NCBI RefSeq assembly: GCF_030684315.1 | Contig: NC_081358.1 | Location: forward strand, 3,038,001 to 3,102,000 | Length of the DNA: 64,000 bases | Direction of reading: 5' to 3' | Source: Stegostoma tigrinum | Taxonomy: Eukaryota | Shown: piece by piece, positions 1-64,000 of the stretch | How the letters are laid out: the number at the start of each line of letters is the position of its first letter | Numbering within the stretch: position 1 is the stretch's first letter | Program-made: the position numbers and the translations under genes | The notes under the pieces: generated by a model | Databases searched by the model: none | What the model was told of the DNA's origin: nothing | What the model saw: only the letters and a program-made list of their open reading frames with translations

Positions 1-730
1 ATTTTTGGCAGCATGGGGGATCAGAGGGATCTTGGGGTTCATGTCCACAGTTCCCTGAAAGCTGCCACATAGGTGGATAGAGTTGGTAAGAAGGTGTATG
101 GTGTGTTAGCTTTCGTTAATAGGGAGATTGAGTTCAAGAGCTGTGAAGTTATGCTCCAGCTATACAAAAGCCTGGTTCATCCACATCTGGAGTATTGTGT
201 CCAGTTCTGGCCACCTCATTACTTGAAAGATGTGGAAACGTTGGAAAAGGTGCAGAGGAAATTTACCAGGATGTTGTGTGGAATGGAGGGAAGGTCTTAG
301 GAAGAAAGGTTGAGAGAGCTAGGGCTTTTCTCTTTAGAATGACAAAGGATGAGAGGTGACTTGATAGAGGTGTGCAAAATGATCAGAGGTATGGATAAAG
401 TGGACAGCCAGAGACTTTTTCCTAGGGTGGAGGTAGCTATTACAAGGAGGTACAGTTTTAATGTGAGTGAGGGTAGATGTAGGGGAGACGTCAGAGGTAG
501 GTTCTTTACTCAGAGTGTAGTCAGGGTGTGGAATGCATTGTCAGAGAGGGTAGTGGAGTCTGCCTCATTAGGGGCATTTAAGTGGCTATTAAATAGACAT
601 ATGGATGATAGTGTAAAGTAGGGGTGGAGGTTAGATAGGCCTTAGGATTAGTGTAAAAGTTTGGCACAACATCGTGGGCCAAAGGACCTGTACTGTTCTA
701 CATCCTATGTTCTATGTTCTATATTCTATA
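1..730 (+). mobile_element. CR1-clade LINE 3' fragment
   Basis: RT C-terminal LYKSLVHPHLEYCVQFW and RGDLIEV...FFTQ..VRVWN motifs; (TTCTATG)n-like tail. Confidence 0.85.
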
Positions 731-734
731 TCCT

Positions 735-1300
735 GCCCTGATTTTCATTTGCAAAATGCATCACTTCACATTTATCTCAATTAAACTCAATCTGCCATTC
801 CTCAGCCCATCAGCCCACCTGATAAGGACTCATTGTACTCTGAAATAACCTTCTTTGTTGTCCATTACAACACCATTGTTAGTATCATCTGCAAGCTTAC
901 TAACTATACCTCCTCTATTCACATCCAAACCATTTACGTAATTGACAAAAAGGAGTGGAACAACACCAATCCTTGTGGCGCTCTGGTGATCATAGGCATT
1001 CAGTCTGAAAAGCAACCCTCCACCACGACACCCTGTCTCCTATCCTCAAGTCAATTTTGTATCCAAAAGATTTGTTCCTTCCATATTCCATGTGATCTAA
1101 CCTTGCTAGCCAGTCTACTGTGTGGAACCTTGTTAAACACCTACCAGTCCATATAGACTGTGACCACCCTCAACTTTCATCAAACCATCACTCCCTCAAA
1201 AAATTCAATCAGGTTGGTAAGACGTGTTTTACCATGCACAAAGTCACGTTGACCATCCTGAATCAGTCCTTGCCTTTACAAGTGCATGTAAATGTTGACT
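735..1300 (-). mobile_element. Degenerate CR1 RT fragment
   Basis: PLLFVNYVNGLD...SKLADDT on the minus strand. Confidence 0.75.
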
Positions 1301-1929
1301 CAGAATTCCCTCCACAAGTTGCCAGCCACAGATATCAAGCTTTGGCCTTTCCTTGCTACTTTTCTGAAATAATCTGGACAGGTTGCACAAAATGTAAAAA
1401 TTAGAGCTCAATCGATCAGGGATGATTTCAGAAAACACTGAGCGGTGGAATTTCTTCTCCCTAAAATTTTCTCATGCTCAGGATCAAATTAAACTTCATG
1501 ATTCTGCTGTTGCTGTTGACACATTCTCTGGAAATAAACTTTGTTTTTGTTCACTTCCCATTACCATCAGCGATCTCTTTGCACTCCCATCCCTTGTGAT
1601 ATTTAACTCTCTTGTCCTCCAGCCGGTCACAGGTTCCTTTTGTTCACGCTTCTCCCTTCCCCGTTTTCCTATCTGCTTACGTGCTTAAAACCTTGTCAAC
1701 ATCTCAACTTTTTCCAGATGCGTTCTAAATTGTTAGTTGTTTCTCTTTCCACAGCTGCTGCTTGAGTATTTCCAACATTTTCTGTTTATGTTGGATATAG
1801 CCAGCCTGGAGGGCGACGGGTGGGTTTGTAATACTGATCAATATCTTGTTGATTGGTTTGTAAAGAGGGTTGTGTTTCCTTTTAGCTTCTATCCAGCTGC
1901 TTGAGAGAACAGTTGAAGATTGAGTGAAC

Positions 1930-2362
1930 ATGTCGCTGTATTGCTGGCTCATTGTGATAACCGCTTTGCCCTGTATGTGTTTCTATTCAGAACTTGCTCT
2001 TCATTCACATCCTTCATGTCATTCATTTGTTACCCTGTATATTCTTTCTTCAGGCGGATCTTTTGCACAAATATTGAAACAGATTGTCCCATCCATTACC
2101 AAAGATGTGAGCAAAATTGATATTTTCAAATACGAAGTGGAAGGTGTAAAGATCAGGAATAGTTATCCCCTTCACTGGTACCAGCACAAGCCCGGCCTGG
2201 CACCCACCCAAATCCTCTATAATGGATCAGGCACATCGCGGGATCCGGGATTTGGTGAACGGTTCAAAGCCGGGAAATCTAAAGACAAAGAATTCCACTT
2301 CACAATCGACAAACTAGAGCCAGAGGACACCGCCACCTTTTACTGTGCGTACTGGATAGGTA
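1930..2362 (+). pseudogene. TRGV: TCR gamma V segment, type A copy 1 (leader 1930-1972, intron 1973-2053, V exon 2054-2362); open frame but first conserved Cys replaced by Tyr
   Basis: Leader MSLYCWLIVITALP, GTATGT donor, ttcttcAG acceptor; V exon ...FKYEVEG...LHWYQ...DTATFYCAYWI. TAC at 2131-2133 where the paralogues at 34.7 and 63.2 kb have TGC (Cys23). Confidence 0.85.
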
Positions 2363-2401
2363 CACAGTGCAACACATCAATACAAAGTTTGTGCAAAACA
2401 A
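2363..2401 (+). other. 23-RSS of V at 1.9 kb
   Basis: CACAGTG (2363-2369) + 23 nt + GCAAAACAA (degenerate nonamer). Confidence 0.9.
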
Positions 2402-2779
2402 CGAACCTTCTGAAGAGAAACTGTCAGAGAAAATCACAGACTCCTCTCCTATTTGGCTAAAGCGGCAAAGACAGTTGCATGTGTCTGAGCCTGGTTTCGT
2501 GAATTGGAGAGGGATGTGAAGCAAACCAGGTCTGGGCTGTTTTGAAGGTAATTCCTCTGAACGTGGAGTGAAAGCACCAAAGGCCGTCTCACTGTAGAGT
2601 TCGTGGTCTCTGGTAGAACAGAAGTTGAGCAATCATCGAATTTCAGGGTGTGGGCATGTACACCAGCCGCTGGAGCAGTGTAAACCCGCCAAATGTCAAT
2701 GGTGTACCCAGATGGATCTATGGAGCTTCTGTGCGTTAGCAGCTGTGGTCCCAATCATGTGACATGGCCAATGTCGTCT

Positions 2780-3617
2780 ACTGATGCCCTGTAGGCAGGT
2801 ACACCTCGCAGATGATACACTGGCGAGACCATGCAGATGCTTCCTCAATGGGGTAATAGACACCGTGCAACAATCGAATGACAGAATGTCCCTCCCAGTC
2901 CGGGAACACTTCAGCAGTCAAGGACATTTTTCCCGTGATCTTCGGGTACATTTCCTCCAAGGCAGCCTTGGAGATACACAGCAGCAGAATCCCTGAGCAG
3001 AAACTGATAGCTAAGTTCCATACCCATGAAGAGTCCCTCAACAGTGATCTTTGTTCATGTTGCACTACATGTGACCCCAAAACACTTCTATATCTGTAAA
3101 ATCTTCCTTACTGTCCTGATTTGACACCGTCATCTTTATAAATTGTTGTGATTTCTCTACCTTAATTAGTTTGTACAGATTTGCATTACTTATTACATTG
3201 GTTAGACACGCAGCATGTGGCTCTTACACCTATCATGGTATTCCAATCATTTGGTTTGTCTCCAGCACCGGCTTATTTTTAATTTTTTGTAATTATCTCC
3301 ATGTCTCATTTAATCAGATTATTCGGCATCCCTTCACTTCTTATTCAGCTGTTGACACTTCACTCTGACAATTTTGATACTCTGCAGAGACTTATTATTC
3401 GACACAACATCGACCATTTGTATGATATTTTGATCTCTCTGCCCTTGATCTCTCTGCATATAAATTCTTTTTATGTGTGCTTCTCTCTTACTTCACCTGA
3501 TGAAGGGGCTATTCTCCAAAAGCTTGTGATTTCAAATAGATCCGTTAGACTATAACCAGGCATCATGTGACTTCTGACCTTCTCCACTCCAGTCTGACAC
3601 CGGCACCTCCACATCAT
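2780..3617 (+). mobile_element. Penelope-like element 3' remnant (family 3) with degenerate hammerhead
   Basis: SLPVREHFSSQGH / EQKLIAKFHTHE GIY-YIG C-terminal-like peptides; CTGATGA at 3497 followed by a stem and a degraded GAAA. Confidence 0.65.
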
Positions 3618-3705
3618 CAACAATAAGGGGACATTGGCATGTAAATTCCCATTAATTCACATGTGACATCCTGGACTGAGTAAACAGAGATATGCAAAAT
3701 AATGT

Positions 3706-3914
3706 GATCAGAGATAATGGGAACTGCAGATGCTGGAGAATCTGAGATAACAAAGTGTGGAGCTGAATGAACACAGCAGGCCAGGCAGCATCTTAGGAGC
3801 ACAAAAGCTGACATTTCGGGCCTAGAAAGGGTCTAGGCCTGAAACGTCAGCTTTTGTGCTCCTAAGATGCTGCCTGGCCTGCTGTGTTTATCCAGTTCTA
3901 CACTTTGTTATCTA
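3706..3914. mobile_element. Short fold-back palindrome of two inverted PLE family 1 3' ends
   Basis: Arms meet at ggcctaga/aagggtctaggcc; ~15 bp TSD tatSc aaaataatgt at 3691-3705 and 4942-4956 (second copy displaced by a nested insertion). Confidence 0.8.
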
Positions 3915-4927
3915 GTGAGTTTTGAGAAGATTTGTTGCTCAGGTTGAGGTTCTGGATGTGAGTTTGCTCGCTGAGCTGGAAGGTTAGTTTTCAGACGTTT
4001 CGTCACCATTCTAGGTAACATCACCAGTGAGCCTCCGACGAAGCGCTGGTGTTATGTCCCACTTTCTGTTTATCTGTTTAGGTTTCCTTGGGTTGGTGAT
4101 GTCATTTCCTGCATTGGTGATGCCATTTCCTGTTCTTTTTCTCAGAGGATGGTAGATTGACTCCAAATCAATGTGTTTGTTGATGGAGTTCTGGTTGATG
4201 GAGCCACCACACACTACAGCACAGGGGAACTATGAAGAGCAGAAGAAAATCACCTATACAGTGTATTCAAAAAGAATGGGTACCCTACGAACACAGTCCG
4301 CCGATTTCTGAGCAACAAACCCAAACAAACAGACAAAACGGGCCCAGAAACCATGACCACTTTCCCCTACATCAAAGACATTTCCAAAATGACTGCCAGA
4401 CTACTCGGACCTCTTGGCATCAGGGTAGCCCACAAACCCACCAACACACTAAAACAGCAGCTAATGAACTTAAAAGACCTGATTCAGACGACAAGCAAAA
4501 TGAACGTCATCTACAAAATACCTTGCAAGAACTGTGACAAACACTACATTGGACAAACAGGCAGAAAGCTAGCCACCAGGATACATGAACATCAACTAGC
4601 CACAAAACGACATGACCCACTATCACTCGTATCCTTACATACAGATGAGGAAGGACACCACTTTGATTGGGACAACACATCCATCCTAGGACAAGCCAAA
4701 TAGAGACAGCATGAGAATTCCTAGAAGCATGGCATTCCAACCAGAACTCCATCAACAAGCACATTGATCTACCATCCTCTGAGAAAAGAACAGGAAATGA
4801 CATCACCAATGTAGGAAATGACATCACCATTCCAAGGAAACCTAAACAGATAAATAGAAAGTGGGACATAACACCAGCGCTTCGTCGGAGGCTCACTTCC
4901 AGCTCAGCGAGCAAACTCACATCCAGA
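3915..4927 (+). mobile_element. Penelope-like element (family 2) with inverted 5' arm and GIY-YIG fragment, nested in the end of the palindrome
   Basis: NVIYKIPC...HYIGQTGRKLATRIHEH; 3915-4200 is an inverted copy of the 3' end; 13 bp TSD actttgttatcta at 3902-3914 and 4928-4940. Confidence 0.85.
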
Positions 4928-5964
4928 ACTTTGTTATCTACTATCCAAAATAATGTCTCTTGTTATATTTGGACTAAGCAGTGATTTGGGAAACTCTACC
5001 TGAAAAGATAGTGAAAACAGATCTGGTAGTCACTTTAAAAAAATTAGACAAAGATTTGAAAGTATACAGGGCATTGATGAGGACACAGCTGGAATATTGT
5101 GCACAGTTTTGTTCTCCTTAGCTGAGGAACAATGTTCTTGTGGGAGAGTGAGTGTGGCAAAGTTTACCAAATTGATTCCTATATTGTTTGGGCTTATGAG
5201 TATGAGCAGAGATTGAATCATCTAGGATTGAATTCACTGGAATTTAGAAGAATGCTGGGAATCTCTTTGAAACCAGAAAATTGTTCCAGAACTAGGCAGG
5301 ATGCAGGAAGGAAGTTTCAGTTGATGGGGGAGACCAGAACCAGGCGTCACAGTTTAAAGACCAACATAAAATGAGGACCTTTCAGGACTGGGATGAGAAG
5401 AAATTTCTTCAATCAGTTGTGAGCCTGTGGAATACATTACTCCAGAATGTGGTTGAGACCAAATGTTCAACATTTCCAAGAAGGAAGTAAATGCAGCTCT
5501 TGTAGCTGAAGGGATCAAGTGATATGGAGTGTGGGTGTGGGAAGGAAGTCATTTGAGTATTAAATTCCACGATCAACCATTATAATAGTAAATACTGACA
5601 CAGGATCGTGGGGTAGAATGGCCTACTCCTGCTCCTGTTCTATGTTTTTATGCTTCAGGGCTGCAGCAACAAGACAGTGCAACTGATTAAAGAACTCTTT
5701 CAGCGAAACAGCTCTCTGATGAAGGGTCTAGGCCCGAAACGTCAGCTTTTGTGCTCCTGAGATGCTGCTTGGCCTGCTGTGTTCATCCAGCTTCACACTT
5801 TATTATCTTGGTAACACGATAGGCTGAATAGTATCAGACATAATGGGAATGGCAGATTCTGGAGAATCTGAGATAACAAAGTGTGGGGCTGGATGAACAC
5901 AGCAGGCCAAGCAGCATTTTAGGAGCACAAAAGCAGACGTTTTGGGCCTCGACCCTTCATTAGA

Positions 5965-6565
5965 AAACTTCTGATCATGTTGCAGTTGTATAAGACTTTT
6001 GTTCAACCACATTTGGAATACTGCGTACAGTTCTGGTTGCCACATTGCCAAAAGGATGTGGATGCTTTAGAGAGGGTGGAGAAGAGGTCCACCAGGATGT
6101 TGCCTGGTATGGGGGGTGCTAGCTATGAAGAGAGGTTGAATAGATTAGGATTATTTACATTAGAAAGATGGAGGTTATGGGGGGACCTGACTGAGGTCTA
6201 CAAAATCATACAAAGTATAGACAGAGTGAATAGCAAGAAGCTTTTTCCCAGAGTGGGGCACTCAATTACTAGAGGTAATAATTTCGAGGTGAGAGGGGAT
6301 AAGTTTTTAGAAGATATGTGTGGAGAGTTCTTTACGCAGAGGGTGGTGGGTGCCTGGAATGCGTTGCCAGCGGAGGTGTTAGAGGCGGGCACGATAACGT
6401 CATTTAAGATGTATCTAGACAGATCCATGAATGAGCAGGGAGCAGAGGGATACAGATCCTTGGAAAAAAGGTGACAGGTTTAGATAGAGGATATGGATCG
6501 GTGCAGGGTTGGAGGGCCGAATGTCCTGTTCCTGTGCTGAAATTTTCTTTGTTCTTTGTTCTTGT
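5965..6565 (+). mobile_element. CR1 LINE 3' fragment
   Basis: LYKTFVQPHLEYCVQFW...FFTQRVVGAWNALP; (TTCTTTG)n tail. Confidence 0.85.
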
Positions 6566-7099
6566 TCTAAATCTTTGGTATACCCTCTAGCTTTGGACTT
6601 CCCCACCCTAGGAAAAAGAACTCGGCTATTCACCCTGTCCGTGTCCCTCATGATTTTTAAAACCTCTATAAGGTCACTCCTCAGCCTCCAAAGCTCCGAG
6701 AAAACAGCCCTAGCCTGTTTAGTCCTTCCCTGCGGCTCAAACCCTCCAGACCCAGCATCATCCTTGTAAGTGTTTTCTTTACTCTTGTGGTTCTTATATT
6801 CTCTTTCAAATGAATCTGCTGGCAGCCGATGCAATCCATGAGGCGGATTCATTTGACTTTGAAGCATATGGATGTTGTTGTTGTTTCGAATGTGGATCCG
6901 GTTGGAATTGGTTAGAAAAGAATGGTATTTGCATCGTATGTTACAAACGGTTTTTTTGATTTAAGGCATCATGTGGTGCGATCGAATGGGGAATATAGCA
7001 CTCTTAAAGCCAGTCAGGCATGATCATTTGCATGGCAGAACAGGATCAAAGGGCCGAATGAACTACCATGCTCTTTGTCTCTATTTTATGCTACATGAA

Positions 7100-7295
7100 C
7101 AGAAAACGTCCCAAAAATTTTCACGTAATTAAAGCTGCTGTAAATACAGATGTGAGGCAGCCAAGTTGCACACAAGATTCCTCCAAGAAGGTTAAAGTTT
7201 ATGTAAAAGATCTAAATTAGTGATGGTGGTTGAAGATAAATATTGGTCAGGACACCAAAAGATATCCGTTGCTTTCTTCTTGCCCCGTGAACTCA
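7100..7295 (-). mobile_element. Degenerate Deu-domain SINE-like remnant
   Basis: ggcagccaagttgcaca...gataaatattggtcaggacacc resembles the reverse complement of the DeuSINE core (from memory). Confidence 0.45.
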
Positions 7296-7720
7296 TCTGC
7301 ATTCACTTCAAACGGCGATTGGAAAGAGAAGTGGGAAGAAACAATAAGTGACACAATAAGAAACAGGAGGAGGGGTAAAGCATGTTTCCTGGAGCCCGCT
7401 CCGTCATTTGATACAATAATGACTGATGATTTGCCTCAACTCCCTACCTACGCTGATTTTCTGAAAGAATAAAATTCTCATGGTCTGGGCTTTGAATATA
7501 TCCAGTTATGGAAACAAACCTTTCAGTAGGCAATTCCAAAGGTTCACAACCCACAATGATGAAATTTCTGCTCATTGTGGTCCAGAGCAATTAACTCCTT
7601 AACCTTGTGTCCCATTCCATCCTCATTCCAGATGCTCCAACCAGGGGAAACTAGACTTGTGTTTAACTCGTGAACACCTTTCAGGATATTTTGTGTTTCA
7701 ATTTGATCACCTCTCATTCT

Positions 7721-8022
7721 GGGCAGCAGGGTGTCTCAGTGGTTAGCACTGCAGCCTCACAGTGCCAGAGATTCCAGTCTCGGGTGACTGTCTGTGTGGA
7801 GTTTACACATTCTCCCTGTGTCTGTGTGGGTTTCCTCCGGGTGCTCCGGTTTCCTCCCACAGTCCAAAGATGTGCAGATTAGGTGGATCTGCCATGCTAA
7901 ATTGCCCGTAGTGTTCAGAGGTGTGTGGGTTATAGGGGGATGGGCCTGGGTGGGATGCTTCAAGGGGCGGTGTAGAGTTGTTGGGCCAAAGGGCCTGCTT
8001 CCACACTGAAAGAAATCTAAAT
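7721..8022 (+). mobile_element. HE1-like V-SINE
   Basis: tRNA-like head (ctcagtggttagcactg), V-domain gtgtggagttt..cattctcc..gtgggtttcctccgggtgctccggtttcctcccacagtccaaaga, CR1-type tail. Confidence 0.85.
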
Positions 8023-8044
8023 TCCGGAGCATATAAAGGCTCTA

Positions 8045-9365
8045 TTGCAGGAAAAGTTTTGGAAAGGATTATAAGAGATAGGATTTATAATCATCTAGCA
8101 AGCAACAATTTGATTGGAGATAGTCAGCATGGATTCGTCAAGGGCATGTTGTGTCTCACAAACCTCATTGAGTTTTTTGCGAAGTTGACCAAGCATGTAT
8201 TTGAGGGAAGGGCAGTTGATGTGTGTTAATTGACTTCAGTAAAGCCTTTGATAAGGTTCCACATGGTAGGCTATTGGAGAAAATACGGAGGCACAGGATT
8301 GAGGGAGATTTAGCAGTTTGGATTAGAAACTGGCTTTCTGTAAGAAGGCAATGAGTGGTGGTTGATGGAAAATATTCAGCCTGGAGTCAGGTCACTAGTG
8401 GTGTGCCTCAAGGATCTGTTTTGGGACCACTGCTGTTTGTGATTTTCATAAATGACTTGGACGCAGGCATTCGTGGATGGGTTAGTAAGTTTGCAGATGA
8501 CACTAAAGTTGGTGGAGTGGTGGACGGTGTGGAAGAATGTTGCAGGTTGCAGGGAGACTTGGATAAACTGCAGAATTGGGCTGAAAGGTGGCAAATGGAG
8601 TTCAATGTGGATAAATATGAGGTGATTCACTTTGGGAAGAATAATAGGAAGGCAGAATACTGGGTCAATGGAAAGATTCTTGGTAGTGTGGATGTGCAGA
8701 AGGATCTTGGTGTCCATGTACATAGATCCCTGAAAGTTTCCACCCAGGTTGATAGTGCTGTTAAGAAAGTTTACAGTGTGTTAGGTTTTATTGGTAGAGG
8801 GATTGAGTTCCGGAGCCATGATGTCATGCTGCAACTGTACAAAATGGTAGTGTGGCCTCATTTGGAATATTGCACGCAGTTCTGGTCACCCCCTTACAGG
8901 AAGGATGTGGAAGCATTGGAAAAGGTGCAGAGGAGATTTACCAGGTTGTAGTCTGGTCTGGAGCGCAGGCCCTATGAAGAAGAGCTGAGGGACTTCGGTC
9001 TGTTCTCATTGGAGAGACGGAGGCTAAGAGGGGATTTAATAGAGACATTCAAGATGATCAGAGGATTAGATAGGGTGGACAGTGAGAATCTTTTTCTGCA
9101 AATTGAGGGGTTTTAAGACAGATGTCAGAGGCAGGTTCTTTACTCAGAGAGTGGTAAGGGCGTGGAACACCCTGCCTGCCAATGGAGTTAACGCAGCCAC
9201 ATTAGGGGCATTTAAACAGTCCTTGGATAAGCATATGGATAATGATGGGATAGTGTAGGGGGAGGGGCTTAGATTAGTTCACAGGTCGGCGCAACATCGA
9301 GGACCGAAGGGCCTGTTCTGCGCTGTATTGTTCTGTGTTCTATGTTCTAAGTTCTATATTCTATG
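8045..9365 (+). mobile_element. CR1 LINE RT fragment with 3' tail
   Basis: SGVPQGSVLGPLLF...FADDTK; QHGF; in-frame stops; ttctatg tail. Confidence 0.9.
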
Positions 9366-9664
9366 GTCAGCCTCTCCTTTTCGGACAACCCTTTCCTTCC
9401 AGTAAATAATCAAGTGAATATTTTACGTACTATCTGCTATGACAATGTGTCCTACCTTAACCTAAAACCTCACGAAGTGTTCTCGATGTAGTCTCACCAA
9501 AGGCACGTATACCAGTAGCAAGGCAACCATAGTCTTGTGCCTAACGCTATGCAATGGCATGAAAGGCAAATAATATGATTTCCCTGCCTAATTGCTTGTC
9601 ACACCTATGATAAATTTCTGCGTTCGTTGTACAAGCACAGCTAAACTTCCCTGTACTACATTTT

Positions 9665-9998
9665 CAGAGAGTGTGACAGAGAGAAAGTGAGAAAATTGTA
9701 ACGGACAGAGAATGAGAGAAAGAAAGAAGATGAGAGAGGGAGCAAAATTGACAGATCATGAGAGGTAAGCGAGGAAAGAGAGTGTAAAGCAGGAGGAGAA
9801 GACATGAGCAGAAAAAGGCACATCCAAAGGAAATGGAGGACAGCAGAGAGAAAGCGAAAAGGGCAGCAGAAAGCGAGAAGGGCAAAAGAGAGATTGCGAG
9901 ATAAAAGCTGAGAGTGAAAAGGTGAAAGATAAGGGGGAACTGACAAACGAAATAAAGAAGTAGGAGTCAGAGAATGCGAGAGACAGAGACAGAAAGAA
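9665..9998 (+). repeat. Purine (GA)-rich low-complexity tract
   Basis: Degenerate GAGA/AAAG repeats. Confidence 0.7.
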
Positions 9999-11300
9999 CT
10001 ACACAGCTGGTTGAAATAATTGGTGGTACGTTTCGCATGAATTGGTTTGAAAATGCAATAACGATGTTAAAGGAGGAGCCTAGAAGATTCAATATACAGT
10101 CATCAAGTACAGCTAAGAGCATTGACAACTGACTATTTAAAAACCCGAATGAACTGCGAATGCTGTAAATCAGAAATAAAGTTGCTGGAAAAGTTCTGTA
10201 GGTCTGGCAACATCTGTGAAGGAAAAAAAACAGTTAACGTTTCGGGTGCGTGTGTATTGGCAAAAGACTTATTGCTCTGAAAGTCGGTGGAAAGATAGCG
10301 AGTTAGAGAAGGCAACAGATAAGCTGCAAGGACCTCTGGTCAGACCGGACCGAGTAATGTTTCCACCCCGGTCACCCAGGCAAGACAAACTGGGGCTGAT
10401 GACAGAGGTGTCATAAGACAGCTTTCAGTGTTCGCGGTTTGCCCTACGCACAAAGATTGATGGGATTTTCGGCTCTAGGTTCTGGCAGGGTTTGGGATGA
10501 GGCAGAGAAATCTTCTTTCAGCTGTGTTCAAAATTGCTACTGGAATAGGAAATGTAGATTTTAAGATTCTTGCGGTGCCCTACATTTGTACCAGGAGATC
10601 CGAGTTCAATCCCTTCTGGCCCAGGGGTGTATGATAACATCTCTGAATACATAAACTACAGGACATAGGGTTAACGTGAGCGGGGAAAGATTTAAAAGGG
10701 GCCTAAAGGGCATTTTTTTCACGCAGAGGGTGGTGCGAAAATGGAATGAGCTGCCAGAAGAAGTGGTAGAGTATGGTACGGTTACAACATTTAAAAGCCA
10801 TCTGGATGGGTACATGAATTGGAAGGGTTTGGAGAGAATGGGGCCGAATGCTGGCAAATGGGACTAGATTTATTTACGAGATCTAGACGACATGGACGAG
10901 TTGGACCTAAGAGTCTGTTTCCGTGCTGTACATCTCAGTGACTCTAAAATACATAAAAAAGTAAATCTGTAATGTTATTTTCAATTGGACTGTTGGAATG
11001 GACAAGGAAACACAGCGAAGCCTACAGGAGCGAAAGTCGGGACAAAACTGGAAAGCAACTTACCCGGTCGGTGATCACCGCTTGCAATGGAGTCAGAATG
11101 AGAAGGTTGAGGTGACGGGTGGATTGAAGTGAAACTGTCAATAACAAGGTGAACACGCCCACCCACTCAGTGGAACGTCATTCTTGAGGCCGCAGGAAGA
11201 TTCAGCACTTGGTTAAGCCGATTGACATCTTTCCTCCATTACACTGACCTCTTGAGGAGTTTTACCAAATGGAATACAGTTTCTTGTTGACCTCATCATC

Positions 11301-11739
11301 ATGAAGGGCCACGTCCTTGCGATTTTTCTAATCTCTCTCCTCGGTCAGTACAACTGATTATTTTCATTGTTCAACATTCTGTAATCTCTGTATTCACAAA
11401 TAACTTGATTTGCAATCTTTTTCACCGGCAGGAAAATCTGTCGCTCAAACGTTGACTCAGTCTCCAATGTCAATGACCAGAGCTCCGAGGAACACAGTTT
11501 GGTTGGACTGTAAGTATGGAGGGAGCGACTTCGACAACGTGGTTATCCACTGGTACCGGCAGATCCCGGGTCAACGGCTACAGCGTATTTTATATTTCAA
11601 GAATCCGTCTGAAACTCGATCCGATATCACCGACATAACAGCACTGGCTGAAAAAAATTCTGCGACCAAAACGTGCACCTTGCTCATGAGGAATGTCAAG
11701 GAGGATGACTCTGGGGTTTATTACTGTGCTTTCTGGGCT
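11301..11739 (+). CDS. TRGV: TCR gamma V segment, type B, apparently functional (leader 11301-11343, intron 11344-11431, V exon 11432-11739)
   Basis: Leader MKGHVLAIFLISLL, GTCAGT donor, ggcAG acceptor; V exon QTLTQSP...WLDC...IHWYRQ...DSGVYYCAFWA with both Cys and the Trp intact. Confidence 0.92.
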
Positions 11740-11778
11740 CACAGTGACAGAAAGTCAGGGGGAACCCGCGCAAAAAGC
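11740..11778 (+). other. 23-RSS of V at 11.3 kb
   Basis: CACAGTG + 23 nt + GCAAAAAGC. Confidence 0.92.
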
Positions 11779-13989
11779 GATCGCTTTCCTGCTGATTGTT
11801 TGCAAACTGTTATCACACAAACGACAGGTGTAGCATTTGCAGAGTTTTACCAGTTCTATACTTCGCGCTCTGTTGCAAAAGCAATTCATTGTTTTCACGG
11901 CGTCCTTTGCACTGTATAGTTAAACTCGGGCGAATAAAATGATTTTGCTCATCCTGCGAAATCTAATTATGGCGATCTGATTGTTCTATAATTGGATGCA
12001 ACATTTCACCCACTACCTCTCATTTTCCATCTTTGAGAAAACTTAAAAATGGGTTTCAAAACCTCCCGTCGTTAAACGCTCATCAATGAATATGCCACCT
12101 AAACTAACAAACCACATCCAATGTATTGCAGTCACGTCCAAAAAAAATGAATAGCGGAGGCCATTCAGCACTGAGAGTCTGTTCCGACATAAAATGAATT
12201 CAAGACGTGAGTGTGTTCTAATTCCAGATACCAACCGTGGATCCACATCTGCAAACAGGAAGGAACATGGTTGGGATAATGTTAGAATACCGGTCATCTA
12301 GAGCCCTGGGCTGAGACACTGGATACAAATTCACAACCGCTACGTTGGTTGAAGGATTACATTTTCAAAAGTTAGATTCAATAATACAATGAAACCACTG
12401 GATTTCCTTGAACGCCAATTGAGTTTACATATAACGCGTAGTCAAATCTGCCATCGTTTCTGTGAGACGTTTCAAACAGCAGTAGGATTGCTTCCTGGGC
12501 AGCCTCAACAATCCAACGGAGTGTATGAGCTGCTGCAGAGAAGTCAATTAAGAATAAAGCAGGAGAATCCATCTCCCTAGCATTGGGTATTGCAAGATAC
12601 CTCTCACTCATACCTGGGATCCTGTATCCATAGTTCAATAAATGGACCAACAGATCATACCTTAAAAACAGCCCCAATCTTGATCATCATCTTGCCTGCA
12701 CAGGGAAGAACAGATTGGCAGGATATCGAAATGTCAACTCTGAAACCCATGAAATTTCATACCGATATTTTTAAATTAACCGGTTCAGATATGTTTTGAC
12801 ACACGTCTGGAGCAGGTGGAACTTGAAGATGGAACTTCTGGTCCAGAGATAAGGGCACCACCATTGCACTACATCTGCCATTAGAAACTTCATCTCTAAC
12901 ATGAATTTTCAGGCAGCCAGATGAAAGATGGTTGGGAAACCTCCAGTTGATGGTGATACTCTGTTCTCAATTGATGCATCTGTTGAATGGGAGGCCAGCA
13001 GGGTGGTACTTCATCAGTCCCCTACATCATAAGATGAGAAATAAGAATATTTGTTGATGATTGCAATGCTCATGTTCATTCATGATTCATCAGAAATTGA
13101 ATTTGTTTATCTCTATATGTAGCAGGATCTGGGCAACATTTAGGCTTGAGCTAAGATGTTCACACAAGCATGAAGGAATGAACATCTGCAACATAAGGGA
13201 ATTTAAGCACCTCCACGTGACATTCAACTGCATCACTAAGACCAACACCATCAACTCTTGGGGGCTGCCATTGACCACAAACTAACTAGGCAACTCTGTA
13301 AACTCTGTGGTTAAAAGACAAGGTCAGAGGCCGGGAATATTGTGGAAAAAGCTCAACTCCTTGCTCCCTAAAGCCTGCCCACCATACAACTCGCTCACCA
13401 GCAGAATGGTGTAATCGTCTACAGTTGCCTGGATGAGAGTGGCCATAATAACACTCAAGAAGTTGAACACCATCCAAGGAAGAACAGTCCACTTTATTGG
13501 AACTCCATTCATCACTTTTCAACATTAACGTACAACAGTTGCTCAGTGTACCATCTGCAAGATGCTCTGCAGTTATTCACCATGGTTCATCTCCTAAACC
13601 CATGATCTCTAGAAAAACAAAGGTAGTAGGTACAAGACCTCCCCACACTGAACTGACTGGAAACATATAAATGTTTTTCATTATCACTGGGTCCAAATGC
13701 TCATACACCCACCTTAACAATGTTGAGTGCACATACACTGCAACCTCTGTGGTGCAGATCCCACAAAATAAACTTTGATAACAAAATACGTTTAGACCCA
13801 GATTAAAATGCATCTATATAATGAGCATGTATTGCTAATGAAATAAATGCTCCAATTTAGCTGCATTTTCATTGTTTTGTATGATTTCACTGAACAGGGA
13901 AACAGAACTGCACAAACTGTTTAGAAGGTAAAAACAAACAAAACAAAAATCTCACATTATATTCCATATGATATGCTTTCCCATCTTAC

Positions 13990-15130
13990 CCAATATTGTG
14001 ATGCCATTAGATAAGAATAGTGGTAAGGAACATCCAGGGAACTATAGACTGGTGAGCCTGATATCACTAGCGAGCAAGTTGTGGCACCAGATTTTGAAGG
14101 ACAGGATGTACATGCATTTGGAAAGAGAAGGACTGATTACAGATAGTTGATGTATCTTTGTGGATGGTCAATCATGTCTTAATAATTTGATTGAGATTTT
14201 GAAGTAGTGAGTAAGATAAGTGATGAAGGCTGAGCCATGGAAGTTGTCTGTATGGACTTCACTAAGGTGGTCAACAAACTTCAACATGGTAGATTGGTTA
14301 ACAAGATTAGATCACAGGGAATACAGGGAGAACCAGCTATTTGGATACATAATTGGTTCAAAGGTAGGATACAGAGCATGGTCGTGCAGAGTTGCTTTTT
14401 GGACTGGGGCAGTGGTGTGCCACAAGGATCAGTGCTGGGTCCACTGCTTTTTGCCATTTATGTCAATGATTTGGACGTGAATATAGGATTTATTGTCAGC
14501 AAGTTTGCAGATGGCACCGAAATTGATGGTGTACTGGACAGCAATGAAGATTACCACAGAGTAAAATGGAACATTGATAAGATGGTCTGATGGGCCAAGG
14601 AATAGCAGATGGATTTTAACCTAGATAAATGTGAGATGCTACACTTTGGGAGAGACCCTACTTTTTGGTAGGGTCCTGGAGATAGTTGTTGATCAAAGAG
14701 ACCTTGCAGTCCGTCTTCTTATTTCTTTCAAAGTGGAGTTGCAGGTAGACAGGGTACAGAAGAAGGCATATTGCATGCTTGCCTTTATCGGTCAGTGCAT
14801 TGAGTGTAGGAATTGGGATATCATGTTGTGGCTGTGCATTGGTTAAGGCACTTATGGAATATTATGTTCAGTTCGGGTCTACCTGCTATAGGAGAGATAT
14901 GAAACTTGAATGGTATCAGAAAAAAATCACAAGGGCTTTGGAAGGGTTGAACGGTTTGAGGTATAGGGAAAATCTGCATATGCCAGAGCTATTTTCCCCA
15001 GAGCATCATAGGCTTATAGAGCTTTAAAAAATCATGAAAGGCATGAATGGGGTGAACAGTCGAGGTCTTTTTCCCACAGCATGGGAGTCCAAAAGGGCAT
15101 AGGTTTAAGGTGAGAGGGGAAAGATTTGAA
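13990..15130 (+). mobile_element. Degenerate CR1 ORF2 fragment
   Basis: PGNYRLVSL, GVPQGSVLGPLLF, KFADG. Confidence 0.85.
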
Positions 15131-15924
15131 CTCAAATCCATAGAACATTATCTGTGTCTCTGGATTAACAGTCCAGTGAAAATACCACTAGGTCATTGTC
15201 TTCCCAGTTTATTGCCCATCCCTAATTGCCCAGAAGACAGATAAGAGTCAAACATATTGTTGTGGGACTTTTGCTTTTATGGCTTCCCCTATATCTATTC
15301 TGCTCATTCACTCCTTAAAGAACTCTATTATTTTTCAGGCATGACTTCCTCTTCATGATATGCTGCTGCTTTTGCATGGTCATATTACCTATATCCAAAG
15401 GTTCTGCTATTACTTTCATTAAACCAGATTCTGGCATTTTCCCAATAGCAGGCATTAAGGTAACTCTCCCACAGGGTCCAGGGATCCTTTCATTCTTTAG
15501 ACCTATGAATTTCCCTCACACCTTTTCTTCAGTGATAGGTGTTGTAATTATTTCCTCTCCATTTGCACCTCAAATATTTGGTAAATTTGGAATGCTTTTG
15601 AGCCTTCTACTGTGAAGACCAATCAAATGTATTCATTTAACACCCCGGCCATTTCCTGGTTCACGATTATTAGTAACCCAGACTCATTCTATCAGGCCCT
15701 ATGTTCACTCTTGATTCTGTCTTCCTTTTAATATCTACTAAAAAGAGTTCTTGTCATCCTACTTGATGTTACTGGCAAGTGTTTCCTGAAAGTTTATCTT
15801 CTCCCTCTTTAGAATCTTTGGGTCACGTTCTGTTCATTTCTAAAATGTTCCGAGTCCTCTGCCTTATAACTAGTCTTTGCCATATTGTACTATATTTCTT
15901 TCAATCTAACATAATATTTAATTT

Positions 15925-18397
15925 AGTATCAGAGATAATGGGAACTGCAGATGCTGGAGATTCCAAGATAATAAAATGTGAGGCTGGATGAACACAGCAG
16001 GCCAAGCAGCATCTCAGGAGCACAAAAGCTGACGTTTCGGGCCTAGACCCTTCATCAGAGAGGGGGATGGGGGGAGGGAACTGGAATAAATAGGGAGAGA
16101 GGGGGAGGCGGACCGAAGATGGAGAGTAAAGAAGATAGGTGGAGAAGGTGTGGGTGGGGAGGTAGGGAGGGGATAGGTCAGTCCAGGGAAGACGGACAGG
16201 TCAAGGAGGTGGGATGAGGTTAGTAGGTAGCTGGGGGTGCGGCTTGGGGTGGGAGGAAGGGATGGGTGAGAGGAAGAACCGGTTAGGGAGGCAGAGACAG
16301 GTTGGACTGGTTTTGGGATGCAGTGGGTGGGGGGGAAGAGCTGGGCTGGTTGTGTGGTGCAGTGGGGGGAGGGGATGAACTGGGCTGGTTTAGGGATGCA
16401 GTGGGGGAAGGGGAGATTTTGAAACTGGTGAAGTCCACATTGATACCATATGGCTGCAGGGTTCCCAGGCGGAATATGAGTTGCTGTTCCTGCAACCTTC
16501 GGGTGGCATCATTGTGGCAGTGCAGGAGGCCCATGATGGACATGTCATCAAGAGAATGGGAGGGGGAGTGGAAATGGTTTGCGACTGGGAGGTGCAGTTG
16601 TTTGTTGCGAACTGTTGCATTCCGCATGGAGATGGCCTCAAGGCCCTCCGCTTCTTCCTGTCCCGCAGGCCCGACCAGGCCCCCTCCACCGACACTCTCA
16701 TCCGCCTAGCGGAACTCGTCCTCACACTCAACAACTTCTCTTTTGACTCCTCCCACTTCCTACAGACTAAGGGGGTGGCCATGGGCACCCGCATGGGCCC
16801 CAGCTATGCCTGCCTCTTTGTAGGTTACGTGGAACAGTCCATCTTCCGCACCTACACAGGCCCCAAACCCCACCTCTTCCTCCGGTACATTGATGACTGT
16901 ATCGGCGCTGCCTCTTGCTCCCCAGAGGAGCTCGAACAGTTCATCCACTTCACCAACACCTTCCACCCCAACCTTCAGTTCACCTGGGCCATCTCCAGCA
17001 CATCCCTCACCTTCCTGGACCTCTCAGTCTCCATCTCAGGCAACCAGCTTGTAACTGATGTCCATTTCAAGCCCACCGACTCCCACAGCTACCTAGAATA
17101 CACCTCCTCCCACCCACCCTCCTGCAAAAATTCCATCCCCTATTCCCAATTCCTCCGCCTCCGCCGCATCTGCTCCCACGATAAGACATTCCACTCCCGC
17201 ACATCCCAGATGTCCAAGTTCTTTAAGGACCGCAACTTCCCCCCCACGGTGATTGAGAACGCCCTTGACCGCGTCTCCCGCATTTCCCGCGACACATCCC
17301 TCACACCCCGCCCCCGCCACAACCGCCCCAAGAGGATCCCCCTCGTTCTCACACACCACCCTACCAACCTCCGGATACAACGCATTATCCTCCGACACTT
17401 CCGCCATTTACAATCCGACCCCACCACCCAAGACATTTTTCCATCCCCACCCCTGTCTGCTTTCCGGAGAGACCACTCTCTCCGTGACTCCCTTGTTCGC
17501 TCCACACTGCCCTCCAACCCCACCACACCCGGCACCTTCCCCTGCAACCGCAGGAAATGCTACACTTGTCCCCACACCTCCTCCCTCACCCCCATCCCAG
17601 GCCCCAAGATGACATTCCACATTAAGCAGAGGTTCACCTGCACATCTGCCAATGTGGTATACTGCATCCACTGTACCCGGTGCGGCTTCCTCTACATTGG
17701 GGAAACCAAGCGGAGGCTTGGGGACCGCTTTGCAGAACACCTCCGCTCAGTTCGCAACAAACAACTGCACCTCCCAGTCGCAAACCATTTCCACTCCCCC
17801 TCCCATTCTCTTGATGACATGTCCATCATGGGCCTCCTGCACTGCCACAATGATGCCACCCGAAGGTTGCAGGAACAGCAACTCATATTCCGCCTGGGAA
17901 CCCTGCAGCCATATGGTATCAATGTGGACTTCACCAGTTTCAAAATCTCCCCTTCCCCCACTGCATCCCTAAACCAGCCCAGTTCATCCCCTCCCCCCAC
18001 TGCACCACACAACCAGCCCAGCTCTTCCCCCCCACCCACTGCATCCCAAAACCAGTCCAACCTGTCTCTGCCTCCCTAACCGGTTCTTCCTCTCACCCAT
18101 CCCTTCCTCCCACCCCAAGCCACACCCCCAGCTACCTACTAACCTCATCCCACCTCCTTGACCTGTCCGTCTTCCCTGGACTGACCTATCCCCTCCCTAC
18201 CTCCCCACCCACACCTTCTCCACCTATCTTCTTTACTCTCCATCTTCGGTCCGCCTCCCCCTCTCTCCCTATTTATTCCAGTTCCCTCCCCCCATCCCCC
18301 TCTCTGATGAAGGGTCTAGGCCCGAAACGTCAGCTTTTGTGCTCCTGAGATGCTGCTTGGCCTGCTGTGTTCATCCAGCCTCACATTTTATTATCTT
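15925..18397 (+). mobile_element. Young Penelope-like retroelement (family 1): inverted 5' arm 15925-~16614, then 5'-truncated uninterrupted RT + GIY-YIG frame ~16615-18079 and 3' UTR
   Basis: GVAMGTRMGPSYA, RYIDD, VYCIHC...LYIGETKRRL; 14 bp TSD ataatatttaattt at 15911-15924 and 18398-18411. Confidence 0.95.
18300..18335 (+). ncRNA. Minimal hammerhead ribozyme motif in PLE 3' repeat (many further copies, e.g. ~5716, 21088, 31511, 39544, and minus-strand copies at ~16030-16057, 20278-20305, 45170-45198)
   Basis: CTGATGA (18304-10), helix II GGGTC-TAG-GCCC, GAAAC (18324-28), GTC cleavage triplet; matches the minimal hammerheads known from PLEs. Confidence 0.8.
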
Positions 18398-20215
18398 ATA
18401 ATATTTAATTTCCCTTCTTAACCACAGTTGCTGTATCTTTTTCTTCAAATCTTTTCCCTCACTGGGATATACCTTTGCTGAAAGACATGAAGTATTTTCT
18501 TAAATATTTGCCATTGTTTCTCAACTGTCTTTGTTGGTGAACTCCTTTTCCCAGTCCACTGCAGCCAGCTGTGCCCTCATATATTGCTAACTAGACTCAT
18601 TAACCCTCATCTGACTTCCAACGCCCATCAGAGTGTTTTTTGCATCGACTGAAATTTTATTAGGATTCATTTATACCACATGTAATGCACCCTTGTATCA
18701 AGGGCCATCGCTGTCATTTCCCCTCCAGTATTCAGATTTATTGTTTTATTTTGGGCTTAGGCTTTAATGACGTCAGGAGCTAAGTGGTTCTCTTGGAAGA
18801 ATATCTAAGGGTCAGTGATCTAACAATTTCTCAGCATGTATGACTTGATTGTATTGTGGATCAACTTTTCCATCATTTTACTTATGATCAACAGCAGAAT
18901 TATTGAAGTTGATAATTGACGTAATTGGATTTGCCCTGCTTTTTGGGCAAATGACTTACCTGGGCAATTTCCCACACTTTTGAGGAGATGCTAGTGTTAT
19001 AACTGCACTGGAGAAGCTTGACAAAGGTTGCAGCAAGTTCTGGAGTAAATATTTTCAGCACTATTCACAGAATACAGCGACAATAGACTTTGCAATATCA
19101 GTGCCTTCAGTCATTTCTTGATACTACACGGTGTGAATTAAATGGGGTGAAGCAAAACAGATTCTTATAAATGCCTGAGCCATGTCTTTTGCAGTGACAT
19201 AATTGTCTCTTCTATCATTGAAGATGGAAATATTTGTGGAATCTCCTCCTCCAGAGAATTGTTTAATAGTCCACCACCACTCACGACTGGTCATGTCGGG
19301 ACTGCACAGCTTATCTCTGATCTGTTGGTTATGGAACCAATTAAGTTTATTGATCATTCACTGCATATGCTGTTTGTTAGGAAATAAATCCTGTGTTGTC
19401 GCTTCACTAGGTTGATACCTCATTTTTAGACCTTCATCGTGTTTTTATTTTGGCAAAACCTCCTGCACACTTCCCATAGATTTTCCCCTAATCTGATGGT
19501 AATGGTGTAGTGGTGAATATATTGAAGTATGAAGTTATAGATTATGTTTGAGTACAATTCTGCTGCTGCTAACTTGTTGAGCTTCATTTGCCCTCTTTTA
19601 CTTGTTATATCACAATTTGACAAGTATTGATATTGACCGGGGAGTGTCAATTGACCACTAACAGCACAGCTTTCTTTGAGTGGTGTTGGGGGTCAGATTT
19701 ACAGAATGACATTTCCCTTTGTACGAAGAAGTGATTCCTGACATCATCAAACTAAAGGGCTCTGGCAACAGTTTTCCAAAATGTCTTAGAGATGGGAGAA
19801 GTGCCAGCCAAATACCTCTATTCCATTTGAGTTCAAAAATGGGGAGAAGGATAAATATGTAGTCATAGGTCTGTCAGTCTAACAGCAGTGGTTAACTTTT
19901 TAAAGCCATTAACCCGATAACAAATTAATTTAACTCTTAAAATCTATAGGCAAATAATAAATGTCACATCATATTTGGTAAAGAGAAATTGTGTCACACA
20001 AATGTTTAGATACAGCTCAGAAACTAAATTGTGAAGATGGCATAAGCAGGTCAAAAAGGGATTTAGAGTAAGTGAAGAATGTGGCAAAATCTAGGAAGTG
20101 GAATCTAATGTGGCAAAGTATAAAACTGTGCATTTTGGCAGGTGTTAAAACAGATTTATGTAGATATTTTCATTGGACATGCTGCATGCTTAGAAATCTA
20201 ACTTTAAAAATGTGG

Positions 20216-21222
20216 ATAATAAAATGTGAGGCTGGATGAACACAGCAGGCCAAGCAGCATCTCAGGAGCACAAAAGCTGACGTTTCGGGCCTAGACCCTT
20301 CATCAGAGAGGGGGATGGGGGGAGGGAACTGGAATAAATAGGGAGAGAGGGGGAGGCGGACCGAAGATGGAGAGTAAAGAAGATAGGTGGAGAGAGTGTA
20401 GGTGGGGAGGTAGGGAGGGGATAGGTCAGTCCAGGGAAGACGGACAGGTCAAGGAGGTGGGATGAGGTTAGTAGGTAGCTGGGGGTGCGGCTTGGGGTGG
20501 GAGGAAGGGATGGGTGAGAGGAAGAACCGGTTAGGGAGGCAGAGACAGGTTGGACTGGTTTTGGGATGCAGTGGGTGGGGGGGAAGAGCTGGGCTGGTTG
20601 TGTGGTGCAGTTGGGGGAGGGGATGAACTGGGCTGGTTTAGGGATGCAGTAGGGGAAGGGGAGATTTTGAAACTGGTGAAGTCCACATTGATACCATATG
20701 GTATCAATGTGGACTTCACCAGTTTCAAAATCTCCCCTTCCCCCACTGCATCCCTAAACCAGCCCAGTTCATCCCCTCCCCCAACTGCACCACACAACCA
20801 GCCCAGCTCTTCCCCCCCACCCACTGCATCCCAAAACCAGTCCAACCTGTCTCTGCCTCCCTAACCGGTTCTTCCTCTCACCCATCCCTTCCTCCCACCC
20901 CAAGCCGCACCCCCAGCTACCTACTAACCTCATCCCACCTCCTTGACCTGTCCGTCTTCCCTGGACTGACCTATCCCCTCCCTACCTCCCCACCTACACT
21001 CTCTCCACCTATCTTCTTTACTCTCCATCTTCGGTCCGCCTCCCCCTCTCTCCCTATTTATTCCAGTCCCCTCCCCCCATCCCCCTCTCTGATGAAGGGT
21101 CTAGGCCCGAAACGTCAGCTTTTGTGCTCCTGAGATGCTGCTTGGCCTGCTGTGTTCATCCAGCCTCACATTTTATTATCTTGGAATCTCCAGCATCTGC
21201 AGTTCCCATTATCTCTGATACT
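20216..21222. mobile_element. ~1 kb near-perfect zero-spacer palindrome made of two inverted PLE family 1 3' ends
   Basis: Centre ataccat|atggtat at 20697/20698; 15 bp TSD actttaaaaatgtgg at 20201-20215 and 21223-21237. Confidence 0.95.
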
Positions 21223-24200
21223 ACTTTAAAAATGTGGGTTTGTTTGTGTTAGCAATTAACTTTTGAAAATTAAATAGCCAGAATTCTAAGTGAGAGGAGG
21301 TGACCAAGAGTTGCTACAGAACGTCAGATAAGAACATTTGAAACTCTGATGTTTGTATTTAGCCTGTGTGAGGAAGTCATTCATGACAGAGAATGTATCA
21401 TGGTCTGAAGTGTGCAGAAGTCACTTGATGGAGTAAAATATGCCAAGCAGCACTCCTATGAAAAGGAGTTTGAAGTTATATTATCTTCGAATAAGAAGTT
21501 ATTATTAATCCTAGACCAACATATTGATATACAATCAGTAGAAAACTTGCGAAGTTAAGTTTTTGAAGTCTTTACACAGAAATGACTTGAAGCTTCACTG
21601 CAGATAGTAAAGCAATGAAAGAAGCTAAATCATGAATGAAATAACTAAGAAAGAGGTATGTCCAGTTCCAAAGTAACTTTTAAAAATGAAGAGAGTCCAT
21701 CTGAATTAGAAATGAGCTGGACTTAGTCTTGGTATGAGTAAAGCACCTGGATGTGTTTTAGAATTGCATGCAATATCTGTGAGTTATTCCAAAAAGATGC
21801 ACCTTGTGATACAAAGCTGATTCTATTCAATCTATAAAAAATTCTTTGGTTATTACTACTGTGTGTTCAAAAATCTTTGATAATGCGGTACAGAAGAACA
21901 GATTGTTTTTGTAATTATTTTTCTCTATTTCTGTTGTTAAACTTTCTGTTGTTTTAGTTTTGAAACAGACAAATATCTGAAATGGATGATACCCTTTGAA
22001 AGAAAGTTACTTCGTGTTGGTTGGAGTTTAGAAGAATAAGTGGCACCTGTTTGAAATATACAAGATGCTAAAGAATCTTGATAGGATGGACGTAGAAAAG
22101 ATGTTGGCTGTGATGATACTGTGGCTTTAAGAAGAGTGTTTTATGTTGGTTTCTGTTAGAGAGACATTAGGGGACAGGTAGTGAGCAGTCTATGAGAGGA
22201 GAAGCAACTTGTGAAACCCTGTGATAATAGGAACTGCAGATGCTGGAGAATCTGAGATAACAAGGTATGGAGCTGGATGAGCACAGCAGGCCAAGCAGCA
22301 TCTTAGGAGCACGAAAGCTGACGTTTTAGGCCTAGACCCTTCATCAGAAAGTTATCTGGTGAACCCCTGAAACTTTATTCAAAAGTTAGAACAATAGAAG
22401 CAACCTGAATGTGTCTGGTTGAGCTCTGACAGAACCAGGGCTTCTAGTTCTTTCGGTGGTAGAAACCGTTGGGGTTGAGAAATGCTGCCACCTTATTGTT
22501 ACGAGTGAAAGCTGGAGCTGTCTCTCTCTCTCAGAATTGTCTTTTGACACTTTTTTCCTCCTAGGTTGGAGAAATGCATATGAGAAAATCTGTTCTCTGA
22601 ATTTGCCTTTTGCCAAGGGAATGTTTATGGGATGTTACGATATTAAAACGCTTACTGGTTAGTAGTAAAACAATCTATTGTTATGTTAAGTTTTCCAATA
22701 GAGTTAAGTAATTCCAATTTCATTCTTCCTTTTTTTGTATTTTAACATAATGTGTTAACAAATTGCATTTTGCTTAACACTGAATAGTTTAACCAGTCGT
22801 ATTGCCCATGGGATACAGGACCTCACATTTACATTTGAAATAAGAAAAAGTTAGATCTAGGCTATCTTCTTAATATATTCCAATGGGTGTGGTCTGGTCT
22901 ATAACATCCCAGTTGTAGGAAAACCTAGAACTAGGGATGAATGTTTAAACATAAGGGGCCACTAACACAGGATAGAAGTAAGGAGACGTTTCTTTCCTTC
23001 ACATGTGATAACTGATCTTTGAAACACTCTTCCTTACATGGTGGTGGAAACAAAGTCCCTGAACATTTTGAATGCCAAGGTTGATAGATTTTTCATAAGC
23101 AAGGGGGTGAAACATTGTTGGTGGTAGACTAGAGTGTGGAGTAATCAAATCAGCCGCAATATTAATGAAAGGCGCAGTAGGCTTTGTCATCGGGTAGCCA
23201 GCTTTGTATGTAATTAAGCAGTGTCTTTGAAATATTGGAATAACTTGACATGGCAAATAGTGTTCATATTCTCTCTACAGATTTCCAAAAGGCATTTGCT
23301 AAGGAATCAAAATGGACTTGTTGTCCAAATTGAAAACCATGAAATTAAATTCACAACGGCTGCATGGTAAATAAATTGTCTACATGTAAGAAAGCAGAAA
23401 ATAGTGATGCATGTATGTTCTTTTCCCCAGTTCACTGAATTATAGAGTGGCTATGGTATAACAAGAAGCCATTGAACCTGTGTTTGCTGCCAATCTGGAA
23501 AAAAAAAACTTATTTAGTGCATTGAACCTCACATTTTTCCTAATTCTTTGCAGTTATTCATCTTGAGAAAATTATTCAATCATGAGAAATAAAAGCAACA
23601 ATACTCAGTGGATCTAGTACTACCTGTGGATAGAGAAACAGAATTATTGTTTTTAGTTAAATATAACATTTCTTCAGACTTCATGTTTAATGCACTGAGG
23701 AAAGGGAATTGAGGGAACAGAGGAAAAGCAAAAGGAAGGTCTGGGCTTGGGTGAAAGTCAAGAGAGGCTAATGCCAAAGATGCCACAGAACAAACAGCAA
23801 AAGGATTGGTCATGGTTGTCAAAATGAAACAAAACATTCAGCTACAGTTAGTATGGATAATAGAACAATGAACAGCTAGCTCCAAAAACAACACAAGGAA
23901 AACTTTTATCAGACTGACATGTGGAATTAAATCAAAACTAAAACTGGGAACAGAGTTCTGAAATTTTTCAAGTCAATATTGAGTCCAGAAGGCTGTAAAG
24001 TTCTTATTTGTAAAACAAAGTGCTAATTTTTGAGCTTGTATTGAATTTCAATTAAACACACAACAGGTCGAACTCAGAATTTTGAGCAAGGTGCAGCATT
24101 AAAATGGCAAGCAACCAGAAGCGTGTATTTTCAAATTATGGGACCGGAGAATGTGTGCAGAATGATGAGGATGAAATCAGGGACAGGGACATTTCAGTTC

Positions 24201-25649
24201 TGGAGAACTGAGTTGTCATTTTCCTCTCAGAGCAGAAGTTAAAGAAAGATTTATGTTGGCTTTTGTGCTCCTAAGATGCTGCTTGGCCTGCTGTGTTCAT
24301 CCAGCTTCACACTTTGTTATCTTGGATTCTCCAGCATCTGCAGTTCCCATTATCTCTGAAAGATTTAATGCACCTGTTTGACAGTCATGCATAGTTTTGC
24401 TAGAGTAAATACAAAGGAAATGTTTGCACTAGCAGTCATTTTGTAACCAAAGGTAATAGAGCTTAGAATGCTCTCTTGCTTGCAATTCTGAGTTTGACCT
24501 TTTTCATGTAAGGGCCTAGGCCCGAAACAGCAGCCTTCCTGCTCCTCTGATGCTGCTTGGCCTGCTGTGTTCACCCAGCTCTACGCCTTGTTATCTCAGA
24601 TTGTCCAGCATCTGCAGTTCCTACTATCTCTAATTAAAATGAAATTGGCTAAAGAAGAAGAAGGGACATGGACAACTTGAACAGCAAAGTTTTTGTGTTG
24701 TAGAATGCTGTCAGAGATGGGATGGGTGCTAATTCAATTGTGTTAGATAAATTGTTCAATGCTAAATAGGTTTAAAGAGCCATGTGGAAATAATAGAAGG
24801 TATGTATAATCTAATGGCACTTCTAAATGGCTAGACAAAATACACAGTATAAACTGAATGTCCTCCATTTGCAATGCAAGTATATATGATTCATTAAACT
24901 GTCAAGACTGGGATGCAATGCAGCCTGTACATTTCAGTCAATAGTTTCCAATTCTCTTGAAGAGGAGCAATAAAAACAGTATGCATCGAGTCTCCAGGAA
25001 TCACTGCTCCCAGTAGTTAATCTATTTTCAAGGCAATGGGTAGCATTGGATGCCAAGCAATTCTAAATGTAATACATCATCAACAAATAGATTACCATAG
25101 ATCTCTCCTGAATTTATGTGATAGTCACAAATATTAAAAGACAGATTGACAGTTCCAAAGTGAGCATAGTTTTGTCATATTCTCCCATTTGTTCATTTTA
25201 CAGAATTCAGAGATTGCTCCAGTAGGGAATTCATGTTTTGTAAATTTAGTCATGCTGACTAGGCTGCTTTGTATTGTCCAGCAGAAAGTGGTGATAATAA
25301 TCCATTGCTGGGGTGGGGGTGCGGGGGGTGTGGTGTGAGTGTAGTGCAGGTTCTCTCAGTGTAGTGTGTAGTGTTTCATTTTGAATAGCTGTTGAAATTT
25401 TTATAGGGTGGCTGTTGCTGTGGATCCAAAATCACATACAAGACAAACTCAGTAATGATGGCAGACTTCCTCCTCGGAAGGATGTTTGTTTCAACAGTAT
25501 CTTTGTTTATTAGGCATTATTGCTGACACATTTTTAAAAATTAATCTAATTGCCTGAATTTAAAATTCCAGATTCTCTAATGGAATTTTGATCATATCTC
25601 CAGATCATTAATCTATTATATAATGAGTATAATAACTTGAGCAACATAA

Positions 25650-26290
25650 CATAAGAAGATAAGAAATAGGAGCAGGAAGAGGCTATATGGTCCATTGAGT
25701 CTGCTCTTCCGTTCAATAAGGTCATGGCTGATATTTTTGTGGACTCAGCTCCACCAGCTGAGGCACACCCTGAGGCACTCCACCAGCCAATGATTGCCAA
25801 TCAAACCAACATCCAGTTATCTCCTCTCTTTGCTTTCTGTTACTTATCCAATTTTCTATGTATGCTAATACATTACCTGTAATGCTGTGTACCTTTATCT
25901 TATACAGCAGCCTGTTGTGTGGCACCTTGTTGAATGCCTTCTGGAAATCCAGAAACAATACACCCGCTGGTTCCCAGTTGCCCACCACATTCGTAATGCC
26001 CTCGTAGAATTCCAGAAATTTATTTTAAAATGACCTGTCTTCCATAAACCCAAGCAGCCTCTGCCCTATGGGACAATTTCTATCAGGATGTGTGGCAATT
26101 TCTTCCTTGATTATAGATTGAAGCAATTTCCTCACTACAGAAGATAGTTTAATAGGCCTATAGTTGCCCGTCTTTTGTTTACCTCCTTTTTATAACAGCG
26201 ACATCACATTTGCTGTTTTCCAATCTCCTGGAATTGCCCCAGAGTCTGCCAACTTTTGGTAAATTACCACAAGCGCATTAGCAAGGAGAC
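25650..26290 (-). mobile_element. Old CR1 fragment
   Basis: LDFQKAFNKVPHNRLL on the minus strand. Confidence 0.75.
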
Positions 26291-26379
26291 TCGTCTACCT
26301 TTTGCCCCAAAAGCTTGCCCAACACTAGCTTGTTAGTGATAATGGTCTTTTCCAGGTCCTCACCTGCCATAGCCTGAAC

Positions 26380-28475
26380 TCCCCATCTACATCCATGACA
26401 CCACCCACGCCCTCCACTTCCTCCAGAACTTCCAATTTCCCAGTCCCCAACACCTCATTTTTAACATGGACGTCCAGTCCCTATATACCTGCATTCCCCA
26501 TGCAGATGGCCTAAAGGCCGTCCGCTTCTTCCTGTCCCACAGGCCCAACCAGTACCCCTCCACAGACACCCTCATCTGCCTAGCCAAACTCGTCCTCACC
26601 CTCAACAACTTCTCTTTTGATTCCTCCCCATTCCTACAGACAAAAGGGGTTGGCCATGGGTACCCGCATGGGCCCAAGCTATGTCTGTCACTTTGTAGGT
26701 TACGTGGAACAATCCCTCCTCCATATCTACACTAGCCCTAAACACCACCTCTTCCTCCGTTACATTCATGGCTGTATTGGCGACACCTCGTGCTCCCATG
26801 AGGAGCTCAAACAGCTCATCCACTTCACCAACACCTTCCACCCCAACCTCAAGTTCACCTGGACCATCTCCAACACATCCCTCACATTCCTGGACCTCTC
26901 TGTCTCCATCTCAGGCAACCACCTAGAAACCGATAGCCATTTCAAGCCCACTGACTCTCACAGCTTCCTAGAATACACCTCCTCCCACCCACCTTGCTGG
27001 AAAAATTCCATTCCTATTCCAAATTCCTTCGCCTCTGCCGCATCTGCTCCCAGGGTGAGTTATTCTCCTCCCGTACATCTCAGATGTCCTCGTTCTACCA
27101 GGACTGCAACTTCACCCCTGCAGTGGTTGAGAACACCCTCGCCTGTGTCTCTCGCATTTCCCGCAACTCATCCCTCACACTCTGTTCCCACAATAACCAC
27201 CAAAAGGGAATATCCCTCATTCTCACATAGCACACCACCAAACATCGGATCCAACGCATCATCCCCCGACACTTCCGCCATCTACAATCCAACCCAACCT
27301 CTCTGTAGGGCTCACGGTTTTTGTTAGATGCTGGGGTGATGTTCTCCCTGGGCAGGAGGGTGGAGTTATACCACGGAGTTCTGAGCTGAGTAAACAGATA
27401 GAACTCAACCGTGTCTCCCACATTTCCCACAACACATCCCTCACACCCTGTCCCTGCAATAACCACCAAAAGAGAATCCCCATCATCCTCACATACCACC
27501 CCACCAACCTCCAGATACAACGCATCATCCTCTACCACTTCCGCCATTTGCAATCCAACACCACCACTAAAGATAGTTTTCCATCCCCACCGTTGTCTGC
27601 TGTCTGGAGGGACCACTCTCCCTGTGACTCCCTTGTCTCCTCCACACTCCCCTCCAACCCCACCACACCCTGCACTTTCCTGTGCAACCGCAGGAAGTGC
27701 GACATCTGCCCCCATACTTCCTCCCTCACCCCCATCTCAAGCCCCAAGAAGACTTGCCACATCAAGCAGATGTTCACCTGTACATCTGCCAATGTGGAAT
27801 ACTGCATCCGCTGTACCCGGTGTGGCCTCCTCTACATTGGGGAAACCAAGCGGAGGCTTGCAATAAACAACTGCACCTCCCAGTCACAAACCATTTCAGC
27901 TCCCCCTCCCATTCCTTAGATGACATGTCCATCATGGGCCTCCTGCAGTGCCACAATGATGCCACCCGAAGGTTGCGGAACAGCAACTCACATTCCGCTT
28001 GGAAACCCAGCAGCCCAATGGTAATTGTGAATTTCACAAGCTTCAGAATCTCCCCTCCTCCTACCGCATCCCAAAACCAGCCCAGCTTGTCCCAGCCTCC
28101 CTAACCTGTTCTTCCTCTCACCCATCCCCTCTTCCCACCTCAAGCCCCACCCCCATTACCTACCTCATCTACCCTATTACTAACCTAATCCCGCCCCCTT
28201 GACCTGTCCGTCCTCCCTGGACTGACCAATCCCCTCCCTACCTTCCTAACTACACTCACCTCTACTGGCTCCATGACCGCCTCTTGGACTTGTCTGTCTC
28301 CTCTCAACCTATCTTCTCCTCTATCTTCGATTTGCCTCTTTCACTCTCCTTATTTATTTCAGCACCATCTCTCCCTCCCCCAGTTCTGAAGAAGGGTCTT
28401 TGCTCGAAACTTCAGCTTTCCTGCTGCTCTGATACTGCTTAGCCTGCTGTGTTCATCCAGCTCTTGTTATCTCCT
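26380..28475 (+). mobile_element. Degenerate PLE family 1 copy with internal duplication and foreign insert
   Basis: MDVQSLYTCIPH, GLAMGTRMGP, LYIGETKRRL with frameshifts; degraded hammerhead ~28386. Confidence 0.85.
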
Positions 28476-29234
28476 CCCCGATCGAACTGTATTTTGTTTA
28501 AGCATAAGACTTGGGTTTTACCTACTTACTTTCCATCTGTATCTTAAAATCATACAAACTGTGATTGCTACTTCCCAGACTGTCCGTAACTATGAAATCT
28601 TCAATTATGTCTGTGTCAATGTGCAGGACCAGATCAAGACAGCTTTTTCCCTCGTTAATCCTCTTCCATACTGTTCGAGGAAACTAGGGCAGATACATTC
28701 TCGGAACTCCTCCTCAATCTGGTTTGAATGACTTGGTTTGACCAATCAATATCCGGATTAAGATCTCCCATGATAATTGCAGCACTATTTTTACAGACAA
28801 ATCCTTTGTTTATTGCCCACCCCACCGACATGGAATTAGTTGGTGGCTGATGAACTGCGCCTATCAGTGAATGATCATTTGTACCCCGAATGTAGATTTT
28901 GTTGGGATGTTTGCCGTAGATTTCCTACTGGGAACAGCAGGATCATGAACAACAACTTTAGTTAAGATGATTAGGAGTTCAGAACATATATTTCTTTGCC
29001 AATATTTCAGGAATCCACCCTTCGAGAGAATGGAGCGAATTCACTGTCAAATTTGATAATTTTTGTTACAGTTGCGTCTGCTTCACTCCTCGCCCCGCCC
29101 ACTCCACTCACTGAGTCTACCCGCGCTCACCTCCCAGTCTAGTGCAAGTGAGCAGATTAACTCGGAGCAACTTCTTTAAAATTTACAACCCGAAACGGGA
29201 TTTTAAATTAACACTTCCCGTGTCTGTGAAAGCA

Positions 29235-29410
29235 AAATAAACCAATGACAAACACGGAGAATAAGCGGTCTCACATTTTATGAAGGAGCATTAAAGTGGG
29301 CGGGTTCAATTTATGCTGAGAGCGGAAATTCCCGCCGTTGAGGGGCGGGGTTGGTGTGGGGTTGGGGGTGTGGGAGAGGCAGAGGAGATCTCGCCTCCTT
29401 TATAGACATG
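29235..29410 (+). promoter_or_regulatory. Putative promoter of type C V (identical copy at ~59180-59355)
   Basis: CCAAT, two GC boxes (GGGCGGG) and TTTATAG ~55 nt upstream of the ATG. Confidence 0.55.
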
Positions 29411-29457
29411 ACCCTGAGCAGCAGTAACCCAGTACCGAGCGAGCCGGTCACTGCACC

Positions 29458-29878
29458 ATGTTCCGGGTAATTGTGGCGCTACTTTTGTCCTGTGCGTATT
29501 TAAGTGTCTTTACTGAAGTTTACTTAGTTGCCAGTCCTTCATTCATCATCGTTTAAAACGTAACTTTGTTAATTTTATTTTCCCAGATGTGCGTTTGGCT
29601 GAGTCTATAACACAGTCACCGATATCGTATGTAACCAAGCTCGGTAAAAGTGCCAGGTTTAAATGTACCGTAGACAGCGGCAGCACCACGGTCCATTGGT
29701 ACCAGCGCCGGGAAGGTCAGGCGCCCTCCAGAATACTTTATTATGACAGCAGCGTCGTACGGGATCCGGAATTCGGCAGCAGGTTTAAAGCGGATAAGAG
29801 GAACACTTTGTGCACTTTGATCATCAATAACATCGAGAAGGAAGACGCTGCCACATATTACTGCGCCTATTGGGACAG
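29458..29878 (+). CDS. TRGV: TCR gamma V segment, type C copy 1, apparently functional (leader 29458-29491, intron 29492-29586, V exon 29587-29878)
   Basis: Kozak-like caccATG, leader MFRVIVALLLS, GTGCGT donor, tcccAG acceptor; ESITQSP...FKC...VHWYQ...DAATYYCAYWD. Confidence 0.92.
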
Positions 29879-29917
29879 CACAGTGTTCAACAGAGACTGA
29901 AAGCCTTTACAAATACA
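29879..29917 (+). other. 23-RSS of V at 29.5 kb
   Basis: CACAGTG + 23 nt + ACAAATACA. Confidence 0.92.
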
Positions 29918-30255
29918 CGGCGCTTCAGCTCGGTCTACACTCAGCTCCCACACCAACAACACCAGCTTGCATTTATAAAGCGCCTTTAACGTAGGAAATC
30001 GTCCCGCCTAGTCTCGGGAGATGCATTGTAAAACAAAATTTAACATGAGGCTAAGTGTCTGTTGGCGGATGTGTATTTGAGATGTGCCCTTTGTTTTGAA
30101 TTCGGAGGCGCCTTCCTGGGTGTGACATGAGTTAGCATGGAAATGCAAATTGAGTTCTGGCTTCGGAGAGACAGAGAAAGAAGATTCCATTTTCATATAT
30201 TCTTAGTTAGGATAAAAGAACATTGAGTTAATTGAACAAACACGCTCAAATGCAG

Positions 30256-31601
30256 AGATAATGGGAACTGCATTAGAACTTCATTAGAAAGACGGAGATT
30301 GACGGGTATGGACAGGGTGGATAGCAAAAAGCTTTTTCCCAGAGTGGGGGACTCAATTACTAGGGGTCATGAGTTCAAAGTGAGGGAAGGAAAGTTTAAG
30401 GGAGATATGCGTGGAAAGTTCTTTACACAGAGGGTGGTGGGCGCCTGGAACGCGTTGCCAGCGGAGTTGGTAGACGCAGACACGTTAGCGTCTTTTAAGG
30501 TATATTTGGACAGGTACACGGATGGGCAGGAAGCAAATGGACACAGACCGTTAGAAAATAGATGACAGGTTAGACAGAGGATCTTGATGGGCGCAGGCTT
30601 GGAGGGCCGAAGGGCCTGTTCCTGTGCTGTAGGTTTCTTTGTTTCTTTGCAGCGTAACAAACTGTGGAGCTGGATGAACACAGCAGGCCCAGCAGCATCT
30701 TAGGAGCACAAAAGCTAACGTTTCAGGCCTAGACCCTTCTTCAGAAAAGCGGGATGGGGAGAGCGTTCTGAAATAAATAGGGAGAGAGGGGGAGTTAAAC
30801 CGAAAATGGATGGAGGAGAAGATCGGTGGAGAGGAGAGTATAGGTGGGGAGGTAGGGAGGGGATAGATCAGTCCGGGGAGAACGGACAGGTCAAGGGGGC
30901 GGGATGAGGCTAGTAGGTAGGAAATGTAGGTGTGGCTTGAGGTGGGAGAAGGGGATAGGTGAGAGGAAGAACAGGTTGGGGAGGCGTGGACGAGCTGGGC
31001 TGGTTTTGGATGCAGTGGGAGGAAGGGCGATTCTGAAGCTGGTGAAATCCACATTGATACAATTGGGCTGCAGGGTTCCCAAGCGGAATATGAGTTGCTG
31101 TTCGTGCAACCCCTCCTGCAGGGCCACAATGATGCCACCCGAAAGTTACAGGAACAGCAACTCATATTCCACTTGGGAACCCTGCAGCCCAATGGTATCA
31201 ATGTGGATTTCACCAGCTTCAGAATCGCCCTTTCTCCCACTGCATACCAAAACCAGCCCAGCTCGTCCACGCCTCCCTAACCTGTTCTTCCTCTCACCTA
31301 TCCCCTTCTCACACCTCAAGCCGCACCTCCATTTCCTACCTACTAACCTCATCCCGCCCCCTTGACCTGTCCGTCCTCCCCGGACTGACCTATCCCCTCC
31401 CTACCTCCCCACCTATATCTCCTCTCCACCTATCTTCTCCTCTATCCATCTTCGGTCCGCCTCCCCCTCTCTCCCCATTTATTTCAGAATCGTCTCCCCA
31501 TCCCCCTTTTCTGATGAAGGGTCTCGGCCCGAAACGTCAGCTTTTGTGCTTCTAAGATGCTGCTTCGCCTGCTGTGTTCATCCAGCTGCACACTTTCTTA
31601 C
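30256..31601. mobile_element. PLE fold-back palindrome with a nested CR1 3' fragment (~30275-30652)
   Basis: Inverted arms meeting at ~31112; 15 bp TSD cacgctcaaatgcag at 30241-30255 and 31602-31616. Confidence 0.85.
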
Positions 31602-32339
31602 CACGCTCAAATGCAGCACCGTTTCAGTGAAAATGCAAAGTGGCCGAACCAGCATTAATCCTGAAGCCTGAGTTGGAAATGAAATGTGACAATGACCCGG
31701 TACCACACTAGGAAAGTCAAAGCAATCGGGATCAGTCAAGGACATGAATGTAGCACGGGCTTCACAGAGGAAATGGGATGGCACCTGGAAGATCGGGAGT
31801 AGGGACCATGGTTGGCCACTTTTGGAATGTGCAACAAATAATGTTGCTGTGGAAAACAGGCTATTCCTGATTGGGAGTAATGTACTATCCACGTGATAAG
31901 CAATGTATAAACATCCTCAACGAGTTGGATTATTAACTCGGAATGTTTTGCTGGAGCAGTCTTACCCAATATTGGCTCAATAAAGGACCGTTGACTTGTA
32001 TCGGGCGGCTCCTGATATTATTTATGCAAAAGCCTCCCACAGCAGTATAAAAAAAACAGATACACATTCTGGCAAAATCCCATTCATTCACAAATTAAAG
32101 TGTTGTTATGAAGAAAGAGTTAATAATCTTGGCTTGCGTTCTCTTCAATTTAGATAATAAAGAACTAATCTAATTGAGCTACTTGAAATGAGAAAGGACC
32201 AGAAGAGGATAGATAAGAATCAATAAATTTCTCCAGTGGGAAGAGTCCGGAAAGAACAGGAAGGGTTACCAGGACCCGAAACGTTAACTCTGTTTTTTGC
32301 CTTCACAAATGCTGCCAGACTTGCTGAAATTTTCCAGCG

Positions 32340-34220
32340 TTACAAGGTGTAGAGCTGGATAAACACAGCAGGCCAAGCAGCATCACAGGAGCAGGAAAGC
32401 CGACGTTTCGGGCTTACACCCTTCTTCAGAAATGGAGGAGGGGAGGGGGGAATCTGAAATAAATAGGGAGAGGGGTGGCGGATAGAAGATGGATGGAGGA
32501 GAAGATTGGTGGAGAGGAGACAGACCGGTCAAAGAGGCGGGGGTGGAGCCAGTAAAAGTGAGTGTAGGTGGGTGGTCGGGAGGTGATAGGTCAGTCCAGG
32601 GAAGACGGACAGGTCAAGCGGGCGGGATGAAGTTAGTAGGTAGGAGATGGGGCTGAGGCTTGAGGTGGGAGGAGGGAATAGGTGGGAGGAAGGACAGGTT
32701 AGGGAGGCAGGGACGAGGTGGGTTGGTTTTGGGATGCGGTAGTGGGAGGGGAGATTTTGAAGCTTGTTAAGTCCACATTGACACCGAGATAACAAGGCGT
32801 CGAGCTGGATGAACACAGCAGGCCAAGGAACATCATAGGAGCAGGAAGTCTAACGTTTCGGGCCTCGACGCTTCCTCGGAAATGGTGCCTTGGGCTGCAG
32901 GGTTCCCAAGCGGAATATGAGTTGCTGTTCCTGCAACCTTCGGATAGCATCATTGTGGCACTGCAGGAGGCCCAGGCTGGACATGTCGTCTGAGGAATGG
33001 GAGGGGGAGTTGAAATGGTTCGCGACTGGGAGGGGCAGTTGTTTATTGCGAGCCAAGTGCAGGTGTTCTGCAAATTCCGCTTGGTTTCCCCGATGTAGAG
33101 GAGGCCACAACGGGAACAGTGGATGCAGTATACCACATTGGCAGATGTGCAGGTGAACCTCTGCTTGATGTGGAAAGTCTTCCTGCGGCCTGGGATGGGA
33201 GTGAGGGGAGAGGTGTGGGGCAGCTGTAGCACTTCCCGGTGTGGTGCCGGGTGTGGTGGGTTAGGGTTAGGAGGGGAGTGTGGAGAGTACAAGGACATCA
33301 CGGAGAGTGCGGTCCCTCCGGAAGGCAGATATGGGTGGGGAGGGAAAAATGTCTTCGGTGGTGGGGTCGGATTGTTTATGATTCTGCCGTTTTCACCTTC
33401 TCTGGATGCAAATTTTGTTTCTGGGAGACTGCACATGCTGGGAGCTAGAGTAGATAACTGTGGATGCGGAAAAGCACAGCAGATCGGACAGCATCCGAGT
33501 AGCAGTTGAGACAGAAGATGGATGGGTTGGGGGTGGAGAGATTTTGAAACTGGTGATGCAGGTGGGAGTTATTGTGGTTTGTCAGTGGGAACGGTGAATG
33601 GATAGGAGGGTGGGAAATTGCACAGGTTGGGCGAGGAGATATTTTAAAGCTGGTGAAGTCTACATTCATGCCATTTGGCTGTAGGCTCCTAAGTCAAAAT
33701 ACCAGGTGTTGTTCCACCTGTTTGCATTTGGCCTCACTCTGACGGTGGGGGAGGCCAAGAATGGATAGATCACCGGGTTTTGGGCGGGAGAGTTAAAGTG
33801 GACGGCAACTGGAAGGTCAGATTGGATAGTACGTGCAGAGCGAAACCTATTGGGATCCTGCACTTGGTCTCTCCGATATAGTGGAGACCACACCGGGAAC
33901 AAAGGATACAGTCGATGAGGTTAGATGAAGTGAAGATGAATCTCTGCTGAATCTGCAAGGATTATTTGGGGCCTCCAACAGATGTGAGAGGGGAGGTTTG
34001 GGGCAGGTGTATCACCTCCTGTGGTTGCGAGGAAAGGCACTGGATGTGGTCCGGGTTCGGTGCGGAGTGTGGAGCTAACAAGGGAGGCGGGGTGTAAAAG
34101 GTTCTTGGGGAAAGCAGACAGGGGTGGAGAGAGAACATTTTGGTGGTGAGTTCAGATTGTCGATGGCACAAATGTCAGCGGAGGATGCGTTGTGTTGGAA
34201 AGCTGGTGGGATGGTATGTG
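32340..34220 (-). mobile_element. Cluster of nested or degenerate PLE fragments
   Basis: VYCIHCSRCGLLYIGETK and DCILCSRCGLHYIGETK on the minus strand. Confidence 0.8.
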
Positions 34221-34494
34221 CTTTTGTTACTCTTCACTTCCCATCACCACCACTGTTCCCTTTGCATCTCCATCCCTTGCGATAATTAACTCTCCTGTCC
34301 TCCACCTGTGACAGATTCCCCTTTTAATGAAACCTCCCCATTCCCTGCATCCCTCCTATTTACGGGATTGGCACTGTCAGCATCACAACTTATTCAAGCT
34401 TAGGGTTCTGAAACGTTAACTCTGATTTTCTCTCTACAGTTACTGCTTCAGTATTTCCAACATTTTCTGTTTATATTGCAAAGAACAAACTTGG

Positions 34495-34600
34495 AGGGCA
34501 GGAGGCGGGCTTGAAACCCTGATCAATATCTCACTGATTGGTTTGAAGGAAGTGAATCGTTTCCTTTTAGTCTCTAACCAGCAGCTGGAGAGAACAGTTG
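34495..34600 (+). promoter_or_regulatory. Putative promoter of type A V (homologues at ~1810-1915 and ~62985-63085)
   Basis: GC-box-like GGCGGG, inverted CCAAT (ATTGG), ETS-like GGAAGT and E-box CAGCTG; ATTGG and CAGCTG are kept in all three A copies; no Ig octamer. Confidence 0.5.
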
Positions 34601-34614
34601 AAGATTGAGCGAAC

Positions 34615-35056
34615 ATGTCGCTGTACTGCTGGCTCATTGCGGTAACCGCTTTGCCCTGTATGTGTTTCTGACGCTATTATTCAGATCCCGCTGTTCGTTC
34701 ACATCCATCACATCGTTCCTTTGTAACCCTGTATATTCTTTCCTCAGGCGGATATTTTGCACAAACACTGAAACAGATTGTCCCATCCATTACCAAAAAT
34801 GTGGGTAAAACCGCTAGATTCAAATGCGAAGTCGAAGGTGCAACTATCAGTGATAGTTATCCCCTTCACTGGTACCAGCAAAAGCCGGGCCAGGCACCCA
34901 CCCGAATCCTCTATTATGGAGCAGGCACAACGCAGGATCCGGGATTTGGTGAACGGTTCAAAGCCGGGAAATCTAACAACAAAGTATTCTACCTCACAAT
35001 CGACAAACTAGAGCCAGAGGACACCGCCACCTATTACTGTGCGTACTGGATAGATA
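34615..35056 (+). CDS. TRGV: TCR gamma V segment, type A copy 2, apparently functional (leader 34615-34657, intron 34658-34747, V exon 34748-35056)
   Basis: Leader MSLYCWLIAVTALP; QTLKQ...RFKC...LHWYQ...DTATYYCAYWID; canonical splice sites. Confidence 0.93.
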
Positions 35057-35095
35057 CACAGTGCAACACATCAATACAAAGTTTGTACAAAAATA
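35057..35095 (+). other. 23-RSS of V at 34.6 kb
   Basis: CACAGTG + 23 nt + ACAAAAATA. Confidence 0.93.
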
Positions 35096-35283
35096 CTGAA
35101 CGATTTGAAGCGAAACATTTCGAGGAATTCACAGACTCCTCCCCTATTTGGGTAAAGTAGCGACGTCACCACAGCTGGATCTGTGTCCGAGCTTCCTCCG
35201 TCTGAATTCGTGACATGGAGAGTGATGTGAAGCCGGCCAGGTCTGGGCTGTTTTGATCCACGTGCTTTTGTTTTCTTTTCCAA

Positions 35284-37625
35284 TCATTTGTGGGGTGTGG
35301 GCATCGCTGGCTGGGCCAGCATTTCCTGCCCATCCCTAGTTGCCCTTAAGAAGGTGGTGGTGAACTGCCTTCTTGAGCCGCTGCAGTCCTCCTGCTGTGG
35401 CTTGACCCACAATACTATTAGGGAGGGAATTCCAGGATTTTGACCCAGCGACAGTGAAGGAATGGCAACATTTGTCAAAGTCGGGATAGTGATTGGCTTG
35501 GAGGAGAATTTTGAGATGGTAGTGTTCTCATATGTCTGCTGGTACTATCCTTATAGCTGGAAGTGGTCATGGGTTTGGAAGGTGCGGTCTGAGGATCTTT
35601 GGTGAATTTCTGCAGTGCATCTTGCAGATAGTACACACTGCTGCTGCTGAGCATCGGTGGTGGAGGAAGTGGATGCTTGTGGACGTTGTGCCAATCAAGT
35701 AAACTGCTTTGTCCTGGATGGTGTCGAGCTTCTGGGCTGCTCTTGTCGCCACCGTGTTAATGTGGTGAGTCCAGTTAAGTCTCTGGTCAATGATAACACT
35801 CAGGATGTCGATAGTGGGGATTCAGTGATGGTGACACCATTGGATGTCAATGGTAGATTGTCTCTTATTTGTGATGGTCATACACTAGCAGTTTGTAGCG
35901 TGAATGTCGCTGGCCACTTGTCAGCCTAAGCCTGGATATTGTCCAGATCTTGTTGCATTTGAACATGGACTGCTTCAGTACCTGAGGAAACATGAATAAT
36001 GCTGAACATCGTGCAATCACTGGCAAACATCCCCACTCTGACTTTATGACGGAGGGAATGTCATTAATGAAGCAGCTGAAGATAATTTATCCTGGGACAC
36101 TATCCTGAATAACTCCTGCAGAGATGCCCTGGAGCTGAGATGATTGACCTCCAACGACCATGACCGTTTTCTTATGTTCCTGGTATGTCTCCAACCAGCA
36201 GAGTATTTGCCCCGATACCCATTGATTCCAGTTTTTCTCGGGTTCCTTGATGTCACACAGTCAATTGCAGCCTTGATGTCAAGGTATGTTACTCCCACCC
36301 ACTTCTGGAATTCAACTCTTTTGTCCATGTTTGAACCAAGGCTGCGATGAGGTCAGGAGCTGAGTGAACTTGGCTGAGCTCAAACTGCGCAGCATTGAGC
36401 AGGTTATTTCTGAGCAGGCGCTGCTTGAAAGCACTGTTGATGACACCTTCCATCACTTTCTTGATGATTGGGAGTAAACTGATTGGACGGTAATTGGCCA
36501 GGTTGGACTTGTCCTGCGTTTTGTGTACTAATCGTTCTTGGGCAAATTTCCACATTGTCGGGTAGATGCCAGTGTTGTAACAGTCCTGGAACAGCTTGGC
36601 ATCTCTTAGCTCTGTCTATCACTTGCTGCTTTCACTGTTTAGCTTGCAAGTAATCCTGCTGGTTGGCTTCACCAAGTTGATACCTCATCTTCAGGTATGC
36701 CTGGTGCTTCTCCTGGCAAGCCCTCCTGCACTCTCCATTGATCCCTTGGCTTGATGGTAATGGTTGAGTGGGGGGGATATGCTGGACCATGAGGTTACAG
36801 ATTTTGCTGGATTACAGTTCTGCTGCTGTTTTTGGCCCACAGCGCCTCAGAGATGCCCACTCTTGAGTTGCTACATCTGTGCAAAGTCTGTCCCATTTAG
36901 TATGGTGATAGTGCCACACAACACGATGGAGATTATTCTCAATGTGAAGGCGGGATTTCCTCTCCACAAAGACTGCATAATGGTCACCCTTACCAGTACT
37001 ATCATGGGCAGATGCAACTGCAGTTGGCAGATTGGTAAGGATGAGTTAAGCATTTTGTTTTTTTCCCCCTCTTGTTAGTTCCCTAACCATCTGCTGCAGA
37101 CTCAGTCCAGCAGTTATGTCCTTTAGGACCTGATCAGTTTGATCAGTAGTACTGCTGCTGAGCAGATTTGATGGTGGACATTGAAATACCCCATTCAGAG
37201 TACATTTTGTGCCGTTGCCACCCTCAGTGCTTCCTCTAAGTGTTGTTCAACATTGAGGAGAACTGATTCATCTGCTGAGTGGGGGTTGTATGTGATAATC
37301 AGCAGAAGGTTTCCTTGTCCAAGTTTAAACTGAAGCCGTGAGATTTCATGGGGTCCAGAGTCAATGTTGAGGACTCCAAGAGCAATACCCTCCTGACTGT
37401 GTACCACTGTGCCGCCCCCTCTGCTGGGTCTGTCCTGCCAGGGAGATAGGACATATCCAGGGATGATGATAGTGGTGTCTGGGACAAAGTCTGTGAGGTA
37501 TGATTCTGTGATGACTATGTCAGGCTGTTGCTTAACAAGTCTGTAAAACAGCTGTCCCAATTTTGGCACTAGCCCCCAGATGGTAGTGAGGAGGATTTTG
37601 CGGGTTTGACATGGCTGTTTCTGCT
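35284..37625 (-). mobile_element. Degenerate L2/CR1-group LINE (APE + RT)
   Basis: QQPDIVITESYL (APE), NYRPISLLP; 3' tail gggcaactagggatgggca..atgctggc..gccagcgatgcccaca. Confidence 0.8.
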
Positions 37626-37719
37626 GTTGTCTTTTCTGATGCCTATATCGATGCCAGATGATGGATATAGTTTCATTTCTTTGAGATTTTGTAACGATTG
37701 GTACAAATGAATGGCTTGC

Positions 37720-38030
37720 TTGGCCTGCCTGGCCATTTCAGAGGGCAATTAAGAGTCAACTACATTGGGCCTGGAATCACGTGGAGGCTAGACCAGGTGA
37801 GGGTGGCAGATTTCCTTCCCTAAGTGACATTAGTGAACCGGATGGGTTTTTCTGACTATTGGCAATGATTTCATGGTGATCAGTAGATTCTTAATTCCAG
37901 ACTTCTTCGAAATTATTGAATTAAAATTCCACGATCTGCAGTGGTGAGATTTGAACACATATCCCCCAGATCTTTTGCTGTGTCTCTGGATTAACGGTCC
38001 AGCAATAATACCACTTGGCCATCACCCAGC
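37720..38030 (-). mobile_element. LF-SINE-like SINE
   Basis: Reverse complement of the element at 39385-39950 (cccatccggttcactaatgtc...agggaaggaaatctgcc). Confidence 0.6.
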
Positions 38031-39299
38031 CTATTTTTAATCCTGCAGTTAGTGCACCAAGGGCTGGCTCACTGTAGCGTTTGTGGTTTTTGCACGGTAG
38101 GACCCGCACTGCCGATGTTGTGGTGATATTTTCCCTGGGCAAGAGAGTGGAGTTATACTGTAAGGTTCTTCCTTCAGTCTATCGAATTTCAGGGCGTGGA
38201 CATACGTACGAGCAGGTGGAGCAGTGTAAATCAGCCAAAAATCAATGGTGAATTTGTTATGGGCGAAGGGGTGGGGAGGAGGTGGATCGGGGAATCTTGA
38301 ATGTGTTAGGCAGCTGTGGTCCCATTGCAACAGTAAAGGGGCTTCAACACGTAACTTCTCATCAGCCAACATCTCAGTGTAACAAAATAATGTTTCTGTT
38401 TTATTTGGAGTATGTTGTGATCTGGGATGTTCTGCTTGACAGAATGGTGGAGACAGATCCAGTAGTTAATTTCGAAAACAAACTGGACAAAAATTTGAAA
38501 TTATACAAGGCATTGGAGAGAACACGGCTGGAATATGGTGTTCTTGCTGTAGAGGGAGTATAAAGTTCAAACAGTACTAGAGAGGTGCACGAAACATGTT
38601 CCTGATGGTGGGGGAGTCTAGAACAAGTAGTCACATTTTAAAATTAAGATCAGATACGGATCTTTTAGGACAGAGATGTGGAGAAACTTCTCCAGCCAGA
38701 ATGCCGAATTGATACCTGCAGAATGTGTTTGAGGCCACAAACATTGAATGTTTACAAGAAGGAAGTAGATGTAGCTCTCGTTGCGAAAAGGAACAAGGCA
38801 TGTGGAGTTGTTGGGGGGAGGGTAGATAGGGAGGACGGGATTAAAGTATTAAGATCCATGATCAGCCAATATCATATTACATGGCGGGGTGGAATGGCCT
38901 ACTCTTACTCCTTTCTTCAGGGATACAGGAACAAGACAATACAACTGATTAGACAACACTTTCAGAGAAACAGAACCGCTAAAACGGTAGGCTGATCAGT
39001 GTCGCCGTTACTGGAAAATTCCACGATACCGTCATGTGTAGCTCAGGCCAACAGTTCCTCGAATCCAATTTACCGCGTTCAGCGCATTTGTAGCACCCTC
39101 TGCACATTGAAATATCAAAAACCCTTGATAATTGGCTCTCTGGATGGGAAAGCTGAGTGGTTAAATTAGCTGCTATTGCTGATATGATCTGCTCGCCCCT
39201 ACCAATCGATGAAGTCATATTCACTGCGTTTTCAGATGACACCCAGAAACACGATTTTCCTGTCGGGATTGTACAAAGACACAGCATCCTGTTGACATT

Positions 39300-40082
39300 G
39301 AAAGAAAATGCAAATCTTTAGCACAGTTTCCAATTTAGGAACGCCTCAAAACACTTTGCAGCCCTTGAACTGCTGTGTGAAAAGAGGACTGTCAGTGATA
39401 TTAGTAGCTACTGACTATTAATCCAGACACCTCAGGTAATGCAAGATAACAAAGTGTGTAGCTGGATGAACACAGCAGGCCAAGCAGCATCTCAGGGGCA
39501 CAAAAGCTGACGTTTCAGGCCTAGACCCTTCATCAGACCCTCTCTGATGAAGGGTCTAGGCCCGAAACGTCAGCTTTTGTGCTCCTGAGATGCTGCTTGG
39601 CCTGCTGTGTTCATCCAGCTACACACTTTGTTATCTTGGATTCTCCAGGATCTGCCGTTCCCATTACCCCAGGTAATGTCTTGGGAACCAAGGTTCAAAT
39701 GGTGGAATTTGAATTCAACAAATATCTGGGATTAAGTGTCTGATGATGACCTGAAACCATTGCCAATTGTTGGGCAAAACACATCTGGTTCACTTAACAC
39801 CGTTCAGGGAAAGAAATCAGGGTCTGGCCTACACATGACTCCAAGCCCACAGCATTGCAGCTGATTCTTAACTGCCCTCTGGGCAACTAGCGATCGTCAA
39901 TAAATACTGGCCTGGTCAGTAACGTCCAGTCCCGTAAATGAATGAAAACAAAGAACAATTTTGGGAACTGCTGGAATTAGGAAAACTGGCAGCCAATTTG
40001 CGTTCAATAAGCTTCCAAAAACAGCAATGTGAGAAATATCCAGACAATCTGTTTAATGACGTTGTTTGGGGGATAAGTATTG
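39300..40082. mobile_element. Three-level nest: Deu-type SINE (-), interrupted by LF-SINE-like SINE (+, ~39385-39950), itself interrupted by a PLE mini-palindrome (~39442-39666)
   Basis: Deu-like halves at 39300-39382 and 39975-40082; LINE-type tail at 39880-39950; TSD caggtaatg around the palindrome. Confidence 0.65.
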
Positions 40083-40120
40083 CAACAGCTACTTGACTTG
40101 TAGATATTTTTTGTTTGCAG

Positions 40121-40411
40121 GTGAACATTTTGCCGAGGTCTTGCATCAGTTTCCAATATCGGTCACTAGGCCCAAGGCTACAACGATCAAAATGCAATAT
40201 GTGGCACAAAACACAGAAACCATCCATTGGTACCAGAGCCGACCCAGCAGGCGCCGAGGAGATTAATCTATTTCAGCAAAAACAGAGCTGTATTGGACTC
40301 GGGAATCCCCTCCAAGTTCTCAGCTGAGAAAAGTGTCTCTTCATTCTTCCTTGTAATTGATAACATTGAACAGTCCAATGATGCCATCTATTACTGTGCC
40401 TATTGGATCCT
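40121..40411 (+). pseudogene. TRGV: TCR gamma V pseudogene, type D (V exon only)
   Basis: tttgcAG acceptor; EVLHQFPISVT...KMQY (Cys23>Tyr)...IHWY, then a 1-nt frameshift near 40233, resuming as EPTQQAPRRLIY...DAIYYCAYWI; no leader exon found, SINE sequence lies immediately upstream. Confidence 0.88.
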
Positions 40412-40451
40412 CACAGTGAGAAACAACCATAAGAAGCTCATTACAAAAACC
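40412..40451 (+). other. RSS of pseudogene V, consensus heptamer and nonamer, 24-nt spacer
   Basis: CACAGTG (40412-40418) + 24 nt + ACAAAAACC (40443-40451). Confidence 0.9.
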
Positions 40452-43400
40452 CCAACGCAGCCGCACAAGTTTCCAGGCCACAAGTGGAGTCTTTTTACTG
40501 AAATTCCAAATCGCAAAATCAAATTCAGAATTAACTTCAATGTCAATATTTAGAGCCGAGACAAATATAACTGGGGATGGTAAGAACTGCTGATGCTGGA
40601 GTCAGAGATAACACAGTGTGTAGCTGGAGGAACACAGCAGGCCAGGCAGTATCTCAGCAGCAGGAATGTTGACATTTCGGTTCGGGACCCTTCCTCAGGT
40701 TAACTTCCCTGCTCCTCTGATGCTGCCTGGCCTGCTGCTCTCCTCCAGCTCCAAAAATATAACGGGGTTTTTGAATTCAAAGACTGGTGTGGAAAAGGGA
40801 ACAGAGCAATTTCGTTCAGGGAATCAATCTCTCTAACGCCTCGTTAGGGTGACACATCTTGAGGAAACCATTTCAGTTATTTGATCTATTGAAATCCGCT
40901 TAGCTCAGTTGACTTTTCTTACTTACGCGGTACACGAATCTGTGAATCCTTGCATCAGAGATAAGGGGAACTGCAGATGCTGGAGAATCCGAGATAACAA
41001 AGTGTGGAGCGGGATGAACACAGCAGGCCAAGCAGCATCTTAGGAGCACAAAAGCTGACGTTTCGGGCCTAGACTGTGTTCATCCAGACCACACTTTGTT
41101 ATCTGCGAATCTTTGCGACCACTGACCTTTTGGTTTTTGTCGTGTATTTAAATGACAGACAATAGTTGTTTTGTTTCTCTTTTCAACATGTCAATTGTTC
41201 TGAATCACTTTGTGCAAATTCTTAAGTGGGAATAAAATTAAATGTCTATATATGATGGATGTTCAGCGCTAATTATTCATTAATTGATGCATCGTTAAGC
41301 AGATCTTCCCTGCTGTATTAACAAATCACTTTTTTGGTGGTAGCTTCGCCCTAGGTATCATTTCCAACCCATCTCTACGCAAGAGGTTGCTTCTGTTCCT
41401 TCGTCTGAATTTACCACTGCACCTTAAGTCTCTTTGAGAAGCAATGGCAACACATCACGAACAAATTCTTGATTTCCTCGATTTTGGAGGAGGCGTTATT
41501 TCCATTATTTCCGCCTGATGTCGACAGAATCAACTTTCTGAGTATTAATTCCAGTAGCTTGCAATCAAATAAACAGGCACCGCAAAAAATTGATATTATT
41601 TCTAAATTCCAACCTGCTTTATAAGGAAAACGTGGTCGACGGTTGATCAATGGCATGTTATCTTCGTTGATTCCTCAAGTGCATAATTAAGAAGCAGCGC
41701 CTTACAGACTCATTACAAACAGTTCACATGTAAATCTCCGAAAAGAGTTACGTTCCCATGTGCCTTTCCGGAATCCAAAGCAAAATCGGGTGTGTTCACA
41801 CCGTCCGATAATGTTCCTCCAGGGTTTGAGGCACGTTGCTTTCCTGTGGTTTCTGGAGTTTAGGGTGACGCGTGGCCGTGCCAGTGGGAACAGTGCTCCC
41901 AATCACCATGTGGGGGTTTGTGGTGGAGAGTAGCAACATGAAGCCAAAATTCCCTTCAATACTGCACCCTGGTGCGTAGGAAGTTGAGGGGTGACATTAC
42001 ACAAATTATTAAAATCATCGGGCCGTTCAGAGAAAATACGTCTCCTTTCCCCAGCGAGGAGGATTCCAAGACTAGAGGGACTAGAAGACGAGAGGTGACA
42101 GGAAAAATGGTGATTGGGAGCACTGTTCCCACTGGCACGGCCACGCGTCAGACTAAACTCCATAAAAGTCATGAGAGGCATTGTTTTAAAACACAGAGTG
42201 TGGTCCGTGTGTGGAATGAACTTCCAGAGGAAGTGGTGAATGCGGGTGCAGTTACAACGTTTGAAAGATATTTCGATAAGTACATGATTAAGAAAAGTTC
42301 GGAGGGATATGGGCCAAGTACAGGTAAGTGGGACTAGTTTTAATCTGGTATTATGTTCGGCATGAACTGGTTAAGCCGAAGGGTCTGTTTCTGTGCTGAA
42401 TGATTGTATGACTGATTTTTATTCGCATTTCATTTTGTACAGGCTGTTTACTTAACCACGTACCGGTGGGGTTACGTGGAGTCTGCGGCTACTGAGTGTC
42501 TGCTGTGATGTTCAGTTTATTGCATCGGTCATTTGGTAAATCAGCAATGAACATGTTATGTACTTGACAAGAGATCAGAATAACCAGGACCTAGAGTAGA
42601 CAATCCAGCTCCTTGAGCCTACTCCGCGATTTAATATGGTAATGACTCATCTCATCTCGTCCTCAAATCCACTTTCCTGTCCGATCCCCATAATCCTTTA
42701 ACGTAGTACTAATTTCATATCTCTGTGTCCGACTTAGAAATATATTTAGTGTCCTGGCGTCCAAGCACTCTGGGGTGGTGATTTCCAACAGCCTTTGAGA
42801 AAAACAATTCCTCCTCCTTCAGTTCCGCTCTGTGTTATGTCTGACCTCAACATCTGCAGTTCTTACTATCTACTCTGCATTTCTATTTGAAACCTGCCAC
42901 CCACTAATCTAAATCCGTGATTTAATTAAACTGCAATCTCCACTGCACCCCCCTCCCAACCCTGTCCTTCTAAAGTCTAGAGAAGATAGATCCTGACTGC
43001 TCAATCTGTCCTCATAAAACAAACGTTTCAATTCTGGAATTAGTCTTATGAACCTTCTCTGAATTGCCTCCAACACAATTATATCATTCCTGAAGCCAGG
43101 GTATTAAATCTGTGGATACAATCTCACCAATGGCTTTGTACAACTGCAACAACAACTGATTTTATGCTCCATTGTTTTAAGAATAAATGGGAAACATTAC
43201 TTGTCTTTCTTATTACACGTGCACTCGAACATTCAGATCCCATTCCACTGACGAATTTTGATGTTTCTCTCCATTCAGATAATAAGTTGCCTTTTTATTC
43301 TTCTAACCAAGATGAATAACCTCACGTTTATCCATGTTTAGCTCCACATGTAGAATTTTTGTTGATTCCATTCAGTTTACTATATTTAGTGTTATCCCAA

Positions 43401-44750
43401 ACTTCTCTTATTAACTGTGAAGGAGAATACAGATGCTGCCAGACCTGCTGTGCTTTTCCAGCAACTTTGTTTTTGTTCTTCATTTCCAGCATCTGCAGTT
43501 CTTTCGGTTTTTATTTTCTCTTATTAACTGCCTACCACATCTCTATATAGTCTGTCTCATTCAATCATAAGCTGACTCTCCCACTTGCTGGGATGTCCCA
43601 GCATATAGCATATCCCTGGCAGCAACACCACCTTGAAAACACAGCCGTGCATCCGGTCAAGTGTGGTAGTCCAGAGTTGCCCTTAACCATAATTGCAGTG
43701 ACACAGCAGATAGAAACCAATGTTTCGTTCACGGCATATAGGTGGTATGGGTGACATTTCCATCGGCACATTCCTGTACATGTGGTTGCTAAGTGACAGC
43801 CCCACATATCTCGCTGATTCCTAGCTACATACCATCTTTAAAACCTCTCTAAATCAATGGCGTGCTTTCCTGAATGCCCGTTGTAACCTTGAGTCATATC
43901 AAAGATCAATATAGGAGATAATGACAGAGGAAGGAAAAAGTTAGGAGCCTGAGAATGAGAGAGATAACGACAGTAAGAGCTGCACATCTGGTCGAAAGAA
44001 TCGGCGGTACTTTCATCATATAAATTAGTTTGAAAAGCCAAGAATGATGTTGAAGAAGGAATCCTAGCTTTGGCAATAAAATGTTTGATCTGAACAGTCA
44101 AAAGAATGATTTCGGGTCAAAGGAGTTTATGGGCAAGTTCTAAGCAACTCCGGTCAGACTACATCGAATAAATTTACCATCTCATGTCACCCAGACAAGG
44201 TATACTGGAGTCAGTGACAAGAGGTGTCACAAGATTGCTTTCGGCTGTTAGCGGTTTGAGCTACGCATAAAAATTGAGGGTATTTTCGGTTCTAGGTTCA
44301 GGCAGGGTTTGCAGTGGGACAAAGAAATCTTCTCCACATGTCCAAAATTGTTATTAGAAAAGGAGTGGTAGATCTGAGGGTTCTTGTGGTGTAGTGGCAG
44401 TGCCCCTATCTCTGTACTTAGAGGTTAAGGTTCAGGTCCCATCGACTCCAGAGTGAATGATAACAGCTCTGGACAAGTTGATGAGATGCTGTTTTCAATT
44501 AAATTGCTGGAATGGGGCAAGAAAACGCTAGAAAACCTGTAAGAGAGAAACGTCTCGGGTAAAAGTAGAAAGTAACTTGCACAGCGAATGATCATCTCTT
44601 GCAATGGAGTACAGCGCAACATGGTTGAGGTGACGGACAGATTTTAGTGAAATTGTCAATAACAAGATGAATAACAAGATGAAAACACCCACCCATTCAA
44701 ATGAATGTCATCCTTGAGGCCACACGAAGGCTCGGCATTGAGTAAAACCG

Positions 44751-44770
44751 ACTGACGTCATTTCCGGTAT
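44751..44770 (+). promoter_or_regulatory. CRE (TGACGTCA) plus ETS-like TTCCGG ~70 nt upstream of the type B pseudogene ATG
   Basis: TGACGTCA at 44753-44760; CRE-like elements are typical of TCR V promoters; the paralogue has TGACATCT at 11223. Confidence 0.55.
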
Positions 44771-44829
44771 TGATTTGGCCCCTTGAAGGCTTTCAGCAAA
44801 TCCGAACCAGCTCTGTGTTGACTATCAAC

Positions 44830-45759
44830 ATGAAGGGTCACGTCCTTGCGATTTTACTAACCGCTCTCCTCGGTCAGTACATTAGGTTTCAACAAATTAT
44901 TTCCATTGTTTAACGTGGTCTCCGTATTCTTAAATAACCTGATCTACATTTTTTTCGCCGGCAGCAAAATCTGTCGCTCAAACGTCACTCAGCCTCCAGT
45001 ATCATGACCAGAGCTCCGGGGCTCACAGTTTGGTTGGACTGTAAGTAAGAAGGGAGCGACTTCGACAATGCGGTTACCCACTTGGGACCAACAGATCCCG
45101 GCTCAAGATAATAAAGTGTGGAGCTGGATGAACACAGCAGGCCCAGCAGCATCTCAGGAGCACAAAAGCTGACGTTTCGGGCCTAGACCCTTCATCAGAG
45201 AGGGGGATGGGGTGAGGGTTCTGGAATAAATACGAAGAGAGGGGGAGGCGGACCGAAGATGGAGAGAAAAGAAGATAGGTGGAGAGGAGAGTATAGGTGG
45301 CGGGGTAGGAAGGGGATAGGTCAGTCCAGGGAAGACGGACAGGTCAAGGAGGTGGGATGAGGTTGGTAGGTAGGAAATGGAGGTGCGGCTTGGGGTGGGA
45401 GGAAGGGATGGGTGAGAGGAAGAACAGGTTAGGGAGGCAGAGACAGGCTGGGCTGGTTTTGGGATGCAGTGGGGGGAGGGGAGAGCTGGGCTGGTTGTGT
45501 GGTGCAGTGGGGGGAGGGGACGAACTGGGCTGGTTTTGGGATGCGGTGGGGGAAGGGGAGATTTTGAAGCTGGTGAAGTCCCGGGTCAAGGTCTTCAGTG
45601 CATTTTATGTTTCAAGAATCCATCTGAGACTCAGCAAGATGTCACCGACGAAGTAGCACCCGCTGAAAGAAAGCAATCTGCGGCCAAAGCCTGCAGCTTG
45701 CTCATGAGGAATATCACGGAGGATGACTCTGGGTTTTTTTTTCCTGTGCTTTCTGGGCT
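44830..45759 (+). pseudogene. TRGV: TCR gamma V pseudogene, type B, disrupted by frameshifts, a stop codon and a Penelope insertion
   Basis: Leader MKGHVLAILLTALL (44830-44872), acceptor at 44964. Relative to the 11.4 kb paralogue: 1-nt deletions in FR1, TAT>TAA after Cys-Lys, PLE insert at 45108-45578, poly-T corruption of YYC. Heptamer degenerated to CACCATG (45760-45766). Confidence 0.9.
45108..45578 (-). mobile_element. PLE family 1 3' fragment inserted in a V exon
   Basis: Near-identical to the 16/20 kb arms; 12 bp TSD tcccggStcaag at 45096-45107 and 45579-45590. Confidence 0.9.
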
Positions 45760-46539
45760 CACCATGACTGTCAGTCGGGGAAAAACTGGACAGAATGCAG
45801 TCGCCGTCCTGCGGACTGTTTACAAACTGTGAAGACACAAATGGCAGGTGTCGCGTTTGGAGAGTTTCGCCAGCTTTGAACTCCACTCTAGGCCGCACAG
45901 ACAGTTCGTTGTTTTCACAATGCTCTTTGTCTTGTTAAACTTGGGAGAATAAGTTATGACGATCTAACTGTTCTATAAAATGGACGTAACCATCCATTTA
46001 CTATTTAAACAAATATCTCTGTTCATTTACCATGTTTGTGAAAACCCAACAATGCGGTTTAAAGCCTCCTGCTGTCAAACGATCGTCAATGAATATGTCA
46101 CCGAAACTAACATACCACATCCAATATATAGTCACATCCAAAATAATTAGAAAAGGTTCTTAGAGTCTGTTCCCACTGACAGCGAATTCGTGGCGGGTCT
46201 GTGATCTAATTCCATTTACCAACCGTGGATCCGCATCCGCAAACCGCACGGAATGCTGTGGGGATACTGCTACAAGTTTAGCAATTTAGATCCCTGGACT
46301 GAGGCCTTGGATACAAATTCACATACGACTACGGTGGTTGAGGGGTTAGATTCTTAAAAGTTAAACTCAGTAATGCAATGAAACTACTGGATTGTACTGA
46401 ACACCAGTGGAGTTTACAAGTAACCAGTGGTCAATGAAATTTGCCATCCTAGGGCGAAACCTATCACAAGGCAGTATGTTTGTTTCCGGCTCAGCATGAG
46501 CCAACCAAAAAGTTTAGTTTCACCTTGAAGAGGGCAGCA

Positions 46540-49500
46540 GAGTGGTGACGCCGATTGCCTGACGTGGGGAAGTTCTGCATCAGTGCACTCACTGCTTCCA
46601 GAAGGTGGCTTGCAGAGGGGCTATTGTCAAGCGATGCAGTTAGGAGCATGGAGATGGAGGAAAGTGTCATAGACAGTACTTTTAGAGATGGAGTGATAGC
46701 AAAGGTGCAGGCAGACAGATGGGTGGCCGCTGGAAGGGGCAGGCAGCGAGTGCAGGGATCCCTGGTGGTGGTTCCCTCTCTCTAACAAACATGCCATTTT
46801 CGACACTGGGGGATGATCTATCAGGGGATAACAGCAGCAGTGGCCAGACTGGTGGCACTATGGCTGGCTCTGTTCTTAAGAAAGGAAGGACAAAGAGCAC
46901 TATAACAGTAGATATAGGAGACTCGATAGTTAGGGATACAGATAGGTGCTTCTGTGGATTTAAAAGAGACTCCAGGATGGTGTGTTGCCACCCTAGTGCC
47001 ACGGTCCAGGATGCTTCTGAACAGGCAGAAAGCATTCTGAAGGAAGAGGGTGAACAGCTAGAGGTTGTGGTACATATTGGTACTAACGGCATAGGTAGGA
47101 TGAGTGATGAGGTCCTACAGTGGCAGTTCAGGGAGTTAAGTAGAAAGTTAAAGAGCAGGACCTCCAAGGTTGGGATCTCGGGATTACTCATTGTGCCACG
47201 TGACAGTGAGGCTGGAAATAGGAGGATAGTACAACTCAACACATGGTGAAACAGATGGTGTAGGAAGGAGGGTTTCAGATATCTGGGCCGCTGTGATCTC
47301 TTTCAGAGCAGGTGGGACCTGTACAAGAAAGGCAGGTTGTATCTAAACTGGAGGCAACAAATATTCTGGCTTGGACATTTGCAGGTGTCACTCAGGAGGA
47401 TTTAAACTAGCCTGGTCGGGGAGGGGGGCTAATACAAAGTGAATGGACTGAAAGGGGACTAGAGAATCGGGCCAGTAAGACTCAGAGGAAGAGCAGGCAG
47501 GGTGTGGTTGCTGATCAAAGTGGATCTGGTGGACTGAAGTCCATCTGTTTCAATGCAAGAAGTATAACCGGTAAGGCAGATGAGCTTAGAGCTTGGATTA
47601 GTACTTGGAACAATGATGTTGTTGCTATTACAGAGACTTGGTTAAGGGAGGGACGGGATTGGCAGCTTAATATTCCGGGATACAGATGTTCCTGGCAGGA
47701 TTGAGGGGGATATGAACGTGGTGAGGGAGTTACACTACTTGTTAAGGAGCTATATCACAGTTGTATTGTGGGAGGGCACCTTGGATGGCTCATACCGCGA
47801 GGCAATTTAGGTAGAGCTCAGGAACGGGAACGGTGCAATCACAACTTTTAGGATTTACTATAGACATCCCAACAGCCAGCAGGAGATAAAAGAAGAGATA
47901 TGTAGGTTGATTTTGGCAAGATGTAAAAGTAATAGGGCTGTTGTGGGTGATTTTAACTTCCCTTATGTTGACTGGGACTCACTCAGTGCCTCGGCCTCGG
48001 ATGGGGCAGAATTTGTAAGGAGCATCCGGGATGGCTTCTTGAAACAAACCATAGATAGTCCAACTGGGAAAGGCACTGGACCGGACCTAATACTGGGGAA
48101 TTAATCTGGCCAGGTGGCTGAAATCTCAACCTGGGAGCAGCTCGGGAACAGTGATCCCAATTTAGTAAGTTTTAAGGTACTGATGGATAAGGATAGGGGT
48201 CATTGTCAGTTGAAGGTGCTAAATTGGGGAAAGTCTAATTACAAAAAATATTAGGCAGGAACAAGAATGTAGATTGGAGGCAGATGTTTAAGGGCAAATC
48301 AATATAGGGTATGTGGGAAGCTTTCAAATGTAAGTTGCTAGAAACTCAGAACCGGCATGTTCCTGTCAGAATGAAGGATAAGTATGGAAAGTTTAGGGAA
48401 CGTTGGATAGTGAGAGATATTGTGAGCCTAATCAAAAAGAAAAAGGAAGCATTTATCAAGGCTAGGAGGCAGAGAACACATGAAGCAAAGGTGGAATGCA
48501 AGGAAAGTCAAAAGAAATTTAAGCAAGGAGTCAGGAGGGCTAAAAGGCGTCATGAAAAGTCATTGTCCAACAGGATTAAGGAAAATCCCAAGGCTTTTTA
48601 TGCTTATACAAAGACCAAGAGGGCAGCCAGGCAGTAGGTTGGCTGACTCAAGGACAGGGAAGGAAATTTATGCGTGGAGCCAGTGGAAATGGACAGGGTA
48701 TTAAATGAATATTTTGCATCAGTATTCACCATAGAGGAGGACTTGGTGGATGAAGGTCTGGGGAAGGGTGTGTAGATAGATTGGGTCATGTTGAGATCAA
48801 AAGGGAGAGTGTATTGGGGGTCTTGAAAAACATTAAGGTAGGGAGGTCCCCAGGGCCGGATTGGGTATACCACAGAATACTGAGAGAGGCAAGGGAGGAT
48901 ATTTTTGGCGTGTCAAGAATAATCTTTGCATCCTCACTGGCTACAGGTGAGGTGCCAGAGGTTTGGAGAATAGTCAATATTGTTCCTATGTTTGAGAAAA
49001 AACAGGAAGGATAATCCAATTAATTACAGGCCAGTGAGCCTTATGTCAGTGGTAAGGAAATTATTGGTGAGGATTCTTTGAGACAGGATTTCCTCCAACC
49101 TGGAAATCAGTGGGTGTTTTAGTGAGAGGCAACATGATTTTGTGAAGGGGAGGTCATGTCTCACTAACTTGGTTGAGTTTTTTGAGGAAGTGATGAAGAT
49201 GATCGATGAGGGTAGGACAGTAGATGCTGTCTACGTGGACTTCAGTAAAACCTTTGGCAAAGTCCCTCATGGCAGGCTGACACAGGAGGTAAAGTCACAT
49301 CGGGTCAGAGGTGAGCTTGCAAGGTGGATACAAAAAATTGACTCAGTCATAGAAGACAGAGGGTTGCAGTGGAAGGGTGTTGTGTTTCTGAATGGAGCGT
49401 TGTTACTAGTGGCATTCCTCAGGGATCAGTATTGGCACCTTTGCTATTTGTAATATTAGAAATGATTTGGAGGACAATATAACAGGTCTGATTAGTAGGT

Positions 49501-50375
49501 TTGCCGATGACACAAAGGTTGGTGGAATTGCGGACAGTGATGAGGATCATTAAAGGATACTGCTAGATTGAGATTGGTATGTGACTTAGGCAGAGAGATG
49601 GCAGGTGGTGTTTAATCTAGAAAAATGTGAGGTAATGCATTTTGGGAGGTCTAATCCAGATGGAAAATATAGAGTAAATGGCAGAACCCTTAAGAGTACT
49701 GATAGGCAGAGGGATCTGGGTGTGCAGGTACACAGGTCACTGAAAGTGGCAATACAGATGGAGAAGGTAGTCAACAAGGCATATCGCCTGCCTGCCTTCA
49801 ATTGGCATTGAGTTTAAAAATTGGCAAGTAATGTTGCAGGTTCCTAGAACCTTAGTTAGGCTACTTTTGGAGCATTGTGTTCAATTCTGGTTACCACACT
49901 ACCATAAGAAAGTGGTGTCTTTGGAGACGGCACAGAAAAGATTTATCAGGATGATGTGTGGTGTGGAGGGCATTAGCTATTAGAAGTTGGAGAAACTTGA
50001 GTTGTTCTCACTGGAACGACGGAGGTAGAGAAGCAACTTGATAGAGGTCTACAAGATGATCAAGGGCATGGACAGAGTGGATAGTCAGAAGCATTTTCCC
50101 AGGATGGAAGAGTCAGTTACCAGGGGCCATGGGTTTAAGTGTGAGGTGTGAGGTTGCAAGTTTTTTATACAGAGGGTGGTGGGTGCCTGGAACTCGCTGC
50201 TGGGGGAGGTAGTGGAAGCAGATGCTATCGTGACTTTTGAAGGACATCTTGACAAATACATGAAAAGGATAGGAAGAGAGAGAGATGGTCCTCTGAAAGG
50301 TAGGGAGTCTTAGTTGTGATGGGCAGCATATCAGTGCAGGATGGGGGGCCGAAGGGCCTGTTCCTGTACTGTAAT
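46540..50375 (+). mobile_element. Near-full-length degenerate CR1 LINE (ORF1 GDSL esterase, ORF2 APE + RT)
   Basis: IGDSIVR / VVHIGTN (esterase), CFNARS...AITETWL (APE), GRSCLTNL, FADD region; multiple stops and frameshifts. Confidence 0.9.
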
Positions 50376-51769
50376 ATTCATTGTTGTAAAACAGATGAAT
50401 TGCTCGCTGTTGGCATTAGATCAATTACAATATCTCTTACTCACACTTGGGGTATTCTATACATAGACTGTTCAATGAATATAATAGCAGCTCATACCGT
50501 AAAAACACTATCCTAATCTTGGCCATCACTTTGTCTGCACATGTATTCCTGTACGAAAAATGGGAGGCAGCACAGTGATATGCAGATGGGCGGATTGTGC
50601 AGGAGTTCTAAATGTGTACTATGAAACCTCTGAATTTTTATGTGATCTTTTTCAATAAACTAGATCAGACACATTTTGACACCCCTCTGGCACAGTTGGG
50701 ACTTGAAGCCAGAACTCCTGGTTGATGTGATAAGGGTACTACTACTGCATCACATCAGCCATTTGAAATTTGTAATCCGCTCAAAGATGGGTGGAAAACC
50801 TTTTGTTGATGGTCATATGCCGCTCTCAGCTGATGAACCTAATGGCTGGGAGGCCATCAGGGTGGTGCTATGTCAATTTGGTCCATCATTAGATGAGAAA
50901 GAAGAGTATTTGCTGATGATTGCAATGTTCACAATCATTCATGATTAATCAGATATTGAATCTGTCTGTGTCTATATGACGCAGAACCTGGATAACATTC
51001 AGGCTTGAGCTGAGAAGTTCACACATTGCTAAGCAATGATCATCTGCAACATTAGGGAATCAAAGCACCTTTAATGTTTTGGCAAAGATCTGCAGCTGGG
51101 CTTGTGGATGAAGTTGTTGCCTCGCTCACCCAGCTGGCTTGTTCTCGTTCAGACATTTTGACACCATGCTAGGTGACATCACTAGTGGAGCCTCTGATGA
51201 AGTGATGTTGTTCTATTCCACTTGGAATTTTTACAGTCTCATTCTTTATGGTGAGTAGTGTCATTTCAGGTTTTGATCTGTGTGTGCTTGTACGTGGAGT
51301 CCAATACTGTATGTCTGGAGATTGCATTACGGGTGGAGAACCATGACTCTCAGATTCTATGCATGTCTACGTTTAGCTTGGCCTACTGTGGTTATGTCGG
51401 CCCAGTTAAACAATTGTGGTCCCATCATTGATCATACCACTAGCCACTGGAAACAAAAAACAACCAATTAGCCTAACCGTTTACATTTTGTTAATTGACC
51501 AATCTTCTATCTATGCTAATACATTACCCATAATGCTATGCACTTCTTTATTACGCAGAAGCCTTTTGTGAAGCACTTTGTTCAATGCTTTCTGGAAATC
51601 CAGCTACACCACATTCACTGCTTCCCCCCTGTCCTCCACACTCATACCGTCCACACAAAATTCCAGTAAATTAGTTAAATGTGACTTGCCTTTCATGAAC
51701 CCACGCTGCGTCTGGCTACTGGGAGCATTCCAATCCAGATGTTTTGCTATTTCTTCCTTTGTTCTTTTT

Positions 51770-54700
51770 GGCCTATTCTTCGTGAAAAGGGTCCTGCTGG
51801 ACTGCTGTGGACATGTACTGCCTGCAGGATTTCCCCGGGGGAGGATTTTTTGACGTAACCTTGGGGGGGGGGAGAGCCTCCTAGTAGTGGATGTCACCTA
51901 CAAGAACGATCCCCTGAGGCTGATCAGCGTGTACGCCCCAGCGGTACGGAATGAGCAGTTGGCTGTCCTGCAGCGGCTTCCACCCCTGCTGGCTATGTCC
52001 AGGCCGGTCACCCGAGCCGGAGTCTTCAACTGCATCATCGCTGCAGATGGAAGATCTGGCATGGGGAAGTAAACTGGACGTCATGTCCAGATTCCGGATG
52101 GGCACGGTGAAGGACACCAAGCTGCTCGACACCTTCAGCACCACTGCAGACGGACCGCAGCGGAGATACACCTGGTCACAGCCAGACGGGTCTATCCACT
52201 TAAGAATAGACTTGCTGTTTGTGTCGCGGGCGTTCCTGGTCGGGTCCACCGGAATCGAGCAGGTGTTCTTCTCTGACCACTGCCTCCTGCTGGCTGACTG
52301 TCACTTACAGGATGACCAGCAGGCCGGCAAGGGGACGTGGAAGCTCAACATCACTCTGTTGACCTCAGAGAACATCGGGGAGCTCAAGAGGGAGTACGTT
52401 GGTTGGAGAACCGTGAAATCCCTCTTTGACTCTCCGGGCAACTGGTGGGAGATGGTCAAGGATAAAATCAAGGGGTTCTTTGTCCTCAAGTGTGTTTGGA
52501 AGGTGAGAGAGAGGCGGGGAAAGCTGTCACGTCTCCAGAAAAGGATGCAGAACCTGCTTCTTCTTCAGTCAATGGGGGTTGATGTCACAGAGGACCTCCG
52601 CAAGGTAAGGGGACTGCAAGCCTCGCTGTTCGCTGCACAGGCCTCCAAGATAATCTTCCTGTCCAGAGTCCGCTCCTTGCATTTCTTCTTTCAGAAGGTG
52701 CACAAAGAGAGCTCTGTGCTTAGCCGGCTGAAGGAGGACGAAGGCTCGGTAATGTTGTGTCAGTCTGACATCCTGAGGAACTATGCCGGACTGTACAACA
52801 CGAAGCCCACGGACAGTGCCGCCTCCGAGTTGTTCCTGTCTACACGGGAGGTCTTAGCCCTCGGCACGCGGGAGTGGCTGGACCGGCTAATATCCCTGGA
52901 CGAGCTGACCGGAGCCCTCAAATCCTCTGAGGAGCAAGACTCCCGGGAGCGACGGCTTACCGGTCGAGCTGTATTGTACTCTGTGGGACCTGGTCAGCCA
53001 GGACCTGCTGGAGGTGTACGACATTGCACGTCGGGCAGGGGAAATGTGCACGTCCATGAGGAAGGGCATCATCACCCTCATTTACAAGAAGAAGGGGGAG
53101 AGGGAAGAAATTAAGAATTGGTGTCCTATTTCATTATTGAACATGGACTATCATGTCCTGGCCAAGGTCATAGCCAACCAGGTCAGGTCTGTCCTCGAGT
53201 CGGTGATTCATCCTGACCAAACCTGTGCTGTGCTGGGCAGGAAGATCGCTGAGAGCCTTGCGCTCATCAGGGATACGATCACCTACGTACAGGACAGGAG
53301 GGTGGACGCCTGCCTCGTCAGCCTGGACCAGGAGAAGGCCTTCGACAGGGTCTCTCATGCTTACATGAGGGACGTCCTCTCCAAATTGGCATTCGGGGAG
53401 GGCATCCGCAATTGGATCCGGCTGCTCTACACCAACATCGTTAGCGTATTGATGAGCGTGCACCTGTGGACCACATCTTCTTCGTGAAGAGGGTCCTGCT
53501 GGACTACTGTGGGTTTGCTGCTGTGGTCTCAATCAACAGGTGGGAATTGAACAGTTTTCCCGTCAGATCTGGAGTCAGGCAGGGTTGCCCACTCTCTCCT
53601 ACCTTGTTCGTGAGCTGCATGGAGCCCTTCGCCGCATCCATCAGGAAGGACGTGAGCCTGAAGGGCGTGACTATCCCAGGCAGCGGAGGCCTGCAGGTCA
53701 AGACCTCCCTGTACATGGATGATGTCGCCGTCTTCTGCACCGATCGTCGGTTGGTGAGTAGGCTGTTGGACATCTGCGGCCAGTTTGAACTGGCCTCGGG
53801 TGCCAAAGTCAATAGGGGTAAGAGCGAGGCCATGTTCTTCGGGAACTGGGACGACCACTCCTTCATCCCCTTCACCGTCAGGACAGACTACCTGAAGGTG
53901 CTGGGTGTTTTGTTTGGTGGAGCTGGGGCGTGCACTAAGACTTGGGAGGAGCATATCACCAAACTGAAGCAGAAGCTGGGCAGGTGGACGCTCCGGTCCC
54001 TCTCCATCGTGGGCAAGAACCTGGTTGTCAGGTGCAAGGGGCTTTCGTTACTGTTGTATGTGGCGCAGGCCTGGCCTATTCCCCGCATCTGCACCGCTGC
54101 GGTCGCCCGGGCCATCTTCCACTTCATTTGGGGGTCGAGGATGGACCAGGTCCGCGGGGATACCATGTACAAAGACCTGGAAAACGGGGGAAAGGGCGTT
54201 CCGAATGCCACCCTCACCCTGATGGCTACCTTTTGTGTGTGGCTGCATCAAGCAGTGCGTAGACCCTCAGTACGCAAACACCAAGTGTCACTGCTTACTG
54301 AGGTTCTGCCTGTCCCCGGTGTTGCAAGGGATGGGCCTGGCGTCATTGCCGCGGAACGCTCCAACTAGTTGGACTGTCCCGTACCACCTGTCCTTCGTGG
54401 AGAAATTTTGGAAATGAAACACCTTTGGCCACAAGGCCGTCAGGCAGTGGTCAGCACGTAGTATCGTCGAGACCCTTCCGGAAAAGGAGAGGGTGGATCC
54501 CGTTGTGTGGTTCCCCACGCAGACTGCCAAAGTCGTTTGGCAGAATGCCTCATCGCCAGAACTTTTAAACAAGCACAAGGACATTGCTTAGCTGGCGGTG
54601 AGAGGGGCTCTGCCAGTGAGATACGCCCGGAATCTCTGCGCCACTGCACGCTGCCCTCGAGGTGGCTGCGGGGGTGGAACGAGACTGTCGATCACCTCCT

Positions 54701-56083
54701 TCTGGAGTGTGCCTATGCGCAGGAGGTCTGGAGGGGGATGCAGTGGTATTTGTCGAGGTTCGTCCCGAGAAGCTCCGTGACGCGGGACTCCGTGCTCTAC
54801 AGGCTGCTTCCCGGGACGCACACCGGGACCAACATCAAATGCGCCTGGAGGACCATCAATGCGGTGAAAGACACTCTTTGGTCTGCCCGCAACTTGCTGG
54901 TCTGCCAGCTGAAAGAACTGACCCCGACCGAGTGTTGCAGACTGGCGCACTCCAAGGTCCAGGACTACGTGCTGAGGGACGCGCTAAAGCTTGGGGCAGC
55001 CGCCGCCAAGGCGCGGTGGGGAAAGACCACGGTATGAAACCCTTCGGCCGCAATGTAACAGGGGCCCTATTCGGTAACTGGGTCCCGCTGGAGCCTTCCC
55101 CAACTGCTCAGGAGGCCAACGGGGACTGTGCAGTGAGATGACCGCCGGGTTTTGTTTTGTTTTGTTTTGTTTTCCTTTTAGTTGGTGTACGTACTCCCAG
55201 GGTAGCCCGGAGCGGCTAGCATGACGGGGTAGGTGTGAGATGTTAATGTGATAATATCCCATTGATTTCTATACTTCTATAAATTAGTCTTTTATCTGCA
55301 TTTGATTCCTATACAGAGACTTTAATTGATAGAAGTAAACTCTTATCTACCTCCACATCGGTATGCAGGCACTGCCCTGAAGCTTCCTGCCCAGCTAGGA
55401 ATTCAGTGTAAAGCTTTTGTAACTCCTGATCTTCTCACACATCGGTATGCAGACACTGTCTGAAGCTTCCTGGCTGAATTAAAATTAGAATTAAACTGTT
55501 TCAAATAGGGTTAGGTGGGGAAATTTTGGAAAGGTGTGAAACCTCTAAAGCATGTAATTTCTGTCACTGACACAGGGGCCAGGGCACTGATTTTGTTCTA
55601 GCCAGACATACTGGCAACTTGAAATCACAATCTGTCCCGGACAACAACTCGAAATCGCCTCCTGCCATTAGCAGCTACTTCACTGGCAATCAATACTATA
55701 TCCTGGTCTTTTATGTTGTTGGATGTAATAATTGCTTGGTATCCTGTTTTTGTCAGTTGTAGTAATTGTTTTATGTATCATGTCATTGTAAATTGTGAAA
55801 TCGTTTTATGTATCATGTCTTTTGTAAAGTAGAAAACGCGGGGACTGTCCGCTGCTCGGGGAGAATTACTTGCGAGACTCTGCACTCTGTGCACTGTTGA
55901 GTACAATGATTCTCCATGGCTTGTACTTGCTTGGTAATAAAAGGATTTGTGTTTTTCTAAACAGGTCAGTGTCTTGTTATTGCAACAAGTCTGTGAGGGT
56001 CTCCAAAAACGAACTTGACAGGTGTATGAATGTTTATTTTTTGTACATTCTCTGAATAAAGTATATTTTTTTAAATAAAAAAA
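51770..56083 (+). mobile_element. Tx1/L1-clade LINE, 5'-rearranged, with long 3' UTR and A-rich tail
   Basis: RLISVYAP, YTWS..RID..SDH (APE), LDQEKAFDRV, GVRQGCPLSP, LYMDD, ETVDHLLLEC zinc knuckle; AATAAA and A-tail at ~56055-56083. Confidence 0.9.
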
Positions 56084-56974
56084 TCAAGCATTTTTGCAAT
56101 TTGGAGGTTAAATTAATGGGCTAACATCAACCATTTTTTGGTTACCTCAATTTTTTTAAAGCGTGGTTTCATATCTATTGTTTTACAATCCTCCGGAGCT
56201 GCTCCAGAATTCATTGAATTTTGATAAATTATCACGAACTCATTGGCCAGAAAACTTGTCAACATTTAGCCCTATTCACATGTCAACACCACATCTTCAG
56301 TGATAATGATTATTTCGAGGTCCTCACCCACCATTGCCTCCTTGTCATTAGTTATTGGCAGGTTATTTCTGTCTCCACTGTGAAAACCAACACAAAATAC
56401 CTGGTCTGTGCCTTGGTCATTTCTTCCTTTCCCATTATTAAATCCGTCTTCTCCCCCACTAAAGGACCAATACCTACCCTAGCAGTTTGTGTTTCTTTTT
56501 TGGTTTTTGTATTTGTAGAAATTGTTCTGAGCTAATTCAATCTCATTATGTTACCTTTCTTTATAGCTTTATTTGTGGCTTTCTGTTGACATGTAAACAT
56601 TTTTCACTAATTTTTGTCACTTTGTATGCTTTAACTTTTAATTTCATACACTCCTTTATTTAGTTAGTTTTCTGCAGCTGGTTATCGATTTTCATGCAGC
56701 CCTTCCTCTTCACTGGTCTATGCTTCTGCTGAGCACTGTGAAAAATCGCTCCGAAGTCTTCCACTGTTCCTAAATTGTCCCACAATGTAGTTTTTGCTCC
56801 GAGTCAACTTTAGTAACATCCTTCCTGATCCAACTGTCTCCTTTGTTTAAGAACAAGTCACTAGTCATGGAGTTTACTCCTCACCCTCCATCTGTATTTT
56901 AAATTCAACCAAACAGTGACTGCACCTTCGCAGTGAGGTTAAAATTGTGATCAGAGGTAATTGGAACTGCAGAC

Positions 56975-58410
56975 CTCATGCTCCCCAGAGGAGCTCGAAC
57001 AGTTCATCCACTTCACCAACACCTTCCACCCCAACCTCAAGTTCACCTGGACTATCTCTAACACCTCCCCCACCTTCCTGGGCCTCTCTGTCTCCATCTC
57101 AGGCAACTACCTAGAAACCGATATCCATTTCAAGCCCACCGACTCCCATAGTTTCCTAGAATACAACTCCTCCCACCCACCTTGCTGAAAAAATTACATC
57201 CCCTATTCCCAATTCCTTCACCTCCGCTGCACTTGCTCCCAGGATGAGGCATTCTCCTCCCATATATCTCAGATGTCCTTGTTCTTCAAGGACAGCACCT
57301 CCCCCCAGCCCCCCACAGTGGTCGACAGTGCTCTCGACTGTGTCTCCCGCATTTCCCGCATGCCATCCTTCACACCCGCCCCCACAATAACCGCCAAAAG
57401 AGGATCCCCCTCGTCCTCACATACCACCCCACCAACCTCCAGATACAACGCATCAACCTCCGACACTTCCGCCGTCTACAATCCGACCCCACCACCAAAG
57501 ACGTTTTTCCATCCCCACCTTTGTCTGCCTTCCGGAGAGACCACTCTCTCCGTGACTCCCTTGTTCGCTCCACACTGCCCTCCATCCCCACCACACCAGG
57601 CACCTTCCCCTGCAACCGCAGGAAATGCTACACTTGCCCCCACACCTCCTCCCTCACCCCCGTCCCAGACCCCAAGATGACTTTCCACATCAAGCAGATG
57701 TTCATCTGCACATCTGCCAATGTGGTATACTGCATCCGCTGTACCCATTGTGGCTTCCTCTACATTGGGGAAACCAAGCGGAGGCATGGGGACCGCTTTG
57801 CAGAACACCTCCGCTCAGTTCGCAATAAACAATTGCACCTCCCGGCCTCGAACCATTTCAACTCCCCCTCCCAATCCTTAGACAACATGTCGATCCTGGG
57901 CCTCCTGCAGTGCCACAATGATGCCACCCGAAGGTTGCAGGAACAGCAACTCATATTCTGCTTGGGAACCCTGCAGCCCAATGGTATCAATGTGGATTTC
58001 ACAAGCCCCTACCCCCACTGCATCCCAAAATCTCCCCTTTCCCCACTGTATCCCTAAACCAGCCCAGCTCGTCCCCGCCTGCCTAACCTGTTCTTCCTCT
58101 CACCTATCCCCTCCTCCCACCTCAAGGCGCACCTCCATTTCCTACCTACTAACCTCATCCCGCCCCCTTGACCTGTCCATCCTCCCTGGACTTGACCTAT
58201 CCCCTCCCTACCTTCCCACCTATCCTCTCCTCTCCACCTATCTTCTCCTCTATTCATTTTCGGTCTGCCTCCCCCTCTCTCCCTATTTAATTCAGATCCC
58301 TCTCCCCATCCCCCTTTTCTGAAGAAGGGTCTAGGCCCGAAATGTTAGGTTTTGTGCTCCTAAGATGCTGCTTGGTTTGCTGTGTTCATCCAGCTCCACA
58401 CTTCGTGATC
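56975..58410 (+). mobile_element. Degenerate PLE family 1 copy
   Basis: EELEQFIHFTNTFHP...VYCIRC..LYIGETK; hammerhead remnant ~58319. Confidence 0.88.
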
Positions 58411-59401
58411 AGTGATTTCACCTCGCTAGACGATCCTTTCTGAAGAAGGATCCAGGCACAAATCGTCGACTCTCCTGGGCCTCTGATGCTGCCTGGCCTG
58501 TGTTCCTCCAACTCCACATTGTGTTATCCCTACCAATGAGTTCCTTTACTATTCCTGTTTCAACATACAGGACCAGATCAAGACAGCTTTTTCCCTCGTT
58601 AATCCTCTTCCATACTGTTCGAGGAAACTAGGGCAGATACATTCTCGGAACTCCTCCTCAATCTGGTTTGAATGACTTGGTTTGACCAATCAATATCCGG
58701 ATTAAGATCTCCCATGATAATTGCAGCACTATTTTTACAGACAAATCCTTTGTTTATTGCCCACCCCACCGACATGGAATTAGTTGGTGGCTGATGAACT
58801 GCGCCTATCAGTGAATGATCATTTGTACCCCGAATGTAGATTTTGTTGGGATGTTTGCCGTAGATTTCCTACTGGGAACAGCAGGATCATGAACAACAAC
58901 TTTAGTTAAGATGATTAGGAGTTCAGAACATATATTTCTTTGCCAATATTTCGGGAATCCACCCTTCGAGAGAATGGAGCGAATTCACTGTCAAATTTGA
59001 TAATTTTTGTTACAGTTGCGTCTGCTTCACTCCTCGCCCCGCCCACTCCACTCACTGAGTCTACCCGCGCTCACCTCCCAGTCTAGTGCAAGTGAGCAGA
59101 TTAACTCGGAGCAACTTCTTTAAAATTTACAACCCGAAACGGGATTTTAAATTAACACTTCCCGTGTCTGTGAAAGCAAAATAAACCAATGACAAACACG
59201 GAGAATAAGCGGTCTCACATTTTATGAAGGAGCATTAAAGTGGGCGGGTTCAATTTATGCTGAGAGCGGAAATTCCCGCCGTTGAGGGGCGGGGTTGGTG
59301 TGGGGTTGGGGGTGTGGGAGAGGCAGAGGAGATCTCGCCTCCTTTATAGACATGACCCTGAGCAGCAGTAACCCAGTACCGAGCGAGCCGGTCACTGCAC
59401 C

Positions 59402-59822
59402 ATGTTCCGGGTAATTGTGGCGCTACTTTTGTCCTGTGCGTATTTAAGTGTCTTTACTGAAGTTTACTTAGTTGCCAGTCCTTCATTCATCATCGTTTAA
59501 AACGTAACTTTGTTAATTTTATTTTCCCAGATGTGCGTTTGGCTGAGTCTATAACACAGTCACCGATATCGTATGTAACCAAGCTCGGTAAAAGTGCCAG
59601 GTTTAAATGTACCGTAGACAGCGGCAGCACCACGGTCCATTGGTACCAGCGCCGGGAAGGTCAGGCGCCCTCCAGAATACTTTATTATGGCAGCAGCGTC
59701 GTACGGGATCCGGAATTCGGCAGCAGGTTTAAAGCGGATAAGAGGAACACTTTGTGCACTTTGATCATCAATAACATCGAGAAGGAAGACGCTGCCACAT
59801 ATTACTGCGCCTATTGGGACAG
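59402..59822 (+). CDS. TRGV: TCR gamma V segment, type C copy 2, apparently functional (leader 59402-59435, V exon 59531-59822)
   Basis: Identical to the 29.5 kb gene except one CDR2 base (GAC>GGC, D>G, 59690). Confidence 0.92.
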
Positions 59823-59861
59823 CACAGTGTTCAACAGAGACTGAAAGCCTTTACAAATACA
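59823..59861 (+). other. 23-RSS of V at 59.4 kb
   Basis: CACAGTG + 23 nt + ACAAATACA. Confidence 0.92.
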
Positions 59862-60004
59862 CGGCGCTTCAGCTCGGTCTACACTCAGCTCCCACACCAA
59901 CAACACCAGCTTGCATTTATAAAGCGCCTTTAACGTAGGAAATCGTCCTACTTAGTCTTGGAAGATACAGCATTAAACAAATTTTAATATGAAGCTTTTA
60001 ATAC

Positions 60005-61625
60005 ATCATCGAATAAAAACCGAAAGAACTACTGACGCTGTCAATAAAGAACAAAAACAGTAGCTGCTGAAAAATGCTCAGCAGGTCTTCCAGCATCTGT
60101 GAAGAAAAATCAGAATTAACTATTCGGGCCGAGTGACCCTTCCTCAGAGCTACGATAGTTGGGGAAACGTCGGTTTATGTGCAGAAAATAAGGCTTAGAT
60201 GGGGTCGGGAGTAAACGAGAGGATCGAGCATGAAAAGAGCAGTTGGATAGACAACGGAGTTGATAACGATCTGGCTAAGAGGGTGAGCAGTTGTTACAGG
60301 AGACTGTTAGTCACTAACAATAGGTAGTGTGTAATTGCAGGCTACGTGATAACAGGGCCTGGTGTGTGCGGTAGACAGCTAGGTCATGGGAGAGTCTAGG
60401 CCCTAAAATTATTGAACTCGATATTGAGCCAGGAGGGCTGCAAGGTCCTCAAGCCGAAAAAGAGGGAGTTCTTCTGGGATAATCGGGACTGCAGATGCTG
60501 GAGAATCCGAGATAACAAAGTGTGGAGCTGGATGAACACAACCGGCCAAACAGCATCTTAGGACCAGAAGGGTGAAGGGTCTGATGAGGGGTCTAGGCCT
60601 GAAACGTCAGCTTTTGTGCTCCTAAGATGCTGCTTGGCCTGCTGTGTTCATCCAGCTCCACACTTTGTTATGTCTCTACTTCTTCTGGCTTCTTCTGAGC
60701 TACACTGGAACACTGCAGCTAGCTTGAGACTGAGATGTTGGCCAGGGAACAGAGTGGTGTGTTAAAGTGGCAGGCAACAAGTAGTTCAGGGTCATTTTGA
60801 AGGCAGAACGTGGGTGTTCTGGAAGCCGGCAGCCAGTCTATGCTTGGTTTCCCCAAAGTAGAGGAGATCACATTGTGAGCAGCCAATGCAGTAGACTAGA
60901 TTCTGCAAATTGCAGGTGAATTGTTGCTTCACATTGAAGGTATGTTTGGACCCTTGAATGGTGGGGTGAGAGGAGGTAAATGGGCAGGTGTTACACCTTC
61001 ACCAGTTGCAGGAGAAAGTGCATTAGGGCCGTGGGGTGTGTTGGGAGTGAAGGAAATGCGGACCAGGGTGTTCTTGAGGGAACTGTCCCTGCAGAAGCGG
61101 GCTAGGGAGGGTAGGTGAATATGTGCCTGGTGGTGGCATCACACTGGAGGTGGCAGAAGTAGTGTCTGATGATCTTCCCGATGTGGATGCTGGTGCGATG
61201 GTAGGTGAGCACAACGGGAACCCAATCACTCTTGAGGGAGGGAAGAGTAGGGGTGAGGGCGGAAGTGCGGCAGATGGGTTTGGTCGACACGCAGCTGGAG
61301 AATCCTCGTCTGAGGAAAAATGTGGATTTTTTGGAGGCTCCCTTGTCGAAGTTGGCCTCATCTGAACATATGTGACAGAGACGGAGGAACTGAGAGTATG
61401 GGATGGAGTCTTTACCAGAAGTGGGATGTGATGATGTATAGTCCAGGTAGCTGTGGGAGTTGGTGGGTTTATAGTGGATATTAGTGGCCAGTCTATCCCC
61501 CAAAATGGAAGTAGAGATGTCAAAGAAGGGATGGGAGGTGTCAGAGATAGACCAGGTGATAGTGAGGGCAGGGTGAAATTGGAAGCGAATTTGATGGACT
61601 TTTCCAATTCAGAACAAGAGCAAAT
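60005..61625 (-). mobile_element. Older PLE copy with nested mini-palindrome (~60478-60671)
   Basis: HYKPTNSHSYLDYTSSHP...IPYSQFLRL on the minus strand; TSD ttcttctgg around the nested hairpin. Confidence 0.8.
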
Positions 61626-63099
61626 GTCTGCTTGAGGCGGGCTCTTTGTTTTCAATTGTGAGGGATCACTTTGGGTATGACATGTGTTAGCATGTAAATC
61701 CACTTTGAGTTCCGGCTTTGATTAGAATGAGATAGGAGGTTCTAGAGAACTTCATGAATCATTTACGATCTATTTTCACATTTTCTTAACGAAAAAATGT
61801 GGTCAGGCTAAAAGAGCAGTGAGTTAAACTGCAGAAACACGCACTGATGCAGCACACAGTTTCCATAAAAATGCAACGTAGCTGAACCAGCATTAACCCG
61901 GCGGCCACATCTGGAAACAGAATCGGACAATGGCCCGGTAAAGGCCAAAGCAATCGGGATCATTCAAGGATGGGAATTGGGAGCAGACTTGGCACAGGAG
62001 ATGAGCGGGCACCTGGGAAAATTGGGAGTGGTGAGACCAGGAGTGGAATGTGCAAATAGCAACGTGCATGTCAAAAACAGGCGATTTCTCAATTCGAGTA
62101 ATGTCCTGTCCTCGTGACGCGCAATGTATGAAGACCCATTAGGCTTGTTGAGTTAGAGTGTTACCTGGGAAATTTTTGCTGGGGTGGACTCATCCAATGT
62201 TGGCTCAATAAAAGATCGTTGACCTGTGCCGGGAAGACTAATGTTATTACGTGCAATAATCTACCACAACAGCATGAAAAAAGACAAACATTCTGATACT
62301 GTCCAATTCATTCCAAAGTTAAAAAATAATAGGTCCAATAATTTTGATTTACATTGCCTTGAGTTTAGATTATTAAGATTCGATCTAATTGAGCTATTGT
62401 AATTGAGAAAGAGTCGGTGGGGGGGGGGAGCGTGAGGGGATTGTCTGGAACGATTGAACAAAATCTTTATTTAAAAAAAGAACGCTGTCGCTCAGAGATG
62501 ATTATAGTTAGCACTAAACAGTGGCATTAACTTCGCCTAAAACGCTAAGATGTTCAGGATGAAATTAAACTTTAAGGGTCCCGACAGGAACGTCAAATTT
62601 CCTGCTCCTCTGATGCAGCCTGTCCTTTTGTGTTCCTCCAGCTCCACACTGTGTTGTTCATGATTCTGCTGTCGCCGTTTCCACCTTCACTGGGCCCACC
62701 TTTTGTTTCTGTTCACTTTCCATTACCATCACCGTTCCCTTTGCCCTCTCATCCCTCTTGTTATTTAACTCCCCTTTCCTCCAGCCGGTCACAGACTTCC
62801 CTTTTGTTGAAAGCTCCCCCTTCCCTGTTTCCCTGCCTTCTTACGGGCTTAACACTCTGTCAATGTCTTAACGCTTTCCTGCTCAGGTCTCTGAAGTGTT
62901 AACTCTGTTTCTGTCTCACCAAAGTTGCTGCTTCAGTATTTCCAATATTTTCTGTTTATATTGCAAAGAACCAACTTGCAGTGCAGGGGGCGGGCTTGAA
63001 ACCCTGACCAATATCTCACTGATTGGTTTGAAGGAAGTGAATCGTTTCCTTTTAGTCTCTAACCAGCAGCTGGAGAGAACAGTTGAAGATTGAGTGAAC

Positions 63100-63537
63100 A
63101 TGTCGCTGTACTGCTGGCTCATTGCGGTAACCGCTTTGCCCTGTATGTGTTTCTGACGCTATTATTCAGATCCCGCTGTTCATTCACATCCATCACATCG
63201 TTCCTTTGTAACGCTGTATATTCTTTCCTCAGGCGGATATTTTGCACAAACACTGAAACAGATTGTCCCATCCATTACCAAAACTGTGGGTAAAACCGCT
63301 AGATTCAAATGCGAAGTCGAAGGTGCAACTATTACTGCCACTGATCCCCTTCACTGGTACCAGCACAAGCCGGGCCAGGCACCCACCCGAATCCTTTATT
63401 ATGGATCAGGCGCAACGCGGGATCCGGGATTCGGTGAACGGTTCAAAGCCGGGAAATCTAACAACAAAGTATTCTACCTCACAATCGACAAACTAGAGCC
63501 AGAGGACACCGCCACCTATTACTGTGCGTACTGGATA
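63100..63537 (+). CDS. TRGV: TCR gamma V segment, type A copy 3, apparently functional (leader 63100-63142, intron 63143-63232, V exon 63233-63537)
   Basis: QTLKQ...RFKC...LHWYQ...DTATYYCAYWI; canonical splice sites. Confidence 0.93.
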
Positions 63538-63576
63538 CACAGTGCAACACATCAATACAAAGTTTGTACAAAAACA
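63538..63576 (+). other. 23-RSS of V at 63.1 kb
   Basis: CACAGTG + 23 nt + ACAAAAACA. Confidence 0.93.
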
Positions 63577-63721
63577 CTGAACGATTTGAAGCGAAACATT
63601 TCGAGGAATTCACAGACTCCTCCCCTATTTGGGTAAAGTAGCGACGACACCACAGCTGGATCTAATCACACGGTACAAGTAGTCCAACAGGTTTATTTGA
63701 AAGCACAAGCTTTCGTACCCT

Positions 63722-64000
63722 GTGATATTGGGAACTGCAGCTGCTGGAGTATCCAAGATAATAAAGTGTGAGGCTGGATGAACACAACAGGTCCAGCAGC
63801 ATCTTAGGAGCACAAAAGCTGATGTTTCGGGCCTAGACCATTCATCAGGGAGGGGGATGGGGGAGACCATTCATCAGGGAGGTTCTGGAATAAATAGGGA
63901 GAGAGGGGGAGGCGGACCGAAGATGGAGAGAAAAGAAGATAGGTGGAGAGGACAGTATAGATGGGGAGGTAGGGAGGGGATAGGTCAGTCCAGGGAAGAT
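63722..64000 (-). mobile_element. PLE family 1 3' end running off the window
   Basis: Same tail, hammerhead region and purine-rich UTR as the 15925 arm. Confidence 0.85.

Follow-up and report, generated by a model that had tools for sequence, protein, structure and literature searches.

Short Neptune-type PLE insertions of Stegostoma tigrinum have 5′ ends that pile up four bases before a hammerhead core, likely by RT run-off at a capped RNA start

The 64,000-nucleotide stretch of Stegostoma tigrinum DNA analysed here (the window) lies in a V-gene cluster and contains short insertions made of one end of a PLE, either solo or folded head to head into hairpins. They raise the question of why so many of them begin at a hammerhead motif. 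A sequence-only reading of the window had proposed either that the folded ribozyme makes RT stall or change template, or that the hairpins form a self-propagating class of their own.

The reference copy is a young, 5′-truncated Neptune-type PLE (positions 15933..18397, + strand), made of an inverted arm (-556..+130) and a sense copy (-1689..+93), with an ORF carrying RT and GIY-YIG and a 14-bp TSD at 15911 / 18398. Signed coordinates count from the C of the hammerhead core CTGATGA (coordinate 0), at window position 18304. RVT_1 and GIY-YIG matches were obtained for this PLE, both under the Pfam gathering scores. The RT and GIY-YIG ORF is also found, with natural breaks, in the sampled copies L149 and L150, whose full-length units of 3.6 kb are arranged in partial tandems. 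By its linker motif, CNRRKCYTC upstream of LYIG (the CX4CxxC form), the family is Neptune-type, a CX2-5CxxC linker ahead of GIY-YIG being the hallmark of the Neptune clade (PMC8557442). Judged from sequence, it is an EN+ PLE, with its RT/GIY-YIG ORF, a hammerhead motif, a tail on one side and an inverted, truncated copy in addition to the pLTR or partial tandem. The minimal hammerhead core (18304..18331, + strand; CTGATGA, helix II and GAAAC-GTC) follows the definition of PMC4209133, and the predicted ribozyme cut lies between 18331 and 18332 (+27/+28). An Rfam search of the window gave no match at gathering score, hammerhead included; helix I has by sequence only about 2 bp, and minimum-energy folds of the leader varied with the span and never recovered a stable hammerhead. 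The 3′ ends of Neptune-type copies fall at about +92 or at +127-130. The window also holds a long perfect palindrome (20215..21219; TSD 17 bp), both arms of which end at -395 on the natural palindrome CCATATGG.

The five hairpins reported earlier are all present, PLE-derived and flanked by TSDs, and their MITE-like look is agreed. The first (3707..3913) is a head-to-head mini-insertion with a tailed left arm (+130..+11) and a right arm (+6..+92). Its 15-bp TSD (3691-3705 / 4942-4956) is interrupted by a Poseidon-type PLE fragment (3914..4927) with an inverted arm, its own hammerhead and its own TSD (3902-3916 / 4928-4942), nested at the right end of the hairpin. The hairpin at 39442..39666 has arms -1..+94 and -6..+122 and a TSD of 13 bp, and the old-subfamily hairpin at ~40576..40752 has arms starting from +2 and +34, an 11-nt spacer and a TSD of 15 bp with 2 mismatches. 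Those at 40954..41104 (arms +10..+130 and +61..+92; TSD 16 bp, 2 mismatches) and 60473..60671 (arms +33..+129 and -1..+90; 10-nt spacer; TSD 11 bp) complete the set. The five solo stubs reported with them are likewise present: 5712..5809 (+ strand, -4..+93) and 5833..5967 (- strand, -4..+130), both preceded by G; 22223..22350 (- strand, -3..+124; TSD 14 bp, 2 mismatches); an older stub with a decayed core at ~24504..24630 (+ strand, edge +6 or -6); and a divergent one, 73% identical, at 58435..58528 (+ strand, -5..+91). The claim that several of these insertions have their own TSDs holds: all five hairpins and the stub at 22223..22350 have one, and at the other four solos TSDs were looked for and none found. 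A further stub that had escaped the sequence-only reading (24259..24357, + strand; TSD 10 bp) begins at +29, adjoining the predicted ribozyme cut. Many fold points do lie near the core, as had been proposed, but some hairpin arms stop at a distance from it (+33, +34, +61).

The position of 5′ ends was followed in 1.34 Mb drawn genome-wide, a sample in which per-base end counts are small; edges were placed against the nearest long copies, and 13 of 332 seeds were dropped. The histogram refutes a smooth length decay without a peak at the hammerhead: 50 of 119 copies end at -9..0 relative to CTGATGA. Among 196 non-window copies of at least 90% identity, the rate of 5′ ends per base is 0.007 at +10..+49, 0.019 at +1..+9, 0.053 at -9..0 and 0.0015 at -10..-49, where just 4 ends fall. 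The rate at +10..+49 would predict 6.7 ends at -9..0, against the 50 observed (Poisson p ~8e-27, the two arms of one hairpin being treated separately, which makes independence incomplete). The -9..0 peak is seen in every subfamily bin. The earlier claim that edges cluster at the ribozyme is therefore borne out as to a real peak, but the mode is at -4/-3, ahead of the core, in a ragged peak spanning -8..+1, and helix II shows none. Position -4 corresponds to 18300 (+ strand), a putative transcription start. Peaks at -1 and +5 in a single-reference histogram were a subfamily artefact, gone with nearest-long-copy references. Since half of the TSD-bearing solos of at least 90% identity begin at -5..+1 (10/20, hand count), this edge is a primary insertion boundary. 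Starts at +28 were seen in 6 of 305 local copies, five of these being arms of hairpins that fall on an AGCT palindrome; a peak at the predicted cut, inseparable in this local sample from the effect of AGCT microhomology, was not retained. No common sequence lies ahead of the edges, the flanks being all different or TSDs, and a spliced-exon origin of the edge was rejected because upstream sequence is not common to copies.

Stalling or template switching of RT, caused by the folded ribozyme or by a protein sitting on it, would suit a peak that adjoins the core, a rate already raised at +1..+9 and the folds seen on the helix II palindrome (L236, L059). It is nevertheless an improbable cause of the peak. 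The ends expected of a stall would be at about +19 (the 3′ side of helix II) or +28; those observed are 5′ of the entire structure, whose helix I is so short, and their rate collapses just upstream. Furthermore, only 1 of 23 full-length copies that traverse the hammerhead a second time ends there (p=2.6e-4 against all copies; p=0.011 against the 95%+ class), as do 0 of 11 copies of the other hammerhead-bearing PLE family of the genome, the Poseidon-type (p=0.007; 0.033 against young copies), both sets being small and search-chosen and possibly biased towards processive events or reflecting another enzyme. Stalling also leaves the G excess described below without explanation. Template switching does shape the fold points, together with end joining (microhomology, templated spacers, and jumps in L244, L246 and L065), but it is not the best-fitting cause of the peak.

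The base that precedes the edge gives a second line of evidence. In genome-wide exact counts, the -4 edge is preceded by G 5,699 times versus 914 for A (582 without C at -6), against 136 G and 153 A at the control edge +31. TG precedes the -4 edge 879 times versus about 111 for TA, the latter scaled from 19/100 among the matches listed (control: about 34 versus 23). At -3, 100 matches listed include 69 G and 31 A, with TG:TA at 12:4. The extra-G signal is strong at -4, weaker at -3 and absent at +31, and is partly confounded by inverted arms: among the first 30 G loci, the inverted arm directly supplies the G in 9, and long-copy substitutions in 4. In the local sample, nine edges at -4 lie outside hairpins and seven of them follow a G, and the G excess is absent from the whole -8..-1 class (19 G and 24 A of 70). 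The untemplated 5′ G of full-length L1 and SVA insertions has been ascribed to cap copying (PMC3287187). Against a cap reading, RT could append C whether or not the template end carries a cap.

A TATA-like box, TATTTAT (18270..18276, + strand), begins 30 nt ahead of the breakpoint peak and may act as a promoter. Of 65 long copies from outside the window, 60 have it, 43 at -34 and 13 at -35. The motif can also be read as a piece of a splice-acceptor-like tract. Drosophila Penelope has been described as having a TATA-less internal promoter, with a start well upstream of the hammerhead (PMC2377424, PMC4209133).

RNA ends near -4 could instead arise by processing, either through 5′-to-3′ decay halted by a protein or folded leader or through a splice-related cut. 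In L065, L181 and L193, both arms and the tandem repeats terminate at one common point (-123, -172, -280), which indicates that breakpoints can be template ends and, these shared points being arbitrary, that RNA fragments are used as templates. The raggedness of the peak would suit such processing, as would the D. virilis intron end, which maps 5′ of helix I (PMC4209133). We nevertheless consider it unlikely, since the G excess peaks at -4, the TATA-like box is conserved at the usual distance and the edges share no upstream exon.

The hairpins themselves were compared by their junctions, pairing having taken in only arms of less than about 290 nt upstream. All 58 sampled junctions are distinct, TSDs measure 7-19 bp (mostly 10-19 bp), and 51 of the 58 hairpins combine one tailed and one tail-less arm. 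With such TSDs, unequal arms and distinct junctions, a DNA-transposon MITE was rejected. A self-propagating, ribozyme-delimited, non-autonomous hairpin class, the second proposal of the sequence-only reading, would accord with the abundance of the hairpins (~138,000 genome-wide beside ~690,000 PLE ends, extrapolated from 1.34 Mb), with their own TSDs and with the ability of PLE ends to act in trans (PMC3846280). Some junctions do recur, in sets of 4, 2 and 2 among 30 G-selected loci, but the tail then sits on one arm in some copies and on the other arm in others (L241/L243 versus L263/L265), or the copies belong to different subfamilies (L240 versus L249). Arms match the long subfamilies, with 24 of 26 typed pairs concordant, and the stubs lack the stretch downstream of the start sites whose RNA the anole PLE requires (PMC11167929). 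Since all 58 sampled junctions differ, no self-propagating class is indicated, and we regard one as very improbable. A retrozyme- or SIDE-like short master with fixed ends does not fit the junction data either, in a sample of 0.04% that leaves room for a rare one.

It is still less credible that central deletion shortened long palindromes once they had inserted, or that hairpins are snapped-back cDNAs. Many folds lie on short palindromes, and self-priming has been suggested (PMC3846280). When the 51 hairpins with one tailed and one tail-less arm were compared at the fold, the arms were within 3 nt of each other in 21, the tailed arm was longer in 14 and the tail-less arm in 16. The near-symmetric hairpins would suit such an origin, but the last class is impossible from copying one cDNA, and the peak is also present in TSD-flanked solos. 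Shrinkage or snap-back is thus largely refuted as the source of the peak, and may contribute to trimming. Each stub or hairpin is a single-event remnant of a highly abundant PLE; together they make up no new class of mobile element.

The explanation that we favour, and consider likely, is that the 5′ ends of these short Neptune-type insertions pile up 4 bases before the core through run-off of RT at a capped RNA start. The TATA-like box at -34 would set transcription to start at -4, so that the hammerhead would head the RNA as its first structure. The element protein would bind the 5′ leader and cDNA would begin internally at about +92 or +130; such an internal start in the leader was demonstrated in vitro for the anole PLE (PMC11167929). 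Synthesis would then be limited by the RNA end to 95-135 bases, and run-off would often add a C opposite the cap, read as G in the genome. Extension of one end of the staggered break would give a solo; extension of both would give two RNA-templated cDNAs (from +92 and +130) joined head to head, the joining, by microhomology or templated patches, trimming many arms to +1..+60. Two-ended synthesis is supported by the pairing of a tailed with a tail-less arm in 51 of the 58 hairpins and by the comparison of these arms at the fold, and the shared end points in L065, L181 and L193 support breakpoints that are template ends. Long copies would come from templates lacking an end at -4, supplied by the downstream pLTR, by read-through of a tandem or by circularisation through the ribozyme. 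If the peak is a capped start, most copies would derive from uncleaved RNA. Stubs are likely dead ends, since upstream box and downstream leader are both missing.

More speculatively, PLEs might cycle like a primer-less retrovirus, RT always starting in the 5′ leader and making a strong-stop cDNA to the cap, which would then integrate or move to a 3′ pLTR or ribozyme-made circle for long copies. Hints of this are L244, which jumps from -4 plus G into the 3′ region, the end-to-end tandem jumps in L065, L179, L181 and L193, and the 7 of 42 full-length copies that finish at +84..+114, near their own start. If so, the genome would record the PLE cycle at base resolution.

The origin of PLE pseudo-LTRs, head-to-head arms and tails has been named an open question (PMC8557442, PMC11167929). 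The insertion architecture is already published; the 5′ start-site footprint was not found in the open-access literature searched. PLE ends and hairpins could be mis-annotated as MITEs or as candidate miRNA or ribozyme genes.

MITEs of DNA transposons are short, high-copy elements with inverted ends and TSDs, and have equal TIRs, a distinct interior, a fixed TSD and homogeneous families. PLE hairpins are similarly short and high-copy, with inverted ends and TSDs, but their body is entirely an inverted repeat of a retroelement end, their arms are unequal, their junctions unique and their TSDs variable in length. Retroviral minus-strand strong-stop DNA is a short first cDNA that runs from the primer site to the cap. 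The short cDNA proposed here would differ from it in being target-DNA-primed and itself integrated, with no tRNA primer or LTR and a putative strand transfer.

EN+ PLE insertion units consist of partial tandems with an inverted 5′-truncated copy and a one-sided tail of 30-40 bp (PMC8557442, PMC3846280). The present family resembles them in having head-to-head arms, a tail of about 35 bp on one side only, TSDs, a partial tandem around a full-length ORF and a pLTR hammerhead. It differs in being represented mostly by stubs of 95-135 bases whose 5′ ends peak sharply at -4/-3; neither this peak, nor a cap G, nor a run-off model was found in the available parts of those two accounts. Minimal hammerheads of metazoan PLEs include many single motifs attributed to truncated PLEs, and opposite-strand pairs 100-700 bp apart, a circular template being suggested (PMC4209133). 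Their core is identical to the present one, but truncation here lies 5′ of the core and not at the cut. For PAc (Poseidon, Anolis carolinensis), two internal RT starts downstream of the hammerhead define the tail in vitro, both DNA strands are cut and extended, and uncleaved RNA is the main substrate (PMC11167929); no treatment of RNA 5′ ends or mini-hairpins was found in the available text. Unlike PAc, the present family is Neptune-like (CX4CxxC linker), the ATG inside its hammerhead core opens a frame that a stop closes after 13 codons, and its long ORF appears to begin near +168. As in L1 and SVA, run-off at a capped RNA start would leave a G at the 5′ edge of the insertion (PMC3287187).

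In this 3.2 Gb genome, probably that of a shark to judge from its types of repeats and genes, the window (3,038,001-3,102,000) contains V-set segments interspersed with LINEs and Penelope-like elements (PLEs). The immunoglobulin-superfamily V segments form a tandem array (1924-2457, 11404-11916, 29517-29897, 34672-35157, 59461-59844 and 63157-63633), with a Pfam V-set match in all five tested; from their motifs, we take them to be T-cell-receptor-like. Those at 29517 and 59461 are near-identical duplicates. A broken LINE-like element, possibly of Tx1/L1 type, occupies 51924-55037, with an RVT_1 match at 53445-54365. The young truncated PLE copy at 15933-18397 gives weak RVT_1 and GIY-YIG matches and carries a CX4CxxC linker, a type presented in passages of PMC8557442 as a mark of Neptune/Nematis. 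The C of its hammerhead core CTGATGA (18304) is position 0 for all relative coordinates; cleavage is predicted at +27/+28. In two longer copies (L149 and L150), the 3.6-kb unit follows on a truncated copy, which makes a partial tandem.

All the hairpins (head-to-head arm pairs) and solos (lone short PLE ends) named in the sequence-only reading are present in the window. Target site duplications (TSDs), ascribed there to several of them, are present at all five named hairpins and at one of the five named solos. At 3914-4927, a Poseidon-type PLE fragment with an inverted arm and a hammerhead of its own is nested at the right end of one hairpin. At 5712-5967, two solos starting at -4 lie tail to tail, separated by 23 bp, beside a LINE fragment and without TSD. 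Other divergent hammerhead-like or PLE-end motifs, at 3497, 23677, 43431, 60147 and 62589, probably belong to older families.

The distribution of 5' ends was established from 136 ten-kb stretches taken at round-number positions genome-wide (1.34 Mb excluding N). Among 332 seed matches, 13 were discarded, and the 290 remaining non-window copies were each aligned to whichever long copy lay closest to them. In the set with at least 90% identity (196 copies), 5' ends per base amount to 0.010 at +30..+39, 0.009 at +20..+29, 0.006 at +10..+19 and 0.019 at +1..+9, reach 0.053 at -9..0 (50/119), then collapse to 0.0015 at -10..-49 and 0.000-0.005 beyond. Ends at -9..0 represent 23/76 at 95% identity or more and 36/60 under 90%. 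This profile is peaked and not smooth; the proposed clustering of breakpoints at the hammerhead therefore withstands the alternative of a smooth length decay. Rise, peak and cliff fit a mixture of templates ending near -4 and templates not ending there. Genome-wide exact counts, whose patterns detect unmutated young copies only, concur: about 5,500 edges at -4 (582 counted and about 4,900 scaled from 26/30 loci), 1,713 at -3 and 289 at +31, with 63,905 copies reading through -7.

The sequence-only reading also proposed that reverse transcription stalls or switches template at the ribozyme fold. Two controls, both small and both selected by search, bear on this: among 42 distinct leader + body copies, 23 cross position 0 twice and only one of these halts at -4 on the second pass (p=2.6e-4 vs 50/119; p=0.011 vs 23/76), and a Poseidon-type family that carries a separate hammerhead shows no stop at -9..0 among 11 young copies. 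Of the leader + body copies, 7/42 end at +84..+114, close to their own start, as circle or strand transfer would predict.

The motif TATTTAT begins at -34, 30 bases ahead of the peak, and is kept in 60/65 long non-window copies from three subfamilies that differ in the adjoining bases. The bases at -4 presumably resemble initiator or TCT motifs. The base preceding the -4 edge is G in 5,699 cases and A in 914 (genome-wide exact counts), against 136 and 153 at a control edge. In the first 30 loci, this G is attributable directly to the inverted arm in 9, to re-copied short patches in 4 and to substitutions in 4, whereas none of these accounts for it in 13. As inverted arms can supply the edge G, the dinucleotides TG and TA were counted: 879 TG vs about 111 TA before -4, and about 34 vs 23 at the control (Fisher p=6e-8 on scaled numbers). 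In the local sample, 7/9 non-hairpin edges at -4 follow G, vs 6/25 at +10..+60 (p=0.013). Part of PMC3287187 gives cap copying as the origin of an untemplated G where full-length L1/SVA copies end. Against a cap reading here, -3 edges are also G-rich (69 among 100 matches listed; TG:TA 12:4), pooled -8..-1 edges have no G excess (19 G, 24 A, n=70), and any RNA end could receive non-templated C. On these sequence features, the measured 5' footprint likely marks a capped RNA start. At the centres of loci L244 and L246, cDNA arrives at -4, G is added and synthesis resumes at -95 and +53, respectively, which may represent jumps off the run-off end.

A TSD of 7-19 bp flanks 42 of the 58 hairpins identified outside the window (call rate 0.45% when 2,000 flank pairs of solos were shuffled), and 51 of the 58 have exactly one tailed arm. 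Hairpins could arise by snap-back of a single cDNA. However, among these 51, the tailed arm extends further at the fold in 14 and the tail-less arm in 16 (difference at most 3 nt in 21), and these 16 are impossible from snap-back of one cDNA; both arms were therefore likely copied from RNA. Where folds are symmetric, they coincide with a short palindrome: AGCT at +28, helix II or CCATATGG at -395. The spacers frequently consist of local sequence copied again.

The locus L065 (6750-8427) is one TSD-flanked insertion with -123..+324 units repeated in both arms. Within this single TSD, the starts lie at about +91 and +130-137, and each arm reaches -123, jumps to +324 and repeats, from either a 447-nt circle or end-to-end template jumping. 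L181 and L193 behave likewise, at -172 and -280. As the arms share their end points in all three loci, 5' breakpoints can be the ends of one RNA template.

The suggestion of a self-propagating hairpin class is not borne out: all 58 sampled junctions are distinct, and the arms resemble long subfamilies, with agreement in 24/26 typed pairs. In a G-selected set, three junctions recur (at 4, 2 and 2 of 30 loci), and for two of them the tailed arm differs in side or the subfamily differs between loci, which is what independent, repeated origins at a sharp peak would produce. Five loci on small contigs (L112-L116), at least 99.5% identical, have one PLE copy and its flank in common, which points to segmental duplication or assembly redundancy.

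Stubs and hairpins are real, and they are abundant as by-products of a class already known. Parts of PMC8557442, PMC3846280 and PMC4209133 already describe inverted truncated copies, tails, solo pseudo-LTRs (pLTRs) and opposite-strand hammerhead pairs, and portions of PMC5753468 and PMC6765202 contain nothing on such stubs. Concerning pLTR promoters, a section of PMC2377424 suggests TATA and initiator for Adineta and describes Drosophila Penelope as TATA-less. The literature search turned up no account of PLE stubs that mentions a run-off peak or a cap G, and the value of this analysis lies in the measured footprint of PLE 5' edges. Judged from sequence, this footprint would support two-ended synthesis. 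The anole PLE Poseidon of Anolis carolinensis (PAc) cuts and extends both DNA strands, with which the RNA-copied arms of the hairpins are consistent. In six further copies (L170, L179, L181, L189, L193 and L194), the PLE 3' end lies deeper in the leader/ORF start (+337..+419) and may mark an additional RT start site or the 3' end of an RNA; three of these copies start at -2..-6. In general, 3' ends form two groups, at about +91/92 and +127-130, in agreement with the pair of internal RT start sites and the tail described for the anole PLE in part of PMC11167929.

What the first reader, a model, noticed from the sequence alone, without database searches (positions are those of the whole stretch)
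28624..30004. ~1.38 kb near-identical tract around two V genes inside an old duplication: candidate gene conversion, with the only coding change in CDR2
Seen: 28624-30004 equals 58568-59948 (offset 29944) with only two differences found by eye, 29009 A/58953 G upstream and 29746 A/59690 G (CDR2 D>G). Just outside both ends the sequences remain alignable but are clearly diverged (tatgtctgtgtcaatgtg vs tattcctgtttcaacata; cgcctagtctcgggagatgc vs tacttagtcttggaagatac). 31610-32250 vs 61845-62410 is also heavily diverged. Inference: a recent duplication would not leave homologous but diverged flanks. The sharp edges fit germline gene conversion that homogenised promoter, leader, V exon and RSS as one unit.
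Basis: partly seen in the sequence, partly recalled or inferred. Interest (0 to 1): 0.8.

Follow-up and report, generated by a model that had tools for sequence, protein, structure and literature searches.

The report
Gene conversion between duplicated shark V genes
Two copies of a T-cell-receptor-type variable gene lying 30 kb apart in a shark genome are almost letter-for-letter identical over 1.38 kb while everything around them is only about 70% alike, the classic footprint of one copy having recently overwritten the other (gene conversion), a well-known process in immune gene families.

Summary
28624-30004 equals 58568-59948 over 1381 bp, with two differences: 29009 A/G, and 29746 A/G (Asp/Gly in CDR2). 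At the same fixed offset, the next 41 bp on the left are 63% identical and the next 48 bp on the right are 73% identical. Both values are far above chance. Beyond those flanks, different repeat insertions break the alignment.

The two copies sit in an old tandem duplication of about 30 kb. Its unique blocks are collinear at 67-75% identity. An unconverted V pair in the same units is only 77-81% identical.

The tract holds a complete, apparently functional V gene: 834 bp upstream, split leader, V exon, 23-bp-spacer RSS, and 87 bp downstream. The array is V-only and TCR-gamma-like.

Germline interlocus gene conversion is the best explanation (about 0.8). A second, older tract of about 640 bp at 97% identity surrounds the neighbouring V pair. 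There, a three-copy comparison shows tract and flank disagree.

Short-read contigs from other runs fit two copies but do not span the tract. No long-read or orthologue test could be run.

This is a new example of a known process. Interest is modest.

The parts
28624..30004 (+). Near-identical tract, copy 1 (V-A1 with 834 bp upstream of the ATG and 87 bp beyond the RSS nonamer)
   Evidence: 1381 bp, 2 mismatches to 58568-59948; an independent k-mer contig (X1) starts exactly at 28624.
58568..59948 (+). Near-identical tract, copy 2 (V-A2)
28583..28623 (+). Left flank of copy 1, homologous but diverged; pairs with 58527-58567
   Evidence: 26/41 identical at the fixed offset, p about 1e-6; alignment.
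30005..30052 (+). Right flank of copy 1, homologous but diverged; pairs with 59949-59996
   Evidence: 35/48 identical, p about 5e-11; alignment.
29009..29009 (+). Non-coding difference A (copy 1) / G (58953, copy 2), 449 bp upstream of the ATG
29746..29746 (+). Coding difference A/G (59690): Asp vs Gly at the second residue of CDR2 (YYDSS / YYGSS). Asp is shared with the Chiloscyllium punctatum relative P0001, and A is the letter in the related species' contig.
   Evidence: (X6 shows no other letter at 29746).
29458..29503 (+). Leader exon (L-part1, 46 nt, ATG at 29458; donor A|GTGTCT); copy 2 at 59402-59447
   Evidence: Read. Phase-1 junction restores the V frame found by tblastn. No transcript evidence.
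29504..29586 (+). Leader intron (83 nt, GT..AG); copy 2 at 59448-59530
   Evidence: Read.
29587..29878 (+). V exon (11 nt of leader, then V region ...RFKC...HWYQ...YYCAYWD); copy 2 at 59531-59822
   Evidence: tblastn; Pfam V-set, E 3.7e-14; 81% to P0001, C. punctatum.
29879..29917 (+). Recombination signal sequence: heptamer CACAGTG, 23-nt spacer, nonamer ACAAATACA; copy 2 at 59823-59861
34524..35165 (+). Second, older homogenised tract around V-B2; pairs with V-B3 at 63009-63646. About 97% identical, against about 72-75% in the left flank 34207-34430.

Best explanation
The window is a V-only array of TCR-gamma-like variable gene segments. All seven are on the + strand, each is followed by a 23-bp-spacer RSS, and each ends in CAYW or CAFW. 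The array contains an old tandem duplication with a period of about 30 kb. Between the two paralogous V-A genes, 29.9 kb apart in direct orientation, a recent germline non-allelic homologous recombination event without crossover (interlocus gene conversion) copied up to 1381 bp from one paralogue into the other. The copied DNA runs from 834 bp upstream of the start codon, through leader, intron, V exon and RSS, to 87 bp beyond the nonamer. Gene order and each copy's own flanks were left intact.

What is shown: the identity step, the homology of the flanks, the collinearity of the units, and the intactness of both genes.

What is inferred: the mechanism (strand invasion at a break in one copy, synthesis from the other, non-crossover resolution), that the event was germline, and its direction. 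The two remaining differences are most simply mutations after the event. Asp at 29746 is shared with two related sharks, so Gly in copy 2 looks derived. They could also be patchy mismatch repair.

The tract divergence is 0.145%. The flanks diverge by about 30%, and a non-coding piece of a related species' orthologue by about 9%. This places the event long after the duplication and after that species split.

The effect is two almost identical, apparently functional V genes that differ by one CDR2 residue.
For:: 1381 bp with 2 mismatches; in-register flanks at 63% and 73% identity, significant at a fixed offset, then loss of alignment where different repeats are inserted; collinear blocks between unit I and unit II. 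These are 5287-5711/38572-38973 at 68%, 10328-12516/44142-46508 at 70-75%, 12713-13212/50593-51070 at 73%, 25829-26108/51480-51759 at 74%, 26173-26375/56136-56339 at 69%, and 31602-32196/61838-62411 at 68%; the V-C/V-C' pair of the same units is only 77-81% identical, which serves as an internal unconverted control; the V-B2/V-B3 pair has its own tract (642 bp, 18 substitutions plus one 4-bp indel) next to a 72-75% flank. With the third copy B1, the flank is star-like (odd-one-out counts 33/24/18) whereas the core has B1 odd at 79 sites against 11 and 6. That is tract-versus-flank incongruence in the same array; both V-A genes have an open frame, GT-AG leader intron and intact 23-RSS; in run X1 a contig begins exactly at 28624, as expected for a fork in the k-mer graph there. 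In the same run, tract contigs have depth 35 and 45.8 against 22.6 for the right-flank contig. The G alleles appear in X2 and X5. X5's contig carrying G29746 continues past 30004 with letters unlike copy 1's flank. The related organism B has orthologous contigs 3-9% different, including two distinct ones over 29797-29910.
Against: No read or contig spans the tract together with both unique flanks. One search returned only k-mer contigs, which carry no phase. The junction of copy 1's left flank with the tract is not directly covered by a listed contig. One X2 contig joins copy 2's left flank, both G alleles and copy 1's right flank. This is either an arbitrary path through the repeat or a different haplotype. 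The adjacent homologous flanks are short (41 and 48 bp). The larger left-hand collinear blocks (26785-28463 / 56973-58403) belong to a multi-copy repeat family, so they cannot prove paralogy on their own. No orthologous locus was available for a tract-versus-flank tree of V-A. The best read holders may be the very sample that was assembled.
Confidence: 0.8

Rival explanations
1. Assembly or polishing artefact. The two V-A genes are really more different, or there is only one, and consensus polishing or a mis-join wrote the same 1.38 kb at both places.
For: One search gives no spanning read. The X2 contig joins copy 2's left flank to copy 1's right flank. The left flank of copy 1 (28558-28623) has little contig depth.
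Against: Two differences are retained, and both alleles appear in read-derived contigs. The X1 contig starts exactly at 28624, and tract depth is about twice that of the right flank. X5, from another study, carries G29746 followed by a flank unlike copy 1's. Polishing cannot homogenise paralogues that differ by the 20-30% seen elsewhere in the units, because reads would not cross-map. The window has no N or gap. The B pair shows an analogous tract with 3% divergence that cannot be a polishing effect.
Confidence: 0.08
2. Two successive unequal crossovers (or a double crossover) between misaligned units, rather than a single conversion event, produced the patch.
For: The units are direct repeats 30 kb apart, so unequal crossing-over is possible. 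The X2 contig L2-tract-R1 is the junction expected in a triplicated crossover product.
Against: It requires two exchanges only 1.4 kb apart that restore the two-unit structure, which is less parsimonious. The outcome cannot be told apart from conversion by sequence. The X2 contig has no phase value.
Confidence: 0.06
3. A recent small DNA copy (segmental or repeat-mediated transduction, or retro-copy of an unspliced transcript) inserted a new V gene by a non-homologous route, and the flank similarity is only repeat-family similarity.
For: Parts of the tract and its right edge are multi-copy in the genome by k-mer depth (bins 28746-28839 and 29874-30061 are raised). A very young repeat family is active nearby, with 99.8% identical copies at 15965-16614 / 17748-18397.
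Against: Flank homology continues in register, without gaps, on both sides of the tract. The tract edges are internal to the shared sequence, not at repeat termini. No target-site duplication or poly-A is seen at the edges. The copy sits at the position expected from the collinear 30 kb units. The intron and 834 bp of upstream DNA are retained.
Confidence: 0.04
4. Extreme purifying selection has kept 1.38 kb unchanged since the old duplication.
For: The tract contains a functional-looking gene with promoter and RSS.
Against: Identity is equal in the intron, at synonymous sites, in repeat-derived upstream DNA and beyond the RSS. The functional-looking B genes differ by 3% and the C pair by about 20%. 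The orthologue in a related species differs by 3-9%.
Confidence: 0.01

Closest known systems
Interlocus (non-allelic) gene conversion in tandemly duplicated antigen-receptor genes, e.g. TRG loci of Bovidae and homogenised TRGC genes of mammals (PMC2270265, PMC7349638)
   Same: Paralogues inside duplicated TRG units. Local homogenisation contradicts the surrounding divergence. It is inferred from similarity peaks and shared repeats, as here.
   Different: Those cases concern J-proximal regions, C exons and whole V-J-C cassettes in mammals, and are mostly inferred at lower resolution. Here the tract is a single V gene unit with base-pair-defined edges, in a V-only stretch (no J or C segment in the window) of a shark's V-gene array. 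The papers found report no such tract for a shark TRGV (the library is incomplete and the sandbar shark TRG paper was not held).
Gene conversion of UrIg2 constant-domain exons in nurse and epaulette sharks (PMC12227049)
   Same: Germline homogenisation of duplicated Ig-superfamily exons within orectolobiform sharks, shown by within-species clustering.
   Different: That case involves C-domain exons within one non-rearranging gene, not separate rearranging V segments 30 kb apart.
Somatic, AID-driven Ig gene conversion in chicken B cells using upstream pseudo-V donors (as summarised in PMC2193156)
   Same: Templated copying between V sequences of one locus.
   Different: That process is somatic, uses short patch tracts within the V exon, has pseudogene donors and depends on AID. 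Here the tract is in the germline assembly, 1.4 kb long, includes promoter and RSS, and both partners look functional.

Membership tests
Interlocus gene conversion tract | A near-identical tract between paralogues embedded in homologous but much more diverged flanks | tested here: met
   2/1381 mismatches inside. In-register flanks match at 26/41 and 35/48 outside.
Interlocus gene conversion tract | The paralogues belong to an older duplication (collinear, diverged units) | tested here: met
   eight or more collinear blocks between about 5-35 kb and about 38-64 kb at 67-75% identity; the V-C/V-C' pair is 77-81% identical.
Interlocus gene conversion tract | Copy number and gene order unchanged (non-crossover outcome) | tested here: met
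   In the assembly, both copies sit at their expected positions in units I and II with their own flanks.
Interlocus gene conversion tract | Phylogenetic incongruence between tract and flanks when an outgroup or orthologues are used | tested here: inconclusive
For the neighbouring V-B trio it is met. Organism B contigs are 3-9% different and include two distinct versions at 29797-29910, which fits but does not prove conversion after the species split.
Interlocus gene conversion tract | Both copies verified by single molecules spanning the tract plus unique flanks | tested here: inconclusive
   laid only k-mer contigs. Fork position, depth ratio and both alleles fit two copies, but there is no spanning record.
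TCR gamma variable gene segment (TRGV) | V-set Ig domain with Cys23, Trp41 and Cys104 | tested here: met
   PF07686, E 3.7e-14. RFKC, HWYQ and YYC are read.
TCR gamma variable gene segment (TRGV) | Split leader, with a 23-bp-spacer RSS immediately 3' of the V exon | tested here: met
   CACAGTG-23-ACAAATACA at 29879. The GT-AG leader intron in phase 1 is read. There is no RNA evidence.
TCR gamma variable gene segment (TRGV) | Closest named relatives are V-gamma rather than Ig light chain or other TCR V | tested here: inconclusive
   only unnamed shark proteins. PDB hits to antibody VL and to gamma chains have similar E-values (about 1e-16). Atlas neighbours of P0001 include 'T cell receptor gamma variable 3' but also a kappa V cluster. 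The CAYW ending is typical of V-gamma from general knowledge.
TCR gamma variable gene segment (TRGV) | Lies upstream of TRGJ/TRGC and is expressed as a rearranged gamma chain | not testable with these tools
   No J-type RSS or C exon was found in the window (scan). No RNA run is on record.

The most novel reading that the evidence does not exclude
Homogenisation in this array is not random. It recurrently targets whole V-gene units (promoter to just past the RSS) in both the A and B pairs, while differences re-accumulate or are spared specifically in CDR1 and CDR2. This would point to a break hotspot or a lymphocyte-type enzyme (RAG or AID) acting at V genes in the shark germ line. Such activity is already suspected from germline-joined shark Ig genes.
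Probability: 0.06. Interest if true: 0.65.

Novelty: new member of a known kind. Interest (0 to 1): 0.3.

Why it matters
This is a clean example, resolved to the base pair, of concerted evolution acting on a single rearranging V gene unit in a cartilaginous fish. It warns annotators that V-gene trees in this locus will not reflect the duplication history. It also means the two V-A genes can be told apart in repertoire data by only one CDR2 residue. With the older tract around the V-B pair, it suggests that conversion is recurrent here and that CDRs re-diversify afterwards. It does not reveal a new mechanism.

Tried and rejected

The homologue P0001 gave mixed V-gamma and V-kappa neighbours.

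3. From memory I took the 5' part of the tract for a LINE endonuclease fragment and the 3' edge for a shark SINE. Pfam gave nothing for the 58-aa minus-strand ORF. Rfam gave nothing in the whole window at gathering threshold. The SINE-like motif occurs only in the two tracts plus one weak match. I therefore claim only 'multi-copy by k-mer depth', with no family name.

4. I ran a three-way comparison of the repeat copies left of the tract to prove that they predate the duplication. Three taxa give a star and cannot decide, so I dropped this as evidence.

5. The sandbar shark TRG locus paper (PMC2689029) is not held.

6. The scan's earlier findings, searched by words and by sequence, gave nothing on this tract.

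7. The CDR2 location of the single coding change cannot be treated as significant. One of two differences falling in about 20 of 1381 bases has p of about 0.03 before allowing for the other 'interesting' targets.

Full report
**Observation**

A direct comparison at offset 29944 shows that 28624-30004 and 58568-59948 (1381 bp) differ at two positions: 29009 A/G and 29746 A/G. Ungapped identity in 100-bp steps is 0.99-1.00 inside the tract and 0.2-0.5 outside it. BLAST of the window against itself extends the ungapped alignment to 28583-30052 vs 58527-59996. That is 1470 bp with 30 mismatches and no gaps, so 28 of the 30 mismatches fall in the 89 flanking bases.

At the fixed offset the flanks behave as follows:

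| Stretch | Matches | p at fixed offset |
|---|---|---|
| Left flank 28583-28623 | 26/41 | about 1e-6 |
| Right flank 30005-30052 | 35/48 | about 5e-11 |
| Next 40 bp leftward | 6/40 | chance level |
| Next 48 bp rightward | 14/48 | chance level |

Two or fewer mismatches in 1381 bp has probability 2e-209 at 30% divergence and 3e-53 at 9%. The window has no N.

**What the tract contains**

The tract holds one complete V gene segment on the + strand:

| Feature | Copy 1 | Note |
|---|---|---|
| Start codon | 29458 | |
| Leader exon | 29458-29503 | 46 nt |
| Leader intron | 29504-29586 | 83 nt, GT-AG, phase 1 |
| V exon | 29587-29878 | 11 nt of leader, then ...RFKC...HWYQ...YYCAYWD |
| RSS | 29879-29917 | CACAGTG, 23-nt spacer, ACAAATACA |

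Copy 2 has the same features 29944 bp further on. The V exon is a V-set domain (Pfam PF07686, E 3.7e-14). The tract therefore spans 834 bp upstream of the ATG to 87 bp beyond the nonamer. Both copies are open and look functional. Splice sites are read from the sequence. No RNA run was available.

The 29746 difference changes Asp to Gly in YY[D/G]SS, immediately after FR2, which places it in CDR2. It is the only coding difference.

**Locus context**

tblastn with the V protein finds seven V segments, all on the + strand. All except B1 have a 22-24-nt-spacer RSS that passed the scan:

| Segment | Coordinates | Comment |
|---|---|---|
| B1 | 2161-2355 | RSS is visible but its nonamer is below the scan's cut-off |
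| C | 11440-11736 | |
| A1 | 29586-29879 | |
| B2 | 34756-35049 | |
| D | 40129-40406 | out of frame |
| A2 | 59530-59823 | |
| B3 | 63241-63534 | |

No J-type RSS was found. The closest database proteins are unnamed V-domain proteins of the sharks Chiloscyllium punctatum (81%) and Scyliorhinus torazame (63%).

I read the array as TCR-gamma-like for three reasons. It is V-only. Its V segments carry 23-bp-spacer RSSs. Its V segments end in CAYW or CAFW, which is typical of V-gamma from general knowledge. Formal similarity does not separate V-gamma from Ig light-chain V, so this label is inferred at roughly 0.75.

**Is there an old duplication?**

Yes. Units of about 30 kb (about 2.4-35 kb and about 35-63.5 kb) share collinear blocks in the same order and orientation:

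| Unit I | Unit II | Identity |
|---|---|---|
| 5287-5711 | 38572-38973 | 68% |
| 10328-12516 | 44142-46508 | 70-75% |
| 12713-13212 | 50593-51070 | 73% |
| 25829-26108 | 51480-51759 | 74% |
| 26173-26375 | 56136-56339 | 69% |
| 28583-30052 | 58527-59996 | the tract and its flanks |
| 31602-32196 | 61838-62411 | 68% |
| 34221-35182 | 62700-63663 | 91% (V-B) |

A copy-number map shows which of these blocks occur only twice in the window. The blocks just left of the tract (26785-28463 / 56973-58403) belong to a family with five or more copies in the window, so they prove nothing by themselves. A three-way comparison of those copies was uninformative. Another first-stage note (s1-882239) calls this family Penelope with hammerheads. 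I did not verify that, and Rfam at gathering threshold found no match in the window.

Between the tract flanks and the next alignable blocks the two copies carry different insertions. This explains why the adjacent homology is only 41 and 48 bp long.

There is a useful internal control. V-C and its partner V-C' in the same two units are only 77-81% identical across leader, intron and V exon. That is roughly what V-A would look like without homogenisation.

**A second tract**

The V-B2/V-B3 pair shows the same kind of step. From about 34207 to 34430 identity is 72-75%, and from 34524 to 35165 it is about 97% (18 substitutions and one 4-bp indel in 642 bp).

The third copy B1 allows a test of tract against flank:

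| Region | Odd-one-out counts |
|---|---|
| Flank 34207-34430 | B2 33, B1 24, B3 18 (about equidistant) |
| Core 34524-35165 | B1 79, B3 11, B2 6 |

This incongruence is the standard signature of conversion, and it shows that homogenisation between these two units has happened more than once.

Ten of the 18 substitutions in the B core lie in CDR1 (six within 34848-34858) and CDR2 (34911-34934). This echoes the CDR2 position of the single coding change in the A pair.

**Read evidence (runs)**

Only Logan k-mer contigs were available. They carry no phase and drop variants.

- **Run X1, fork.** One contig starts exactly at 28624 and runs to 29586 with no difference. That start is what a fork in the k-mer graph at the left tract edge produces.
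- **Run X1, depth.** The tract contigs have depth 35 and 45.8. The contig 29975-30333, which starts 30 letters before the right tract edge and covers copy 1's right flank, has depth 22.6.
- **Run X2 (another sample).** It has a 1779-nt contig whose six differences fit copy 2's left flank (four sites in 28611-28623) plus G at 29009 and 29746. It then continues without difference into copy 1's right flank up to 30333. This is either an arbitrary path after bubble and tip removal or a real recombinant haplotype.
- **Run X5 (another study).** It has a contig with G29746 that stops matching at 30004 and carries eight further letters unlike copy 1.
- **Run X6 (a related species, organism B).** It has contigs 3-9% different over 28987-29910. 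It has A at 29746, and two distinct contigs at 29797-29910 (3 and 9 differences). This suggests its two copies are not homogenised there.

Together these results fit two real copies and a conversion that postdates the species split. They are not a spanning-read proof, and the best holders may be the assembled sample itself. The bisulfite raw-read runs (X21-X23) were not used, because converted reads would not match.

**Mechanism and timing (inferred)**

The simplest account is a germline double-strand break in one V-A copy. The break was repaired by synthesis from the paralogue 30 kb away and resolved without crossover. Two closely spaced unequal crossovers would give the same sequence.

Direction cannot be told. 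Asp at 29746 is shared with P0001 and with organism B's contig, so Gly in copy 2 is probably a later mutation. The catshark relative P0002 and the B family have Gly at that position, so a patch left unconverted is also possible.

The tract divergence is 0.145%. The flanks diverge by about 30%, and organism B's non-coding piece (28987-29211) by about 9%. On that scale the event is very recent.

**Rivals**

- **Assembly or polishing artefact (about 0.08).** Both alleles, the fork position and the depth ratio argue against it, but it is not excluded without long reads.
- **Non-homologous recent copy or repeat-mediated transduction (about 0.04).** It does not fit the gapless, in-register homology on both sides, the expected position in the unit, or the lack of any insertion hallmark.
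- **Selection alone (about 0.01).** It is refuted by equal identity in intron and non-coding DNA, and by the 3-9% divergence of the related species over the same stretch.

**Comparison with what is known**

Gene conversion between duplicated antigen-receptor genes is well established. It is invoked for TRG J-proximal regions, V genes and C exons in Bovidae (PMC2270265) and for TRGC genes across mammals (PMC7349638). Within sharks it has been shown for the UrIg2 C-domain exons of nurse and epaulette sharks (PMC12227049). I found no report of such a tract for a shark TRGV in the held library. That library is incomplete, and the sandbar shark TRG locus paper was not held.

**Verdict**

The finding is real and correctly interpreted. 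It is a new member of a known kind. Its interest lies in the sharp edges, the recurrence in the neighbouring pair, and the CDR-focused differences. Interest 0.3.

- Read laying and the look-up of sequencing runs were limited to one call each.

Noticed in passing
window 34524-35165 and 63009-63646: A second, older homogenised tract lies around the V-B2/V-B3 pair. It is about 97% identical, against 72-75% in the left flank, and with the third copy B1 the flank and the core give different relationships. Ten of the 18 substitutions lie in CDR1 (34848-34858) and CDR2 (34911-34934).
   Followed up: yes
window 44830-45880 (insertion 45104-45581): V-C', the partner of V-C (11440-11736), is a pseudogene. 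A ~475-bp copy of the multi-copy repeat family is inserted in the V exon with an ~11-bp duplicated target (homologue of 11564-11574). It also has frameshifts, a stop codon and a degraded heptamer (CACCATG).
   Followed up: partly
window 2060-2400: V-B1 has Tyr where the first conserved Cys should be (IFKYEVEG against RFKCEVEG in B2 and B3). It is probably non-functional.
   Followed up: no
window 40129-40460: V-D is out of frame with stop codons, yet it keeps a perfect heptamer and a perfect nonamer (ACAAAAACC) with a 24-nt spacer.
   Followed up: no
window 29557-29586 (run X1): In run X1 the contigs break with a 30-nt overlap at the intron/V-exon border, and depth rises from 35 to 45.8. This hints at a third sequence in that genome that shares the V exon and RSS from 29557 on but differs upstream. 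It may be a further V-A copy outside the window; one would be expected about 5 kb upstream of B1.
   Followed up: no
window 28611-30333 (run X2): A 1779-nt contig joins copy 2's left flank, both G alleles and copy 1's right flank. It is either a k-mer graph path artefact or a real unequal-crossover (extra-copy) haplotype in that sample.
   Followed up: no
window 28746-28839 and 29874-30061: Sub-stretches of the tract are multi-copy in the genome by k-mer depth (378 and 90-163, against about 40; 1864 in the related species). The V gene therefore sits between old repeat fragments, and the right tract edge lies in one. No family could be named (Pfam and Rfam negative).
   Followed up: partly
window 15914-21233: There are very young copies (98.5-99.8% identical, some inverted) of the same multi-copy repeat family that flanks the V-A genes. 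Rfam at gathering threshold found no hammerhead or other RNA family anywhere in the window. The 'hammerhead-bearing Penelope' label in another first-stage note is therefore unverified here.
   Followed up: partly

Follow-up and report, generated by a model that had tools for sequence, protein, structure and literature searches.

The closest described relatives of the locus considered here come from two other sharks. In the nurse shark, the TcR gamma V1 family (P0003, P0061 and P0062) is known from cDNA clones, which the accessible text of PMC5931798 groups at 85–90% identity without a germline locus. The sandbar shark TRG locus, as the available part of PMC7349638 describes it, is a single V–J–C translocon of 5 V, 3 J and 1 C in which V families consist of one gene each, the V segments carry a 23-RSS and the J segments a 12-RSS. 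V families under birth-and-death evolution undergo tandem duplication and accumulate pseudogenes and fragments (bioRxiv 10.1101/2024.09.05.611428, accessible portion). Inactive copies can take part in sequence exchange, as in the pseudogene conversion of the chicken Ig light chain, and in exon 5 of the human genes for red and green opsin, which are old duplicates, paralogues are more alike than orthologues except at a narrow peak of divergence over functional residues, silent sites included (both in the available sections of PMC3924837).

The window analysed here, a stretch of 64,000 nucleotides (G000:C5:3038001-3102000), is part of the TCR gamma locus of a carpet shark, Stegostoma tigrinum. 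Within 264 kb around it lie about 18 complete or fragmentary V segments, four J segments with 12-RSS (C5:3132.2-3133.4k) and one C gene, the exons of which (C5:3135.2-3140.3k) match nurse shark C gamma; no D segments were found by an RSS scan of the locus, the sole search made for them. Thus the 23-RSS V genes lie upstream of J segments bearing 12-RSS and of a gamma C gene, in a single translocon as in the sandbar shark, although V segments here occur in repeated cassettes rather than as one gene per family, and the germline array is resolved where the nurse shark family was described from cDNA. In contigs from run X5, V ends run into the J segments of this locus with varying junctions, the main contig being A1-like; an A1-like X5 contig with T32 was set aside as a candidate conversion-carrying allele, as it may be a paralogue chimera. 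Tandem duplication, pseudogenes and fragments recall birth-and-death families. Unlike those, the copies are not diverging independently, and of the four repeated families, three (A, B and D, letters A to D being coined for this analysis) have been homogenised. Family A comprises A1 (C5:3003237) and A2 (C5:3022837), both upstream of the window, a copy at 1.9 kb lacking Cys23, A4 and A5, five copies in all. Four are intact and mutually 96–98% identical, differing mainly in the antigen-binding loops.

We consider it probable, at roughly two chances in three, that old CDR1 and CDR2 loops have been kept by selection as islands of divergence on a TRGV scaffold homogenised by conversion. The parallel with the opsins extends to old duplicates and to silent sites within the peak; the present case involves four to five copies and several loops, also reshuffled, and is known from sequence alone. 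A peak of divergence under conversion is a known process for which no report was found at this locus. Indeed, neither germline conversion nor cross-species CDRs at shark TRG were reported in the literature searched, a body outside which subscription papers, including sandbar shark studies, fall; Figure 1 of PMC5931798 may nevertheless show these loops.

A4 (34615..35095, forward strand) comprises a leader (34615-34657), a 90-nt intron, a V exon (34748-35056) and a 23-RSS (35057-35095). A5 (63100..63576, same strand) has the same plan, with leader at 63100-63142, an intron, V exon at 63233-63537 and 23-RSS at 63538-63576. Both are V-set domains (Pfam V-set, 5e-17 and 4e-15) with a split leader and the conserved Cys23, Trp41 and Cys104, which are C41, W56 and C112 in precursor numbering. 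The matches listed by Foldseek are V-set folds, VpreB and lambda V, with no TCR gamma among them, the search failing to tell gamma V from light-chain V. A4 shares 85–88% identity with TCR gamma proteins of the nurse shark (85% over the V domain to P0003, a nurse shark 'T-cell receptor gamma chain') and belongs to the same V family as nurse shark gamma V1, with a shared leader type; the nurse shark gamma V1 primer MSLYYWL, as given in the accessible text of PMC5931798, matches the A-family leader. P0002, a record labelled Stegostoma tigrinum, matches the V domain of A5 at 100% identity. A near-length homologue search returned no matches at E<=1e-20; the homologue set consists of eight shark records from longer-length searches, and a representative search brought in nothing closer than 59% apart from P0002. 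Several of the automatic names among the homologues read 'Ig light chain-like'.

A sequence-only reading had held that these two genes differ almost exclusively in their loops, and its counts were accurate. Exactly 13 coding nucleotides and nine residues differ, seven of the latter in or beside CDR1 and CDR2: N32T, SDSY to TATD (49-52), Q59H, A73S, T75A and Q77R. The leader and residues 78-116 of the protein are identical, and the intron differs at two of 90 nucleotides. Also present, though not mentioned there, is an indel of 4 nt at the 3' end of the coding region. CDR1 reads GATISDSYP in A4 (34837..34863, forward strand), where it forms the BC loop, and GATITATDP in A5 (63322..63348, forward); CDR2 with the start of C'' reads YGAGTTQ (34915..34935, forward) and YGSGATR (63400..63420, forward), respectively. 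The clustering is marked, since seven of the nine non-synonymous nucleotide differences fall within 13% of the non-synonymous sites (p=1.7e-5). Across the four intact copies 20 nucleotides vary, and 14 of them lie inside the 48 of 345 nucleotides assigned to CDRs (p=3e-9) when limits are set from the conserved Cys and Trp; as FR3 may already begin at residue 77, a strict definition of CDR2 was also applied, giving 12 of 20 inside 42 nucleotides (p=1e-7). In CDR1, 10 variable nucleotides are packed into 13. On a predicted model (pLDDT 83), nine of 11 variable residues map to the BC and DE loops and to the C'-C'' region.

Such clustering would be expected if new amino acid changes had been driven into the CDRs after recent duplications, the form of diversifying selection which had been proposed for this family, and 13 of the 17 CDR changes are indeed non-synonymous. 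This is, however, no excess over expectation from the available sites (N:S of 13:4 against 35:13 sites, p=0.49, tallied by hand and of low power). In the frameworks there are four non-synonymous and two synonymous changes, so that CDR and framework ratios are alike (p=0.63), and pairwise CDR values of pN (0.14–0.23) and pS (0.08–0.25) give no dN/dS above 1, again with low power. Silent sites in CDR1 are themselves raised, with four silent changes (p=3e-4 against a background of framework-silent and non-coding sites). Since the N:S ratio is neutral and silent sites are raised, the CDRs represent a peak of total divergence rather than of replacement changes. The A2 loop SHDN, which is unmatched among eight proteins from other sharks, would suit a recent origin, but both the cassettes and the TATD loop are old, as described below, and recent diversification is therefore improbable. 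Selection has probably acted on the A loops by keeping old ones rather than by driving new changes, although the N:S ratio is itself neutral.

The age of the cassettes is apparent from the DNA between the genes. Unique spacer is only 67–75% identical, and in nine of 11 blocks it matches cassette-equivalent places only; of the other two blocks, one is a repeat and one lies inside a homogenised flank. By contrast, in families A, B and D the genes with 100–200 nt of 3' flank reach 96–98% identity, which breaks off at sharp edges. Around A4 the homogenised tract (34452..35257, forward strand) runs from the promoter to about 200 nt beyond the heptamer and over 771 nt is 97.7% identical to A1; A2 likewise stays alike as far as +200, and 5' of the tract identity is 70–77%. 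D1 and D-psi are 97.5% identical over 486 nt. The members of family C are less alike than those of A, B and D. Among the intact A copies the introns differ at 1–4 of 90 nucleotides and the RSS with 3' flank at 0–2 of 130, while contigs from other species differ from A4 at 33 of 472 nucleotides (organism B) and 39 of 521 (organism C). Furthermore, A9 and V94 are common to the four intact copies and E103 to all five, the one corresponding to whale shark P0006 among them, and each is found in none of the eight other-shark proteins. The concerted evolution originally proposed is thus borne out, both by the contrast of genes with spacer and by shared species-specific residues.

Relationships also change along the gene, as the same reading had anticipated. 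The leader and FR1 segment tree places the four intact copies in one group (support 80), but in the CDR1–CDR2 tree A5 joins nurse shark P0061 (82); the FR3 trees, from short segments, have weak support (50–62). Of 13 informative events among the four intact copies, the first nine group A1 with A4 and the last four give other splits (runs p=0.023), with the switch falling inside CDR2. Cassette history was dropped as the source of the A1 and A4 grouping because those cassettes are about 30% diverged. In the five-copy set 87 of 171 site pairs are incompatible, and an adjacency test for recombination on these five copies fell short of significance (p=0.36). Support for germline gene conversion is good, because the cassettes are old yet carry genes 96–98% identical and because the trees change along the gene; we infer that it occurred repeatedly in the A family, although unequal crossover would leave similar traces.

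Family B, which occupies the same cassettes, serves as an internal control. Its copy B2 (28583..30052, forward strand) is 98% identical over 1470 nt to B3 (58527..59996, forward), with a single coding difference, D to G in CDR2, and its V exon is identical to that of the upstream copy B1. Conversion here has overwritten a copy otherwise 80–90% alike, CDRs included, and CDR1 is invariant. That family B was homogenised right through its CDRs points to something keeping the A loops distinct. All the paralogue comparisons derive from a single assembly without alleles, and B1 and B2 share about 400 nt of identical sequence, as might arise if reads of different paralogues had been mixed to produce false identities or false mosaics. 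The chance of such an artefact is nevertheless slight in the extreme: X1 short-read contigs hold A4-type, A5-type and A2 or Cys-less-type variants as separate pieces, and misassembly could not create the species-specific shared states seen in cross-species comparison. One X1 contig, which joins an A1/A5-type 3' end to the A4 flank, was considered as a conversion allele and set aside as a possible paralogue chimera.

Comparison with other sharks, which relies on eight proteins rather than loci, the nurse shark ones bearing V–J junctions and perhaps somatic mutations, bears on the age of the loops. Nurse shark P0061 and P0062 carry GATITATDP, identical at nine of nine residues to the CDR1 of A5. 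A contig of organism B that carries an unrearranged RSS agrees with A5 CDR1 at 26 of 27 nucleotides, the single change being silent, and differs at 14 framework nucleotides (19 of 21 differences being listed). For A5 against organism B there are thus 1 CDR1 and 14 framework differences, and for A5 against A4 there are 6 and 4 (Fisher p=0.007, in a comparison chosen after TATD had been seen and with the same 19 of 21 listed). The TATD loop, at least, is older than the split from the nurse shark. The clear cross-species match is confined to this loop, the others being 1–3 residues off or short enough for convergence: A4 CDR2 is one residue from P0061 and 1 of 21 nucleotides from the organism B contig, D50 and Y52 of A4 CDR1 also occur in Hemiscyllium P0001, and the CDR2 of A2 is that of Hemiscyllium P0004. 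A peak of divergence that includes silent sites and an orthologous loop that is conserved are both found, clearly so for one loop. The organism B sequence, which like other run contigs may be chimeric between paralogues, joins A5-type CDR1 to A4-type Q59, A73 and Q77, and CDR1 and CDR2 are therefore paired differently in the two species. The nurse shark likewise pairs TATD with Q59, A73 and Q77, which Stegostoma places in another copy, A4.

These observations bear on two further accounts. Were CDR1 a germline mutation hotspot, through AID-like activity for example, silent and replacement sites would be affected alike; the silent excess in CDR1 fits, and adjacent changes do resemble the tandem mutations of shark hypermutation (PMC7349638, available part), but across species A5 CDR1 is no more changed than the frameworks (1 of 27 nucleotides) and the B-family CDR1 does not vary, which makes a hotspot extremely improbable. 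Alternatively, the dense CDR1 mismatches may block conversion mechanically, such that old loops persist as a neutral island without selection. The packing of variable sites in CDR1, the raised silent sites and the neutral N:S ratio are all compatible with this. It is nonetheless unlikely, as family B was overwritten through its CDRs from a copy only 80–90% alike elsewhere, homogenisation has proceeded on both flanks of CDR1, and TATD has acquired one silent nucleotide since the organism B split while 14 changes (on the listed 19 of 21) accrued in the frameworks.

Retention of the loops by selection would operate as follows. Germline TRGV genes of one family sit in old duplicated cassettes, where repeated conversion has likely re-equalised the promoter, intron, frameworks, recombination signal and near flank, while the old CDR1 and CDR2 variants were likely retained by selection and likely reshuffled between copies. 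By analogy with the opsin 'peak of divergence', selection would act against conversions that erase a loop, and each loop would function in binding a conserved ligand.

The copy at 1.9 kb (1930..2401, forward strand, ATG at 1930) is an open V gene with a weak nonamer in which Cys23 has become Tyr; lacking this hallmark of a TRGV segment, it is a probable pseudogene. It has a counterpart in whale shark P0006, which retains Cys23, and with which it has D32, S34, I36, I38, R49, N50 and Q67 in common and groups in two of four segment trees (bootstrap 79 for leader and FR1, 95 for CDR1–CDR2). These residues and trees identify it as an old lineage that lost its Cys here. It does share SY with the gene at 34.6 kb and QH, GS and R with that at 63.1 kb, yet the three-way mosaic read from this is not beyond chance, since the copy matches A4 at 10 of 13 sites and A5 at three, interleaved, as any outgroup would.

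The further proposal that this copy donates CDR patches to the intact genes, in the manner of chicken pseudo-V genes but in the germline, is very improbable. Exchange did take place, as is evident from a tract of FR3 end, heptamer and spacer (2301..2393, forward) in which 2 of 93 nt differ from A4, compared with 102 of 609 outside it (p=0.002 after scan correction), and from E103, which is absent from P0006. K91-D92 is also common to this copy and A2, and a 42-nt run after CDR2 is identical to A4. However, S51, Y52, S73, R77, K91 and D92 are present in proteins of other sharks, H59 occurs in whale shark P0006, and an organism C contig of R38 type equals A5 at H59; the shared states are thus old. 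The three A5-matching sites are broken up by mismatches, with no contiguous donor tract in the CDRs, and the private I10, S17, D37, Y41, L63, N71, H96, F97 and F110 appear in no intact copy. In contrast to the chicken, exchange here is germline rather than somatic and involves the FR3 end and RSS, not the CDRs, for which no donor tract was found. Of the original interpretation, concerted evolution and incongruent trees are supported, and more strongly than a sequence-only reading could show; diversifying selection and the Cys-less CDR donor are not.

Retained loops on a homogenised scaffold show in compact form how a TCR V family, of a kind usually described in birth-and-death terms, evolves in concert. 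That a loop has stayed the same across shark families suggests that gamma-delta T cells have a conserved, germline-encoded ligand in the oldest lineage with such cells; the human ligand BTNL3 is bound through CDR2 and HV4 of V gamma (PMC6868513, accessible text). The pattern also has a bearing on shark TCR hypermutation. Germline copies whose differences are adjacent changes confined almost entirely to the CDRs would mimic somatic mutants in cDNA sets, and grouping at 85–90% identity with no germline locus to hand, as in the nurse shark gamma work (PMC5931798), could take such copies for mutants.

A more elaborate version is doubtful, namely that ancient CDR1, CDR2 and HV4 loops form a germline kit for conserved innate-like ligands, swapped on the homogenised scaffold by tracts that RAG might start at the RSS in germ cells. 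Germ-cell RAG activity in sharks has been reported for Ig genes (PMC2193156, available portion). Every tract found, in families A, B and D and in the Cys-less copy, includes the RSS, but the V exon with its RSS is also just the part in which homology persists.

The V genes B1 (G000:C5:3017.4-3017.9k, upstream of the window), B2 (window 29.5-30.0k) and B3 (window 59.5-59.9k) were compared. B1 and B2 are identical across the V exon, the RSS and approximately 118 nt of flank, the sole mismatch being one nonamer base, while the promoter, leader and 5' intron of B1 show much lower similarity in the comparison among B-family copies. The change in similarity falls within the intron, as a textbook conversion edge.

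In the A family, the 3' end of the V coding sequence carries a 4-nt indel (window 35049-35052), which alters the germline CDR3 start. The long form is found in A2, A4 and the Cys-less copy, and the short form in A1 and A5.

A D-family copy (window 40086-40570) is frameshifted by a 1-nt deletion, yet retains 97.5% identity to the intact D1. Both have an RSS with a 24-nt spacer and a perfect heptamer and nonamer. The C family includes two broken V fragments (window 45004-45740 and C5:3029.6-3029.8k), one of which is in two parts with some 470 nt of other DNA between them; in C3, the C-family copy closest to J (G000:C5:3109726, outside the window), the RSS spacer is 22 nt. The most distal V (G000:C5:2994.3-2994.7k, also outside the window) belongs to a separate family and has an open frame, with no recognisable RSS directly 3' of it.

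Inverted repeats of 490-650 nt, with 98.5-99.8% identity, lie at window 15965-18397 and 20215-21233 and are probably young mobile elements. The shark TCR gamma chains P0002 and P0004-P0008 are labelled 'immunoglobulin light chain-like' in public annotation.
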